From positions 64,001 to 128,000 of the IMG/VR virus record IMGVR_UViG_3300026320_000001: 64,000 nt of DNA; one strand, written 5' to 3'. The notes below the pieces were generated by a model. That model did not search any database, was not told where the DNA came from, and saw only the letters and a list, made by a program, of their open reading frames with translations. This stretch comes from a virus. A program made the translations under genes and the position numbers. How positions within the stretch are numbered: position 1 is the stretch's first letter; every line of letters starts with the position of its first letter. Shown piece after piece: positions 1 to 64,000 of this stretch.

Positions 1-249
1 GACAATAGAAAATCAAATCTTAGAATTTGTGAACATTTTGAAAACATTATTCACAGTAAGATTTATTCAAATAATACATCTGGTGTAAAGGGTGTTTATT
101 GGGATAAAAATAGAAATAAATGGATGGCATTGATAACAGTAAATAAAAAAGATATTCATTTGGGTAGATATGATGAATTTGATGATGCTGTAAAAGCAAG
201 AAAAGATGCCGAAGAAAAATATCATAAAGAATTTATATATAAAAATTAA
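1..249 (+). CDS. HNH-AP2 homing-type endonuclease, C-terminal part (runs off the window)
   Basis: Frame 1 reads DNRKSNLR...NNTSGVKGVYWDKNRNKWMALITVNKKDIHLGRYDEFDDAVKARKDAEEKY*, the end of an HNH domain plus an AP2 domain; not in the ORF track. Confidence 0.8.
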   Translation, partial: DNRKSNLRICEHFENIIHSKIYSNNTSGVKGVYWDKNRNKWMALITVNKKDIHLGRYDEFDDAVKARKDAEEKYHKEFIYKN

Positions 250-267
250 AAACAAGGAGATAATAAA

Positions 268-573
268 ATGAAAGACATGAACAAAACAACTATCATATAT
301 CATCCCGTATATCAAAAATTTACAGAATATGATGGTCAAGGTCAAATTATACAAGAAGGTTCTTTTAAGATAGATGGAAGGCAAGAAACTATTTTTGAAA
401 ATGATAGAGCAACAGTTATGTTTCTTGGTGACAATTCAAAAGGTGTGGCAAAAATTCATCCAGACGATATTCCCAATCTTAAAATGGGAAGAAGTATTGC
501 TTATCTTCGGGCAAGAATTTCATCTTATAAAAAGTTGTTGAGAAATAAAATAAAAGAAACACATGGCAAATGA
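268..573 (+). CDS. conserved phage hypothetical protein
   Basis: AGGAG RBS; GVAKIHPDD...GRSIAYLRA motif recalled from phage proteins. Confidence 0.6.
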   Translation: MKDMNKTTIIYHPVYQKFTEYDGQGQIIQEGSFKIDGRQETIFENDRATVMFLGDNSKGVAKIHPDDIPNLKMGRSIAYLRARISSYKKLLRNKIKETHGK

Positions 574-803
574 ATAATTATGATATAGAACATTTATCAT
601 TAAAAAAACTTTATGAATTAGTTGAACATCATGCTGGTTTAGATGATAGACTTTGTGATGGTGATTGCGATGAAGAATTTCCATATATAAAATGTGATAT
701 TTGTGAATCTAGACATTTTATAAATGAATTTGCAGAAGATATTAGAAATCATTTTCGCAATATGAATAATAATGATTTAAAAAAATATAGACATCCATCA
801 TTG

Positions 804-821
804 ATAAAATCTTAGTTTCAT
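804..821. repeat. junction inverted repeat ATAAAA-N6-TTTYAT
   Basis: ttgATAAAA TCTTAG TTTCATaaa, overlapping the stop of ORF 570-815. Confidence 0.8.
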
Positions 822-1287
822 AAATAAAAGGAAAAATTAAAATGTATATTTGGAATGTTATCGTTGAAGAAAAATGGAATTATCATGCTATAGATGATGA
901 TGGTGAGACAGATTTGGAATATTATGTTGTTGCCGCAGAAGATTTTAATGAAGCATTTAATAAGGTTGTAAAAATCGCTCTTGATAATTCAAGATGGTGG
1001 AAAGATGAACATGATGAAGGCAATGGAAAAGGATTTATAAATAAACCTATTTCATTGGAATTGGTATCCATTGAAAGAGGTGATTGGTTAGATGGATAAT
1101 ATAACCCAAAAACAATTAGATGAAATTTTCAGAGACAATGATAAAATAATTACAGATGGTCTTGAAATTTTCGATTCAATGATGAAAAAACTTATCGTAG
1201 ATGTTTTTACGGGTGGAAATGAAGAACATCAAAAAAGATTAAAAATTATATTAGATAATTTTTTGGTTGATATAAATAACCGAATGG

Positions 1288-1305
1288 ATAGAATGAGGTT
1301 TTCAT
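1288..1305. repeat. junction inverted repeat (variant)
   Basis: ATAGAA TGAGGT TTTCAT at the end of ORF 1092-1307. Confidence 0.65.
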
Positions 1306-2127
1306 AAATGAGAATTGATATAGAAGATATAAATAAAATCACGCATATTAGAAAGTTATACAATCAAATTCCATTAGAAAAAATTATATTTTATAAGAAT
1401 GAAAAACCTATGGAAATTGATTCTCGTATAATTGAAGAATTTAAATTCACTGGATTAAATAATATTGACTTTATTACAACTGGTTATTATTTAAGAAAAT
1501 ATGGTGAAAACGAATCAAGTGAAGAAATTGATACCGGATTAGAAGAATTAAAAATTCAACATATTAGTTTTCCAACAACTGGTCTTATTTTAGAATTAAA
1601 TGAATATCAAGCTAAAAATTTATTGGCTTTATTACAACTAATTGGAACAGGGTTAATTATGGAAAAATCTGAACAATATAATTCAAATGTTATTAGTGCA
1701 AATAATGGTGATTGGATTGGTGAAATTCGTTGGCAACTTGAAGATTATATAAAAGAAGATGGTCAAACAAACTTTGGTAAAGAACTTCCTGATTGGGCGG
1801 CGCAAAGAGGCCAATGGATTACCAAAAAACAATGGAAAGAAAAATATGGATAATTTATCATATTATTCAATACCAACAATCAGAATAGAATCTGATGATG
1901 AAAATGAATTTTTTGGTCTACCAAGAAAATTAATTTGGAAAAATAAAAAATGGTTATATCATGTTCATTGTGATGGTTCTGTATTTCATGTTGTTTCTTA
2001 TTATTTAATTTGGGATGGAGTTAATAAAAAAGTTGCAATGCCTTGTTCTGAAAAAAATTGCATTATGAATGCTCCAGTAAATATTCAAATTGAAGCATGG
2101 AAACTTTGTCGTGACAATGGAACGTTG

Positions 2128-2145
2128 ATAAAATAGAATTTTTAT
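2128..2145. repeat. junction inverted repeat
   Basis: ttgATAAAA TAGAAT TTTTAT, contains the stop at 2136, RBS follows directly. Confidence 0.85.
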
Positions 2146-3124
2146 GGAGAAAAAATGGAAGATAAAACGAAAGTGATTGAAGGAATTTCTAAAGAAGAAG
2201 CAGAAAAGATATTGAAAGAATTTGACAACACTGTTTTAATGGATTTGGCAAATAAAGAAAATGTTGTCATTTATAATGGATTAAAATTTGAAATTAAATT
2301 TTTCAATCCTAGAAATGGTGAAATCAGAATGAGATTAATTAAAGAAAATCAAGTAAAGATTGGATAATAAATGATTATTGAATTTTATGGCGACCAAAAT
2401 TTAAAAGAACTTCATAAAAATGTTGTTTTTGTATTTAAAAGATTGACAGAAAATAGAAGATGTCCAAAAGATAAATGTTCGCTATGCGATAAATTCAATA
2501 AAATTAATTTTTCAAAATGGCATCCAGAACAATCTGGAAAATATAATGACACTTGGAATATTATCGAATTGATGGAACATTATGGCTATCATTCATATGA
2601 ATATGATACCGTTTTATATACATCTAAATTTATATATCAAGAAACAGTTGGTAAACCAGATGTTATTATAACTGGAGATGGGTTGAGTTTTAATCAAGCT
2701 GTTTGCAATATGTTTGTCAAATATGGAAGATATTTAAAGGTTTTGCCAGCATGAATAAAATTAGATTAAATTGGCATGGAGATACAAAAATAGAAATTGA
2801 TTGTCACTTCTTTTCTTTTGAACCCGGTCAAAATGATGAAGTAATTAAAGATAATATAAGGGTGAGATACTTTGGAGATGATGATGATTTTCAACATTTT
2901 TCTCCAACACTTAAGGATATTTCAATTATAATGCATACGATGGTAGGTCATGGTGTTACTTGGCAATTAGCTAATGAGCTATCTAAAAGATTTAAATTAA
3001 ATCCATATGAAGTTTCTGAAAATCTTAGTGAAATTTTTGAAGAATATTATAATATTTCCGAAGATGAATCAGACCAAAGATGGGAAAGCAAAGAAAATCC
3101 ATCATTATATGCACCAATGACTTA

Positions 3125-3142
3125 AGGAAACGTACATTTTAT
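3125..3142. repeat. junction inverted repeat (degenerate)
   Basis: AGGAAA CGTACA TTTTAT at the stop of the ORF ending 3125. Confidence 0.45.
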
Positions 3143-3340
3143 TTAAAAAATAAGAAAGAGAAATAATATGAATGGAAAGATAAAGTTAAAAAAAGGAGAT
3201 ACTATATTAGTATATGGTTCTTCTGTTGCAGTTGAATTAGAAGTTGATACAATTATATTGGTAACAGAGGATACCTTCTTATCATTTATAAAAAACTTAC
3301 CTAAAGACGCTGATTATAGAATTACATTACAATCTGATTA

Positions 3341-3358
3341 ATAAAATAAGTGTTTTAT
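3341..3358. repeat. junction inverted repeat
   Basis: ttaATAAAA TAAGTG TTTTAT between the stop at 3341 and the RBS of 3370. Confidence 0.85.
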
Positions 3359-3369
3359 GGAGAAAATAA

Positions 3370-3903
3370 ATGAGTGTTGTTGCAGTTAAAATTATTAATA
3401 ATGAAAAAAATATTGGATTTGAAATATCTAGTGATTCTATTATGACCAGAAATGCAACTCAATCTAAAAATAACACATCTGATTTTGTAAAACTTTATGA
3501 AATAAATGATATTGTTGTTGGAACTGCTGGATATGCAGAAGATTCTTCTTTAATGAAATTATTTATTGAAACAACAAAACCATCTAGTTCTACTGAAACA
3601 GGTTTACTCGAATTTATATCCAGATTTCAAGATTGGAAAAAAAAGAAAACTGATAATGGAAGCATAAATAGCACTTTTTTTATTGGGTATGAATATAAAA
3701 TTTTTTATATAAGTGGATGGCATATCCAACAAATAACAAAATATGATGCAATTGGTGCAGGACAAGATTTTGCATTGGCATCATTATATCTTGGACACAA
3801 TACTAAAGAAGCCGTAAAAACTGCAATTGAACTTTCTGTTTATTGTGAAGAACCCATAATAACAATAGAAAAATATATAACATTAGGAAAACAATATGTT
3901 TGA
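3370..3903 (+). CDS. Ntn-hydrolase (proteasome beta/HslV-like) peptidase
   Basis: N-terminal (M)SVVAV, SSDS, VVGTAG, AIGAGQDFALASL, EAVKTAIELSVYC match the beta-subunit pattern; Ser at the nucleophile position. Confidence 0.75.
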   Translation: MSVVAVKIINNEKNIGFEISSDSIMTRNATQSKNNTSDFVKLYEINDIVVGTAGYAEDSSLMKLFIETTKPSSSTETGLLEFISRFQDWKKKKTDNGSINSTFFIGYEYKIFYISGWHIQQITKYDAIGAGQDFALASLYLGHNTKEAVKTAIELSVYCEEPIITIEKYITLGKQYV

Positions 3904-4421
3904 AAATAATGAAAGAAAACAATTAACAGAAGAACATATGGAAAATCCAAAAGTAGGGGATAGGTTTTCTGAAATGTTGGCTTTTTGGGTTTATGTTTTA
4001 CATGTCAATAATGATTTAAAAACAATTATTACTTTATCTGCACACGCTCCTGCCGAACTTCCAAAAGACGGAAAAATTGAATATCAAACTTTTGATGAAT
4101 TTCGCACAAGATTTCATTATAGCGGAGGAGAAGATTATTGGGTATCTTATATAGATGGAAATAATGATGTTGAAGGTTGGTATTAATATTATGAACAATA
4201 TGTGGACAGCAAAATATTGGAATAAAAATCAATGGATAGATATTGAACTTATAAATATAAAATCTGGAATGACTATATATGTAGTTGAACCGGATGGAAA
4301 TGTTGTTTGGAATAATGTTTTTAATTCATCACGATTAAAAGTTACTAAAGATGCTTGTTATAATGAAGATGGAAATATAGAAATAGAATTTATTAAAGGA
4401 GAAGTTGAATTAAATGACTGA
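3896..4421 (+). other. two hypothetical genes (3896-4186, ~4191-4421)
   Basis: ORF track, coupled starts and stops. Confidence 0.6.
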
Positions 4422-4851
4422 AAATATTTCGATAGTATATCATGATAAAGATATGCCTCATATTGAATATGTAGATGGAAAATCTGATTGGTTAGATTTA
4501 AGGTCTGTTGAACGATACCATTTATTAAGAGGAGAATATAAACATATTTCTTTGGGAGTTTCCATTAAATTACCAGATAATTATGAAGCTTATATCATTC
4601 CAAGAAGTTCACTTTTTAAAAATTATGGGTTAATGCAAGCTAATTCATTTGGTCTTATTGATAATAGTTATTGTGGAAATGAAGATATATGGAAATTCAC
4701 AGCCTATGCAACTATGGAAACTATTATTAATAAATATGATAGAATTTGCCAATTTAGAATAATGATAAAACAACCCGATATTAATTTTGTTGTGGTTGAT
4801 AAATTGGATGGTGATACTCGTGGTGGATTCGGCAGTACCGGAAAAAAATAA
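4414..4851 (+). CDS. dut: trimeric dUTPase
   Basis: DWLDL, IPRSS, GLIDNSYCG, DRICQ and RGGFGSTG motifs. Confidence 0.95.
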   Translation: MTENISIVYHDKDMPHIEYVDGKSDWLDLRSVERYHLLRGEYKHISLGVSIKLPDNYEAYIIPRSSLFKNYGLMQANSFGLIDNSYCGNEDIWKFTAYATMETIINKYDRICQFRIMIKQPDINFVVVDKLDGDTRGGFGSTGKK

Positions 4852-4853
4852 TC

Positions 4854-4885
4854 ATAAGGAAAGGTCATATATGACTTTTCCTTAT
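4854..4885 (+). terminator. hairpin, probable intrinsic terminator after dut
   Basis: ATAAGGAAAGGTCAT-AT-ATGACTTTTCCTTAT followed by a T-rich tract. Confidence 0.65.
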
Positions 4886-4896
4886 TTATTTTAACC

Positions 4897-4925
4897 TTGA
4901 CAATTTGTGTAAAATATGATAGAAT
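4897..4925 (+). promoter_or_regulatory. sigma70/SigA-type promoter
   Basis: TTGACA-17 bp-TAGAAT with extended TG. Confidence 0.8.
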
Positions 4926-5368
4926 CAAATATATTAAAAACAGGAGAATTATTATGGCAACCCTACAGATTGACCTTGAAATATCTATTGAATGTGAAAA
5001 ATGCGGGAATAAATCTAAACCAAAATTTAATGAATCTTCTGCGCGTATATGGGCAATTACAAATGGTTGGCATATAAATTATATTAACGATACTGCCATT
5101 TGTTCTTCATGTCGAACAAAAAATCTTTTAGGAATAAAAAATGGAAAAAACTAATTTTATAAATTTTTGTGGAATAGCTAATTTTGATGAGATAATTACA
5201 TCGCAATTTTTATTATATGTTTATTATAATAAATTAGAAAATAAAAATGAAATTGAATTATCTGAGTTTATTAAAAAAGAAAGAACTATTACTGAATGGC
5301 AATTTATTTGTGATGGATTTTTAGAATCTCTAACTATTGTTAAAAACGCTTGGGATATAAAATAATAA

Positions 5369-5386
5369 ATAAAATGTGCATTTCAT
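5369..5386. repeat. junction inverted repeat
   Basis: ATAAAA TGTGCA TTTCAT between the stop at 5365 and the RBS of 5399. Confidence 0.8.
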
Positions 5387-5811
5387 AATTGAGGAATAAT
5401 GGCAAAAAGAATTAATATTGATGGAAAATTTTATCGTAATCGCAGAGGGAAACTTGTTCAAATTCCTGATGAATGGCTTGGTAAAACTACTGACCGTCAA
5501 ACAATAAAAAAAAGAAATTCTATTTCTAGACGGACAAGAAAGAATAAAAATAAATCAACATAGGAAACAATAATGATAGGTATAGGTAAAGTAATTAAAT
5601 CTGTTGCTGGTGGATATGCATATTTTGAAGTTGAAAAAGATTATATAGAATATATAGATACTAAAAAAATAAAATTTCTAGTTCGTAAAATTGAAAGAAA
5701 AAATGAACATGATTTTGATATAGAAATGTTTCCGTATAAGTATGATAAGCCTGATTATCAAAACCCCGAATTTTTAACCCTATATTGTGATATAGCAATC
5801 ATAAGATATAA

Positions 5812-5829
5812 ATAAAATACAGATTTTAT
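5812..5829. repeat. junction inverted repeat
   Basis: ATAAAA TACAGA TTTTATcaa; its TAA is the stop of ORF 5573-5815. Confidence 0.85.
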
Positions 5830-6787
5830 CAAGGAAAATAAAATGACAATATTAAATCAAACTTACACTGGAATGCCTTGCCCACTTTCTATTCACTATC
5901 TTAAGGATACGATTAAAAACAGAGGTAACTCATCAATGATGATGCAAATATCTGTTTCAGCTTGGGAATTAGCAATAGTTTTGGACAGACTAGATTATCT
6001 TGAAAGATATGAAAAATATGTTCAAACAGCAATTGAAAAAGGTGTTCCTTATAAATGAAAATTAATATGATTAATAGCATAAATAAATATAATCAAGAGT
6101 TAAAAAATTTAAATTATCAAATAATTATTGCAACAAATGAAACTCAAATTTTTATAAATCTTATATCTGCTTATATTTATAAATCTTGGTGGCAACGAAT
6201 TCAATATTGGTTGAGATTAAAATGAAAGAAACCGTGTCATTATGAATGATTCACAAAAGTTATTATTAGATATTTCAAAAGACCCTGAAAAATCAGAAAG
6301 ATTTTTTAAGATTGTTGCGGCTGATAAATTAATTCGCAAAGGAAAATTATTGTTGATTGTTTGTTTATGTTTGTTTATTGGATTTATGTTTGGGAAAATA
6401 TTATGAAAATACAATATCATAATTGTGAAGAATTAAAAAAAGAAATTCATGGTTTGAAATATCTTGATGCATTACATGCAATAACAATATGGCATCATGA
6501 TGTTCAAAAATTTTGGATAATGTCTTTATATCAACACGCAGATATAATTATTAATTATTGTCCATTTTGTGGAGTTAAATTAAAATGAATTGTGATTATT
6601 GTAATAGTAGAATTATTGAAGAAGATGAAAATTGTTCTCATTGTGGTGCGCCAATAAAAGACTATTATTCTACAAAAGAATGGATTTCTAAATTAAATAT
6701 TTATAATAATCTAAAAGATTTTAAACTTGGAAATGAAATACATATATCTTCTCTTTCAAATTCAATAGAATATTTTGAAAAACATTC

Positions 6788-6805
6788 ATAAAATGAAAGA
6801 TTCAT
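6788..6805. repeat. junction inverted repeat (variant)
   Basis: ATAAAA TGAAAG ATTCAT; its TAA is the stop of ORF 6585-6791. Confidence 0.65.
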
Positions 6806-7511
6806 AAAGGAAAACATGATTATAGAGAAAAGAAAAAATCCATCATATCAAGTTGGAGATATAAGATTAAAAAGAGGATTTATTTTTTTAAAAACAATAA
6901 ACAATATAACAAAATTTTTATCTAATGAAATTTGGACTGAAAAATTATTAGATAAAAATATATGGGAATCCTTACAATGGGGATGGAGTATGTCGAATAT
7001 AGGTGAAAGAGTTTTTATAAACAATATTCAATTAATGCATACTAGAGGTTTGGGATTCAAAGAAGGTAAAAAAAATTTTATAGAAAATATTTTGATATAT
7101 GGAAGTGAAAATAGAATAAAATATGAAATTATAAATTATTTCTTTGAAAATACATATCCAAATAAAGAATATACAATTGAATCAAGAGAAGATAGAGCAG
7201 TTTTAGTGAAATTCACAAATAATCCATATGTTCAATCAATTATCTATGATACATATAATAATTTTTTAGAAGGTATTGGAATTGATAAAAAAATTATTAA
7301 TAAATATAAGTTAAAAAATTACAATGTTTTTCATAGCAAAGGAAAAAATGAAACCACTTAAATACATAAAAGAATTATCCAAAAAAACAATTGAATGGTA
7401 TAATATTTTAAAGATTTCTGAAACAGGAACAATTCCACCTAAAGAAGAATGGGCTAAACATTTCAATGTTTCCATTGGACTTTATGAACATGTTCAATTA
7501 GAAATGAATAA

Positions 7512-7815
7512 ATGAAAAATCCTAAAACGGTTTATTTTTGGTGGAGTGTTGGTCATGTCTATCAAGCAGAATTTGTTCGATGGGTTATTAAGAGAATGCA
7601 TAATGGCAGAGATGATACCAATAAATTAGGAGTTGCTGTTTTACTTGAATCTGATTGGTTATTTAATAATGTCAAAATATCTTATGGTTGCAAAAGAGGG
7701 CAATATATTCTTAGACCGACCATATACAGATTTATATCGTTCGTATAATAAAGCTTATAGTGGAATTGATAAAATAAGAAGACCAACTGTTGAACAAATA
7801 CGATTAATAAAATAA
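7512..7815 (+). pseudogene. hypothetical gene apparently frameshifted by a 4-bp duplication
   Basis: GACCGACC at 7714-7721; removing one GACC joins ORFs 7512-7748 and 7633-7815 in frame (...QYILRPYTDLY...). Confidence 0.5.
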
Positions 7816-7824
7816 ATCTTTTAT
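7807..7824. repeat. junction inverted repeat
   Basis: ttaATAAAA TAAATC TTTTATaaa, contains the stop at 7815. Confidence 0.85.
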
Positions 7825-7837
7825 AAAGGAATCTAGT

Positions 7838-8317
7838 ATGTCGTACAAAAATTTTAATAAAGATTTGCCAGCATCTATAAGAAATGAAAATGATATTTCA
7901 AATAAATTTTTAGAATTTTATGGATGGAAAACTTTAGGACGCGGTGGAAAAAGTAATAAATTTGATTTATTAATTCAAACAAATAAGCGTCAAATAAAAG
8001 TAGAAGCAAAACAAGATTTCACCTGTAAAAAAACTGGCAATGTTGGATTAGAATATCATTGCAGAGGAAAGCCAAGCGGAATCAATGTTACGGAATCTGA
8101 TTATTATGTTTATACAATTCACAGAAAAAATGAGATTGTTTTTAGAATTGCAAAAACCGAAGTATTGAAATACATGGTTGAGAATAACCTGTATCATCGT
8201 TGGGTTAATGGTGGAGATAAAGGTAGTGATAGTTTGAATTATTTATTTACATATAATGTATTCTGCACAGGTTCTAGCAGAATATTTTTTGAGAAGGGAA
8301 CACCAAAAATTGAGTAA
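7838..8317 (+). CDS. PD-(D/E)xK-like phage nuclease
   Basis: FDLL...KVEAKQD...KTGNVGLEY...GKPSGINVTESDY pattern. Confidence 0.6.
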   Translation: MSYKNFNKDLPASIRNENDISNKFLEFYGWKTLGRGGKSNKFDLLIQTNKRQIKVEAKQDFTCKKTGNVGLEYHCRGKPSGINVTESDYYVYTIHRKNEIVFRIAKTEVLKYMVENNLYHRWVNGGDKGSDSLNYLFTYNVFCTGSSRIFFEKGTPKIE

Positions 8318-11300
8318 CTATATAAATTACCATAGTCATTCGCACTATAGCAATGTGATTGTTCCAGATTCGACAATTTCAAATAAAGATAGGGCGAATA
8401 GGGTTTTAGAATTAGAACAAAATGTTTTGAGTTCTGTAGAACACGGCTATGTTGGTCGTCCAATAGAAATTATTGAATTATCAAAACAATATAATTTAAA
8501 GCCTTTATTGGGTGTTGAAACATATTATGTTCGAGATAGAAAAGAAAAAGATAAAACAAATGCACATTTAATTCTTTTGGCAAAAAATGAAGAAGGTAGA
8601 AAAGAAATAAATTGGGCATTATCTGAAGGAAATGTTTCTGGATATTATTATCGTGCCAGAATTGATGATGAACTTTTATTTAATATAAATCCAAATAATG
8701 TTTGGGTTACTTCTGCATGTCTTGGTGGAATTTGGAAATACGAAGATGCAGATGATATTGTTTTAAAAATGAAATCATATTTTGGTTTGAATTTTTTCTT
8801 AGAAGTTCAGGCACATAATGTTGAACCACAAAAAGAATTGAATCAAAGAATTGTAAATCTATCTAAGAAACACAACATTAAAATTATAGCTGGTGCAGAT
8901 AGTCATATGATTTTTCCAAATCAGGCAAAAGACCGTGATGACTATTTATTATCAAGAGGAATTGAATATCCAGAAGAACAAGGTTGGTTTTTAGATTTTC
9001 CTTCATATGATGAATTTAAGAATCGATTTGAAATTCAGGGAATTTTAAATAAAAACCAAATTGTAGAAGCATTGGACAATACTAATATATTTCAAAATGT
9101 TGAAGAATATAGTTCAATAATTTTTGATAATACAAAAATTAAACTTCCAACAATTTATCCAACTAAAAATCAAGAAGAAAAAGATAACATATTTAAAAAT
9201 ATGGTTTGGAATTTATGGAGTCTTGAAAAAGATAATGTGCCAGAAGAAAAATGGAATCATTATGAAGAAGAAATTCAAAAAGAAATGGATATTATTCTTG
9301 AAACCGGAATGTCTGATTATTTTCTATTAAATTATGAGGTTGTAAAAAAGGGAAAAGAATTAGGTGGTTCAATTACCTTAACTGGTAGAGGTTCAGCACC
9401 ATCATTCTATATTACAAAATTACTTGGACTAACAACTATTGATAGAATTTCTGCATCTGTAAAAATGTTTCCAGAAAGATTTATTTCCAAAGAAAGATTG
9501 TTGGAAACAAAGTCACTTCCAGATTTTGATTTCAATCTTGGTACTCCAGAAATTTTTGCACAAGCACAGGTAGAGATAGTGGGTGAGGGTAGAAGTTATC
9601 CCATGATTGCATTTGGAACAACTAAAAATTTAAGTGCTTGGAAATTATATGCCAGAAGTGCTGGAATTGATTTTGATACTTCAAATCATGTATCAGAACA
9701 ATTAACACAATTTGAATTAGATTATAAGCACGCAGAAGAAGATGATAAAGAAAATTTAAATGTTCTTGATTATATTGACAAAGAATTACATCAAACATTT
9801 TTAGAAAGTAGAAAATATATCGGACTCGTAAATTCTTTGACTATTCATCCATGCGGTTATCTTCTTGCAGATTTTGATTTACGAAAAGAATTTGGTCTTA
9901 TAAAAATAAAAACAGGAAATGTAGAACATATCTGTGTTGCTTGTGATGGACTATTTGCAGAACAATATAAATTACTTAAAAATGATTTATTGAAAGTTGC
10001 CGTTGTTGATTTAATTTATAGAACTTATAAAAGAATTGGAATTAAACCACATCCATTACCAGAACTTTTAAAAATTTGTGAAAACAATGAAAAAGTTTGG
10101 AATATTTATAAAAGTGCTTGTGGTATGGGAATTAATCAAATTGAACAACCCGGAACTGTTGGCAGAGTTGCAAAATATGCGCCAACAAATATATCAGAAC
10201 TATCTGCTTTTGTTGCGGCTATCAGGCCGGGTTTTAAATCAAATTATAAACAATTTGAGGCACGTGAAAAATTTGAATATGGGATTCCAACTCTAGACAA
10301 ATTGATTCAAACTGATGAATTTCCACAGAGTTATATGCTTTATCAAGAAAATGCAATGAGTGTTATGGCATATGCAAAAATTCCTATGTATGAAACATAT
10401 GAGATAATAAAAAATATTGCCAAAAAGAGATATGCAAAAGTTATAAAATATAAAGAACAATTTACTGGAGGAATGAAAGAAAAACTTATTGAGGAAAAAG
10501 TTTCAATGAGAGATTCCGAAGAAACAGCCAGTATGACTTGGCAAATTATTGAAGATAGTTCAAGATATAGTTTCAATTGTAGTCATTCTTACAGTGTTGC
10601 TGGTGATAGTTTATATGGAGCATGGCTTAAAGCGAATTATCCATATGAATTTTATGAAGTATTTCTTCAAATGCTTGAAGATGATGCAGACAAAGAAAGA
10701 CTTGCAAAAACAAAGATTGAAGCTGAAAAACATTTTGGAATTAAATTTCCTCCATATCGTTTTGGTCAAGATAATAGGGGAATCATTGCCGATAAAAAGA
10801 ATAAAACAATTTCATCAAGTTTGAAAAGCATAAAAAGTTTCAACCATCAAATCAGTGAAGATTTATATGAATTAGGAAAAAACAAATATAATACATTTAT
10901 TGATTTTTTAATTGATGCCGAAGAAAATGGATATATATCTTCTAAATTTGAAAAACTTATTAAAATAAAATATTTTCAATCATTTGGAAACAATAAAAAA
11001 CTTTTGACAATTTGGGAAGAATTCAAAAAGGGTAAAAATAGATATGCTAAAAAACTTTCCGATAAATCAAAAGAAAAAAGAATTCCATTGTTGTTAGAAA
11101 TAGAAAAAAATACACCAAATGATAATTTGACTTTTAGAGAACAAATATTGGCAGAACAAGAAATTCTTGAACATGTACAAGCTGTATATCCAAATGTAGA
11201 TAAAAAATATATTTATGTTATGGGATTGAACGATAAATATGCTCCAAGAGTTCAAGCATATTCTATCAATGGTGGAACACAATCAACCCTAAAAATATAT

Positions 11301-11480
11301 AAGGCACAATTTGCAGAAAAACCATTTGGATTTGGTGATATTCTTTATTGTAAATCTTTTGAGAAAAAATTTGCTGTAAAATATGTTGATGGAGAATATC
11401 TTGAAAATAAAGAACAAATTGTCTGGTGGCTAACAGATTATAATGTTATTCAGGATGTTGATAAAATAATTGGGGGTTGA
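8310..11480 (+). CDS. dnaE: DNA polymerase III alpha subunit (C family, PHP domain); probable TTG start at 8310
   Basis: YHSHSHYS, VEHG, HLILLAKN, ADSH, GRGSA, PERF, LPDFD, HPCG, KNDLL, AAIRPG, YQE, YSFNCSHS. Confidence 0.95.
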   Translation: MSNYINYHSHSHYSNVIVPDSTISNKDRANRVLELEQNVLSSVEHGYVGRPIEIIELSKQYNLKPLLGVETYYVRDRKEKDKTNAHLILLAKNEEGRKEINWALSEGNVSGYYYRARIDDELLFNINPNNVWVTSACLGGIWKYEDADDIVLKMKSYFGLNFFLEVQAHNVEPQKELNQRIVNLSKKHNIKIIAGADSHMIFPNQAKDRDDYLLSRGIEYPEEQGWFLDFPSYDEFKNRFEIQGILNKNQIVEALDNTNIFQNVEEYSSIIFDNTKIKLPTIYPTKNQEEKDNIFKNMVWNLWSLEKDNVPEEKWNHYEEEIQKEMDIILETGMSDYFLLNYEVVKKGKELGGSITLTGRGSAPSFYITKLLGLTTIDRISASVKMFPERFISKERLLETKSLPDFDFNLGTPEIFAQAQVEIVGEGRSYPMIAFGTTKNLSAWKLYARSAGIDFDTSNHVSEQLTQFELDYKHAEEDDKENLNVLDYIDKELHQTFLESRKYIGLVNSLTIHPCGYLLADFDLRKEFGLIKIKTGNVEHICVACDGLFAEQYKLLKNDLLKVAVVDLIYRTYKRIGIKPHPLPELLKICENNEKVWNIYKSACGMGINQIEQPGTVGRVAKYAPTNISELSAFVAAIRPGFKSNYKQFEAREKFEYGIPTLDKLIQTDEFPQSYMLYQENAMSVMAYAKIPMYETYEIIKNIAKKRYAKVIKYKEQFTGGMKEKLIEEKVSMRDSEETASMTWQIIEDSSRYSFNCSHSYSVAGDSLYGAWLKANYPYEFYEVFLQMLEDDADKERLAKTKIEAEKHFGIKFPPYRFGQDNRGIIADKKNKTISSSLKSIKSFNHQISEDLYELGKNKYNTFIDFLIDAEENGYISSKFEKLIKIKYFQSFGNNKKLLTIWEEFKKGKNRYAKKLSDKSKEKRIPLLLEIEKNTPNDNLTFREQILAEQEILEHVQAVYPNVDKKYIYVMGLNDKYAPRVQAYSINGGTQSTLKIYKAQFAEKPFGFGDILYCKSFEKKFAVKYVDGEYLENKEQIVWWLTDYNVIQDVDKIIGG

Positions 11481-11525
11481 CAAAACAATCTTAATATGGT
11501 AGAATCATATTAAGATTGTTTTTTT
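11477..11525 (+). promoter_or_regulatory. SigA-type promoter embedded in the dnaE terminator hairpin
   Basis: TTGACA (11477)-17 bp-TAGAAT (11500); 17-bp perfect inverted repeat 11482-11498/11506-11522 followed by Ts. Confidence 0.75.
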
Positions 11526-11539
11526 ATGGGGAAAAATTG

Positions 11540-11557
11540 ATAAAATAGTTCTTTTAT
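11540..11557. repeat. junction inverted repeat
   Basis: ttgATAAAA TAGTTC TTTTATtaa, just downstream of the 11477 promoter. Confidence 0.85.
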
Positions 11558-11576
11558 TAATAGAAGGAAAAAATTA

Positions 11577-12050
11577 ATGTACAATTATTTAATTGATAGA
11601 TATGGAAAAATTTGTTTGGAATTGGCAAAACAATGTAAATCTGATGTGGGATTTGGTTCTGTGCTTGTAAAAAATAATAAGATATTAGGACAAGGTAGAA
11701 ATAGACTTTCAACAGCAGAAGAACGGAAATTGTTATCACATGTTGATTATGCTATTCATGCAGAACAAGCGGCAATCCTTGATGCAATAAAAAATGGATA
11801 CAATATTTCTAATGCAAAAGTATATGTTTTAGGGTTGGCATTGCGTGGAAAAAATAAAGGAAATTTAACAATAAGAACAGAACGTGTTTTTATTTGTCAC
11901 AAATGCCCTCATGCTTTTATAAAACATAATGTATCAGTTAATATACCTCATGTAAATGGATGGATGAATATCTCAAAAGAAGAATCATTGATAATTGGAA
12001 AACAATTATCTCAAAAAGGATATTGGAAAGATTTTGTAAATAAAAATTGA
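11577..12050 (+). CDS. zinc-dependent cytidine/dCMP deaminase-family protein
   Basis: FGSVLVKNNKILGQGRN, HAEQAA, CHKC. Confidence 0.8.
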   Translation: MYNYLIDRYGKICLELAKQCKSDVGFGSVLVKNNKILGQGRNRLSTAEERKLLSHVDYAIHAEQAAILDAIKNGYNISNAKVYVLGLALRGKNKGNLTIRTERVFICHKCPHAFIKHNVSVNIPHVNGWMNISKEESLIIGKQLSQKGYWKDFVNKN

Positions 12051-12059
12051 CACAGGAGA

Positions 12060-13709
12060 ATGATGATTAAGTTTTTGGCAAGTATTTTATTTGTAATTAG
12101 ATTTTTTAAAAAGAATAAAAAAGTATCACAATATTTAATAACAACACTTGTATTATTTTCTATATTTTATTTTTTCAATTCAGATATGGCTATCACAATG
12201 ATTTCCTTAATTCTGAGATTGGGATTTTCTGCATTATTATTAATATCTCAGTTTGCATTTTTATTTATGTTTATGGCTCGTTCAAAAACAATTACAATTA
12301 TTCCGGGAGATAAAAATCAATTAACATTGAATGATTATAAAGGCCAAGATATTCTTGTCGAAAATATGAGACAATGGATAAAAACGCTTCGAGGAGACAA
12401 AAAATTTCAAGAAATGGGCGGTGAACCACCAAGAGGATTATTGCTCGTTGGAAGAGCGGGAACTGGCAAGACTCAGTTGTTAAAGTGTTTAAGTGGTGAA
12501 GCAGGGATTGCAATGCACGCAATTGAAGGAAGTGGATTTAAGGCAATGTTTTGGGGAATTGATATTTTAAAGATGAATCAATTTGTTAACAAAGCAAGAA
12601 ATCTTGCATTAGAATATGGTAGTGCAATCTGTTATATTGATGAAATTGATGCTGTAGCTTCTTCTAGAGGGGGAGTTATGGGAGGACAAAATCAACCAGC
12701 CGGAATGATGGGCATAGGTGGAGGTTCTCTATCAACATTATTAACTCAAATGGATGGTCTTTCAGAAGAACGCGAATTTATTAAATGCCAAAATATTATT
12801 AGAAAATTGTTTGGTATGAAATCAATAAATGAAGGATATGTAATGTTTGTTGGTGCAACAAATAGACCTGATGTTCTTGACCCTGCAATTGTCAGAGCCG
12901 GAAGATTAGATAAAACAATTACTGTTGAACCACCAGACGCAAAAGGAAGAAAAGAAATATTTGAATATTACTTGAATAAAATCAAACATGATGATATAAA
13001 TGTTGATAGTGTTGTTGCATTTTCTCATGGAATAACTCCGGCAGAAATTGCAATGTCTGTTCAAAGAGACAGCGTTAGAAATGCAAGATTTGCAAATAGA
13101 AATTCTGTAACACAAGAAGATTTAGAGTGGGCATTAGTAGAAGAACGTGCTGGATTTTCAAATCCAATTGATAACATGCCAATAGAACAACAAAAACAAG
13201 TATGTATTCATGAAAGTGGACATGCTGTTGCATTATATCATCTTAGAAAAGATAGATTAATTAGTTTTGTTTCTACCGTTAGAAGAGGTTCAGCTTTGGG
13301 AATGGTTATTCCTGTTGATACAGAAACTAATTATGCAATTCCTTTAAAAAGCTTTATTGCAGATATTAGAATTTCTATGGCTGGAGATAAGGCAACAGAA
13401 GTTCTTCTCGGAGAACGTTGGACTGGTGCTAGGGGAGATATTGAACATATTAAAAATTATGTTTCTTACTTGGTTCATCATGGAGTTTTTGGTCAAATAC
13501 CATTTGGAAATAGTGAAAGTATTATGAATAATGAACAAGTACAAAAATGGATAATCTCACAATGGGAAGCAACACAAGAATTCTGTGAAAATCATATTGA
13601 TGAAATTAGAGTTTTATCAGACGTTCTAATGGAAAAGAAAGAACTTCCCGGTAGAGAAGCAATTAAAATTATTGAAAGTGTTATAGGAGAAAGAAAAAAT
13701 GAATCGTGA
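12060..13709 (+). CDS. FtsH-like membrane AAA+ Zn metalloprotease
   Basis: N-terminal TM helices, GLLLVGRAGTGKT (Walker A), YIDEIDA (Walker B), ATNRPDVLDPAIVRAGRLD (SRH), HESGH, GARGD. Confidence 0.9.
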   Translation: MMIKFLASILFVIRFFKKNKKVSQYLITTLVLFSIFYFFNSDMAITMISLILRLGFSALLLISQFAFLFMFMARSKTITIIPGDKNQLTLNDYKGQDILVENMRQWIKTLRGDKKFQEMGGEPPRGLLLVGRAGTGKTQLLKCLSGEAGIAMHAIEGSGFKAMFWGIDILKMNQFVNKARNLALEYGSAICYIDEIDAVASSRGGVMGGQNQPAGMMGIGGGSLSTLLTQMDGLSEEREFIKCQNIIRKLFGMKSINEGYVMFVGATNRPDVLDPAIVRAGRLDKTITVEPPDAKGRKEIFEYYLNKIKHDDINVDSVVAFSHGITPAEIAMSVQRDSVRNARFANRNSVTQEDLEWALVEERAGFSNPIDNMPIEQQKQVCIHESGHAVALYHLRKDRLISFVSTVRRGSALGMVIPVDTETNYAIPLKSFIADIRISMAGDKATEVLLGERWTGARGDIEHIKNYVSYLVHHGVFGQIPFGNSESIMNNEQVQKWIISQWEATQEFCENHIDEIRVLSDVLMEKKELPGREAIKIIESVIGERKNES

Positions 13710-14340
13710 CAATATTATAAAATATGAAACTTATTTATTGATTATTTCAGTTATTATTGGGTTTTCACATTTACCTCCAATTAAAAAATTAATTGATAAT
13801 AAAAGACAGGAAATAAAACAATCTTATGTGGAAAATAGAATCATAGATTGCTTTAATCAAAAACAAACTAAAACATATAACTATTCAATTGGTGTAAAAT
13901 ATGATGAAAAATTATCTTATACATATATTTATATTGTCGTAAATCATGATGAAGTTAAAAGAGAAGTATTAAGAAATTATTCTATTGCTTTAGCTTGTGT
14001 TGTAAAATATACGGACAATGTAAAAACAATTGCTGTTATTGACCATTATTTTTTTCCTTTCTATAATATTGAAACAAATCAAGTAAGTTATGAATTACGT
14101 GTATTTGGAATATTGAAAGTTGATAACATTCAATCTGCGAATAATTTTATAGATGCATTTGCAAAAAAGGATGTTGTATTAAAAGATGACCCAAATATTG
14201 CATTTTTAAATTTTTATACTTTTGAAAATTATTTTGGAATTCAATTGGCTGACCTTAGATTTATTAATCATTCTCTTATAATGAATGCTTTGAAAAAAGT
14301 TATTTCACAATATGGTGCAAATAGCGCAAGAGGATTATAA
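13699..14340 (+). CDS. hypothetical protein with N-terminal membrane anchor
   Basis: LLIISVIIGF; overlaps the end of the FtsH-like gene. Confidence 0.6.
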   Translation: MNRDNIIKYETYLLIISVIIGFSHLPPIKKLIDNKRQEIKQSYVENRIIDCFNQKQTKTYNYSIGVKYDEKLSYTYIYIVVNHDEVKREVLRNYSIALACVVKYTDNVKTIAVIDHYFFPFYNIETNQVSYELRVFGILKVDNIQSANNFIDAFAKKDVVLKDDPNIAFLNFYTFENYFGIQLADLRFINHSLIMNALKKVISQYGANSARGL

Positions 14341-14508
14341 TGAATATTATAAAAATTATTATTTGTTTATTATTTCATTGGATGCCCAAAGAAGGATATT
14401 ATATTAAAGATGGATATGGATATAATTATCCACAATATCATTGGGGTTGTAAATTTTGTGATAGAACATGGACAACTGAAAATTTTAGATAATTTATAAA
14501 AAAGGATA

Positions 14509-14775
14509 ATGAAATATTTAAAAATACTTGGAAGAGATTTAATAATTTTATTTACTTTCTTTTTGAAATTGATTTCATATGGTGGAATACTTTTTTTTGG
14601 ATTTTTCTTGATTATGGATATTCCAATTAAATTTGCAATGGAAAATCCAAATGAATTTTTTACTATTGTATTCTATATTGAAAATGTCATTCTTATTTCT
14701 TTACTTTTATTTTTTCCTGTATTGACTATAAAATTATATATTGAAGATGTAAAAGAAAGAGCAAACGAAGAATAA
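14509..14775 (+). CDS. small membrane protein
   Basis: Two hydrophobic segments, AAGGA RBS. Confidence 0.6.
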   Translation: MKYLKILGRDLIILFTFFLKLISYGGILFFGFFLIMDIPIKFAMENPNEFFTIVFYIENVILISLLLFFPVLTIKLYIEDVKERANEE

Positions 14776-14802
14776 TTGTTTTGCACAATACAAAAGGATA
14801 TA

Positions 14803-15435
14803 ATGATAACAACAGATAATTATAAAACACTTGATGATGCTTATTCATATTTTAATAAAAAATTATTTGATGATAAATTACCAGATTGTATTATAACATT
14901 TCAAAGACAATCTAGAACATTGGGATATTATCATCATGAAAAATTTGAAGAACGTGATGCCAAAAATAAAATCAGTGAAATAGCATTAAATCCAGACCAT
15001 TTTAAAGAACAAACTGATATGGATATATTAGATACTCTAGTTCACGAAATGGTTCATTTACTTCAATGGTATTTTGGAGAACCATCAAGAAAAGGTTATC
15101 ATAATAAAGAATGGGGGACTATGATGAAATCTATTGGCTTATATCCTTCATCAACTGGTGAACCCGGCGGAAAAGAAACTGGTCAAACTGTAAGTGATTA
15201 TGTTATTTCAGGTGGAAAATTTGAAATTGTTTGTGGTGCTTTTCTATTGAAAAATAGTTTGAAATGGAATAGTTTACCCGTTGTTAAAGTTTTGAAAGAT
15301 GAAGTTAAAAATAAAACGAGAGAAAAATATTGCTGTCCTAAATGCTTTTTAAATGTTTGGGGTAAGAAAAATATAAAAATAATTTGTGGAGAGTGTAAAA
15401 TAAAAATGGAAATAGAAAAAGAAAATGATTGGTGA
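14803..15435 (+). CDS. SprT-like zinc metalloprotease
   Basis: YFNKKLF, EIALNP, TLVHEMVH, GYHNKEW, C-terminal CxxC pairs. Confidence 0.85.
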   Translation: MITTDNYKTLDDAYSYFNKKLFDDKLPDCIITFQRQSRTLGYYHHEKFEERDAKNKISEIALNPDHFKEQTDMDILDTLVHEMVHLLQWYFGEPSRKGYHNKEWGTMMKSIGLYPSSTGEPGGKETGQTVSDYVISGGKFEIVCGAFLLKNSLKWNSLPVVKVLKDEVKNKTREKYCCPKCFLNVWGKKNIKIICGECKIKMEIEKENDW

Positions 15436-16114
15436 ACTTAGCAGAAATTCTGGAATATACTGTTTTGAAAATATAATTAATGGAAAAAAATATATAGGAA
15501 AATCAATAAATATTAAACAAAGAGTAAATTTTCACATTAGAGAGTTAAATAAAAATTCTGACTCATGTTCCTATCTTCAAAATGCATGGAACAAATATGA
15601 CGAAAATAGTTTTTTAATATATGTAATAAAACTATGTAAAGAAGAAGATTTAATAAAAAAAGAAATTTTTTATATTAAAAAATTCAATACCAAAAGACCT
15701 AATGGATATAATTTAACAGATGGAGGAGAAGGTGTTGCAGGATTAGTTTTTAGCGAAGAAAGAAAAAAATTAATGTCTGGAAAAAATCATCCTAAATATG
15801 GAACACACCATTCCGAAGAAACAAAACTGAAAATAGGAAAAGCCCAATCAAGATTTAAAAGTTATATTTTTGGTAAAAAGAGAAAAAATAGTAAATCAAA
15901 ATATTTTGGTGTAAGATACTCAAAAGTTAACGGAATAATTTATTGGCGAGCGCAAATTAGAGAAAATAAAAAAACAATTGGTATTGGAAATTTTAAAAAA
16001 CAAATTCATGCCGCACGAGCATATGACAAATATGTGGTTGATAATAATTTACCAAGACCTCTGAATTTTCCAAAAGATTATAAAAATTTCATAATTGAAA
16101 AGGATGATGAATAA
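15425..16114 (+). CDS. GIY-YIG endonuclease with NUMOD3 and AP2 domains
   Basis: SGIYCFEN...KKYIGKS, GYNLTDGG, HSEETKLKI, SKYFGV...AARAYD...LNF. Confidence 0.9.
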   Translation: MIGELSRNSGIYCFENIINGKKYIGKSINIKQRVNFHIRELNKNSDSCSYLQNAWNKYDENSFLIYVIKLCKEEDLIKKEIFYIKKFNTKRPNGYNLTDGGEGVAGLVFSEERKKLMSGKNHPKYGTHHSEETKLKIGKAQSRFKSYIFGKKRKNSKSKYFGVRYSKVNGIIYWRAQIRENKKTIGIGNFKKQIHAARAYDKYVVDNNLPRPLNFPKDYKNFIIEKDDE

Positions 16115-16485
16115 TGAATAAATGCATACTTTGTACATTTTTTAAAATGATTTGGCAAGGTTTGAGAGATAATACCTGCCCAAGCATTGATAAGAAAAAA
16201 GAAGAAAAGAAAACACCAACCTTAAAGATTGTTAGAGAATATTTTTTCGCTATTGTTTTCGGTATTATTTTAACTTTTTTGCTTTGGGGTGTCGGATATT
16301 TGATTTTATGGGTCATAGCATTATTATTAAATGTAACAATTGGCACTATATTGTCTTGGTTAGGGATTTTTATTTTTCTTCCAGTCGGTTTAATTGTGTT
16401 GGTGATTCTCATAGTAGAATTTGCTAAAATTAGAATTGCTTGCATCAAGGCATATTGGCGAAAAGCCAAAGAAGAATGTGAATAA
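16114..16485 (+). CDS. membrane protein
   Basis: Long hydrophobic stretch. Confidence 0.6.
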   Translation: MNKCILCTFFKMIWQGLRDNTCPSIDKKKEEKKTPTLKIVREYFFAIVFGIILTFLLWGVGYLILWVIALLLNVTIGTILSWLGIFIFLPVGLIVLVILIVEFAKIRIACIKAYWRKAKEECE

Positions 16486-16486
16486 A

Positions 16487-16717
16487 ATGTATCTTGATTG
16501 GATTCTAAGTATATTAACAATTGCAATGAATATAATGTTGGGAAAGAAAATTAAATGGGGGTGGATTATCATGTTTATTTTAAGTTTATTGTGGATATAT
16601 TATGCATTATCTTTAAATCCTCCACAATATGGTTTACTTCCAGCAATCATTGCAAACCTAATTATTTCTGTTCCTAGTGCAATCAAATGGTTTAAGGAAG
16701 ATAAAGCGAATCAATAA
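16487..16717 (+). CDS. three-TM PnuC/SemiSWEET-like membrane protein
   Basis: DWILSILTI...KKIKWGW...LWIYYAL...YGLL pattern of short phage PnuC-like proteins. Confidence 0.5.
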   Translation: MYLDWILSILTIAMNIMLGKKIKWGWIIMFILSLLWIYYALSLNPPQYGLLPAIIANLIISVPSAIKWFKEDKANQ

Positions 16718-16731
16718 AATTTCACTTTTAT
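16714..16731. repeat. junction inverted repeat
   Basis: ATAAAA TTTCAC TTTTATcaa; its TAA is the stop at 16717. Confidence 0.85.
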
Positions 16732-17272
16732 CAATATAGAGGCAATAATGTTTACTAAAAGAAAATCAGAATTAGAATTTGGAATTAGTGCTGGAAAAAA
16801 TGTTTATAATGCAGAATTAAAAAGTAACGGTGTTAAAAAAATAATATTACAATGGATTGAGGGAAGAGAATCTATTTATATTAAATTTGCTGATATTTTT
16901 GGTTATAAAGAAATGTGGGGAGTGTTTGGTATTGATGAGTTTATTGTAATGGCAGAAGAATTAAAAAAATTAAAAGAAGAAAATAAAGGAAAATAATTAT
17001 GGATGAATTTATTGCTGGAATAATTGTCGGATTACTTGTTGCATATCTTATTTGCATTGTCATAGTGTGGAGTTAATTATGAATAACGAAGATGATTTAA
17101 TAGTATCAAATAATGAAAACAAAGAAAATAAGATAAGAGTATTTCCACAAATTAAAAAAATGATTCGTAGAGAATTATTGAATGAATTGATAGTTGTATT
17201 TTCAGATATAAATACTGATTGGTCAACCAATGACTTGATTAATTTCTTAACTTCTTATGATGAGAAATAAAA

Positions 17273-17479
17273 ATGTACATAGAAAATGTAATTGAAGAAT
17301 TGAGAGTTGGCGGGAAAATAAGAAGAACCATGTGGTTAGAAGATGCCCATATAAAAATTATTATTTTGAATGGTGATTTTTCTTCTGACATATTGATGTA
17401 TCATAAACGTGATGAATCTTTTTATGATTTTTCTACAGAAGATTTATTAGCAAATGATTGGGAAATTTATCGTAAATAA
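17273..17479 (+). CDS. DUF2829 / Tad2-like anti-defence sponge candidate
   Basis: EELRVGGKIRRTMW...FSTEDLLANDWEI matches the DUF2829 pattern (G.K..R..W ... S..D.LA.DW). Confidence 0.65.
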   Translation: MYIENVIEELRVGGKIRRTMWLEDAHIKIIILNGDFSSDILMYHKRDESFYDFSTEDLLANDWEIYRK

Positions 17480-18071
17480 AAGGAGTAAAATTATGTTTAA
17501 TAAAAATAAAAAAGAACAAAAACCAGTAGAAAAAAAGTTATCGGATTTTGATGAAAAAACTTTGAATGATATGAGAGATAAAACGACAAAGCAAGTAGAA
17601 GAATTGACAAAAATTGATGACATCATTAAGCCAGTATGTAAACAATGCGGTGGATTATTGCATGAATTAAATCCCAAAATAAAAATGGAAGATTTGATTT
17701 TGAATGAATGTTCTAGCTGTGGAGAAAGAGAATATTTAAAGGTGTTGAATTAATGAAAAAGGTTACAATTTATTCAAATGAAGATAATTTATATATTTCC
17801 AGATATAAATATGATGAACTTTATTATACTGTTCTTGTGAAAGATTATGATTTGGCAACAGATTTTAAAAATTATGGACTTTTAAAATATTGGTTTATTT
17901 GGAGATTTAATAAAAAATATAATTTAAAATTTAGAATAAGAAATTTTGAATTTTTATCATGGCACATAGAAGATAATTTGCAATGGAATATGAATAATTG
18001 GTGGAAAAATATTATATTAATTTGGAATGAAATCAAACATGAATTCAAAAAAGAAATGAAAAGGATTAAGA

Positions 18072-18335
18072 ATGAACAAACCAATTAAAGTTTGGCATTT
18101 TATGAAAGAATTTGCGGAAGCACTAGAAGAACAATTGAGAAGTGATGATTTAAGATGGGGAGATACTTGGTTAGATAGAACAATAACTGGACAAACAGAA
18201 AGAACAGAAATTGAATTCATGAAATATTTTGACCAATATAAACATGTTGGTAAAGATGTTAATTGGCTTGCTGTTGCCGGAAATGCAATGATTTGTTGGA
18301 TAAGAACAAAGCACCCTGAAATGTTTAAACCATAA
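18072..18335 (+). CDS. hypothetical helical protein, possibly all-alpha NTP-pyrophosphatase-like
   Basis: RWGDTW...WLAVAGNAMICW; weak resemblance only. Confidence 0.3.
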   Translation: MNKPIKVWHFMKEFAEALEEQLRSDDLRWGDTWLDRTITGQTERTEIEFMKYFDQYKHVGKDVNWLAVAGNAMICWIRTKHPEMFKP

Positions 18336-18338
18336 CCT

Positions 18339-19022
18339 ATGATTTCATATTATGGGTCTAAAAGCAAAGTAATTAAATATTATCCAAAACCAATACATGA
18401 TTTGATAATTGAACCATTTGCAGGAAGTGCCAGATATGCATTAGAATATTTTGAAAAAGATGTAATACTTATTGAAAAATATGAGACACTTTATAAAATA
18501 TGGAAATATCTTCAACAATGTTCACCTAAAGATATTCTTGGTCTTCCTAAAATGAAATCTGGTGAAACAACAGATGATTATAATTTTGATTGTATTGAAG
18601 CAAAATGGCTTATGGGATTCATGGTTCAACAGGGAGTTAATGCACCTCGAAAGACTGTTTCAAAAGTTGGTAATTTTGGCAAATGTATAGAGCGTGATAA
18701 AATGCGAATTTCATCAAGTCTTTATAAAATCAAGCATTGGGATATAAGACTCGGTGATTATAGAGATTTGAAAAATAAAAAGGCCACATGGTTTATTGAC
18801 CCTCCTTATCAATATGGGGGAGAATATTATCATTCAAGTGTTAATAATTCTCATTTAGATTTCAAAGAATTGTCAAAATGGTGCAAAAAAAGAAGGGGGC
18901 AAACGATAGTCTGTGAGAATACAAAAGCTAATTGGATGAATTTTAAACCATTAAAAGAAATGCATGGAAGTAAAAATACAACCACTGAAGCAATATGGTA
19001 TAAGGAAAATAATGGAATTTAA
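18339..19022 (+). CDS. Dam-like (D12 class) N6-adenine DNA methyltransferase
   Basis: YYGSKSK, EPFAGSA, FIDPPY. Confidence 0.85.
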   Translation: MISYYGSKSKVIKYYPKPIHDLIIEPFAGSARYALEYFEKDVILIEKYETLYKIWKYLQQCSPKDILGLPKMKSGETTDDYNFDCIEAKWLMGFMVQQGVNAPRKTVSKVGNFGKCIERDKMRISSSLYKIKHWDIRLGDYRDLKNKKATWFIDPPYQYGGEYYHSSVNNSHLDFKELSKWCKKRRGQTIVCENTKANWMNFKPLKEMHGSKNTTTEAIWYKENNGI

Positions 19023-19215
19023 AGAATTTAAATTATTTGATGAAACTTATTATTTATGTAATGGATTGATATATTCCAAGAATGGAAGCAATGTGAATGA
19101 TACTTATCATGTTGTTGACAGTCAAAAACTTGCTTTTATAATAATAAAAATATATGGAATTATGACTGGAGAAAGTCTACATATTCCTCCAGCTAATCCA
19201 TAATATTTTTGGGTC

Positions 19216-19244
19216 TTGACAAAATCCAAATAATGTGATACAAT
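19216..19244 (+). promoter_or_regulatory. SigA-type promoter
   Basis: TTGACA-17 bp-TACAAT with extended TG. Confidence 0.75.
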
Positions 19245-19269
19245 TCTATCTTACTTAAAAAGGATAAAT

Positions 19270-19869
19270 ATGCCAGCAAAAACAAAAAAATATAAGATTA
19301 TATTGGCAGACCCGGCTTGGACTTTCAAAACCTACTCTCTTAAAGGTAAAGAAAAAAAATCAGCAGAAAATCATTATGATTGTATGACTATTGAAGATAT
19401 TTATAATCTTCCAGTACAAAATATATCTGATGATGATTGTGTTTTATTTTTATGGGTGACTTCACCTATGTTACGAGAAGGTTTAGAAACAATGAAACAA
19501 TGGAGTTTTACCTATAAAACAATTGGTTTTAATTGGGTTAAGAGAAATAAAATTGCAGATAGTTGGTTTTGGGGATTAGGATATTGGACTCGTCAAAATT
19601 CAGAATTATGTTTGATTGGAACAAAAGGAAAGCCAACAAGAATTTCTAAAGGTGTTCAACAACCTTTTGATACCGATAATCCCTTTGTTTTTTATGATAC
19701 AGAAACAATCACAGATAGAATCGCCCGTCATAGTCAAAAACCAGCAATTGTAAGAGATAGAATTGTTGATTTAATGGGGGATATTTCTAGAATAGAATTA
19801 TTCGCTAGAGATAAAACTAAAGGTTGGGATGTTTGGGGAAATGAAGTAAAATCTGATATTAAATTATAG
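19270..19869 (+). CDS. MT-A70 family adenine methyltransferase
   Basis: IILADPAW, LFLWVT, GLGYWTR, HSQKP, RIELFAR, GWDVWGNE. Confidence 0.9.
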   Translation: MPAKTKKYKIILADPAWTFKTYSLKGKEKKSAENHYDCMTIEDIYNLPVQNISDDDCVLFLWVTSPMLREGLETMKQWSFTYKTIGFNWVKRNKIADSWFWGLGYWTRQNSELCLIGTKGKPTRISKGVQQPFDTDNPFVFYDTETITDRIARHSQKPAIVRDRIVDLMGDISRIELFARDKTKGWDVWGNEVKSDIKL

Positions 19870-20095
19870 GAAAATAATATGGATACAACACTCATTGATA
19901 AGATATTTCCAAATGGCGTAAAAGAAGATGATACAAAAGTTATTGCTGATGTTATTATATTTGCCATAAAAAATAGAGATTCAAGCGCATGGGAAAAAGC
20001 TGGTTTGATGCTTATTGATAAACAAATAATTGATTGGGGAAAACATTGTATCAACATTGCCCATAGATTAGATAAGCAAAAGGAAAAAATTAAAA

Positions 20096-20296
20096 ATGCC
20101 ACTGTATGATTATTTTTGCGATTCATGTGAAAATGAATTTGAAGAAAAAATTTCATATGAAGAAATAGACAATAAAAAAATTAAATGTCCAAAATGTAAA
20201 AGTCAAAAAACAAAGAGAATTATTAATGCGAAACCATTTGTTCGTTATATTGGAGATGGTTGGACACAAGGAATTGATAGGTTGACTGATGAATAA
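20096..20296 (+). CDS. FmdB-family zinc-ribbon protein
   Basis: MPLYDYFCDSC...FE...CPKC...GDGW. Confidence 0.8.
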   Translation: MPLYDYFCDSCENEFEEKISYEEIDNKKIKCPKCKSQKTKRIINAKPFVRYIGDGWTQGIDRLTDE

Positions 20297-20852
20297 TCAA
20301 AAAATATTTGCTAGTGATATTGATGATGTCTTATTGAAATTAATACCTCATTGTTTAGATAAATATAATTTAAATTGGAATGATAATTTAAAAGAAGAAG
20401 ATATTACAGATTGGGCAATTTCTAGTTTTGTTAAACCTGAATGTGGAGAAAAATTTTTTAATTATTTTTCACCAGAAATTTATGATGATATTGATGTAGT
20501 TGAAAATTCATTGTGGGGAATTAATTGTTTAAGAACTCTCGGATATAGGGTTGTCTTTCTAACATCCAATGCTTTTTCTATCGGAAATATAAAGTTAAAT
20601 GCTCTAAATATTAGAGGATTTAATATTGATGAAAAAGATTATTTTGAAACTAGTGATAAATCCATTGATGGTTCACCAATAAAATATGATTGGTTATTAG
20701 ATGATAATATGGATAATATTTTATCAGCACAGGAAAAAGGAATATTATTCACAAGAGCATGGAATAAAAAATATGATTATCAACCTCGTGTTAATGAATG
20801 GATAGAATTAATTGAAAATTTAGAAAATATAACAAATAGGATTCTTGTATGA
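20289..20852 (+). CDS. HAD-family 5'(3')-deoxyribonucleotidase
   Basis: DIDDVL, FLTS, DK, LLDD, ILFTRAWN. Confidence 0.85.
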   Translation: MNNQKIFASDIDDVLLKLIPHCLDKYNLNWNDNLKEEDITDWAISSFVKPECGEKFFNYFSPEIYDDIDVVENSLWGINCLRTLGYRVVFLTSNAFSIGNIKLNALNIRGFNIDEKDYFETSDKSIDGSPIKYDWLLDDNMDNILSAQEKGILFTRAWNKKYDYQPRVNEWIELIENLENITNRILV

Positions 20853-21235
20853 CAAAAGATATAAAATTAAAAGATTCTGGAGAAAGAAGTTCATATAGTT
20901 CTGGTGCGGTTAGAGATAATTCTGAAGGAAAAGGAAGATTTGATTTAATACCGTATCAGGGAATGATTAGATTGGCTAGGCATTATGAAGCTGGTGCAAA
21001 GAAATATTCTGATAGAAATTGGGAAAAGGGAATGAATATTTCAAGATATGTTGATGCCGCATTAAGACATCTTTTTAAATATGTCGCCGGTTGGAATGAT
21101 GAAGACCATTTGGCCGCTGTAGCATGGAATGTGTTTAGTATAATGCATCACGAGCATTCATTACCAGAATTCCAAGATTTACCAATTTGGAAAGATAGAA
21201 AATCAAATTGGATTGTTGATGAAACAATTGAATAA
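20849..21235 (+). CDS. dATP/dGTP diphosphohydrolase (DUF5664)
   Basis: GAVRD..EGKGRFDLIP, GAKKYSDRNWEKG, AALRHL, EDHLAAVAWN. Confidence 0.85.
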   Translation: MTKDIKLKDSGERSSYSSGAVRDNSEGKGRFDLIPYQGMIRLARHYEAGAKKYSDRNWEKGMNISRYVDAALRHLFKYVAGWNDEDHLAAVAWNVFSIMHHEHSLPEFQDLPIWKDRKSNWIVDETIE

Positions 21236-21333
21236 ATATAAATAATAATCCGAAGAAATTTGGATTATTATTTTTTCTTAAATTTCAATAGAAGGGAGAT
21301 TGTTTGTAAAAAATAAAAATTTATGGAGGCTAT

Positions 21334-22953
21334 ATGGGATTTGCAGATGATATAATGAAATTGAGATATTCTTGGGATAAAAAAGATGGAACAAAAGAAG
21401 AATGGCCTGATATAGCCAAAAGAGTAGTTAAAAATGTTTTCTCTTCAGTTGAATTTGAAAATAAAAAAGAAATTTCTGATAGAATTATACAATTAATTTC
21501 TGAAAGAAAATTTATTCCGGGTGGCAGATTTCTTGCACAATCAGGAAGAGATTATCATCAGGTGAATAATTGTTTTTTATTAAAAGTTGAAGATACAAGA
21601 GAATCTTGGGGTGATTTGGCAAATAAAGCTACAATAATGTTAATGTCCGGCGGTGGATTAGGTGTGGATTATTCTGAACTTAGACCTAAAGATACTCCAT
21701 TAAAAAGAAGTGGGGGTGTCTCTTCAGGAGTTATTCCTTTGATGAAAATGATAAATGAAATTGGCAGAGGAGTTATGTCTGGTGGAAAACGAAGAAGTGC
21801 AATTTGGGCTGGACTTAGATGGAATCATGGAGATATATTTGATTTCGTAAATATTAAAAATTGGTCTGAAGATATTAAAAAATTGAAACAAAAAGATTTT
21901 GATTTTCCAGCACCTATGGATATGACTAATATATCTGTTATATTAGATAAAGATTTTTTTGATGCTTATGAAAATAAAGAAAACGAAAAACATAAACATG
22001 CACAAAATGTTTATTGGCAAGTAATAGAAAATATGACTAAATCTGGAGAACCCGGCTTTAGTATTGATTATGAAAATAAAAAAGAATCTTTAAGAAATGC
22101 ATGCACTGAAATTGTATCGGAAGAAGATTCGGATGTATGTTGTTTAGGTTCTATAAATTTATCTCAAATAAAAGATATAAATGAATTAAAAGAAGTTACT
22201 GAGTTGGGACAATTATTTTTGATTGTTGGAACTGAATATTCTGATGTTCCACATCCAAAAGTAAAAGAAATACAAAAAAGATTAAGAAGAACTGGATTAG
22301 GATTGATGGGGTTTCATGAATGGTTAATTCGTAGAAATTATAAATACGAACCAAATGAAGAATTGGGAGAATGGTTATCTGTTTGGGAAAAAGAATCTAA
22401 TAAATCAGCTAAAAAATGGTCAAAAATATTAGGTTTTAATGAACCGATTAAAAAACGTGCCATTGCACCAAATGGAACTATTTCAATTGCCGGAGGACAA
22501 ACAACATCTGGCATAGAGCCTATTTTTAGCGTAGCATATCAAAGAAGATATTTGACCCCTGATGGATGGAAAAAACAATATGTCGTTGATTTTGTAGCAG
22601 AAAAATTACATGAAGAAGGATATGATGTCTCACAAATTGAAGATGCATATTCATTAAGTTTAAATGTTGAAAAAAGAATATCATTTCAAGCATTTGTTCA
22701 AAAATATGTTGATAATTCAATTTCATCCACGATAAATATGCCAGCTTATGAAACATTGGGAAATAATGATTATAAAAAATTTGGTAAAATATTAATGAAA
22801 TATTTGCCTCAACTAAGAGGGATAACCGTATATCCCGATGGAAGTAGGGGCGGGCAACCATTAACTCCTGTTTCATTTGATTTTGCTATATCAAAAAAGA
22901 ACGTTGTTTTTGAAGGAAGTGAAGAATGTGCAGATGGTATTTGTGGTGTATAA
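21334..22953 (+). CDS. nrdJ: class II (adenosylcobalamin-dependent) ribonucleotide reductase
   Basis: PGGR, NNCF, GGGLG, GEPG, NACTE, CCLGS, APNGT, SGIEP, C-terminal CADGICGV; no beta subunit adjacent. Confidence 0.9.
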   Translation: MGFADDIMKLRYSWDKKDGTKEEWPDIAKRVVKNVFSSVEFENKKEISDRIIQLISERKFIPGGRFLAQSGRDYHQVNNCFLLKVEDTRESWGDLANKATIMLMSGGGLGVDYSELRPKDTPLKRSGGVSSGVIPLMKMINEIGRGVMSGGKRRSAIWAGLRWNHGDIFDFVNIKNWSEDIKKLKQKDFDFPAPMDMTNISVILDKDFFDAYENKENEKHKHAQNVYWQVIENMTKSGEPGFSIDYENKKESLRNACTEIVSEEDSDVCCLGSINLSQIKDINELKEVTELGQLFLIVGTEYSDVPHPKVKEIQKRLRRTGLGLMGFHEWLIRRNYKYEPNEELGEWLSVWEKESNKSAKKWSKILGFNEPIKKRAIAPNGTISIAGGQTTSGIEPIFSVAYQRRYLTPDGWKKQYVVDFVAEKLHEEGYDVSQIEDAYSLSLNVEKRISFQAFVQKYVDNSISSTINMPAYETLGNNDYKKFGKILMKYLPQLRGITVYPDGSRGGQPLTPVSFDFAISKKNVVFEGSEECADGICGV

Positions 22954-22961
22954 TATAATTG

Positions 22962-22979
22962 ATAGAATCAAAATTTTAT
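22962..22979. repeat. junction inverted repeat (variant)
   Basis: ttgATAGAA TCAAAA TTTTATaaa just after the nrdJ stop. Confidence 0.7.
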
Positions 22980-22986
22980 AAATAGT

Positions 22987-23021
22987 AAAAAAAATACCCT
23001 AGAATTTTCTAGGGTATTTTT
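22987..23021. terminator. bidirectional intrinsic terminator between the convergent arms
   Basis: A-tract-TACCCTAGAA/TTCTAGGGTA-T-tract. Confidence 0.9.
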
Positions 23022-23023
23022 AT

Positions 23024-23845
23024 TTAAAACATTATGAAAAATGATGATGCAAGTAACGTAGGAGCAACAAAAGTACCATTTGAAGTAAATGAATGAATAG
23101 TTTTTCCTCCAGAATGTGTAATTGTTCCTCCGGTTCCATCAACTACACCAGCAGAAGTATAGGATAAAACGCAAATTCCTGAGCCACCATTACCTCCATT
23201 ACTTGCGCCAGCACCACCACCACCGCCGCCGCCAGTATTTGCTGTTCCATTACTTCCTGCTCCTGATGATGCTCCATTTCCGCCTCCACCGGTTCCTCCT
23301 GTTCCACCAGTTCCACCATTTATTCCTCCGCCACCACCGCCAGCATATGTAACCGATGCTCCTGTTATTGATGATGCAAGCCCGGCTCCACCGTTACCTC
23401 CCACACTTGTTGTTCCATTATTTCCTACTGCATTTTTTCCACCACCACCACCAGTTCCAAAGTTTGCAGATGTAACGCCAGTACCACCACTTGAACCTTG
23501 TCCACCTGTACCTGCACCAGCGGTTCCACTAAATCCAGCACCACCGCCAGAACCTCCAGTACGTCCCGGATATTTACTTGTATCAGCACCAGACGCAGTT
23601 CCACCACCACCACCTTTTGTTGATGTATGGCTATTCCATGTCGAGTCATTTCCATCTGTTCCTTGTGTTGCCGTTCCTCCAGTTGCACCAGCACCTCCAC
23701 CTCCAACAACAACGGGTAGAGATGCTGAAGTAGCAACGGCATCTGTTCCGGTAATCATTCCACCGGCACCACCGCCACCTCCAATAATATTTGCTCCACC
23801 ACCTCCACCAGCCACAAGTAAATAATCTATATTTATGTTTGCCAT
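23024..23845 (-). CDS. glycine-rich virion/tail-associated protein
   Basis: DYLLVAGGGGG...GGSGICVLSY...IHSFTSNGTF glycine-rich domain. Confidence 0.75.
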   Translation of the reverse strand: MANINIDYLLVAGGGGGANIIGGGGGAGGMITGTDAVATSASLPVVVGGGGAGATGGTATQGTDGNDSTWNSHTSTKGGGGGTASGADTSKYPGRTGGSGGGAGFSGTAGAGTGGQGSSGGTGVTSANFGTGGGGGKNAVGNNGTTSVGGNGGAGLASSITGASVTYAGGGGGGINGGTGGTGGTGGGGNGASSGAGSNGTANTGGGGGGGAGASNGGNGGSGICVLSYTSAGVVDGTGGTITHSGGKTIHSFTSNGTFVAPTLLASSFFIMF

Positions 23846-25597
23846 TTAAGCCTCTTGTGCCGATGCAACCAAGTCCCACTTTGTATCTGTTGAATTATAG
23901 ATAAATCCAAGATATAAAGTTTTACTTATTACAGTTGTTGTTGGCAATGCCGTTCCCATAGCCCTATAGATTGCATTAAAAGCTAAGGCTCTAGCTGTAG
24001 CATTATCTTTTATACGAATAGTTAATTTATATCCTTGTTTTGGACTTCCTCCGGGAATACCAAAAGTAGGTGCGGTAGCAAGAGCGGTAACAGTAAATAA
24101 TAAATTATTAATTGCCGCTGTTGGAGTCGGGGTTGAACTTGAAGTAATTGTTTCTGTAGGAATATCTATACTTGGTAATCCACCACTGTAATATAAATTT
24201 GTTCCATCAGAAATAAATTCCAATACAGTTACAGAACTGGCAACTAAATTAACTTGAGGAACATTGATAAATACAGCGTTCCATGTTGGATTTCTTCCTC
24301 CAGTTCCATCCTGTGTTAAAACAAGCGTGTATATGCCACCAACTTTCAAATTTGTTGGAGCGGCAAATGTTCTGCTTCCACCAAATGTAACTGTAGCATA
24401 ACTTCCACTATTTGTATCCCAAGATATTGTTGCACCATCGGTAAGTGCAAACGATGTTTGAGCAGGATTTGTAAGTGTTTTATTTGTTAAAATATCGGTC
24501 GTTGCTTTTCCAACTAAAGTATCAGTTGCATCTGGCAATGTCAATGTTCTATCATTTGTATGAGATGAAAGTATTGTCATTGTTTTTCCGGTAGTTGCAC
24601 CACCTAGAGATGTTTTTAATGCTTTTGTTACATCAGAAACATTTCCAAAATAAGATGTTGAATCTGACAATATTTTATTTGTTAAAGTATCTGTTGTTGT
24701 TTTTCCAATTAAAGTATCTGTTATATCTGGCAATGTCAAGCTTCTATCGTTTGTATGAGAAGAAACAATAGTCATTGTTTTTGCTGTTGTTGAACCGCCT
24801 AAAGATGTTTTTAATATTTTTGTAGCATCAGAAACATTAACAAAATATGATGTTGAATCAGAAAATAATTTATTTGTTAAAGTAGATGCTACCGCATCAT
24901 AATAAGTTTTTATGGTTGCTTTTAAATTTGCCCATGTTAATTTTTTAAGGACATTTGATGCCGCACTATCCACCAATGGAATTTCATCAGCATCTACGGG
25001 AGTTGCTTTTGTTGTTGCGGCATGAGTGGTATCTGCAAGCATTCCTGCTTGTGTGGTTGTTCCTAATAATGTATTATCAGAATTGACCGTAACAAGATTT
25101 CCTGAAGTACCAACTATATTTATTTGGTCTGCACTATTTGCTGACACCCATAACCATCTAGTCCCATCAAATATAAATAAATATTCTCTTCCAATTGTTA
25201 AATCTGAACCAGTTAAATTTATAGCAGTGCCAGAACTATTATTTTTCATTACGGATTTAATTCCCAATGAATTTATATTTAAAGTTACAGTTCCACTAGA
25301 TGTAGTATCTAAAGTTAATATTATTGTCATACCAGTTACATAAGATGTTATCGCTGTTATACCTGTAACGGCATAAAAATTTGCAGATTGAAACAATGCT
25401 GTTACTGGAATAGAACCCCTTGTAGATTGCAAGCTTGTAATTTGTGCGGCTTGGACACCATATGCAGTATCTATTTTATAAAAATTGCTTGTTGATGATG
25501 GGCCATCAATAACAGCCCTCCAAGTTGCAAAAGTTGCCGCTTGGTCGCCAGTTGAATCATATAAGACTAATCCTAAATTCGGAGTTGTAGTAGTCAT
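23846..25597 (-). CDS. tail fibre / receptor-binding protein
   Basis: TTPNLGL N-terminus, TLTNK repeats, LTQDGTGGR module, Thr/Ser-rich. Confidence 0.75.
   Translation of the reverse strand: MTTTTPNLGLVLYDSTGDQAATFATWRAVIDGPSSTSNFYKIDTAYGVQAAQITSLQSTRGSIPVTALFQSANFYAVTGITAITSYVTGMTIILTLDTTSSGTVTLNINSLGIKSVMKNNSSGTAINLTGSDLTIGREYLFIFDGTRWLWVSANSADQINIVGTSGNLVTVNSDNTLLGTTTQAGMLADTTHAATTKATPVDADEIPLVDSAASNVLKKLTWANLKATIKTYYDAVASTLTNKLFSDSTSYFVNVSDATKILKTSLGGSTTAKTMTIVSSHTNDRSLTLPDITDTLIGKTTTDTLTNKILSDSTSYFGNVSDVTKALKTSLGGATTGKTMTILSSHTNDRTLTLPDATDTLVGKATTDILTNKTLTNPAQTSFALTDGATISWDTNSGSYATVTFGGSRTFAAPTNLKVGGIYTLVLTQDGTGGRNPTWNAVFINVPQVNLVASSVTVLEFISDGTNLYYSGGLPSIDIPTETITSSSTPTPTAAINNLLFTVTALATAPTFGIPGGSPKQGYKLTIRIKDNATARALAFNAIYRAMGTALPTTTVISKTLYLGFIYNSTDTKWDLVASAQEA
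24470..24890 (-). repeat. 195-bp (65-aa) tandem repeat in the fibre gene
   Basis: TLTNK...SDSTSYF.NVSD.TK.LKTSLGG.TT.KTMTI.SSHTNDR.LTLPD.TDTL, two copies plus a partial. Confidence 0.85.
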
Positions 25598-25615
25598 TAT
25601 TTTTTTCCTTTCTGA

Positions 25616-26101
25616 TTACGTTAATGTGTAATCCATAGTTCCTAAAGTTTGTGTATCTAATGTCCCTAATGTTTGAGGGTCAAAATCTCCCAATAAATTA
25701 AAAATAGCATAAATTGCTGTTGCAGTTACATGAATTTTTCCTTCATTTATTATTGTAATTATTTTTTGTTTAGCACGAGAAATAAATATAATATCTATTT
25801 GACTGTTTATAATAACTACAAATTTCATTATTTGTTTCATTGAATAGTTTATTTTAATATATTTAGCATTAATTGTTTGTGTAATTTTTGTTATCAATTT
25901 TACAATTGAAACTAATAATTTAATTTTTTTTACATTTATTGTAGCACTTGCTTTACTTAATATTGTGGCAACAAATAAAATATCTAATTGTTGTATAATT
26001 CTAAAAATAAGTGTTGTAGCAAATTGAAATCCAGATATGAATAAAGAAAAAGTTTTATTTTTTCTATTTATTAATTTAAAAGATTTTTTATTTATATTCA
26101 T
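25616..26101 (-). CDS. hypothetical tail-module protein
   Basis: ORF track, RBS, position. Confidence 0.55.
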   Translation of the reverse strand: MNINKKSFKLINRKNKTFSLFISGFQFATTLIFRIIQQLDILFVATILSKASATINVKKIKLLVSIVKLITKITQTINAKYIKINYSMKQIMKFVVIINSQIDIIFISRAKQKIITIINEGKIHVTATAIYAIFNLLGDFDPQTLGTLDTQTLGTMDYTLT

Positions 26102-26118
26102 AACGAATAATTCCTATA

Positions 26119-26526
26119 TTAAGAATTGTTCATTTGAACAGTAATAGCACCAATAGCAAATAAAACTGTTGTTGCAGATGCAACGGCTCTTGATGGTGTC
26201 AATACGTCAAAAAACCAAATATTTCCTGATGTCAATGCATCAGAAATAAATACATAAGTTATAGTTCCCCATGATGCCGTACTTTCTGCAAATGTTACTG
26301 CCGCTGAATTTGTTAAAATTCCATTTGATGCTGTTCCCCAATTTGTTTTATCATTTACCAGTGCAACTCTGGCATAAGAACCACCAGAAGGTTCAGTTGC
26401 TCCCGTACCATCAATAGCAATAGCTGTTGTTGATAATCCAAAATACATTGTTCCGGGTGGAGTATATGCAACCGAACCAAAATTTCTATCTATAATTTTA
26501 TTTGCGCTAAAATATGTAATCGCCAT
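26119..26526 (-). CDS. minor tail/fibre-associated protein
   Basis: EPSGGSYARV...N...TF..STASWGTITY...DALTSGN motif common in phage tail modules. Confidence 0.7.
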   Translation of the reverse strand: MAITYFSANKIIDRNFGSVAYTPPGTMYFGLSTTAIAIDGTGATEPSGGSYARVALVNDKTNWGTASNGILTNSAAVTFAESTASWGTITYVFISDALTSGNIWFFDVLTPSRAVASATTVLFAIGAITVQMNNS

Positions 26527-26527
26527 T

Positions 26528-27451
26528 TTATTTTTTCTCCTTTTTTATTCCATTTGGAAAATTTAATTTTCTTGATAAATCATTCTGAATAACATAATTA
26601 TCATATGATATTGCAGAATCTATTTCATTTTTAAAATATCCCAAACATATTCTTTTATTTTTTATTGTTATTCTAGTTCTCCATAAATTACAACGAGTAT
26701 CAAAAATAACACCAATATAAATACTCGATTGTCTTGAAATATGTTCTTGTTCTAATTTATCAATTATTTTTTGATTTTTTTTAATTTCTTTTTTCGTTAT
26801 TTTATTTAATTTTGATTTATCATATCCATAATATTTTATTAATCCATCATTATATGCTAAAGCCGCAGAAATTTCAGTTTTATGATAGCCGAGAGAATGT
26901 TTTATTTTTAAATACATTATTTCTGCGTGCCATGAATTATTAAATCTATCCCAATAAACACCGACATATTTACTTGATGTATTTGAGTGTTTAGAACCTA
27001 AACTTGAAATAACCCTAGAATCTTTTTCTTTTTGAGATTGTTTTCTTCCCTTCGTATTGGTATTACCCATCATTGCAATGGACATTTTTTTGTTTCTCTC
27101 TTTTGTATGTCTTCTTCCAAGCATCGGAGCTATTCCACCCGGAGAAATATTATATCCATTTGGTTTTTGAGATTTTAATTTTTTTATCAAATGAATCTCT
27201 CTTATGTGTAATTTTTCCACTTTGCAGAATTCTAAAACACCAATTTCAAAATTTTCTTCACCATATTTATTCCAAGAATTTTGTAATATTAGACAATCAT
27301 CATCATTTTTCCTCAATTCTCTGAGATGTCCCATTATTCTATTCCTCAAATCTTTAGCTTGACCAATATATAATTTTTCATTTATTATGTTTTTAAAATA
27401 ATATATTCCAGACTTGCCTTCTAAATCTTCAAATAAATTTATCTTTTTCAT
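26528..27451 (-). CDS. GIY-YIG endonuclease with two AP2 domains
   Basis: SGIYYFKN...LYIGQA, GYNISPGG, SSKYVGV...AALAYN, SSIYIGV...SAISYD. Confidence 0.9.
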   Translation of the reverse strand: MKKINLFEDLEGKSGIYYFKNIINEKLYIGQAKDLRNRIMGHLRELRKNDDDCLILQNSWNKYGEENFEIGVLEFCKVEKLHIREIHLIKKLKSQKPNGYNISPGGIAPMLGRRHTKERNKKMSIAMMGNTNTKGRKQSQKEKDSRVISSLGSKHSNTSSKYVGVYWDRFNNSWHAEIMYLKIKHSLGYHKTEISAALAYNDGLIKYYGYDKSKLNKITKKEIKKNQKIIDKLEQEHISRQSSIYIGVIFDTRCNLWRTRITIKNKRICLGYFKNEIDSAISYDNYVIQNDLSRKLNFPNGIKKEKK

Positions 27452-27457
27452 TTTGTT

Positions 27458-27814
27458 TTATGTTAATTCTATGCGGGGAAGAATGAGGCAGATTCCCTGT
27501 GCTGGACGATACTCACTTCCACCAAAACTTGTGATGATAGGTTGTTGAATATATTTTCCAAAAAATGTTTCTGTATTTGTAGCCGATAATTCAATTTTAA
27601 ATTTATTAGTAGCCGTTATTGTTCCAACAATATGTAGAACAGTAAAATCTGGTTGTCCATAAGGACATAAAACCCAATCTACTGTTGCTCCACCTAAATC
27701 TAAAGGAGTAACACCATCTTCTTCAAAAACTTCAAATTCAAGAGTATAAGTATTTCCAGCAATAAATGAAAATTCTTCGAGTGAATTTAAGGTTTTAAAA
27801 CTTATAAAAGACAT
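27458..27814 (-). CDS. BppU-like baseplate protein
   Basis: FIAGNTYTLEF...PLDLGGATV...L...T...GKYIQQ. Confidence 0.55.
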   Translation of the reverse strand: MSFISFKTLNSLEEFSFIAGNTYTLEFEVFEEDGVTPLDLGGATVDWVLCPYGQPDFTVLHIVGTITATNKFKIELSATNTETFFGKYIQQPIITSFGGSEYRPAQGICLILPRIELT

Positions 27815-28041
27815 TTAATTTTCCTCCTTTTTTTCTTCAGGTTTATTTTCTTCAATATTTTCAACAACAATCAAATTATCAAATATATTTTTTAATGCAA
27901 CTTTAGATAAAAAAATATGTTCTACTCCATTCCCTTTTACCTCTATTTCTGATAAATTGTTATTTATTTTTATTATTATTTCTTTTATTTCTATCTCGCT
28001 CTTATATTGAAACATACTATATTTTCCTTTTAAAAATTTAT

Positions 28042-30738
28042 TTAAGCTGTATATTGAACTAAAATTCCATTATCAAATCTCATAAATCTATTTCCAGCCG
28101 GAGTAGTTACATTGACTGTTTGATTTAAGCCTCTTCCAGAAACAAAACCATCGGGAGAATAAGTATATAATTTTCCTTCAATATTTATATGTGCAGAAGA
28201 TGGAACATTAAATATGATACCAAATTCAGAATGCATATTTATTCCACCACTATCTTGTAACATAAAATTAGCTCCTGAATTTGATGAAATTTCTATTTCT
28301 AATGGAGCCGCTATTGAAATAAAACCAGAAGTACCAGATGTAACACTAACTCCTCCGGGCCATTGTAAAGCAACTCCTGTTGGTGCAACTCCTGTTGATA
28401 TTTTTTGAAATGGTATGTTGGTCAATTGAGAATAATCAACAAGACCTAATAATTTTACTGCCTGAATATTTCCAGTAAAAGTTCCAGATGCTCCAGATAT
28501 ATTTCCACTAAAAGTTCCAGTAGCGGCACTCAATGCGCCTGCAAATGTTCCTGTTGCCGCAGATAAACTCCCTGCAAATGTTCCTGTTGCCGCAGATAGA
28601 GAACCGCTAAAAGTTCCAGTAGCGGCACTTAAAATACCAGCAAAATTTACATTACCAACATTATCAACCCAAAATTTATCAACAAAAGTTCCGCCTTGAT
28701 TTTTTTGAATATTCAAAACTTTGATTGCTGTTGGGTCAATAAATATTTTAGTATTTGTTGAAGTTAAAGTAAATTTAGCATTAGTTAATGTTGCACCTGT
28801 TTGGTCTAATACAAAATTATTTCCACCATTAGAAATTCTTAAAGAATTACCGGCAAGAATATTTCCGACGATAACACCACCAACAACACCATATGCTGTT
28901 CCACCGCCGGGAACAGATACCTCTCCAAGTGCTAATTTTGATGTTAAAAATCCATCATCTGAAAATGCTAAAACATTATTTACAAGCCATGCTTGTTTTA
29001 GACTATAAGTACCACCACTATAATTTCTTGCTCTTAATCCATTTTCATTAATAAGAATTTCTTGATTTGAATTGCTTATTAAATTATTTGTTGTTGTATT
29101 TAAATCAGATGTAATAAAATTTGTTACATCATCTTTATAATTATTACTCCAATTACTCCAATTATAATTATCAAAACTTACAGCAGAACCAGTTTTAACA
29201 ACATTTCCTACTAAGTCAGAATACATAAATCCACTTCCGTCAATTCTAACTCTATTACTAAATAGCATAGAAAAATTAATTGGGTCATTAAAACCAAATG
29301 TAATTTTTAATAACACTGTTTCTATAAAAACATCTGTTTCTATTTCAGCAATTACGGTTGCACCAACTTCTGTTTGAGTCGTAAAAACAGAGAATTCTTC
29401 CAATGCAATATAATTTGCTGAATTCATAGAAATTTCATATCTTGGTTGAGAAACTCTTGCCAATACTGTTATAGCTTGGTCATATAATGCTTGTTCAGCA
29501 TGTTGAATTTCTACTAAGGTCATAGAATCAGTTTGAATTATATTTTCATTTTTATATGTGTTTTCATATATGAAATTATTCAATTCTAATAATTGTGATG
29601 GACTAAAATTTGTTGAAAAACTAACCTGATTATTTATTGTAACTATACTAGTTGTTGTTGAATTTATTTGAGTTTGTTTATTTGTAATTAAAATTTGTTG
29701 TGCTGTTATTTGAGATTGTTTTGCGACCATTAGGGCGACAATATCAGAATAGGGGAGTCCCTGTTGTATTCTTACTTTTTGAACGCCCTCCAATGCTAAC
29801 AATTCAGAATTCAAAGTATCTAAAGTACCATTTAAAACTATTAATTCTGAATTATAAGTTATTAATAAAGTCAATAAATTAGCATAACTCAACTGAAGAG
29901 AATCAATTAAATTATTCCAATTATTAACTGCTGTTACAAGACTGGAACTCATCCAATTAGAATTTGTATAATAAGAAAAATCATATATCTTATCTGTTCC
30001 TAAAGGATTTACTGCACGTATATTTAAAACACCTCCACCATAAACAGATAGACATGTGGTTATTTCATCACTTTTTTCAGAAAATGTTGCATCTTTTATT
30101 ATGTTATCAAAACTTAAAAATATATCAGTTTGTATTGTTGCATTTTCTATTGTTTTTGCTGAAATAGTTTTATTATCAGTATCAAAAAAGAAAACACATT
30201 CAAATGCTTTACACACATCTACCATTAAAAAATTATAAATGTTTGTATCTGAAACATTGAATGTTCTAAATTTAACCATTAATTCTGTATCAATATTTCC
30301 AATAGACCATGTTGGTGCAAGCTTAATCATATCATCAAGAAGTGTTCCAGCAGGACTAACAATGTTATATAAAGCAACTGTTCCACCATAGGCAACCAAT
30401 CTTTTTGAAATTAAATCTGCTTCTAAAGAATTGCATGTTACTTTTTTTATTGGAATTGAACCATTCAAATCTTCTTCAGAATCAATAATTAAAAAATATC
30501 CATATCCTTCAATTCTAACAAGTCTTTTGTTTTGAATATAATCATATGCTTCTATGTTTGTTGTTCCACCATCTATACTTTTAGGAAAATCAAATTTGAA
30601 TTCACTAAGAGAATTAAAATTTAAATTTATTTCTGTATTATATGCAAGACCCAATGAATATAATTCCGATTTATCCGGGTTGCACAGAAGGATAAAAGGT
30701 ATTTCAGGTTGACCAAAGAAATCAAATTGGACATCCAT
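28042..30738 (-). CDS. tail tip / Tal-like protein
   Basis: Follows Dit; endopeptidase-tail-like N-terminus, coiled coil, C-terminal GTF.G.LSAAT repeats. Confidence 0.75.
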   Translation of the reverse strand: MDVQFDFFGQPEIPFILLCNPDKSELYSLGLAYNTEINLNFNSLSEFKFDFPKSIDGGTTNIEAYDYIQNKRLVRIEGYGYFLIIDSEEDLNGSIPIKKVTCNSLEADLISKRLVAYGGTVALYNIVSPAGTLLDDMIKLAPTWSIGNIDTELMVKFRTFNVSDTNIYNFLMVDVCKAFECVFFFDTDNKTISAKTIENATIQTDIFLSFDNIIKDATFSEKSDEITTCLSVYGGGVLNIRAVNPLGTDKIYDFSYYTNSNWMSSSLVTAVNNWNNLIDSLQLSYANLLTLLITYNSELIVLNGTLDTLNSELLALEGVQKVRIQQGLPYSDIVALMVAKQSQITAQQILITNKQTQINSTTTSIVTINNQVSFSTNFSPSQLLELNNFIYENTYKNENIIQTDSMTLVEIQHAEQALYDQAITVLARVSQPRYEISMNSANYIALEEFSVFTTQTEVGATVIAEIETDVFIETVLLKITFGFNDPINFSMLFSNRVRIDGSGFMYSDLVGNVVKTGSAVSFDNYNWSNWSNNYKDDVTNFITSDLNTTTNNLISNSNQEILINENGLRARNYSGGTYSLKQAWLVNNVLAFSDDGFLTSKLALGEVSVPGGGTAYGVVGGVIVGNILAGNSLRISNGGNNFVLDQTGATLTNAKFTLTSTNTKIFIDPTAIKVLNIQKNQGGTFVDKFWVDNVGNVNFAGILSAATGTFSGSLSAATGTFAGSLSAATGTFAGALSAATGTFSGNISGASGTFTGNIQAVKLLGLVDYSQLTNIPFQKISTGVAPTGVALQWPGGVSVTSGTSGFISIAAPLEIEISSNSGANFMLQDSGGINMHSEFGIIFNVPSSAHINIEGKLYTYSPDGFVSGRGLNQTVNVTTPAGNRFMRFDNGILVQYTA
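28474..28640 (-). repeat. 33-bp (11-aa) tandem repeats GTF(A/S)GxLSAAT
   Basis: About 5 copies visible in both protein and DNA. Confidence 0.85.
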
Positions 30739-30756
30739 ATTATTTAACCTCCTTTT

Positions 30757-31554
30757 TTACCCACCAATTTTTTTGGCGATTGTTTGAGTTGTCATAGAAA
30801 ATTGTGCGATATTTCCTTGTATTCTTAATCTATTAACTCCCGGAACTAATCTCAAAAAATGTTTATTGAATTTTGATAATCTTTTCAATCCAGTTGAAGA
30901 AGATATTGTTTGTAAACTATTATCTATAGTAATTACTTCATTAGCAGAAAGGGCGGTAAAAGTAAACATTCTATTATTATCATCAAGATTTGTTATATTT
31001 ATATTTCCACCAAAAGAATTACAAGTAAGAATATTGGATGGATATAAATAAGAACCTATATCATCTGAAATATTATTAAAAGTAATTGTAGCATCAACAA
31101 CAGGAACAACATAATTATACACAACAGTTTTTGGAAAATTAAAAGCAAATGGAGCATTACAATTAACTGTAAATTTTACTCCTGTTAATAAATTACCAAT
31201 TCTAACAATTTTTGGGTCATTTAATATTGCGTCAAAATAAACTAATTGCATATCATCTTCATCAATTTGAAGACGTTGATATGTTCTACTAGAAAAAAAG
31301 ACTTTTTGAATTAATTGAAAAAAATCAGCATCAATTTCTTCGTTACTAAAAGCTGTCATTTCAAAAGATAAAACTGGAGATGGAGTTGCACCATAAAAAA
31401 ATGGTGTTGCCCGTCTATATAATTTTTGATTTAATATTTCCATTGAACTTGAACCCATTGATTCATTAACTGCTTGTGCATCTATATTGGAAATTCTTAG
31501 TCCATATAATTCCGAAGGAATCCCCCCGTAGAGGAAAGAGCTACCATAAAACAT
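30757..31554 (-). CDS. distal tail protein (Dit)
   Basis: Directly after the TMP; CNAPFA, ITIDN, FLRLVPGVNRL. Confidence 0.8.
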   Translation of the reverse strand: MFYGSSFLYGGIPSELYGLRISNIDAQAVNESMGSSSMEILNQKLYRRATPFFYGATPSPVLSFEMTAFSNEEIDADFFQLIQKVFFSSRTYQRLQIDEDDMQLVYFDAILNDPKIVRIGNLLTGVKFTVNCNAPFAFNFPKTVVYNYVVPVVDATITFNNISDDIGSYLYPSNILTCNSFGGNINITNLDDNNRMFTFTALSANEVITIDNSLQTISSSTGLKRLSKFNKHFLRLVPGVNRLRIQGNIAQFSMTTQTIAKKIGG

Positions 31555-31571
31555 ATTTTCTCCTTTCTATA

Positions 31572-31605
31572 TATAAACCCTTATTTATTATAATAAGGGT
31601 TTATA
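31572..31605 (-). terminator. hairpin after the tape measure gene
   Basis: TATAAACCCTTATT...AATAAGGGTTTATA. Confidence 0.5.
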
Positions 31606-31610
31606 ATTAA

Positions 31611-34600
31611 CTATTCTTGAAATAAATCTGCGCGCCTATTAAAACCACGATTTTGCATTGTTTTATTTAATTCTGAAATAACTTTTTGTGCTATTTTTTC
31701 AATATCTGGAAGAACTGAACGGTCAAGATTTCCAGAAACAGTTATATCCATTAATTTCTCAATATTTATTCCTCCTGAACCAGATGATTGAACCATTGAT
31801 TGAGGTAAAATATTTGACATAAAATTATGCATTTGTTTAGGATTTATAACAAGTTCTCCGTCCATAAGCTTATTAAATTCTTCATTGGATTTTAATTTCG
31901 GTGCGCCTCCAACAAATCCAGATTTTATACCATCATGTCTATGTGGAACAACGGGAGTGATGGTAGAAGATGGTGTAAACGCTCCAGCACCTCCAGCAAC
32001 TCCTCCAAGTCCAGCCAAAGATGTTCTATATTGTTCTACTGCCATTCTTGCAGAATCCCACATTTGAACAATATCTTTATCAATTCCAGTTCCATATTCA
32101 CTATTCCAAGCAATTAAATCTTTATAAACACTTGAATTTTTATCGGCAATCAAGTCTAATGCTTGTTTATTTATATTGCCTTCTTTTGATAAATAATCAT
32201 CAATTAATTGTATTTGGTCTTGTAATGATTTTTCTTTTGCGTTATAAGAATTATCAAGTTCTTCAACTCTTATATCGTATCTTCTTTGAGCCGCTTGTTG
32301 TTCATCATCAATTTCTCTTAAGCGTAAACTATATGATTCTTCATAATTCTTTTTTTCTTGGTCAATTGAATCGGTTTGTAATTGTGAAGTTTCTTGTGCA
32401 ATTTGTTTTTCATGTTCCAATGCTTGATTTTGAAGATTATATTGTCTATCAGCAACATCCTGAGACATTCCCTTTTGTAATTTAGCGGCTTCATCTTCTA
32501 GTTGCAATTTCTTTGCTTGTGCTTCGGCACTATCATCAAGTCCTAAAACAATTATTTGTGCTTCTAAATCTGAAAGTTTTTTTTGATTTTCTTCAGTTTT
32601 ATTATTATAATCGTCTTCTGCTTTTTTAGCTTTTAATAATTCTTCTTGTGCAGATATGATTTTTAGATAAGAATCAAGCTCATCTTTTATTGCTTGTTTT
32701 CTATCATCGGCATTTTGTTGTTCATCTTCTTTTTGTCTTTGTAGACTTGTTTTCTCATCATCATAAATTTGTTTTTGTCTGTCTAATTGGTCTTTGTATT
32801 CTTTTTTTCTTTGTTCAATTACATTTTTATAATCCGAAAGTTCTTGTTTGAGATTATCTTTTTCTTGTTTCTTTATATCCTTTAACATTTCAACAACATT
32901 TTTTGTTAATGCTTTGAATGCATCTTTAGATTCTTTTGTAACCTGAGAAATTGGAGAATCTGACGATGAAGATATTTGACTGGATGCTTGTTTTACAGTA
33001 TTTACAACAGTTGCAAGTTGTTTAGCAATTTCTTGGTCTATTTTATCGCCATTTTTTAAAGTATTTAATAAAACATCTTGTTGTGCTTTATCTAAAGAAT
33101 AATATGAAGTTTTTATTTGATTCATGTATTCTTTTTGCAATAAAGCATCTTCTTTTAACTTCTCTGCCAAGCCTTTTGCGGCATAGGGAGTGATTATAAG
33201 ACTATTTGCCTGTCTTTGAAATTGTTCTATTTCCTGTCTTGTTTTCTTATATGCATTTATGTCGGCTTCATAACTTTTTTTATTTGCTAAAGAAAGTTTT
33301 TCTTTTTCAATATCAATTTCTTCTTTTTTTAAATCTAGAAGTGCTTTTAAATTAACTGTTTCATCAATTATGAAATTGCCTTGTTCATCATAATATCCTG
33401 AAACTGTAGGAAGAATATCTCTCAAATCTGATTGAACTTTAAAAAATCTTTCTTGTTCATCATTTGTTTTACTTGTTTTATTTTTTAATGATTCAAATTC
33501 TTTCCATAAATCTTTGATGGAATCTGATTGTTTATTTAGTTTAGATAAATTAGCGGCACTTTCTTTTGCATTCATAGATAATTGATTTAATTTATCTCTT
33601 GTTTCATCAACAGTATCATTAAAATAATTAAATGCTAAAACAGCCGCACCAATGGCTAGTACAGCAAATCCAAATGGATTTGCTTCCATAATTAAGGTTA
33701 ATGCCGCCCATGCATCAGTTAATGTTGTTATACCAACAGCAGAAACAATAGCCGCTCCATTGAATGCCAATAGGGAAGTGGTTATAACTCCAAAAAGTGC
33801 TGGAAGTCCACCAGCCAAAGATATTATATTTAATAATCCTGAACCAATATCATATAATGCAGGAACTAATCCACTAGATACAGTTCCTTGTATTAATTTT
33901 TCCCATGAAGCAATAAATCTATTTTGTGCGGCTTCTGCGCTTTTCAAATAAATTGAATATCTATCCATTGCAAGACCAGCAGAATTTGATTCTTCTGTTT
34001 GCAATTTCAATGCTTCGTTCATATGTCCCATAAGAACATAGAAAATATTAGCTTGACGTACACCGGCGATACTTTTTGCTATATTGGCTTGCTCTGTATC
34101 ACTTAAGCCATTCCATTTAGCTGAAACATCTTCTAATACATCAGACATATTTCTAAATTGATGTTGACTATCTCTCAATGGAACATCTATTCTTGCCAAA
34201 GCAGATTCAACATTATTTAAACCAAGACCATCTTCATCAATTTTTCCAGCTTTAATATCTTGCATACGAGCAAACATGGTTTTAAATGATTGACCAATTG
34301 TTTCTGCGCTTTGTCTGGTAACAGAACTAACTACACCAATATAACTTATTAGTTTATCAAGACTTACTCCGGCTTGTTGACCTGACGCCGCTGAATATTG
34401 TAATGCTGTTGCCAATTCACCAGCGCTTGTTGCGGCAACATTATCTACAGCTATCAATTTATCAACAACACTTGAAGCATCTTTTGCTTCTAGTTTATAT
34501 GAATTTAATGTTGCTGTTAAATAATTTGTTGCATCTGCTGTTTCAAGATTTCCAAGTTTTGAAAGCATTAAACTTGAACGAAGTAATTCTTGTGTTTCTG

Positions 34601-35339
34601 CAATGCTTTTACCTTGTCTTAACCACTCAACACTTCCTTGTGCGACTTCGATAGTTGTTGCGCCTAATTCTCTTGCAAGTCTATTATAACTTAAAGCCAA
34701 AGCATTTACTTCTTCTGGTGTTTGCGCTCCAGTTACTTGCAAGACTTGAATATTTGTCATTTCTTTATTCAAATCTTTTACATATTGAATACCTTGTTTA
34801 ATTTGATTTAATGCACCATAAACTAATCCAATACTTGTTGCATATTGTAAAGTTCTTGAAATAGCATTTGATAAACCATCAGTCCAAGTTGCAATAGATT
34901 TAGTAGAACCTTGAACTACTTTTGTAGTTTGAACAAATCCAGCATTTTGTTCATCAGTAGCATTTTTTAATTTATAAGTTTCAGTAATTAAAGTATCTTG
35001 TGCATCTCTATATTTTACAATTTGACCAGTGACATCACCAGTATTATTTGTAATATTTGTTGTTTGAACATTTTTTCCTAAATCTTGTAATTCTTTTATT
35101 CTTGTTTGAATTTCATCAAGAGATTTTAATTCCATTTTAGCATCAATAAGTTGAATTTTTGATTTACTCTTATTGATAGAACTATTAACTTTGGCTGTAA
35201 AATCGCTAACATCTTTATCGTTTATATTTAATTTTAAATTTAAACTATATTTTTTTGATAAAGTGTCAACTTCTTCTTGAAGACTTGTTGCATCTATAGA
35301 TGCTTTTAAAATTAAACGATAATCTTTATTGCTTGCCAT
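31611..35339 (-). CDS. tail tape measure protein
   Basis: 1242 aa; TP901-type core (VVDKLIAVDN..ATSAGELATAL, IGQSFKTMFAR), TM segment, long coiled coil. Confidence 0.92.
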   Translation of the reverse strand: MASNKDYRLILKASIDATSLQEEVDTLSKKYSLNLKLNINDKDVSDFTAKVNSSINKSKSKIQLIDAKMELKSLDEIQTRIKELQDLGKNVQTTNITNNTGDVTGQIVKYRDAQDTLITETYKLKNATDEQNAGFVQTTKVVQGSTKSIATWTDGLSNAISRTLQYATSIGLVYGALNQIKQGIQYVKDLNKEMTNIQVLQVTGAQTPEEVNALALSYNRLARELGATTIEVAQGSVEWLRQGKSIAETQELLRSSLMLSKLGNLETADATNYLTATLNSYKLEAKDASSVVDKLIAVDNVAATSAGELATALQYSAASGQQAGVSLDKLISYIGVVSSVTRQSAETIGQSFKTMFARMQDIKAGKIDEDGLGLNNVESALARIDVPLRDSQHQFRNMSDVLEDVSAKWNGLSDTEQANIAKSIAGVRQANIFYVLMGHMNEALKLQTEESNSAGLAMDRYSIYLKSAEAAQNRFIASWEKLIQGTVSSGLVPALYDIGSGLLNIISLAGGLPALFGVITTSLLAFNGAAIVSAVGITTLTDAWAALTLIMEANPFGFAVLAIGAAVLAFNYFNDTVDETRDKLNQLSMNAKESAANLSKLNKQSDSIKDLWKEFESLKNKTSKTNDEQERFFKVQSDLRDILPTVSGYYDEQGNFIIDETVNLKALLDLKKEEIDIEKEKLSLANKKSYEADINAYKKTRQEIEQFQRQANSLIITPYAAKGLAEKLKEDALLQKEYMNQIKTSYYSLDKAQQDVLLNTLKNGDKIDQEIAKQLATVVNTVKQASSQISSSSDSPISQVTKESKDAFKALTKNVVEMLKDIKKQEKDNLKQELSDYKNVIEQRKKEYKDQLDRQKQIYDDEKTSLQRQKEDEQQNADDRKQAIKDELDSYLKIISAQEELLKAKKAEDDYNNKTEENQKKLSDLEAQIIVLGLDDSAEAQAKKLQLEDEAAKLQKGMSQDVADRQYNLQNQALEHEKQIAQETSQLQTDSIDQEKKNYEESYSLRLREIDDEQQAAQRRYDIRVEELDNSYNAKEKSLQDQIQLIDDYLSKEGNINKQALDLIADKNSSVYKDLIAWNSEYGTGIDKDIVQMWDSARMAVEQYRTSLAGLGGVAGGAGAFTPSSTITPVVPHRHDGIKSGFVGGAPKLKSNEEFNKLMDGELVINPKQMHNFMSNILPQSMVQSSGSGGINIEKLMDITVSGNLDRSVLPDIEKIAQKVISELNKTMQNRGFNRRADLFQE

Positions 35340-35381
35340 TTTTCCTCCTTCTCCTCACCAAGATAGGGAGGTGGTTATTAT

Positions 35382-36386
35382 TTAAGTAAATGCTTCATCT
35401 GACATATCCTCATCATCACGAATAACATATAATTCACTTGTTTGTGATGATTCATGTCCTAATAATTTTTGAACTACTTTTATATCGCGTCCCTGTTCTA
35501 CTACTAAACTCGTAGCACGTGACTCTCTCAAAATATGTGGGTGAAATCTTCTTCCCAATAATTTTGTAAAAATTGTTGTTCCCCATAAATTTAAAGTTGC
35601 CGGATTCAATTGTTTGACAACATGGTTATGTTTTGATACAAAAACATATGGACAATCATCATTTCCTCTAATTTCCATCCATTTTTTAATTGCCAACATA
35701 GATTCTTCATCAAATTGAAAAATTCTAATCTTACCGGCTTTTCCTTTTCCTTTACATCTAATTTTTCCAGTTAAATAATACGTGGCAGTTTTTATAATTT
35801 CATTTCCATTTTCATCTTTTACTTTTATTTCTTTTTCTTGTTTTTCTGCATTAATAACTTCTTTTAAAAGCTGAATAGATTCTGCTCTTCTACATCCGGT
35901 GCTAAAAGTAAATTTTAAATATGCTAAATGTTGCCACATTTCTAATTTTTCTAATTCTTTACACATTAAAGAATATTCTTCAAGAGTGGGAGGATTTTTT
36001 TCATTTACAAAAGCAGATGTGGGTGCAGATATTTTTTTAGTTATATAAGACCTAAAATTTAATTCTTCATAATATGTTTCAATATATGAGTTTAAAGATG
36101 AAACAGCCGCACGTTTTAATCTAACAGCAGAAGAAGAGAGTCCTCTTCTTGTCAAATAATTTTGATATAAAAGAAAATCTTTACTTTTTATTTTATCAAA
36201 ATCTTTATCTTCACAATTATCTTTAATATAACAAAAATATATACGAAGTGCAGATGTATATTGTGACAAAGTTTGGTCAGATAATTGAATACTTTCTTTT
36301 AAAAATTCTTCCACTATTTTTCTATTTTTTTGATTTATAGATGCCCATTGAACATCTGTAACTTCAGGTATTTTTTCAACTGTCAT
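35382..36386 (-). CDS. tyrosine recombinase with all catalytic residues
   Basis: TGCRRAE (R), GKGK (K), HPHILRES (HxxR), LLGH (H), SELY (Y). Confidence 0.92.
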   Translation of the reverse strand: MTVEKIPEVTDVQWASINQKNRKIVEEFLKESIQLSDQTLSQYTSALRIYFCYIKDNCEDKDFDKIKSKDFLLYQNYLTRRGLSSSAVRLKRAAVSSLNSYIETYYEELNFRSYITKKISAPTSAFVNEKNPPTLEEYSLMCKELEKLEMWQHLAYLKFTFSTGCRRAESIQLLKEVINAEKQEKEIKVKDENGNEIIKTATYYLTGKIRCKGKGKAGKIRIFQFDEESMLAIKKWMEIRGNDDCPYVFVSKHNHVVKQLNPATLNLWGTTIFTKLLGRRFHPHILRESRATSLVVEQGRDIKVVQKLLGHESSQTSELYVIRDDEDMSDEAFT

Positions 36387-37020
36387 TATTAATTGCTCCT
36401 CTATTTGGATAATCTTCTGGAAAATTTAATGGATGAGGCAAATTATTATTTATTATATATTCATCATATGCTTTTGCCGCATCAATTTCTGTATCATAAA
36501 TTCCAATGTGTATTGATTTATTATTTAATTTTAATGAGGCTCTCCAATATTTTTCATTTTTAAAAGAAACACCCCTATAAATAGATTTATATTTTATATT
36601 TGAACTTCTTTTTTTTGGGACTTTCATTCTTAATTTTCTTTCTTCTGAAAGATTTTTACCAAAAAGTGCCTTACGAATATTTTCTTTTGTTTCTTGGGAT
36701 GGAATCCATCCCAATGAACCTTCTCCTCCGTCAGTTAAATTATAACCATTTGGAGATTTGGTATTGAATTTTTTAATATAATAAATTTCTTTTTTTATTA
36801 GTTCTTCTCTTTCACATTTTTTAATTATATAAAATTTAAAATTATTTTCTCCATATTTATTCCAAGCATTTTGTAAATAATTATTTACATGTTTATTATT
36901 TTTTAAATTAAATTTATGAGAATTCCATCTTCCAATTATATCTAAACCTTTTCCAATATATTTTTTATTATTAATTAAATTTTCAATACAATAAATTCCA
37001 ATTATTTTATTAATTCTCAT
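36376..37020 (-). CDS. GIY-YIG endonuclease with NUMOD3/AP2
   Basis: GIYCIEN...KKYIG, GYNLTDGG, SIYRGV...AAKAYD...LNF. Confidence 0.9.
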   Translation of the reverse strand: MRINKIIGIYCIENLINNKKYIGKGLDIIGRWNSHKFNLKNNKHVNNYLQNAWNKYGENNFKFYIIKKCEREELIKKEIYYIKKFNTKSPNGYNLTDGGEGSLGWIPSQETKENIRKALFGKNLSEERKLRMKVPKKRSSNIKYKSIYRGVSFKNEKYWRASLKLNNKSIHIGIYDTEIDAAKAYDEYIINNNLPHPLNFPEDYPNRGAINNDS

Positions 37021-37462
37021 TTTTCATATCCTTAATAATAATTTCAACTCTTGGATTTAATTTATCATATTGGAAGGGATGAAATTTTAATCTTAAATTT
37101 TCTCCATTATCATCTATCAAAACCCCTGCGTCAACAAATCCATCATTAATCAATTTGGGTGTAAGCAGTAAATTATCGAAATCTCTTCTCCTATGGTCTG
37201 GAAAAAAGAAAGTGTATTCAAATTCTGCTTTATTTAATTTTAAATTAGCAACATCATAATAGCTTGCTAACCAAATTGAAAATTCTTTATATTTTTGTTT
37301 CAATGAATTTTGAACCATTCTTTTTATTGATGTAAAATAATTAAAAGAAGGTGGTATCGGTTTTTTTATTGGCATAACTTTTCTCTTTGGATATTTTTCA
37401 AAATAATAAATCATATATTTTTCTAAAATATCATTATTAATTATTATTTTATATTTATTCAT
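37010..37462 (-). CDS. rusA: RusA-like Holliday junction resolvase
   Basis: RRRDFDN...KLINDGFVDAGVLIDDN...PRVEI. Confidence 0.8.
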   Translation of the reverse strand: MNKYKIIINNDILEKYMIYYFEKYPKRKVMPIKKPIPPSFNYFTSIKRMVQNSLKQKYKEFSIWLASYYDVANLKLNKAEFEYTFFFPDHRRRDFDNLLLTPKLINDGFVDAGVLIDDNGENLRLKFHPFQYDKLNPRVEIIIKDMKNEN

Positions 37463-37498
37463 ATTCTTAATTTTATGTAGACTCTCACATAAGAGAGT

Positions 37499-38724
37499 CT
37501 ACATATTAACTCCTCTTTTTTTAAATTCTGAAGAAAATAATTTTTCTAATTCTCCCTCTTCAAACATTTCATGTATAAAACGATTCCAATAATCCGCACG
37601 CTGTTTGTGTCCAAATACATCATTTACATTAAGTAAATCAGCAAGACGTTTACGCATATCTTTTCCATTTTCAAAATGGCGACCAGAACCTCTATCAACG
37701 GTCATGACTTCCCAATTATAAAATAATTCTCTTGATATATCATTTAATGTTTTACGAGTTTCTTTTAGTCGAAATGCTTCTAGAAATTCATAAGAAGGAA
37801 TTCCAGAATTATCTTCATAATTCTTATTGGGGAAATAGTCCCAATGGTATGTTTCGGCAAGTATATGGTCTTTTAATTTTTCTCTTACTTGAATGCTAAC
37901 AGATTCAATAACTTCTCTTGTTATTTCTTCCATTAGAATTCTTAATTGGTTCTCGTTTTTTATATTCAATATCATCACCAAGAACTTTCTTTTTATTATT
38001 ATCCTGCTTTTTATTTATATGATTATGATTTTCATATTCGCAGGTTGGACAATATATATAATCTTTTTCATCTATAATCTCAACACCTTTAACAAGAACA
38101 GAATTATTTTCAACTCTTAGTTGAAGAATTCCACCACATTCTGGACAACGCTTTTTCAAAGTTCTTTTAAGACGACCCAACATATTATTTTACCGATTCT
38201 TTCATGATTGCTCCAACAGGAGTATTTTCTAATTCTTTGCTAAAATTTTTTATAATATTATTGATATTATCTAATCCTTCTTGTGAAAAATCGAATTCAG
38301 AAATTTTTTTAAGTAAAGGATTAATTTGCATCAAGAATGACTGAACAACATAAGCAATATTATCTTTTTTATTTTTTTCATATTCTAAAGCATCTTTTAG
38401 TGCCATTTCAAATTGTGGATAATTATCAATATTTCTCTTGATTTTTTCCCAAAGACCACTAGCAATAAATAATTCTATATTGAATTCATTTTCAATATCA
38501 ACATTGGTCATTAAATCTAAAACAGCTATAATATTTCCATATTGAGCAGAAATATAATTTCTTTCTTCATTTTCAAAATATATTTGCATAAATGTATTGA
38601 TTAATATTCTTTGTTTCTCAACATTCATATAACGTTCAACTTCTATTTTTTGACCATCAAATTCAACTGAATCTAATGATTTTTGTGATTCCTTTGATTT
38701 TATCCAAGCAATCTTCTTACTCAT
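37499..38724 (-). other. three tail-region hypothetical genes (37499-~37975, 37905-38183 zinc ribbon, 38185-38724 possible tail assembly chaperone)
   Basis: ORF track; position between the tail tube and TMP genes. Confidence 0.55.
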
Positions 38725-38875
38725 GTAATTCTCCTATTTTTTGCATTTTTTAATTATCATCTATTTTTTGTACTTTTTATGACTATATACAATAGTCATA
38801 AAAATAAACAAAAATACTAAAGATAAAAAATCATAAAAGTTATTTCACAGGTCAAATTGACCCGTAAATTCATTG

Positions 38876-38893
38876 ATGAAATGACTGTTTTAT
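38876..38893. repeat. junction inverted repeat with extended arms
   Basis: ATTGATGAAA TGACTG TTTTATCAAT (10-6-10), 11 bp past the stop of ORF 38905-39534. Confidence 0.85.
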
Positions 38894-38904
38894 CAATAGT
38901 ATTA

Positions 38905-39534
38905 TTATTTAATTAAAGACATAATCCAATCTGTTACTGGTTTGATGGTCATTACAAAATATAATGCTCCACCTCCATAAATTAATATTTTAGGTAGATT
39001 TTGTTTTATAAAAACTACCGAATCTATTTTTCCTTTGTTATCAACATCACTTATTTTTTGATTCATTTGAATAACATCATTTTTGATTGTGGTTATGTCA
39101 CTACTATTATCTTCAACTTTATTTCCAACTTTTTCTGTAAAATTTTTTAGTTCACCGACAGTTTTATCAAATCTTTCAAGTATGTCAGAAAACCTATTGA
39201 TAGTTTCATCAAATCTTTCTGCAAAAAGACCAAACTTAGTAATTGTTGCATTCATATCAACATAACCATCTTCTAACTTTCTAATTTTACTTATGTGTTC
39301 ATTTAATTCAGCCCGATGAGAGCGTATTTGTTCCTGAATACTGGCTTGTCCATTTCCCCTTACCAATATTTTATCATGAATTTTGAAACCATTTTCAAGA
39401 CGTTCAACATTTGGATTTATTGTATTAATTTTTTCTTCTATTGTTCTTAGTCTATTATGGTATTCATCGTTTAATTTTGAAAGTCTTTCGTACTCATTAG
39501 ACAATACAGCTAATCTTTCACTTTCCTCTCCCAC
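38905..39534 (-). CDS. coiled-coil protein with C-terminal TM helix (possibly lysis-associated)
   Basis: Heptad pattern, ILIYGGGALYFVMTI. Confidence 0.55.
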   Translation of the reverse strand: MGEESERLAVLSNEYERLSKLNDEYHNRLRTIEEKINTINPNVERLENGFKIHDKILVRGNGQASIQEQIRSHRAELNEHISKIRKLEDGYVDMNATITKFGLFAERFDETINRFSDILERFDKTVGELKNFTEKVGNKVEDNSSDITTIKNDVIQMNQKISDVDNKGKIDSVVFIKQNLPKILIYGGGALYFVMTIKPVTDWIMSLIK

Positions 39535-39775
39535 ATAACACCTCTCTAAATAAAATTTTATATATCCAGTTCTATTGCATCACCAGATTTTTTATTTTCA
39601 AAATTTCCAATTATTTTTTCACCATTACCATTATTATCAATAACAATATAGTTTTTACCAACAGCAATAATTTTATATAATTGTTTCATAAATTTCTTTT
39701 TTTCTTTTTTTGATTCTTCTTTATATTCTTTTTCTTCCTTAAAATCATTGAACATAAACACCTCCAATTTAAATA

Positions 39776-39812
39776 ATAAGCGATATAAGAAAAAATTCCT
39801 ATATCGCTTATA
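39776..39812 (-). terminator. hairpin after the major tail protein gene
   Basis: TAAGCGATATA...TATATCGCTTA. Confidence 0.6.
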
Positions 39813-39820
39813 TCTAATTA

Positions 39821-40855
39821 TTAAGTTGTTGTTACTGTAACATTTGCATCTATCGAAGTTTTAGCTGTTATTGTTGCTGAAATCAAAGCTGAACCACTAG
39901 AAATCCATGTTACTAGTCCACCATGAAGAGACACGGTTGCATCACCCGTAGAACTAGAACCAAATGTCAAATCAGCTAATGGTGCTAAGAAGGCGGCCCC
40001 ACTTGATGGAACTGCCCATACAACCAATTGTTTTGTTCCTGAAGCAAGAGTAAAATCACCACCTTGAATTCCAAGAGCAACGACGGAATCATACCAATTT
40101 GCATTATCTAATATTTCTATTAATTTTGCAAGAACTGGTGTATTCAAGCATGAAGCTGTTGTCAAATCAGTATTTGCTAAAGCACGAATTTTCAATGGAG
40201 TTGTAGAAACACCATCCGATGTCATTGACAAAGAAAATGCACCAGTCAAAGTAGCTGTTGGAACAATAATTTGAACAACACCAATTCTACTAGTTGTTTC
40301 TTGTGAACTAATTAAAAGAGTTTCCATTTCAACTCTAACAATTGATGGTAGAACATCTGCTTCGATTGTTAATGAACGAGCCGCAGAATTTAAATGATAA
40401 TATCTTACACAAACAACATCACCACTTGTACCTGTACTAGATGCAAAAGTTGAACCTGAGAATGTAACTTTATCAACTGTTCCGTCAATTTGAGTTACCC
40501 AACCGTAGATTGTTGTTCCTGTTACGGACAATGGAGTTCCTGTAACTGTTCCGCTTCCAGATGCTCCTAAAGTAATTGTTTCTTCTGTATAAACATTATC
40601 TCCAGTTACAATTGATTTTCCAACCGCAGTTGCAAGAAAATCTAAATTAAATTGTGTATCATTAACAGTTAAATTTAAATCACTTGTATGATAATAAATT
40701 GCTTGTAGTTGACTACCGCGTCCACCTCTAATGTCAGTATTTCCAAGTGTCATTTCAAGACTTGAATCTACTAATGTTTTTCCAATAGCAATTAAACTAT
40801 CGTTTGAAACATCATAAAGTCTAACATCGGCAACCGAAACCATAAATTTTTTCAT
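39821..40855 (-). CDS. major tail tube protein with C-terminal Ig-like extension
   Basis: KTL.DSS....DIRGG.G motif, strong AGGAGG RBS, position. Confidence 0.75.
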   Translation of the reverse strand: MKKFMVSVADVRLYDVSNDSLIAIGKTLVDSSLEMTLGNTDIRGGRGSQLQAIYYHTSDLNLTVNDTQFNLDFLATAVGKSIVTGDNVYTEETITLGASGSGTVTGTPLSVTGTTIYGWVTQIDGTVDKVTFSGSTFASSTGTSGDVVCVRYYHLNSAARSLTIEADVLPSIVRVEMETLLISSQETTSRIGVVQIIVPTATLTGAFSLSMTSDGVSTTPLKIRALANTDLTTASCLNTPVLAKLIEILDNANWYDSVVALGIQGGDFTLASGTKQLVVWAVPSSGAAFLAPLADLTFGSSSTGDATVSLHGGLVTWISSGSALISATITAKTSIDANVTVTTT

Positions 40856-40870
40856 GAATTACCTCCTATA

Positions 40871-41614
40871 TTATTTTTTACCACTTAATTTTTTTTCAAC
40901 TGAATCTGTGGCAATAAGATTTTCGTTTCTATCTGATTCTAAATCAGACATCCAATGTTTTATAAAACTTTTATCTTTAAATTCCACAAGTCCACTTAAT
41001 GAGGCAGATAAATATATTTGATAATGAAGTTTTACGTCAACTCTTTGTAATGTTTTTACAAATTTTCTTATTGTCATATTAAAAATATCATCCATATTCA
41101 TAGATGTAGAAATTAATATGCATATTATTTGGTCTTCAAGAGAACCCATTCTTGTATTAGAAGATTTGTTTTTAAAATTTCTTGCTTCCTTTAATTTATC
41201 TCGAATTTCTTTTTGAATTGTTTCATCTTCCAATTCTATTGAATTTTGTTCACATATAATTTTTCTTATGTTTTCAAAATCATTTCCATTAATAATTTTA
41301 TCATCAATTTTTATTATTGGTTTTTTTTTATTATCAAAACCAAATGATATGTTTTCATTATCAATTTTTGTAGACAATGATAATATTATGTTTAATTTTT
41401 CTAATAAATTATTTTGTTTATTAGATATGGAAAAAAGATATTCGAGATAATTCATAGTAATTATATTAACATCTGGAATGCTATTTTTATCAATTGTTAA
41501 ACAATCAATATAATAATTAAATAATATGTAATCTGACATTAACACTGGATAAAGTAAAATTCCATTTATTGGAACTGGCTTATCAAAGATATAAAAAAAA
41601 TCTCTTGAATTCAT
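40871..41614 (-). CDS. tail assembly protein
   Basis: MTIRKF...HW motif, position. Confidence 0.5.
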   Translation of the reverse strand: MNSRDFFYIFDKPVPINGILLYPVLMSDYILFNYYIDCLTIDKNSIPDVNIITMNYLEYLFSISNKQNNLLEKLNIILSLSTKIDNENISFGFDNKKKPIIKIDDKIINGNDFENIRKIICEQNSIELEDETIQKEIRDKLKEARNFKNKSSNTRMGSLEDQIICILISTSMNMDDIFNMTIRKFVKTLQRVDVKLHYQIYLSASLSGLVEFKDKSFIKHWMSDLESDRNENLIATDSVEKKLSGKK

Positions 41615-42153
41615 TATCCCACCTTTGCAGACATGACTATTCTTTTTCCTTTGAATGGAATTTGACCAGAAGGATATTCTCTATTTTCTTTATTTCCCAT
41701 TACATCAAAAAATAAATTTCCCAATGCTCCAATACCATTCCAACCATTAAATTTTTCTATTATGATTTGACAAATAGTATCAGTTCTTGTTGTATAATTA
41801 CTCAATGTATTGACTCTATAATGTGCATATACGTCAAAATTCATTGATATTGTTCCAACAGTTCTATTTTCAGGAAATATAGAATAAGGCCAAATTCTTA
41901 TAACACAAGCTTCATGTACCCATGCATTGATTTGTCCTTCATCAGAAAATACTCTAAATAGAGTTTCATCCTTTTGACCCCCATATATCAATGATTGTTT
42001 TTGACTCAAAGTTAAATTTGGTTTTTTCCATGCATCTGCATCACTATAGAACATCAATTTCCAAGTCATCTCATCAGTTTCTAACAAATATTTTATACAA
42101 TTATATGAATAATTTGGAAGATTTGAATATTTATTATAGGCAAATGAATCCAT
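41614..42153 (-). CDS. tail completion/terminator-like protein
   Basis: Position and size. Confidence 0.5.
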   Translation of the reverse strand: MDSFAYNKYSNLPNYSYNCIKYLLETDEMTWKLMFYSDADAWKKPNLTLSQKQSLIYGGQKDETLFRVFSDEGQINAWVHEACVIRIWPYSIFPENRTVGTISMNFDVYAHYRVNTLSNYTTRTDTICQIIIEKFNGWNGIGALGNLFFDVMGNKENREYPSGQIPFKGKRIVMSAKVG

Positions 42154-42182
42154 ATTATAAAACTCCTTTAAATTCTAACATA

Positions 42183-43469
42183 TTACCAAGCACCACGAAG
42201 CCAGTATTCAACAATCTCAGTATGAATACCAGATTCTATTTTTATTTTTAATGATGAATTCAAATATCTAGAAATATTTGTAATTGAAAAATGATTTCCA
42301 TCTATAACATTATAGCTAAATTTAGATATTGGTACAGTGTTCGATATATCAACAGTAATAGTAAATGTATCAGATTGTACAACATCATTCAACCATAAAT
42401 AAACAGAATATATTTCTACAGAACCTTCTAAAATAGAATTTGTTGAAGGGTCAAGAATTATTTCATAATTATTTGATGGTGATGATATAACTGAAATTAA
42501 ACATTCATCATAAACAGAAGAATTTCCATCAATTTCACATTTAATTGTTGCCATACCCGGAGAAATAGTTGTTACCAATCCAGATGAATCAACTCTTGCA
42601 ACCAATAAATTATCGCTTGACCATGCTACAGATTTATCAAAAATAATTCCATTTATTTTAACTTCAGCAGATAAAGAAAATGTTTGACCATTTTCTATAC
42701 TTATAGAATTTTTATTTATTTTTATTGTATAAATATCTTCAAATGCATCAGCCACACCATTTACAAAATCATCCGTTGTTGGATTACTTTGTCCAACAGT
42801 CATTGTTAATTTTAATAATCCTGTACTTGAATTATCACTTGTTTTTAAATTATTGTAATTATCTATACCCCCACCCATTATTTTATATCCAACCCAATTA
42901 TCAGTATTTCCAAATAGAAATCTTTGACTTGGCTGAATTTTATTCGTAGTTTCATTGAATTGTGTTACCACTTCTATAAAACCAGATGGTAAAACTAGAG
43001 AAGAACCAGCGGTACTATAATCTCTATTTTGTTTAATATCGTAATTAATTGAACAAGGTGATGTTAGTATTGCTCCAGTTTCAGGGTCAATCCATTTCAA
43101 AACATTATTACATCTTTTGACAACGGATGAAGCGGCAAGATTTTTAATTCCTTCACTATTAATAACTATCCAATAATTATCATCAAAAAGGTACATATAT
43201 CCAACATTGGAAACATGGTCTAAATTTTGAAATAATATTATTTTATAATCATCTCCTAGATGTTGTCCTGTTCTAGTATTAATAGCATGATTCACTCTTA
43301 CATCTATATCTACAAAGTTTTTTGACATTGTAGGAAATTCTTCTTTAATAGTGTACCAATCAGTAGATGTTTTAAATTCCATATCTAAATTTTTTTGAAA
43401 ATCATTTGAAAAAGAATTTTTAGGGGATTTTTGAATTGGCATGGATGCGTTTAAAAAATCATAAGGCAT
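42183..43469 (-). CDS. head-closure-like protein with Big_2 Ig domain
   Basis: VAWSSDNLLVARVDSSGLVT..PGMATI; likely start MPYDF at 43469. Confidence 0.65.
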   Translation of the reverse strand: MPYDFLNASMPIQKSPKNSFSNDFQKNLDMEFKTSTDWYTIKEEFPTMSKNFVDIDVRVNHAINTRTGQHLGDDYKIILFQNLDHVSNVGYMYLFDDNYWIVINSEGIKNLAASSVVKRCNNVLKWIDPETGAILTSPCSINYDIKQNRDYSTAGSSLVLPSGFIEVVTQFNETTNKIQPSQRFLFGNTDNWVGYKIMGGGIDNYNNLKTSDNSSTGLLKLTMTVGQSNPTTDDFVNGVADAFEDIYTIKINKNSISIENGQTFSLSAEVKINGIIFDKSVAWSSDNLLVARVDSSGLVTTISPGMATIKCEIDGNSSVYDECLISVISSPSNNYEIILDPSTNSILEGSVEIYSVYLWLNDVVQSDTFTITVDISNTVPISKFSYNVIDGNHFSITNISRYLNSSLKIKIESGIHTEIVEYWLRGAW

Positions 43470-43471
43470 AA

Positions 43472-43936
43472 TTACCCCACAAAATTTCCGGCAAACCATG
43501 ATGCCCAATCAAGATTTTTAAATCCATAGTCCACCATTGCCTGAGAACAATCTTCATTTAATTTATCATATGAAGATTTTTTTGCATTTAAATTATTTGC
43601 TTCTGCAAATGTTTTAAAATCATCATCTTGAACATGAAGTCTCATTTGTAAAATGTCATTAACTTCTTTGCCAAGCCATTCTTTTACCATGAATTTTGAT
43701 AATATTATTTTATTTATTTCTGTCATGATGAAATTAAATTCTTTTGAAGAATCATTTCTATCTGATAAATTTTGTGTACAAGGGTCAAATCCTCTTGTTG
43801 CTAAAATTAAAAATCCTGTAAGATATGTTTCAAAATTTGAAATACCAGTTGTTGGTGTATTATATAAATCAATTAATCTATAGTCTGATAATTGTTGCAT
43901 AAAGAGGTCAAAGATTTCTGAAAACGAAGTTCCCAT
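43472..43936 (-). CDS. head-tail connector/adaptor
   Basis: MGTSFSEIFDLF...IILSKFMVKEWL...DFK; position after the capsid genes. Confidence 0.6.
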   Translation of the reverse strand: MGTSFSEIFDLFMQQLSDYRLIDLYNTPTTGISNFETYLTGFLILATRGFDPCTQNLSDRNDSSKEFNFIMTEINKIILSKFMVKEWLGKEVNDILQMRLHVQDDDFKTFAEANNLNAKKSSYDKLNEDCSQAMVDYGFKNLDWASWFAGNFVG

Positions 43937-43971
43937 ATTTCCTCCTTATTATATTAAAAATACAATTCCCG

Positions 43972-44568
43972 TTATGTAACAGGAATTGCATCTAATGCTT
44001 TAGCTTCTTCAGCTAATTTTGATAAATCTGTTCCACTTATTTTTGAAATTTGTGAAATGATATTTAAATCTAATTCATTTACTTTCATTTCTTGCACAAG
44101 CATCGAATCTATATTTTCTCTTTGTGCTGGAGTTGCGCTTTGATAAAGTTTTACAGCCAATTTGGAATCACAATTAAGAATTTTTTCAATCATTGATTTA
44201 GAAAGAATATTTGCATACATGTCATTAAGTCCATGTTTTCTGATAATTTTTTCATTTAATATATAAAAATATCCTTTTTCCATGAAACTTCTATAATTTT
44301 CCATAACACTAGCTAAATCATTATATAGAATTCTTTTTACTTCACCAAAATCATTAAAAGAAAAACGCTTTCCTTTTCCTGATGGTTCTGTACTAAGATT
44401 TAATTTTCCGGGATATAAACTCATTACTTCAATATATGAATCTAAACGAAACTCTAAATCTTCTTCTTGATTTCTCAATTTTTCATTTTCCAATTCAATT
44501 CTTGCTAATTTTTCGACCAAAGTTTCTTCAACTTTAGTTGTTGGTTGTACTTTTTTTTCTGTAGCCAT
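43972..44568 (-). CDS. conserved head-module protein
   Basis: ORF track, RBS, immediately after the MCP. Confidence 0.55.
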   Translation of the reverse strand: MATEKKVQPTTKVEETLVEKLARIELENEKLRNQEEDLEFRLDSYIEVMSLYPGKLNLSTEPSGKGKRFSFNDFGEVKRILYNDLASVMENYRSFMEKGYFYILNEKIIRKHGLNDMYANILSKSMIEKILNCDSKLAVKLYQSATPAQRENIDSMLVQEMKVNELDLNIISQISKISGTDLSKLAEEAKALDAIPVT

Positions 44569-44602
44569 TTCTCCTCTTTATATTTATAATTTGAATTTTT
44601 TA

Positions 44603-44644
44603 TTTAGGGAATGTTCTATAATTAAATAAAACATTCCCTAAATT
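44603..44644 (-). terminator. terminator after the major capsid gene
   Basis: TTTAGGGAATGTT...AACATTCCCTAAA. Confidence 0.65.
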
Positions 44645-44676
44645 TTATATTATTATTTTTATAGAAATAATAAAAA

Positions 44677-45804
44677 CTATGGTAATGTCATAACACCGGC
44701 AATTGCATTTGTCGCAATACCAGATGCCCAACTCTTCATAAGAGTTGCATTTTGGTTAAGATTTGCATTAGCAAAATTATTATCAACATTTGCCAATGTT
44801 GTTCCTTCGATAACTAATTTTACAAGTTTATTCGCTGATGGAGAAATCACATACAAGCGAGTATCATCTAAAACTAGGCTAAAAGGTGTTGTCCAATCAG
44901 CTACTTGTGGTAATGCCATTACATCATATGTTCCCATAGTGTTAATATAACCAATACGAACATAATCTGATTCCAAAGTATATCTGTAATTTGCATCTGC
45001 CGGTAAAACACTCAATAGAGCGACTGGAGTTCCAACAATAATGGCTTTATTTCCACCATTCCATGCAGAAACCTTTTGAGCCAAAGTGATTAAATCAGAT
45101 TGACTATATCCAGCGTACTTCAATTTTGCATTGCCTGAAGATGTAAGATTTGTCATAGCAGTATTGAACGTAGTATAAACATCTCTTGTCATTTCTGATT
45201 CAAGTGAACGAATAACTTTTGTTACAAAATCTCCCAATGATTCTTTTCCGGCCAAAACCTTGTAAAGAGAAACTTGTGTTGATAATTCACGCATTACAGG
45301 AACAAGTGTAACTTGTCCTTCAAATTGCTTATGAATTTCTCCGGTTCTCATGCCTTTACCAGCTTTTGAAACCACAAATAAATCACGAGGTTTAATATCG
45401 AATGAAGCAGAATCTCCCCAATCAAGTGCTTTTACATCAGTATAAATACCAATACTATCAATTAATGTATCTGGAAGAACCATATCAACAAGAGCGTTGA
45501 TAACAGCAAAAGTAGCCCATTTAACCATAGGGTTACTAATCCATTGTTCTAAAGGAAGTTGTTCAAAATGAGCAACACCTGCATGGCGTAAAATTTCACG
45601 CTTCAAGCTTGCATTCATTTGAGTTTCTTTTTCATCAAACGTAATTGTTGTTCCATCTGGACGATTACGTTGAAAATCATATTGTTTTCCATTGTTCTTG
45701 TTTTGCATTGAACGATAATGGTTGTAATAGTCCAAAAATGATTTATATGGACTTAAAAATGTTTCGCCTCCGGCGAATTGTATAACTTTATTAGTAATTT
45801 TCAT
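44677..45804 (-). CDS. major capsid protein
   Basis: 375 aa, follows scaffold and decoration genes, strong RBS, followed by a terminator. Confidence 0.8.
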   Translation of the reverse strand: MKITNKVIQFAGGETFLSPYKSFLDYYNHYRSMQNKNNGKQYDFQRNRPDGTTITFDEKETQMNASLKREILRHAGVAHFEQLPLEQWISNPMVKWATFAVINALVDMVLPDTLIDSIGIYTDVKALDWGDSASFDIKPRDLFVVSKAGKGMRTGEIHKQFEGQVTLVPVMRELSTQVSLYKVLAGKESLGDFVTKVIRSLESEMTRDVYTTFNTAMTNLTSSGNAKLKYAGYSQSDLITLAQKVSAWNGGNKAIIVGTPVALLSVLPADANYRYTLESDYVRIGYINTMGTYDVMALPQVADWTTPFSLVLDDTRLYVISPSANKLVKLVIEGTTLANVDNNFANANLNQNATLMKSWASGIATNAIAGVMTLP

Positions 45805-45833
45805 TATATTTTTATCCTCCTATATCTATAGTA

Positions 45834-46373
45834 TTACGCAACAGCCACAACTTCAAACAAGTAGGCAGTAACACGTTGTGTATCAATTCCGCCTGTACCA
45901 ATAGAAATATAGTCAGTTGAAATTAATTTTAAAGTTAAACCTGAAACAGCACTAGCCGCCCAAGTTAATTTTTGAGCCGCATTTGTTGCAACAACAAATC
46001 CGTTTGATGATTTTGTTCCAGCAACAGCATCGGCACTCATCAAAATTAAGTCACCCATTACTGGTTGAAACACTGAAAAAATATCCCCAATTTCATTTCT
46101 GAAATTTCTTGGGTCAGGGTCTAATCCCTTATATTTTGAACTTCCAGAAACAGTTACAACAACTTCTGGTTCATAAGCCATCCATAGATTAACTAAATCA
46201 CTAGTAGTAGGTGCAGTAATAACCCAAACTTCACCTTCACCAGTTGTAGTAGATTTTGTTAGAAGATTTCCAACACTACCATTTTCATAAGCACTAGCAC
46301 TTACAGCGGCACGATTATATGAATCAATGTTTAAAGCCGCAACTTTTGTTTGTACGATTACTCCGTATGCCAT
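45834..46373 (-). CDS. capsid decoration/cement-like protein
   Basis: Between scaffold and MCP; ENG...F.N..G...GD pattern. Confidence 0.6.
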   Translation of the reverse strand: MAYGVIVQTKVAALNIDSYNRAAVSASAYENGSVGNLLTKSTTTGEGEVWVITAPTTSDLVNLWMAYEPEVVVTVSGSSKYKGLDPDPRNFRNEIGDIFSVFQPVMGDLILMSADAVAGTKSSNGFVVATNAAQKLTWAASAVSGLTLKLISTDYISIGTGGIDTQRVTAYLFEVVAVA

Positions 46374-46386
46374 AATTTATCTCCTT

Positions 46387-48516
46387 TTATTCCCATAATT
46401 TTTCTTGCTTTGGTTTTCTTTCAGAAAAAGGAAGTTGCATTCTTATAATGTCATCTTTTTCCTTATCTTTACTTCCAGCATAAACAAATGCCTTTGCTTT
46501 TACCATATTTGTATAAGAATCCATATTTTCTAAACTAAATTCTAAAGACAAATTGCGGCATTTTTCAATTTCTGCATCTGGCATTCCAACTTCCATCGCT
46601 TCATTTAAAACTTTTTCTACTGCAAAACTAAATTTTTCCAATTCTGAATTTTTCTTGTATTGTTTTAATTCTACATTTTCTTTTGACATTTCATTGATTG
46701 TTGCAGAATCTTTTGCAATAGCCAAAGATGCTTCCTTAACAAAATTAATCATTGAATTAGTAATATTTTTTAATTTAGCATCAGAACCTTTTGCAATTTC
46801 AACAGCGCAAGATTCAAGTAAACTATAGAATACACTTTTATTCTTATCTTTTTCAGACATTTGACGATATGTTTTTGTTTCTGATTCTAAAAATGAAAGA
46901 ATTGCTTTTACATCAAGATTTTCATTCAATGACATATTTACATCTTCTTTTTCTTCTGCGTCAGAACCAACTGTTGAATCAGCATAAGATTCTTTTACAT
47001 CACCCTTATCTCCCTCTTTTTTATCTTCTTTTTTTTCTTTTTCAGGAGTTTCTTTTTTTTCTTCTTCAGGTGTTTCTTCTTTAGCAAAAGTTCCATCTTC
47101 TTTTGACATAACTTCTGTGTCTGTCATTTCTTCTTTTGACATAACTTCTGTGTCTGTCATTTCTTCTTTTGCCATTTCTTCTGTCTTATTTTTATCGGCC
47201 ATATTATTTACCTCCATTCCCAAGTAATTATCTTCTTGAAATTCAGAAGACATTTTTTCTTCATTTGGCTTATCTAAGCCCATTTTCTCATAAATCTTTA
47301 GTATTTTTCCAACCACACCAGATTCATTTTGACCTCTTGCTCTTTGTAAAGCGGCAGAAAGACCATAATGATTATAAACAAGAGTATTATTTTTTAACTC
47401 CATAACTGGATATTTCAAATGTTCACTTGGGGCATCTTCCCACCCATTTTCAACAAGCATATAAACATCATTAACTAATGATTTGTAATTGCTTGCATTT
47501 AAAATCTTATTTCTAAGAGATGTTTTATCTACATTTCCCCATGCATCTTCACTCATTGATTCTTTTTTTTTGTCAATTTTTAAAACTTCACCAGAACCTA
47601 AATCTTCTGAAGAAAATTCAGACATTTTTTCTTTCTTTACCCAATGTCCATCTTTTACTTCATGTGTTTTTTTAAAACTACTAATTGCAATTGCCCATCC
47701 ATTTTTATTTTTATCTGTTCCTATAGATTCGGCTTGTTTTGCAATAGCATTGGCTTGGCTTAAAGTAATTGGGGGATTGATTCCTTTTAATGCAGGATTT
47801 GCATCTTTTAAACTAGCGTAAGGCATAGTAATATCACCTTTCTTTTCATAACTTGAAATCTTATCATCAATATCAATTAATTTATTTATCACTTCTTTTA
47901 CTTCATTTTTCAAAATTGAGAAATCAGATTTATATTCAAATTCTTCTTTATAGATTTTTTCATATTCTTCATTCTCTTCTTTTGCAAATGAAATCATTTG
48001 TAAATTTGCACCCGGAGATGCTGGAGTTGTAAAATCTCCCAAAACACAAATAGCAGTATATGTAAAATCTAATAAATTTAATAAACCATCTTCTGTTTCA
48101 TTATAGTCATTGACTTCTAATTCAACTGAAACTGATTTATTTTTCTTTCCAGATTCTTGAAATACTTGCATAAATTTTGGAGCATATTTTTTCCATATTT
48201 TTCCAAATACATTTAAAGAAGTTCTACCGTCTGGTAAAATTTCAAATTCTGCACTATCTGGCATTACAAATCCAGAAATAATAGGAATATCAGAATGTCC
48301 TCCAAAATCTCTCAATCTATTATCATATTCAAAAATTATTGGTTTTTCATATAATGTTGGAGCAGTTCTTTTTAATGTCTCAACATCACAAACTGTATCA
48401 TGAAGACTTTTTCCTGTTGAAAATGCTTTAATTTTTGCTGTTGCAAATTGACTGTCTGGTGATTCATATATAATATCAACACTTTCAATTTCAAAATTTA
48501 ATTTCTTATTTACCAA
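46387..48516 (-). CDS. prohead protease / scaffold polyprotein with ChaB-like insert (probable TTG start at 48516)
   Basis: KPI...DFGGH...IWKKY...SVSVEL...AICVLG protease motifs; acidic coiled-coil C-terminus. Confidence 0.75.
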   Translation of the reverse strand: MVNKKLNFEIESVDIIYESPDSQFATAKIKAFSTGKSLHDTVCDVETLKRTAPTLYEKPIIFEYDNRLRDFGGHSDIPIISGFVMPDSAEFEILPDGRTSLNVFGKIWKKYAPKFMQVFQESGKKNKSVSVELEVNDYNETEDGLLNLLDFTYTAICVLGDFTTPASPGANLQMISFAKEENEEYEKIYKEEFEYKSDFSILKNEVKEVINKLIDIDDKISSYEKKGDITMPYASLKDANPALKGINPPITLSQANAIAKQAESIGTDKNKNGWAIAISSFKKTHEVKDGHWVKKEKMSEFSSEDLGSGEVLKIDKKKESMSEDAWGNVDKTSLRNKILNASNYKSLVNDVYMLVENGWEDAPSEHLKYPVMELKNNTLVYNHYGLSAALQRARGQNESGVVGKILKIYEKMGLDKPNEEKMSSEFQEDNYLGMEVNNMADKNKTEEMAKEEMTDTEVMSKEEMTDTEVMSKEDGTFAKEETPEEEKKETPEKEKKEDKKEGDKGDVKESYADSTVGSDAEEKEDVNMSLNENLDVKAILSFLESETKTYRQMSEKDKNKSVFYSLLESCAVEIAKGSDAKLKNITNSMINFVKEASLAIAKDSATINEMSKENVELKQYKKNSELEKFSFAVEKVLNEAMEVGMPDAEIEKCRNLSLEFSLENMDSYTNMVKAKAFVYAGSKDKEKDDIIRMQLPFSERKPKQEKLWE
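47091..47180 (-). repeat. 33-bp tandem duplication (KEEMTDTEVMS x2)
   Basis: Exact DNA repeat in the scaffold region. Confidence 0.85.
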
Positions 48517-48772
48517 GTAAATCACCTCCTATATTAAAAAAGATTTTTTGTTATTTTGTAATAAAATGGAATATTTTCTAAAACTTCCTTTAATAAATCA
48601 GTATTAGCAAAATACCATTCCCCATTTTTACCTCTACCAAAAAGAGGAATATTTTTTGAATTTATAAGCCAATTGGCAATAATACCATTTGTTTTATATA
48701 ATTTATTCTCTTTTATAATGTCAGGGTTAACTACATACATGATAATCTTCCTTTAAACAAAAACTCTCTTTA

Positions 48773-49693
48773 TTACAAGAGAGTTGTTTTTAATATATTT
48801 TCTATATTATCAAAATTCCAATACGGAATCCTAATAAGTTTTATATCATTATCTTTACAATATTTTGTTTTTATTTTATCATTTTTCTTTGTTTTTTTAA
48901 ATTCTATTGGTTTATTGAATTTATCTTTATAATGAAGAATTCCATCATATTCTATTAAAATATTTAATTTTGAAATATAAAAATCAAATGAAAGAATGCG
49001 AATATTTTTGCAATTTTTAAAACCTTTATATTGTGTTTCAAATTTTATGTTATTATTTAATAAATATTCTGATATTCTTTTTTCACCTTTTGATGAAGCA
49101 CAATTTGGACAATTTTTTCCAGAAGTTCTATTGGAAATTTTACATATCCATTTATATCCACAATCTTTGCAAATCCAATTTTTATATTTATGTGAACCTA
49201 TTGTAAAATCCTTTGGAATTCCAGTATTTTTATCATAATTCCATTCAGAAGAAATTTCTGGAAATTTTATTTCCAAATTATTATGATTTCCATTTATTCT
49301 CCATAAAGTTTTACATTTACATAAACCTCTTCCTGAACGAATATAATCAAAACATATGTAAAATTCTTTTTTACAATTATTGCATAAAAATTTTAAATTC
49401 TTTTTTTCTGTAGAAATATATTCTCCAGAAATATATGTTATAAGAATATTATTATTTTTTATATATAGTAAAACATTATATAAAGAATAAGGATTATATT
49501 TTGCAAACTCATATAATTTACAATTTCTTTTTATTTGAGTTTTAAAATTGGTAAATGTTGTACTATATTTATATCCATATTTATCTATAATATTTAAATA
49601 ATCTTTTGTTGTATTATATTTTTTATCAATCAAAAAATAATATTTATTTTTTTCTATGATTGATTTTACTTCTTGATATGAAAATTTTCCCAT
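48773..49693 (-). CDS. zinc-ribbon + Vsr/DUF559-like endonuclease
   Basis: PEISSEWNYDKN...W.C..CG..W, SKGEKRI, FDFY, LIEYDGILHY, DKIKTKYC, LIRIPYW. Confidence 0.8.
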   Translation of the reverse strand: MGKFSYQEVKSIIEKNKYYFLIDKKYNTTKDYLNIIDKYGYKYSTTFTNFKTQIKRNCKLYEFAKYNPYSLYNVLLYIKNNNILITYISGEYISTEKKNLKFLCNNCKKEFYICFDYIRSGRGLCKCKTLWRINGNHNNLEIKFPEISSEWNYDKNTGIPKDFTIGSHKYKNWICKDCGYKWICKISNRTSGKNCPNCASSKGEKRISEYLLNNNIKFETQYKGFKNCKNIRILSFDFYISKLNILIEYDGILHYKDKFNKPIEFKKTKKNDKIKTKYCKDNDIKLIRIPYWNFDNIENILKTTLL

Positions 49694-49711
49694 ATATCAT
49701 CTCCTATAATG

Positions 49712-49781
49712 ATTCCTAAAAATAAATTGACGGCAGGACATTTAGGAAATGTCTTTTCAGTTCTAGTTACCTAGCCGTCAA
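49712..49781 (-). ncRNA. putative cis-regulatory three-way-junction RNA (copy 1)
   Basis: P1 TTGACGGC/GCCGTCAA, TAG, GAAAAG junction, hairpin GACATT-TCCTA-AATGTC; loop region complementary to downstream TTTAGGAA. Confidence 0.55.
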
Positions 49782-49785
49782 AAAT

Positions 49786-49814
49786 ATTATACCACAAAAT
49801 CTTTATTTTGTCAA
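49786..49814 (-). promoter_or_regulatory. consensus SigA promoter for the endonuclease gene
   Basis: TTGACA-17 bp-TATAAT with extended TG. Confidence 0.88.
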
Positions 49815-49820
49815 TATAAA

Positions 49821-50752
49821 TTATCCAATAGTTAAGAATGTTAATTCAAGAATTTTAGTAGCATCGAATGTTCCTGCAACTGCATAAATTGAACCTTCTA
49901 GGGTTGTTGCCGCTGTCACTGTGCCAGCATCTACAGAACCATTAAAATCTTTTGATAAAACATTATTTGTGTTATCAATAATAGAAGGAAATCCAACTTT
50001 ATTACCAACACCAATCGAAACTGTATCTGTCAATCTGTTACTTAATGACCTTATTACAAGGCGGATAGTATTTTCATGCTATCTCTGCAATTTTATATAT
50101 TGTTGCAGTTCAGACTATATATTCACGCTTAAAATAAGCGGGATGAGTTCAGCATTTATATTACTATAAATGCCCCGTAGTCGTTAGAGGTTCTTTTGTT
50201 TTTTATATAAAAGTCTTCCTACGGTCTTGTCCATTTTTGGATTTTAACCGTTATACTCATCTTCTAATTAATTTTTATTTAATCCATATATTACTATATG
50301 TTCAGGCAAAATTTACCTGCATGTGTTTCGGCGGGAAGGTCTACCGATGTAATTGTTGCGAAAGCTTTTACGCCCAAAACTTCAGTTGCTCCATTCAAAG
50401 CAATTGTGTCAGTAATTGCTGTGCCAGCCATATTTGTTCCATTAACTGTGACGTTTCCAACATTACCAGACGCATTTCCCTTTATTGTTGCAATTCTTGG
50501 AAAGTCTGGATTTGTAAATGTTCCAGTAGCATATCCAACTTGCGCTCCCGATGTCAACGCAATTGCCGCATGAACATAAGTTGCAGTTCCAAGTGCTGGA
50601 GTTGTTGAATATTTAAGTGTATTTACTGGTGAAAGAGTTCCAGCACCAGAAAGGGATGCTCCACCCATTATCAAAGTTCCCAACTGTGCCCTTTGAGATG
50701 CCGCATTCATATTATTTAAATCAGAAATTCTTTTAGCTGTAACAGTAGTCAT
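49821..50752 (-). CDS. probable virion protein split by a group I intron; join(50752..50315, 50030..49821), 215 aa
   Basis: Splicing gives in-frame ...LPAETHAG|TDTVSIGVG...; both exons are Thr/Gly/Ala-rich; GGAGG RBS precedes exon 1 only. Confidence 0.85.
50031..50314 (-). ncRNA. ORF-less group I intron (subgroup IA-like), 284 nt
   Basis: P1 CAGGU/GCCUG with U.G at the 5' splice site; P3 GAUGAGU/ACUCAUC; P4 ACGGU/ACCGU; R CUCUAACGACUAC; S AUAUAUAGUCUGA; P7.1, P8 and P9 hairpins; terminal G. Confidence 0.92.
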
Positions 50753-50847
50753 ATTTTAAAACCTCCTAATTAAGTCATTATTTTGTCTAAATATTTTTAG
50801 ACGGTAAAGAAATAATATTATTTGACAAAAATAATATTCAAACCATT

Positions 50848-51357
50848 TTATTTCCAATAGCTATCTGCATTCAATTCATAAAATTTTTGAAATGAATAAG
50901 ATTTTTCATCTTTTATTTCTTCACCAAACCAATAAGGAATCATAAATTCATTCATTTCTTTTTCAGAATAAAATTCAACTTCTACAATTATATCTCCATC
51001 TTCAAAATAGTCAATTGTAGCAGTTTGATAAATTCCTCCAGAACCAGTATTAACCGTTGGTAAAGTAATAAAAACTCTCTTTTTTTTAATTGGTATTTTT
51101 CCAATAAAATCAAATATTCTTATATATTGATTTTCTGTAATTTCAGGTTCAATTTCTTCTCTCACTCCATCATTTAAATTGTACTTTGTACAATGAGTAT
51201 AAACAGTATATTCTTCTCCAATCATTTTTCTTATTCTGTTAGAAGGATAAGATTCATCATTAGAGTTTGTATAAACATCTTCAATATCCACATTTCCTGA
51301 AATACATTCAGCAGGAGGTAATTCTTTTAGCTTCCATCTTCTTTCTTTTTCTAACAT
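50848..51357 (-). CDS. CYTH-domain (triphosphate tunnel) protein
   Basis: EKERRW, RIRK, REEIE, IKKKR, IDYF, VEVEF, P.WFGEEI. Confidence 0.8.
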   Translation of the reverse strand: MLEKERRWKLKELPPAECISGNVDIEDVYTNSNDESYPSNRIRKMIGEEYTVYTHCTKYNLNDGVREEIEPEITENQYIRIFDFIGKIPIKKKRVFITLPTVNTGSGGIYQTATIDYFEDGDIIVEVEFYSEKEMNEFMIPYWFGEEIKDEKSYSFQKFYELNADSYWK

Positions 51358-51368
51358 AAATCCTCCTT

Positions 51369-52190
51369 TTATAAAACAAATGGGTTTGGATGTTCATTTG
51401 GTTGTAAAATTCTAATTCTCCATTTAGGAAGATAATTTTTATTATTTCCCACAGCAAAAATTGGAATTATTGAATTATTAATATATTGTGGAAATGGGTC
51501 TGATTTATTTTCCCTATATTTACCAGTCCATTGACTTCCAGTTGGATTGCTAGAAGTTGATTCAAATAGATTTCCATTTTTATCAATCCATATTTCAATT
51601 CTTACTGAATTTGATGGTCTATAAAACATATACCAATTATCTATTAAATTATATTGTTTATAATTTCCCAAACAATCAATAGCATCAAATTCCCAACAAT
51701 CTTCTCCAGAAATTCTTTTTTCTCCAGTTATCTTTAATATAGTTCCACCACAAGCAGACGGTTGTAATCTCATATTTTCATTATCTAAATTTTTTTCATT
51801 CACATAATCAGCATTAGTATCACTACCATATCTATTTGTTATAAACCTATCCCCCTTCATTAATGAACTCCAAGAATATTTTGCTTGTTGTTCTGTAATG
51901 CTTGGAGATAATGACCAACATAAATTATGCATCCATAATTGAATATCTTCTGTCATGTCAACATAATCATCAATAATAAATCTGGCAACAGCAGGAAGAC
52001 CCTTAATTCCTCTAGGTGCTTCATTTCTTGTTGGACGACTCACATGAAATCTGAGTTTTGAATTTGTAACAATATAATCAGGCCATTGTTGGTCATAGTC
52101 AAGATTTACAACTCCAAAAATATTATTGTTTTGATTATTTTCTATAATAGAATAATAACTTTCATTTTCATATTCAACTGTTATTTTCAT
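51369..52190 (-). CDS. hypothetical protein in the lysis cluster
   Basis: ORF track; shares the KITVEY motif with its neighbours. Confidence 0.6.
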   Translation of the reverse strand: MKITVEYENESYYSIIENNQNNNIFGVVNLDYDQQWPDYIVTNSKLRFHVSRPTRNEAPRGIKGLPAVARFIIDDYVDMTEDIQLWMHNLCWSLSPSITEQQAKYSWSSLMKGDRFITNRYGSDTNADYVNEKNLDNENMRLQPSACGGTILKITGEKRISGEDCWEFDAIDCLGNYKQYNLIDNWYMFYRPSNSVRIEIWIDKNGNLFESTSSNPTGSQWTGKYRENKSDPFPQYINNSIIPIFAVGNNKNYLPKWRIRILQPNEHPNPFVL

Positions 52191-52192
52191 GA

Positions 52193-52516
52193 CTATATCT
52201 TTGTAAAATCAGTTCCAACATATATTCCCCCATCGTTTTCAACTGTAACTTTTTTTGGTTTATAAGGGTCACTTGTTGAAACAACAACTTCTTGAACATA
52301 GATAATATTTGTATATCCAAGAAATCTTGGAACATAATAATTATTTGGTAATTTAATAAAATCTATTGTATAATTTATATTATTAATTTTTTCTATATTT
52401 GTAGTTACAACGTCAGAACTAAAAGTATAACCAATTGGCAATTCTGTTTGAGTATTTGTTTCAAACATACTTGCTGTCAATCTTGGTTTTACGGGATTTA
52501 TAATTTTATAATTCAT
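52193..52516 (-). CDS. small protein, possibly SH3-like cell-wall-binding
   Basis: Beta-rich, follows the lysin; C-terminal KKVTVEND. Confidence 0.4.
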   Translation of the reverse strand: MNYKIINPVKPRLTASMFETNTQTELPIGYTFSSDVVTTNIEKINNINYTIDFIKLPNNYYVPRFLGYTNIIYVQEVVVSTSDPYKPKKVTVENDGGIYVGTDFTKI

Positions 52517-52527
52517 ATAGTTCCTTT

Positions 52528-54015
52528 CTATCTTTTAGATATGTTAGTTGTTATATATTTATTATCACTATATTCAACTGTTATTTTTTTTATATTATTA
52601 TTTGGAATTGTTCCAGGAGGAATTGTTGTTTTATTTTTTATTCTAAATCCTAAAATATTTGCAACTCTTCTTAATTTATATCCGGGATAACGAATAACAT
52701 CATCTTCACCAGATGGTTTTCCTATTATTTTCACAATACCATTATCTCGAATTGCCATAGTGGTACTACCACCACCATCATTCATATACGCCATATAACA
52801 ACCTAATTTTAACATTATTTTTGCAACATCTTGAAAATTTAAACCTTCTTTACTATAATAATCTCCACCATCCACAACAAAGAAAAATATTGTTTTTCCA
52901 TCTTCTGAATATCCCCATGCTGTTCTTGCTCTAATATCATCTATTGCTTTATTAATTGGAACAATTATTCCATTAATAACCAACCTGTTAGGATGAGAAA
53001 TTGCATTCCATATTGACGATGGACGAACAAGAGATAATTCATTATTTTTACCTATGTAAACAGGTTCTTCTATTCCAAATTTTCCATATACATTTCCTTC
53101 ACTTGAAGCATATCCTGCAATCGTAGTTGAAATAAATCCATCTCCATTGATTGCAAAATCTATATTAAATGCATCTAAATAATCAGGAACATATTTTCTT
53201 GCTTGAAGTTGAGGACTCACATATAGTTCAATTTTATCAGAATCAACTTTCATAAGATGATATGTTGCTTTTCCATAGGAAGTATAAGTTTCATATTTCT
53301 TATAATTAATTCCATCATAATATTGTTTTTCTTCCAATAATAAATCTTCTGTTGGAATTGGATTTATGTTTATTTGAATATTAAATCTTTTTATCAAAGA
53401 TATTTCATCTCCATTATAATAATTCAAATCAACAGATGAACTTTCAACTCCATATAAACTTCCAATTCCTTTATCTGTATATTGCCAAAATAACCAACCC
53501 TTATCTTTCCAAGTATCGGGAATTGCAGGTTGTGGATTATAAGACGCTATCCATAAAGGATATTGATTAAAATATATATTTTCGCTTGATGGAACATTAT
53601 CTTTCCAATAGTAGAAGTTCGTATAAATTCCAATTTCTTTATTTCCTACTAAAATTTTTAAATGTTCAAGAAAAATTTTCCAATTTTCCCATCCTTTGAA
53701 TTGACCACCATAATCTTTTTCAACATCTATAAACATTGGTAGTTCACCAAAATCACCGTCAAAAACACTCATATATAATTCAGCTTGTGTTTTTGGGTCA
53801 ATTCTATCATCATAAAACCAATAACTTCCACGAGGAAGATTTGCTCTTTTAGACATTGACCAGTTATATAGAAAATCAGGGTCTTTCCATATATTTTGTC
53901 CAGCCCTTACAATTGTAAATTTAGCATTTTGTGACATTATTGAAAAATCTATTTGTCTTACTGTTTCATCATTATCATTATATAAATCAACATCAGTCCC
54001 TATAAGATAAGTCAT
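52528..54015 (-). CDS. endolysin: GH25 muramidase + phosphodiester glycosidase (NAGPA-like) domain
   Basis: GTDV, RGSYWF, IDVE, GIYT, LWIASY, FWQYT, VDLN; then AINGDGF, ARTAWG, VVDG, DGGGSTTM. Confidence 0.85.
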   Translation of the reverse strand: MTYLIGTDVDLYNDNDETVRQIDFSIMSQNAKFTIVRAGQNIWKDPDFLYNWSMSKRANLPRGSYWFYDDRIDPKTQAELYMSVFDGDFGELPMFIDVEKDYGGQFKGWENWKIFLEHLKILVGNKEIGIYTNFYYWKDNVPSSENIYFNQYPLWIASYNPQPAIPDTWKDKGWLFWQYTDKGIGSLYGVESSSVDLNYYNGDEISLIKRFNIQININPIPTEDLLLEEKQYYDGINYKKYETYTSYGKATYHLMKVDSDKIELYVSPQLQARKYVPDYLDAFNIDFAINGDGFISTTIAGYASSEGNVYGKFGIEEPVYIGKNNELSLVRPSSIWNAISHPNRLVINGIIVPINKAIDDIRARTAWGYSEDGKTIFFFVVDGGDYYSKEGLNFQDVAKIMLKLGCYMAYMNDGGGSTTMAIRDNGIVKIIGKPSGEDDVIRYPGYKLRRVANILGFRIKNKTTIPPGTIPNNNIKKITVEYSDNKYITTNISKR

Positions 54016-54028
54016 AATTCTCCTATCT

Positions 54029-55747
54029 TTATATCAAATATCCAAATACATCAATATCAACTGTACAATCAGATGTTGTTCCAGTAGCTATTGATATTTC
54101 AAAACTATCATTTGAAATTAAATTTTGAAATTTTGTATTATTTGTATCTAATATAATAAAATCTGTTTCTGGAGTTGTCAAAGAAGATAAATCTACAGAT
54201 TGTTTCCAATTTGTAAAATTATATTCAGTTCCACCAGCCATAGAAGCAGAAGGATTTCTAATAATAACATGTGTTATATATCCGGTTTTTCCAGAAGGAA
54301 CAATATATAAACTATTATTTCCGACTGTTTTCATATCAACACCTTCAGATGTTGATAATTTTGTCATTGCTATTGTATTTAAATTTGCCATATTTATCCT
54401 CCTAAAAGTTAAAAACTATTTGTCCATCATAAGTTACGACATCTCCATCATAAATTACAGCGGAGGATAAATTAAAATTAAAATCAAATGGTTGTCCAGA
54501 ACTAATCAAAACATTATATTGATTTTCATTTAAAGTAATAATTACATCTAAATTATCAGTAGGAGTAATAATTGGATTTATTGTCATATTAAACTCCTAG
54601 AATATTAAAATTTCCAGCCAAAATAGTTCTTGTATAAACTGTTATTGGAGTAATTTCTTGTTTTGGTGTATTCCAAACAAATTCCCATTTATATTTTTCT
54701 GATGCAATAGGAAGAGATTCAATAGAATCTTTTGAAATAAAAAAATGTAATTTACCAATAGATAAATCGGTTTCAGTTATAACAATAGGTATTATTGTCA
54801 AAGCTGTTCCAGAAGGAATAATGTTTGCTGTAAAATCATAATTTGTTAAATCAATACCAAAATCTGCATCAAAAGATAAATCATCTCCTAATTGCATTGT
54901 TAAATCAAGTTTTCCAGAATTTTGTTTTAAGTCAGTCACATTATTTTGCCTCCTTTATTTTATTGATAAAAGACATGTTTCATTAACCTTTTGCTATTCC
55001 ATGAACAAAACCAGTTCCAGCAGTTAAAGCAACCGTACCTTTTATTTGCACTTTATAGTATCTGTAAGGTGCTGGTGAAGCAACATAACTACTTGTTGCT
55101 AATGCAGAAACAGTAATTGGTGAACCAACAATAATAGCATCACTAAAATCAGTATCATTTGCCGCTACAACTTGCCAAGTAATAGAATTTGCAATATCTG
55201 TATTTTGAATAGTATAAGCCATAACAGAATAATTTAATGCATCTATTCCTGAACCAACAACATCAGCATAACTATTTGTTGATAATTGAGCAACAGGAGA
55301 AACTTCTAATGATGCATTGCTAAAACTTCCGCTAACTGAAACTACTTGATTACTAGGTAAAACAACTGGAAAACTTGCGGCGGATGTTTTTTGACCCAAT
55401 GATGTTGGCATTCTTTCAAAAGCCCATTTCACCAAACCTCTTAATTTTCCACTTATTGTACCGCTTGTATCGGTAATAACAGCAGAATCGGCAACCGCCC
55501 CCTGAGTCGCATCTCCTCCGTTTGCAATTTCCACTTGTCCTATTGTTATAGTTCCGGTACTAACAGAAACAGGAAGACCATAAACAGACAGAGTTAAATC
55601 CTCTGCAATTATTCTCCAAGTTCCATCGTCTATCATGAATATTGTTCCACCAATTATACTTGCTCCAACGATTGTGTCATTATCAATATCCGATGTTTCA
55701 GCTATATATGTGGGAACATTATTCTTTGAAATTAATTTTAATGTCAT
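54029..55747 (-). other. four probable virion/accessory structural genes (54029-54391, 54402-54587, 54589-54939, 54983-55747)
   Basis: ORF track, GGAGG RBS before 54391, 54939 and 55747, beta-rich composition. Confidence 0.55.
54966..54983. repeat. junction inverted repeat
   Basis: ttgATAAAA GACATG TTTCATtaa, touching the stop of ORF 54983-55747. Confidence 0.8.
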
Positions 55748-55760
55748 ATTTTATTGCCTC

Positions 55761-57410
55761 CTATTTTCCAGCGTTTCCGCCATCTTCTCTTGTTTGAGAA
55801 CCGCTATCAGTTAATTTAGATGTTGGTTTTGTTGGACGACCTTTTGTTTTAGTTGTTGAACTATCTCCTCCACTATCGGCTGGCATTTGCGCCCCCATAA
55901 TAATTGGAGTTAATCCATCTACAAAATTATTTATTTTAGTCATCGCCAATTGACGTTCAAAATGATGAGGTAATTGACCCAATGCGGCCGCTATTTTTTG
56001 CATATTTACTATACCATATGACATCATATCTTTTTGCATATTTAATCTTTCTTCTCTATTGGTAAAGAAATTTGTACCTTCAAGAAAAAATTTAAATTTT
56101 GTTTTTGTTTTTTTATTGATTTGATATTCCAAGAAATCAGAAAAATAAGGATAAATATGTTCCATCAAATATTCATCAACGTTTATTGATAATTGAGATT
56201 CAACAGCATTATTTTTATCTAAAGTAAATATTAATCTAGAATTTACACCAGATGAAGCAGTAGTTGTTTTCAAAAATTCTTCATAAAATGGAGTTCCTAA
56301 TGGAAAATCAATTGCTTTCATATCTTCAAGAGGAGCCGCACCTACTTTAATAGCTTCTGATAAGCCCGATTTTAATAAAGCAAGAAACTTTCCTAGCAAA
56401 TCAGGACTAACAGCAACACTATCTTTAACAACTCCACCTTTAACATCTTTATTTAGCATTGGGATTTTTCCTAAAACTAATTTACTTGCACTTGCAATAT
56501 AAGCATTTGTTTGTAGTTTACGAATAACTGGTTGTAAAACTACATCTGAAAACATAGGAGCAAGAAAAGGAATTCTTGTTGCTAATTCAGGATTAAATTT
56601 GAAACACCAAAAACCATCTTTAGGACTTGTTTGAGTCCATAAAACCCATGAACCAGTTCTTCTATCAACTGGATTTGATGGATTATACTTTTTATAAGAT
56701 TCATTTTCTCCATAAACTCTATTATAAAGAGATTTAAAAATTCTAGGAAACATATTTATATCAACACCGGGTTGAATAAAATATAATATATCAAAATCAA
56801 AAAGCAATCCATAATCCCATCTACCAGTAATTAAACAATATTGATGATTTAATTCTTGAAGCGTATATCTATCACCTTCATCTCTCAATACCGAGAAAAA
56901 TGCTTCTTGTCTAAGCATTTGTCTAATTGCTGTTCCAAATTCTTTTTTAATATCAAATTTATCTAAGAAATTGTTTACTATTTTGACATCTTTTTTATAT
57001 TGTTTTAAAAATTTTGCATCTTCAAAATCAACATCATCTCCAATAGGAACATAAGTTAAATCAAAACTTAACATTCCAGAAAGATAATATAAAACTCTTT
57101 TATATACCATTGATGTTAATTCAAAAAATTCAGAATATCCAACTAATTGTTCTTCATGTTCTTTTGGATTTAATAATGCCGCATCTATTTTATCGGCTGT
57201 TGCCATTTGTGGTGACATTGAAACAGCTTGCAATTGTTGATTAACTAATTGAGGGGTATAAACATTTCCATATAAACTTGATGCAAATTGTAAAACATCC
57301 CAAACTTCTTTTTCTGACAATAAAATATCATCATTCTTAACTTTTATAATATCTGTTGATTTTTTTGATGATGATTTTCTAGTTATTTTTTTTGATTTTG
57401 TTCTTGCCAT
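55761..57410 (-). CDS. portal protein
   Basis: 549 aa directly after TerL; C-terminal GRP tail. Confidence 0.8.
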   Translation of the reverse strand: MARTKSKKITRKSSSKKSTDIIKVKNDDILLSEKEVWDVLQFASSLYGNVYTPQLVNQQLQAVSMSPQMATADKIDAALLNPKEHEEQLVGYSEFFELTSMVYKRVLYYLSGMLSFDLTYVPIGDDVDFEDAKFLKQYKKDVKIVNNFLDKFDIKKEFGTAIRQMLRQEAFFSVLRDEGDRYTLQELNHQYCLITGRWDYGLLFDFDILYFIQPGVDINMFPRIFKSLYNRVYGENESYKKYNPSNPVDRRTGSWVLWTQTSPKDGFWCFKFNPELATRIPFLAPMFSDVVLQPVIRKLQTNAYIASASKLVLGKIPMLNKDVKGGVVKDSVAVSPDLLGKFLALLKSGLSEAIKVGAAPLEDMKAIDFPLGTPFYEEFLKTTTASSGVNSRLIFTLDKNNAVESQLSINVDEYLMEHIYPYFSDFLEYQINKKTKTKFKFFLEGTNFFTNREERLNMQKDMMSYGIVNMQKIAAALGQLPHHFERQLAMTKINNFVDGLTPIIMGAQMPADSGGDSSTTKTKGRPTKPTSKLTDSGSQTREDGGNAGK

Positions 57411-57424
57411 TTTTCTCCTCTCTG

Positions 57425-59233
57425 TTAAACTACCATAATACTATTGAGAAATTCTTCATCAGTATTTCCGGTTTCTTTTAATAAATCGTTATCTAAAAAT
57501 CCAACGAAATAATTTGCATATGAAACACAAGTATAACGGTCTTTTCTTGCTCCATCAGGTTCTTTTAATTTAATGTATCCTGCTTCTAATTTCATAGAAA
57601 GATTGACACACTCATTAATAAACAAACTTGTTTGAATATATGGATGAAGAAAGAATGCTTTTATAGTTATATCATCATTATCTATTATTTTTTTATAAGT
57701 TTTCATTAAATATCCATCTGCAACTGTTTCTTCAACTAAAAATGAAAACATTTTTTTCTTTAATTTATCTCTAAATGCCACAGCAATTTCAGAATTTAAT
57801 TTTGCAGATGCAGAAATTGGAAATATATTTTCTTTAGCATTAATAGCCAAAGTACGTCTTGATAATTCTTCATAAACATCATCAGAAATTCCAATATGTT
57901 TCATAACTGTCATTGCTTCGTATTCAATATTTCTTTCATCATCTTTTGTTATATTGCCTAATTGGTCAAAAATACTTATACCAGCGTTTGCTATATCAAG
58001 CACAATATAATCAGCATTAAAATCAAAATAAATTTGTTTCAATCTCAATGTTTGAAAAACAGTATTTTTTCCAGAATGACTTTCCATATAATATAATTCT
58101 CTGTGATACCCAACACTCGTTGGTAAAAGTCTAATGCAAGAAATAATTGTTAAGTCATTACTTCTTCCCGCACGAGTAGCAACATCACAAGATATTAAAC
58201 GGATTTCTCCTTCAATTCTTTGGATGTCAAATGGATTTTCTTTCTTATTATATTCATCTTTTCTTTGAGGATAAAATGCTTTCTTTATATCTCTATTTTT
58301 TGCAAACATTGACATTTTAAAATAAGCATCTCCAGCTTCACCAGCAGGTATATTAAGATATTCTAATTGAAATGGAATTTCTTCCATTGTTTCTTTATCA
58401 TTTTCAACCTGTTTTACTGTTTTTATTCTGTGATGAATAGCAGTTAAATAATCTGTGACAAAAAAACCAGAATCTTTTCCAGATAACATTTGTTTTATTG
58501 TAATCAATGCTTCTTTATACCACCATCCAGAAACAAAGTGTGCAGATGTAATGTGCATTTCTTTTGCTTCTTCGGGAGGAATAATATGATATTCAATATT
58601 TTGATTATATGGTGTTGGTCTAACATAAGCAAATGGTTTGATGATACTATCTAAAATATCCTTATCTACCAATCTACTTTCTTCTACTATAATAAATGTT
58701 GCTCTGTGACCCCTCGCACTTTCTTTACTTGCCACAACTACAATATTACTTCCATTATGAAATATTACTTCATGTTTATTTTGTCCAGATGTAATACTTA
58801 AAATTTCTCTTGCTATATTTGGATAATTATTATTTAAACTTTGTATTTTTTCGCCTATAATAATACCAGCTTGTGCCATAGTGGAAGAAACAATAACAAC
58901 TGTGCTTCCGGGATATAGTACACAACGAACTATCGCATAAAGTCCAATTAACCAACTTTTTCCAATACTTCTTGATGCAACAGTAAAAAATTTATCTTTT
59001 ATTCCCATTGCCCATATCCAGACAATTTGAAATGGATATAATTTTACACCAAAATAATGTTCTACAAAACGATGAGTATTGAGTCTATAAAAAGTAACCC
59101 AAGATTTTAATCTATCTTTTCTTTCTTGTGTTAATTCTTTTTCTTTTTTCATAACTCTTGGTTTTTGAAATAAGTTTTTACTTCTTGTATTTTTAAAATA
59201 TTCTTGAGAATAATTTTTTATTTTTCCCACCAT
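57425..59233 (-). CDS. terL: terminase large subunit
   Basis: LYPFQ, ASRSIGKS, RGHRA, IIVEE, ISCDVA, ND.T, VLD, RKDRY. Confidence 0.92.
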   Translation of the reverse strand: MVGKIKNYSQEYFKNTRSKNLFQKPRVMKKEKELTQERKDRLKSWVTFYRLNTHRFVEHYFGVKLYPFQIVWIWAMGIKDKFFTVASRSIGKSWLIGLYAIVRCVLYPGSTVVIVSSTMAQAGIIIGEKIQSLNNNYPNIAREILSITSGQNKHEVIFHNGSNIVVVASKESARGHRATFIIVEESRLVDKDILDSIIKPFAYVRPTPYNQNIEYHIIPPEEAKEMHITSAHFVSGWWYKEALITIKQMLSGKDSGFFVTDYLTAIHHRIKTVKQVENDKETMEEIPFQLEYLNIPAGEAGDAYFKMSMFAKNRDIKKAFYPQRKDEYNKKENPFDIQRIEGEIRLISCDVATRAGRSNDLTIISCIRLLPTSVGYHRELYYMESHSGKNTVFQTLRLKQIYFDFNADYIVLDIANAGISIFDQLGNITKDDERNIEYEAMTVMKHIGISDDVYEELSRRTLAINAKENIFPISASAKLNSEIAVAFRDKLKKKMFSFLVEETVADGYLMKTYKKIIDNDDITIKAFFLHPYIQTSLFINECVNLSMKLEAGYIKLKEPDGARKDRYTCVSYANYFVGFLDNDLLKETGNTDEEFLNSIMVV

Positions 59234-59235
59234 AA

Positions 59236-60189
59236 TTATTTTTCGCTTTCATTTTCAGAATCATTTAATTCAATTTCTGTTTCATTATTTTCGCCTGATT
59301 TTATAACAAAATCTCTTGAACGAGTAATAAAATTTTTTATAGGTCTAACAATAAAATTTTCAAAATATTCATTTATATTGTCAACGTCTTTAAATAATTC
59401 TCTATTTTCATTCCACCATTCGGCTGGTTCTTTTTGTTCAATATCTTTTATCCAAACTCCGAATGCTTCTTGATTTTTTCCAGAAGATGCAACATTTTGT
59501 TTGGCAGGGTCTAATGCCGCTGTTTTCAAAATCTCTTGCAATTGTTTTTGTAATTTAGAAACATCTAAATTTTGAACTCTCTTATTTCTAATTGCTAATT
59601 GGGTAAAACATATCTCCCTAATCATAACAATATCTGAATTTCCACCAATTGAATTATCTTCTTTCCATCTTGCTAATTCTTTTTCTAAATATTCATAATC
59701 TTCAAAACTTAAACCTTCGCCCCAAAAATCATTTAAATATTCTTGAAAATCTTCAGATTCATTAGAAATTTCATCGTTATTAATATTTTTAGTAAATCCA
59801 TTATATTCATATTTTCCTGATAATGAAGGATTTAATTTTAATTGTTTTCCTAAATGTGATTTATATAATGAAAATAAATTTTTACTCAATACTTTATCAC
59901 CCAATGTTTCCATATGTAACTCTAAAGAATCTATAACAGATTCCATATATGCAACATCAACAATTTGACATGTTTTATGGATTGCTTCTTTTAAATCCAT
60001 ATAACTATTTTTTAAACAACCTTCAAATATTTCTGAAATACAAAGTTTACAGATAGACATAAAATTATTTGAATCTATATCTAAATTGACAGCAGAATAA
60101 AATTCTGTTGATTTTTTGATTTTCATACACTTGCGGCAATAGACTCCATCAACTTCAGTTATAAGTCTTTTGCTTTTTAGTCTTGCCAT
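59236..60189 (-). CDS. terminase small subunit-like protein
   Basis: N-terminal CxxC...CxxC, FWG, FGVWIKDIEQKEPAE; directly upstream of terL. Confidence 0.6.
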   Translation of the reverse strand: MARLKSKRLITEVDGVYCRKCMKIKKSTEFYSAVNLDIDSNNFMSICKLCISEIFEGCLKNSYMDLKEAIHKTCQIVDVAYMESVIDSLELHMETLGDKVLSKNLFSLYKSHLGKQLKLNPSLSGKYEYNGFTKNINNDEISNESEDFQEYLNDFWGEGLSFEDYEYLEKELARWKEDNSIGGNSDIVMIREICFTQLAIRNKRVQNLDVSKLQKQLQEILKTAALDPAKQNVASSGKNQEAFGVWIKDIEQKEPAEWWNENRELFKDVDNINEYFENFIVRPIKNFITRSRDFVIKSGENNETEIELNDSENESEK

Positions 60190-60221
60190 TTTATATGACC
60201 TCCGAACTATTTCAGTTTAAA

Positions 60222-60248
60222 ACAAAAAAGACTCTATAAAGAGTCTTT
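60222..60248 (-). terminator. intrinsic terminator after tRNA-Thr
   Basis: AAGACTCT-TTAT-AGAGTCTT-TTTT on the - strand; near-identical copy at 61180-61203. Confidence 0.75.
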
Positions 60249-60256
60249 CAATATAG

Positions 60257-60328
60257 AGCTACCAGCAGAAATTGAATCCACAAGACCTAATTACAAGTTA
60301 GGCATTTTACCAGTTAAATTATGGTAGC
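60257..60328 (-). tRNA. tRNA-Thr(TGT)
   Basis: GCTACCA/TGGTAGC acceptor, CCTAA-CTTGTAA-TTAGG, TTCAATT loop. Confidence 0.85.
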
Positions 60329-60339
60329 AAAAGAAAAAA

Positions 60340-60963
60340 TTATTTTTTTCTATTAGTTCTTCCATTTCCTTTATTTTTTGCTTTAAAAGTTGGAAGAAGA
60401 GCATCACAATTATTGCAAACATATCTAAGATTATTTGGAAAATTATTATTATGATTTCCGTCTATATGGTCAACAACAACGGGAATTTCAACATCATTCC
60501 AATTTTCTAATTCGCAAATTGAACATTTTTTATCAATATTTATTTTTCTAAAAAATCTTCTTGCTTCTTCGTCGTTCATTTCTCCAGCATTATATCTAGG
60601 TAAATTTTTTAAAAAACTATCTTTTTGATTTTTTTCAGCTTGACATTTTGTATTACAATATTTTCTATCACTTCTTCCATTTATTTTTTTACCACAATTT
60701 ATACAAAAAGAATCTTTTCTTCTTTGAATATAAATTTTTATGTTTTTATTAGAATAACTTGCTCCACAACTTTGAGAACAATAAGTATTAACTCTTTTTT
60801 CATAATCAATTGGTTTATTGCATTCTAAACATAATTTTGGATTATTTTCGTATTTATTTTTTGCTTTTAATCCATTTTCAATTGTTAAATTTCTTCCAAT
60901 TTTTAATTTATCATTTGCTCTTTTTCTGCTTGCTTTTGATTTATATCTTCCTGAACTTTTCAT
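60340..60963 (-). CDS. HNH endonuclease with zinc fingers
   Basis: CSIC...VDHIDGNHNNN...NLRYVCNNCD; YCSQSC and YCNTKC. Confidence 0.88.
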   Translation of the reverse strand: MKSSGRYKSKASRKRANDKLKIGRNLTIENGLKAKNKYENNPKLCLECNKPIDYEKRVNTYCSQSCGASYSNKNIKIYIQRRKDSFCINCGKKINGRSDRKYCNTKCQAEKNQKDSFLKNLPRYNAGEMNDEEARRFFRKINIDKKCSICELENWNDVEIPVVVDHIDGNHNNNFPNNLRYVCNNCDALLPTFKAKNKGNGRTNRKK

Positions 60964-60978
60964 TTTTTATTTTCCCAT

Positions 60979-61060
60979 AATCCCACAAATATAATTAAAA
61001 AGAAAGAAGCCGGGGATTCGGCTTTTCGATTGGTTCATGACTTCCAATCTATCTATCTTT
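60979..61060 (-). ncRNA. putative cis-regulatory three-way-junction RNA (copy 2)
   Basis: P1 AAAGATAGA/TCTTTCTTT, TAG, P2 ATTGG/CCAAT, CGAAAAG, P3 GCCG-AATCCC-CGGC; loop complementary to downstream GGGATT. Confidence 0.55.
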
Positions 61061-61063
61061 TAG

Positions 61064-61134
61064 TTGCGCGAGCAAGAATCGAACTTGCGGCAAGAGGTTA
61101 TGGGCCTCCTGTGTTACCACTACACCATCTCGCA
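61064..61134 (-). tRNA. tRNA with CAT anticodon (Met, or Ile2 if lysidine-modified)
   Basis: Cloverleaf; GGAGG-CCCATAA-CCTCT; GCAAG-TTCGATT-CTTGC. Confidence 0.85.
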
Positions 61135-61144
61135 TCGTAAAAAC

Positions 61145-61173
61145 ATGTTATCATATAAACATGATTTTGTCAA
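61145..61173 (-). promoter_or_regulatory. SigA-type promoter for tRNA(CAT)-HNH-tRNA-Thr
   Basis: TTGACA-17 bp-TAACAT with extended TG. Confidence 0.65.
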
Positions 61174-61290
61174 GAGGTTAAAAAGGACTCTATAAAGAGT
61201 CCTCTCTAACAAATATATTTAATTTCCCCCATATTTATAATAAATAGAAACAATAAAAAATAAATTCTTAATAAATATAGAAAAATTTAT

Positions 61291-62199
61291 TTAATTTTTT
61301 AATAAATTTTCTTTTTTAAATTTAGACAAAATATTTTTTCCATATCTATGTAAAGAACCGCATTTATCACATCTCAAAGATTCATACATTCCTTGACCTG
61401 AAGGATATTTTCCTTCATTTGTAAATTCTGTTCCCAAACAATTAGGACATTGTTTTGTTTCCAAATTATTGTGTCTGGCAAGATTTGGGTGATTTGGAAT
61501 GAATCCCCTAAGTTTGTAATACAAAGTTTCTGTAGCTATAACATCACCCACATTATAAGAAAGCATCGTATTCAGGGACTTGTCATCCCCATTAGAACAG
61601 GCTATCCATAAAGGAAAACCATCATTATCAATTTTATTTCTAATACCTAATTTTTTATTTATTTCAGTTAATTTATTTGAAGTAAATCTGAAATTATTTC
61701 TAGCTACTTGTAAAGTATCTATGGTCAAATATTTTACTGGTTTTGCATACATCAAAAAATAATTATTTAAAGTTTTTCCATCATAATTAAGAAAATTATG
61801 TCCAATTATTATATCACATGAATTAACAAATTCAAATGCAGATAAAGAAATTCTTTCTGGATTTCTATTTATGGCTTCTTCTGATGTCAGAATATCTGAA
61901 TATATTTTATTTGAATTCAAATATTTTCCAGCCCAACTAAGAAGACATAAATCTTCTATCATTTGTTCTCCACCTAGATATTGTTCTCTCATTCCCCATG
62001 AATAAAATTTAGCCGGTAAATTTTCTATATCCATCACGCCAATTTTAAAAGTATCAGTTTTTGCATTTACTTCAAAAAATTCTACAGGAATGGAATCCCA
62101 TGTACCACAATCTTGACATTCTATTCTTTTTTTTGTTCTGGATTTATTAAATCCTCTTTGTTGAATATTTTCTGAACTACATTCTTTGCAGGTAATCAA
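61291..62199 (-). CDS. RNase H-fold 3'-5' exonuclease (DEDD/RNase_H_2-like) with terminal zinc ribbons
   Basis: MDIEN, IGHN...YD, IDTL, YNVGDV. Confidence 0.8.
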   Translation of the reverse strand: MITCKECSSENIQQRGFNKSRTKKRIECQDCGTWDSIPVEFFEVNAKTDTFKIGVMDIENLPAKFYSWGMREQYLGGEQMIEDLCLLSWAGKYLNSNKIYSDILTSEEAINRNPERISLSAFEFVNSCDIIIGHNFLNYDGKTLNNYFLMYAKPVKYLTIDTLQVARNNFRFTSNKLTEINKKLGIRNKIDNDGFPLWIACSNGDDKSLNTMLSYNVGDVIATETLYYKLRGFIPNHPNLARHNNLETKQCPNCLGTEFTNEGKYPSGQGMYESLRCDKCGSLHRYGKNILSKFKKENLLKN

Positions 62200-62265
62200 T
62201 TTTATCTCCTAATTTGGATATGTTATAAAAATACATATCCCCCTAATTACATTTCCCACATTTAG

Positions 62266-62337
62266 CTGGCACGACAGGACTTGAACCCATATGACGATAT
62301 TAACAGTATCGCATCTTGCCTATTAGATGACACGCCA
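62266..62337 (-). tRNA. tRNA-Asn(GTT)
   Basis: TGGCGTG/CGTGCCA, CGATA-CTGTTAA-TATCG, TTCAAGT. Confidence 0.85.
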
Positions 62338-62354
62338 AAATTTATTTATTACAG

Positions 62355-62429
62355 TCAGTGTAGCAGGATTTGAACCTGCGAACCTCGCCGCCCCAAACGG
62401 CTTGCTCTACCGAACTGAGCTACACACTG
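62355..62429 (-). tRNA. tRNA-Pro(TGG)
   Basis: CAGTGTG/TACACTG, TAGCTCAG..GGTAGAGC, GCCG-TTTGGGG-CGGC, GCAGG-TTCAAAT-CCTGC. Confidence 0.92.
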
Positions 62430-62452
62430 ATATTTATTTTTTTTCTTACAAG

Positions 62453-62524
62453 TCCAGTTATAGGAACTCGAATCCTAATTTGCAGGGTGAAAACCTGCCG
62501 TCATGACCTTTAGACCATAACCGG
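62453..62524 (-). tRNA. tRNA-Glu(TTC)
   Basis: CCGGTTA/TAACTGG, GCAGG-TTTTCAC-CCTGC, TAGGA-TTCGAGT-TCCTA. Confidence 0.88.
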
Positions 62525-62528
62525 ATAG

Positions 62529-62599
62529 AGCAGGTAAAGGGAATCAAACCCTTATCATCAGTTTGGAAAACTGAGGCACAATCAATATACCATACCCGC
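62529..62599 (-). tRNA. tRNA-Gly(TCC), degenerate
   Basis: GCGGGTA/TACCTGC, TCAGT-TTTCCAA-ACTGA; T-loop is TTTGATT and the D-loop lacks GG. Confidence 0.7.
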
Positions 62600-62636
62600 A
62601 TTTAGGTCTATTTCTAGACCCATTTATATTCTCTAA

Positions 62637-62665
62637 ATTCTACCACATTATGTTATTTTTGTCAA
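62637..62665 (-). promoter_or_regulatory. SigA-type promoter for the four-tRNA cluster
   Basis: TTGACA-17 bp-TAGAAT with extended TG. Confidence 0.82.
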
Positions 62666-62671
62666 GGGATA

Positions 62672-62971
62672 TTATTTATCAAGTTTATCTTGTTGATGAA
62701 ATAATTGTCCCAAATAGTAAACACCAAAAATTGAACTAATAATCATAAATATAGGTGTTGCAATTGTCATAAAAGCATCAGTTGCATATGTCAATATCAA
62801 ATATGCTCCAACACCAATTGCGGCACTTCCCAAGAACGATAAAAATTGTTTTTGGGCTGAATTATATTTTGTTTGAAACCAGTTCCATCTTTCGACTAAA
62901 AAAGATACAACGGCCACACTTCCACCACCGAAAGCAAGAAATTGCAAAAATCCAATTAAAGTTATATTCAT
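62672..62971 (-). CDS. holin-like three-TM protein
   Basis: 99 aa, three hydrophobic helices, charged C-terminus, GGAGG RBS. Confidence 0.55.
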   Translation of the reverse strand: MNITLIGFLQFLAFGGGSVAVVSFLVERWNWFQTKYNSAQKQFLSFLGSAAIGVGAYLILTYATDAFMTIATPIFMIISSIFGVYYLGQLFHQQDKLDK

Positions 62972-62997
62972 TTTTCCTCCTATTTTTTAAAACATTA

Positions 62998-63312
62998 TTA
63001 TGAAACCATTATTGTATAATTTCTCGGTACAAGACCACCAGCATTTCCCGATGTATAAGTCCATGTTATATCAGGATAAATTTTTACATGCTCCCATTTT
63101 TGCCAATCATAAGGATATGTTGGATATGTTGGATATGTTGGATATGTTGGATAAACATATGGTCTATCAACATAAATAGTTTCTTTTTCTGGTTGAATGC
63201 CCAACAGATTAGTCAAAGCTTCTTGTAATTCTATTGCTTGTTCAACCGTCAATTCAGCTTCTTTATTTCCTATCTTTATTGTTATTTTAGATATTTGTAC
63301 ATCTTTATTCAT
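62998..63312 (-). CDS. hypothetical protein with YPT repeats
   Basis: 9-bp repeat GGATATGTT x3-4 at 63113-63152. Confidence 0.65.
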   Translation of the reverse strand: MNKDVQISKITIKIGNKEAELTVEQAIELQEALTNLLGIQPEKETIYVDRPYVYPTYPTYPTYPTYPYDWQKWEHVKIYPDITWTYTSGNAGGLVPRNYTIMVS

Positions 63313-63333
63313 TTTTAAATCTCCTTAATATTA

Positions 63334-63351
63334 ATAAAAAACCAATTTTAT
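63334..63351. repeat. junction inverted repeat
   Basis: ttaATAAAA AACCAA TTTTATcaa, touching the stop of ORF 63351-63629. Confidence 0.85.
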
Positions 63352-63629
63352 CAAGGTTTTATTTCTGTAGTTTGTTCTGAAACTTCTTCTATACTTTCAG
63401 ATTCTTCGTTTTCATCATTAAGCATATGATACATTCTATGGTCGAATTCTGCTTCGGCTGTTTCACTTGTAAGAGCAAGTGTTTCTAAAATAACCATTCC
63501 GGCTTTTGCCATAAGTAAAGGGATATTGTCAGACATGAATCCTTGAGGCCATGATTCTTCGCCAAAATTTGCTTCACACCATGTTTCTAAAGTTTGAGCT
63601 AAATCTGATTCTAATTTTGGATGTAACAT
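63351..63629 (-). CDS. acidic hypothetical protein
   Basis: ORF track, coupled to the upstream gene. Confidence 0.6.
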   Translation of the reverse strand: MLHPKLESDLAQTLETWCEANFGEESWPQGFMSDNIPLLMAKAGMVILETLALTSETAEAEFDHRMYHMLNDENEESESIEEVSEQTTEIKP

Positions 63630-64000
63630 TATTTATTCTCCATTTCTGAAATCGCAATATCATTTGCTTTACTTTTAATTTTTCTTTTTTCTGGACTTCT
63701 CAAAAGGTCACGTAAATTTTGACCCAATTGTACTACTGCACGTTTACCGGCAGGAAAATCTTGGTAAATTGTTTTTCCTTGTAAACGACTTTCTCTTGCA
63801 TTTACACCTTTTCTAGCTGGTAAAATTTGTATATAAAGATGCATTAAGCCTCTAATATCTATATCAATTCCGTTTTCAATTGATTCGGCAAATATGTCTT
63901 CAAATGTTTTCAGAAATATTTTTGCATCATTGACTGTAAAGCTTCCTCGTTCGGCAAGCATTTGTATAAATTGGTCACGGTCAATAAAATTTGTATTTTT
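63629..64000 (-). CDS. HU/IHF-like DNA-binding protein (start lies beyond the window)
   Basis: Frame is open to 64000 (KNTNFIDRDQFIQMLAER...); DIRGLMHL...PARKGVNA...PA...LRD matches the HU arm pattern. Confidence 0.7.
   Translation of the reverse strand, partial: KNTNFIDRDQFIQMLAERGSFTVNDAKIFLKTFEDIFAESIENGIDIDIRGLMHLYIQILPARKGVNARESRLQGKTIYQDFPAGKRAVVQLGQNLRDLLRSPEKRKIKSKANDIAISEMENK

Follow-up and report, generated by a model that had tools for sequence, protein, structure and literature searches.

Swaps of unrelated genes between phages at exact gene boundaries, lacking flanking homology, are an old question and are usually ascribed to illegitimate recombination followed by selection. In engineered Cre/Flp cassette exchange, heterospecific lox or FRT sites that have the same arms and different centres form orthogonal pairs, and as a result a cassette is exchanged and not deleted. 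Natural systems with repeated elements at gene borders have also been described. The xrs/pdif modules of Acinetobacter baumannii Rep_3 plasmids depend on host XerC/XerD; reportedly, they recombine between replicons and are not excised, and the site sequence sets compatibility (PMC11705084). The PeSL cassettes of the T4-type phages RB49 and phi1 carry junction repeats in hyperplastic regions, which are reported to mediate modular shuffling between phages (PMC2839356). Integrons and attC clusters have been reported in phages too (PMC9892861). In SPbeta, MrpR binds ten promoters, including those of aimR, yonT, yonP, yonX and yopM (PMC10516654). Our literature search, which covered few subscription papers, found no description of the motif presented here or of YomM function.

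A spaced inverted repeat at gene junctions

The window is a stretch of 64,000 nucleotides of a phage contig, C4 (147.6 kb, 28.5% GC). Its junction motif is an 18-bp core, ATRAAA-N6-TTTYAT, with 17 copies in the window (Table 1) and about 48-51 sites on C4 by a position-weight model. All 15 positions listed in an earlier note on this DNA are starts of this core or of a close variant, and the seven exact ATAAAA-N6-TTTTAT copies that it counted were all located (2128, 3341, 5812, 7807, 11540, 16714 and 63334). The invariant 6-bp spacer was borne out by a spacer-length control. At up to one mismatch to the 9-6-9 consensus, 11 sites in the window have the 6-bp spacer, compared with 0-1 for any other spacer length, and exact-arm copies number 0-2 at the remaining spacers from 2 to 11. 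The same search found 32 sites on C4 and 0 on ten host contigs (3.2 Mb).

Table 1. Sites and candidate enzyme in the window
Feature	Position	Strand	Spacer	Remarks
Site	801..824	unstranded	TCTTAG	Overlaps 3' end of ORF 570-815 (LIKS ending)
Variant site	1285..1308	unstranded	TGAGGT	Left arm ATAGAA; junction 1307/1308
Exact site	2125..2148	unstranded	TAGAAT	Gives stop of ORF ending 2136; right arm extends into next RBS
Degenerate site	3122..3145	unstranded	CGTACA	Score 12.8, weakest of the 15
Exact site	3338..3361	unstranded	TAAGTG	
Site	5366..5389	unstranded	TGTGCA	
Exact site	5809..5832	unstranded	TACAGA	
Variant site	6785..6808	unstranded	TGAAAG	
Exact site	7804..7827	unstranded	TAAATC	
Exact site	11537..11560	unstranded	TAGTTC	3' of DNA polymerase III alpha gene; sigma70-type promoter no more than 60 bp away, as at two other C4 sites
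Intragenic site	13597..13620	unstranded	TTAGAG	Absent from earlier list; within FtsH-like gene 12060-13709
Exact site	16711..16734	unstranded	TTTCAC	
Intragenic site	18694..18717	unstranded	TGCGAA	Absent from earlier list; within 18339-19022; homologous gene lacks it
Variant site	22959..22982	unstranded	TCAAAA	Where two transcription arms converge; adjoins terminator-like hairpin
YomM-type tyrosine recombinase, 334 aa	35382..36386	-		Candidate enzyme; directly upstream of tape-measure gene; R166, K212, H284, R287, H311 and Y320 present
Site, tail module	38873..38896	unstranded	CAGTCA	Spacer read along transcription
Site	54963..54986	unstranded	CATGTC	Spacer read along transcription; downstream of portal/head genes
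Exact site	63331..63354	unstranded	TTGGTT	Spacer read along transcription

On C4, sites occur in both genome arms and in the structural module. Only 8 of 43 exact C4 sites lie deep within ORF calls, whereas the background is 78% (P ~1e-16), and about three of these eight look like ORF-calling errors. This confirms the claimed enrichment at gene boundaries. The stronger claim that every copy lies at a gene end or junction has to be reduced to a strong preference, as there are strong intragenic copies at 13600 and 18697, and C4 has about five intragenic copies. These copies are absent from the homologous genes examined, and the idea that they are domain-swap points was rejected for that reason. 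Sites do supply the LIK or LIKS endings of ORFs 570-815, 1846-2136 and 7633-7815, as had been noted.

Sequence conservation on C4 is restricted to about 24 bp around the site. The two arms of a site vary independently of each other, and on the transcribed strand A.C mismatches between the arms outnumber G.U pairs (76 versus 44), indicating recognition on double-stranded DNA. The half-site ATRAAA is thus recognized independently, as duplex, on each arm. The base counts speak against RNA hairpins acting at gene junctions in processing, translational coupling or termination. Such hairpins, or chance patterns in AT-rich DNA, might be expected from the base composition of the genome and from the placement between a stop codon and an RBS. 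However, the enrichment is specific to the 6-bp spacer, and the sites have no Rfam match and no U-tract. Hairpins or chance are refuted as the main explanation and have a negligible probability. Two inverted arms around a fixed, asymmetric centre of 6-8 bp constitute the architecture of a tyrosine-recombinase core site, and the motif, with its 6-bp centre, has this architecture.

Spacer sequences and shared addresses

Within a genome, the spacers are unique, asymmetric and more dissimilar than chance. C4 has 4 spacer pairs at a Hamming distance of 1 or less compared with 18.1 expected (0/2000 shuffles reached this). Identical pairs within a genome, pooled over nine sequences, number 0 versus 7.4 expected (P 0.0005), and 0 of 307 spacers are palindromic (7.1 expected, P 0.0015). 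The first spacer base, said to be always T or C, is so in the 15 listed copies but not across the contig (T 31, C 9, A 6 and G 5 among 51 sites); the bias is mirrored as A/G at the last spacer base.

These constraints bear on the suggestion of the earlier note that the sites are a dispersed operator network for a repressor like MrpR, with no role in recombination. A symmetric site on double-stranded DNA and many copies immediately 5' of an RBS would suit an operator, and at three C4 sites a sigma70-type promoter is no more than 60 bp away. However, this number is close to a rough chance estimate of two, and no -35 signal lies 5' of the sites; on the same ground, we rejected the idea that the left arm coincides in part with an extended -10 box. 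The motif differs from SPBRE and does not overlap promoters as MrpR sites do, and C4 has no MrpR homologue (tblastn with YopR, E 1e-3). In SPbeta, the five MrpR-bound promoters named above are at least 5.7 kb from an exact copy. The finding that SroF/MrpR binds a 24-bp operator as a monomer also counts against this explanation (10.1101/2025.11.27.690993). An operator does not need unique, never-palindromic spacers, and it leaves unexplained why they are kept while both flanks are replaced. The spacer constraints and the conservation of addresses already largely refute the operator reading, which is very unlikely.

Genomes of SPbeta-like, Tsamsa-like, staphylococcal and many uncultured phages contain 9-84 copies of ATRAAA-N6-TTTYAT. 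In three genome pairs, all common spacers are collinear: 17/17 in G001/G002, where they are also on the same strand, 13/13 in G003/G004 and 40/40 in G005/G006. Neither flank is homologous at 12 of the 17 (chance mean 3.6) and at 11 of the 13 (chance 1.1). Common spacers number 24 in FADO/PJN02, 9 in Tsamsa/pW2 and 10 in SPbeta/phi3Ts. The ends of homology blocks between relatives cluster 9-10 bp from the site centre in both directions, at the edges of the core. Breakpoints occur at 89 of 164 site junctions versus 137 of 590 site-free junctions (odds ratio 3.9; pairs not independent), and about a quarter of block ends (101/386) fall at sites. Breakpoints are commoner at sites than at other junctions or at other short sequences that both genomes have, RBS regions for example. 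In related phages, module swaps are marked by spacer-matched sites. Between SPbeta and phi3Ts, 7 of 18 ends of identical tracts of at least 600 bp are at sites (0.4 expected); tract ends in Goe11, SPR, L4 and FADO/PJN02 are not at sites, nor are the borders of the phi3T/phi3Ts 's' fragment.

Searches of IMG/VR with either C4 recombinase and of 80 host-related genomes gave no close relative of this phage, and it is from relatives that we infer swapping at the phage's own sites. Homologues of 3370-3903 are in other gene contexts and lack the site. C4 and the phages compared with it have no more spacers in common than expected by chance, and single spacer matches to L008/L009 are not significant. 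Contigs of four soil runs compared with C4:4600-24599 represent a near-identical phage and have no joints at sites; such contigs drop rare variants, so that the absence of joints carries little weight.

The conserved order of the sites is also at odds with an integron-like system, as earlier suggested, in which cassettes would leave the array as circles and go back in at one primary site, so that their order changes. Genes that lie between sites, stop codons within the left arm, the lack of promoters in most modules and the weak, below-cut-off PF13495 match of a recombinase are all compatible with such a system. However, order is kept and not shuffled in the three collinear pairs, there is no hairpin of attC length, and sites occupy both arms and the structural module. 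Flanking sites never have the same spacer, which would block excision by a homology-dependent recombinase. We consider an integron-like system very unlikely too.

Laboratory junctions, candidate recombinase and proposed exchange

Published SPbeta x phi3Ts recombinants include one 'non-homologous' junction, N1, at chromosome position 2170033 (10.1101/2020.05.06.055103, Suppl. Table 1). Calibration of the tabulated coordinates puts N1 exactly on the first base of SPbeta site 116414. The same 18-mer is present at phi3Ts 107396, and the two phages are identical there over exactly 18 bp; the tabulated phi3Ts coordinate (107382) is 14 bp short of the phi3Ts site. Junction 7, 30 bp long, coincides in both phages (SPbeta 69423, phi3Ts 62422) with a variant site whose spacer is TGCATA, and Hyb3 junction 15 is a 39-bp patch without a site. 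Two short published junctions therefore appear to map to matched-spacer sites, N1 to the base, and a third is off-site. SNP mapping of Hyb1-3 and PP526179 places most crossovers within identical tracts of 1.4-18 kb that contain sites, where position in the tract is unresolvable. Since 4 of 12 isolated SPbeta/phi3Ts microhomologies of at least 17 bp are sites, N1 and junction 7 alone cannot separate site-specific from microhomology recombination.

C4 encodes two intact tyrosine recombinases, one at 35382-36386 and a second beyond the window (C4:123751-124599), and both have a complete R-K-H-R-H-Y catalytic set. In YomM of the SPbeta type, K replaces the second catalytic R (HxxK). A YomM-clade protein is present in 18 of 19 site-rich IMG/VR records, and the remaining record encodes a divergent, complete recombinase within its tail module. 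The YomM-clade protein is the sole Pfam-detected tyrosine recombinase of the complete record G007, which has 46 sites. All ten site-rich isolate genomes checked have a YomM-type gene. Lactococcus phages 949 and phiL47 have a 45%-identical gene and no site enrichment; when phage 949 was searched de novo for a variant site, only promoter-derived dyads emerged. The role earlier proposed for the 35382-36386 protein at the sites is plausible, and if recombination is site-specific, this protein is probably the enzyme.

A phage protein with a different task (nucleoid organization, transcription roadblock, packaging or replication) could instead bind the palindrome, and the conserved 18-24-bp sites would then serve as microhomology for annealing by phage Sak4/exonuclease or host RecA, like PeSLs in T4-type phages. 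An AAA_24 (Sak4-like) protein and a PD-(D/E)XK nuclease on C4, the laboratory crossover in the site-free patch, the share of microhomologies that are sites and the retention of YomM by 949-type phages without sites are consistent with this, and selection for unique spacers would be expected here too. However, an AT-rich identity of 18 bp is a short substrate for annealing recombination. This explanation also requires a second protein, does not account for the fixed asymmetric centre between arms conserved in phages of Bacillus, Staphylococcus and uncultured hosts, and sits poorly with the preference of breakpoints for sites over other short shared stretches. We regard it as unlikely, though it is the strongest of the rivals.

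The sites are probably heterospecific tyrosine-recombinase crossover sites, placed across the phage genome for slot-by-slot exchange between phages; the spacer-matched swaps in related phages and the two laboratory junctions support the crossover-site part of the earlier note's proposal. A need for identical centres in both partners is indicated indirectly by collinear shared spacers at swap points, by over-dispersion within genomes and by N1. A recombinase dimer would bind each site, and strand exchange would require identical 6-bp centres. Two sites of one genome, having different centres, could then not recombine, precluding deletion or inversion, and same-address sites of two co-resident genomes (after co-infection, or a prophage and an incoming phage) could. 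A single crossover would give a hybrid or co-integrate, and a second at another shared address would swap the intervening genes, as in engineered cassette exchange. A site spanning a stop codon and an RBS would leave both genes and the operon intact.

More tentatively, and with somewhat less than even confidence, we propose that SPbeta-like and related large siphophages encode genome-wide natural cassette exchange. One conserved YomM-type recombinase, encoded beside the tape-measure gene, would act on tens of mutually orthogonal sites whose centres are heritable addresses defining exchange groups, and accessory genes would be swapped without flanking homology. If true, SPbeta has a programmed, address-based route that is directly testable with existing strains, YomM, a conserved orphan recombinase, gains a candidate function, and the published 'non-homologous' junction is explained. 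It would also offer a way to find slots for accessory genes, such as counter-defence genes, and a possible source of a recombinase with many naturally orthogonal sites.

Comparison with known systems

In SPbeta, the motif, with 14 exact and variant sites, coexists as a separate element with SPBRE, the element of MrpR (also SroF or YopR). Both are dispersed in the same phage family, with recombinase-fold proteins nearby, but they differ in sequence and position, and SPBRE sits in promoters (PMC10516654). As in integrons, promoterless genes lie between recombination sites, and the stop codon is often within the site. An integron has an integrase with attI and Pc heading one oriented array, attC sites with a long imperfect hairpin and a changing cassette order. 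In contrast, C4 has no attI or Pc beside its recombinase, which is in the tail module, no attC hairpin and no reordering. Like PeSLs, the sites are repeated junction elements tied to module shuffling. PeSLs are promoter plus stem-loop repeats that recombine mutually and form mini-circles (PMC2839356), whereas C4 sites lack the sigma70 promoter and terminator stem-loop of each PeSL, and their unique centres avoid intragenomic exchange.

As reported, xrs/pdif modules share with the phage many core-type sites with a 6-bp centre that flank variable gene modules (PMC11705084). The comparative pattern, known from sequence comparison and with co-integrates not observed, fits the between-replicon exchange of these modules. 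Unlike them, the phage sites have symmetric ATRAAA arms and not distinct XerC and XerD arms, have no copy at up to one mismatch in the 3.2 Mb of host contigs, where the host dif was not located, and share a motif common to many unrelated hosts. They also form 10-80 addresses of conserved order along the whole phage genome, and the candidate enzyme is phage-encoded. Compared with lox and FRT, the phage sites are natural, have arms of 6-9 bp instead of 13, provide tens of addresses and have a candidate enzyme; like heterospecific lox and FRT sites, they combine the same arms with different centres.

The inverted repeat and the phage that carries it

The window corresponds to bases 12752-76751 of C4, a phage contig of 147,646 bp and 28.5% GC whose host is assigned solely from co-assembly with large contigs of about 42% GC. 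The ends of C4 overlap each other inside a 36-bp tandem repeat, and its sequence is probably complete. C4 encodes DNA polymerase III alpha, ribonucleotide reductase, terminase, portal, tape measure and tRNAs, and Yom/Yon-type structural genes are found in its relatives; it is a large SPbeta-related siphophage. It also encodes a protein with WGR and PARP catalytic domains (L002:11112-12308, in a stretch of C4) and a YonO-like single-subunit RNA polymerase homologue (L003:4301-5950, minus strand, C4:80300-81949; tblastn E 6e-23). Rfam at the gathering threshold gave no match for a group I intron at window 49821-50752.

Recombinase and tRNA genes of the C4 phage
Feature	Position	Context
YomM-type tyrosine recombinase, 334 aa	window 35382-36386	before tape-measure gene
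Second tyrosine recombinase, 282 aa, rare	L005:7752-8600 = C4:123751-124599	early region
Six tRNA genes (Thr, Met, Asn, Pro, Glu, Gly)	window 60256-62599, minus strand	

The earlier note described a 9-6-9 inverted repeat at gene junctions, and this observation is confirmed, with two corrections needed. On re-scanning the window, all 15 listed positions are genuine, seven copies are exact as claimed, and enrichment is confined to spacers of 6 bp, other lengths not being enriched. Most copies lie at a gene junction as stated, but those at 13600 and 18697 are intragenic. T or C at the first spacer base holds as a bias, mirrored by A/G at position 6, but not as a rule, since exceptions exist on C4. 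With at most one mismatch to the consensus, C4 has 32 sites and the host contigs none; a weight matrix scan finds about 50 on C4. Information is concentrated in ATRAAA and TTTYAT; the outer bases contribute less, and the four central positions hardly anything. Sites fall mostly between a stop codon and the following RBS, and 8 of 43 lie deep within ORF calls against a background of 78%. Strong intragenic copies occur at window 13597-13620 and 18694-18717 and at C4 9128, 121575 and 130104; they are missing from the homologous genes checked and are thus apparently lineage-specific gains.

Scanning IMG/VR with a two-site pattern matched at least 118 stretches, and among the matches listed 19 records have 9-84 exact copies each, against 0-2 for the reversed control. 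Among isolates, motif counts are SPbeta 14, phi3Ts 16, Tsamsa 21, pW2 19, FADO 30, PJN02 28, Geobacillus E3 24, BcoS-136 14, Staphylococcus SPbeta-like 10 and Mammaliicoccus phi116 26. Contigs with homologues of either C4 recombinase also carry the motif at junctions.

The motif is a site in DNA. On the transcribed strand, arm-to-arm pairing contains more A.C mismatches (76) than G.U pairs (44); each arm therefore varies independently, as a half-site, and an RNA hairpin is rejected. Although canonical sigma70-type promoters are numerous on C4, no more than three sites come within 60 bp of one, and no -35 signal was found upstream of the C4 sites, which speaks against a promoter operator. The repressor-bound network proposed by analogy with SPbeta fares no better. 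Of the ten MrpR-bound SPbeta promoters named in PMC10516654, five are at least 5.7 kb from an exact copy of the motif, which occurs 14 times in SPbeta, and no MrpR homologue was found on C4; the motif is thus not SPBRE.

Spacers as addresses and probable points of exchange

Spacers avoid one another inside one genome. C4 has 4 near-identical pairs where 18.1 are expected; the pooled genomes, some of them kin, have no identical pairs (7.4 expected) and 64 near-identical ones (116 expected), and none of 307 spacers is palindromic (7.1 expected). Between relatives, spacer order and orientation are kept while genes differ. The phage records G001 and G002 have 17 spacers in common, all 17 collinear, with neither 60-bp flank homologous at 12; G003 and G004 have 13, with neither flank homologous at 11; G005 and G006 have 40. 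Chance means are 1-4. Spacers act like addresses, mutually distinct in a genome and kept between relatives.

At sites, homology blocks terminate at either outer boundary of the 18-bp core; no more than roughly a quarter of all block ends coincide with sites. The odds of being a breakpoint are about fourfold for site-bearing over other gene junctions, a comparison that controls for the general preference of breaks for intergenic positions. Perfectly identical SPbeta/phi3Ts tracts start or end at a site in 7 of 18 cases. Tracts of up to 18 kb, several site-bounded, occur at SPbeta AF020713 39882-58116, 113663-115066 and 123203-128097, and their perfect identity suggests recent exchange between these laboratory phages. 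No close kin of the C4 phage was found, so exchange in C4 is judged from relatives.

The motif fairly probably marks sites of site-specific heterospecific exchange. The crossover-site proposal gains support from centres that are unique within genomes and matched at swap points between relatives. Each site would be a tyrosine-recombinase core in which strand exchange depends on centre homology, as is established for Cre, Flp and Xer. Fixed arms, an asymmetric centre of fixed length, uniqueness within and identity between genomes make this the simplest account. That the sites act as microhomology joints is rather unlikely, an alternative kept alive by a Sak4-like ATPase and an exonuclease encoded on C4. 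The AAA_24 (Sak4-like) gene (L002:3460-4383) and a PD-(D/E)XK nuclease gene (L002:6865-7671) flank a primase-helicase, likely forming a recombination module.

For laboratory recombinants of SPbeta and phi3Ts, the preprint 10.1101/2020.05.06.055103 reports 15 junctions that lie in homology and a single one, N1, termed 'non-homologous'. Calibrated from chromosome to phage on junctions 3, 5 and 10 (offset 2286447), N1 falls at SPbeta 116414, the first base of a site with centre TATTCC. An identical 18-mer lies at phi3Ts 107396 in unrelated flanks, and the tabulated phi3Ts coordinate falls 14 bp short of it. Junction 7, 30 bp long, corresponds to a variant site whose centre is TGCATA in both phages. 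Sites make up 4 of the 12 isolated SPbeta/phi3Ts microhomologies. No site is present at a third short junction, found in Hyb3. Ordinary homologous recombination is clearly also active.

Candidate enzymes and known systems

Both tyrosine recombinases of C4 are intact. The 334-aa family has 646 homologues, including SPbeta YomM, and is positioned before the tape-measure gene. YomM-type proteins of all included site-rich phages form one clade (support 100/99), and early-region recombinases form no such single clade in the same tree. Among the matches listed, 18 of 19 site-rich IMG/VR records have a clade member; in the 19th, a complete but divergent recombinase lies roughly 5 kb upstream of the tape-measure gene. 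These records were selected by motif and are all kin, so co-occurrence indicates compatibility with a role as the putative site recombinase, not causation. Against YomM, Lactococcus 949 and phiL47 carry the gene without a site array, and SPbeta-type YomM has HxxK for HxxR. The second catalytic Arg is replaced by Lys in SPbeta (yomM 40301-41302), Goe11 and E3. Directly upstream of the C4 gene is a GIY-YIG/HNH-like homing endonuclease gene (window 36376-37020, minus strand), and the phage record G023 has an endonuclease-like gene in the same place. The 282-aa gene has its own sigma70-type promoter and adjoins a DUF932 gene. Only five homologues of its product were found, all on phage-like contigs, most with the motif; it distantly resembles SPbeta YopP.

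Compared with PMC9892861, the phage system is not an integron; an integron-like system was one of two options in the earlier note. The sites are an element distinct from SPBRE and from the PeSL cassette of T4-type phages (PMC2839356). According to PMC11705084, xrs/pdif modules of Acinetobacter plasmids co-integrate replicons without module excision, which the proposed working of the phage sites resembles. The phage sites differ from the modules described there in having symmetric arms, no host copy and the same motif across many hosts, and the phage system is therefore not a member of xrs/pdif.
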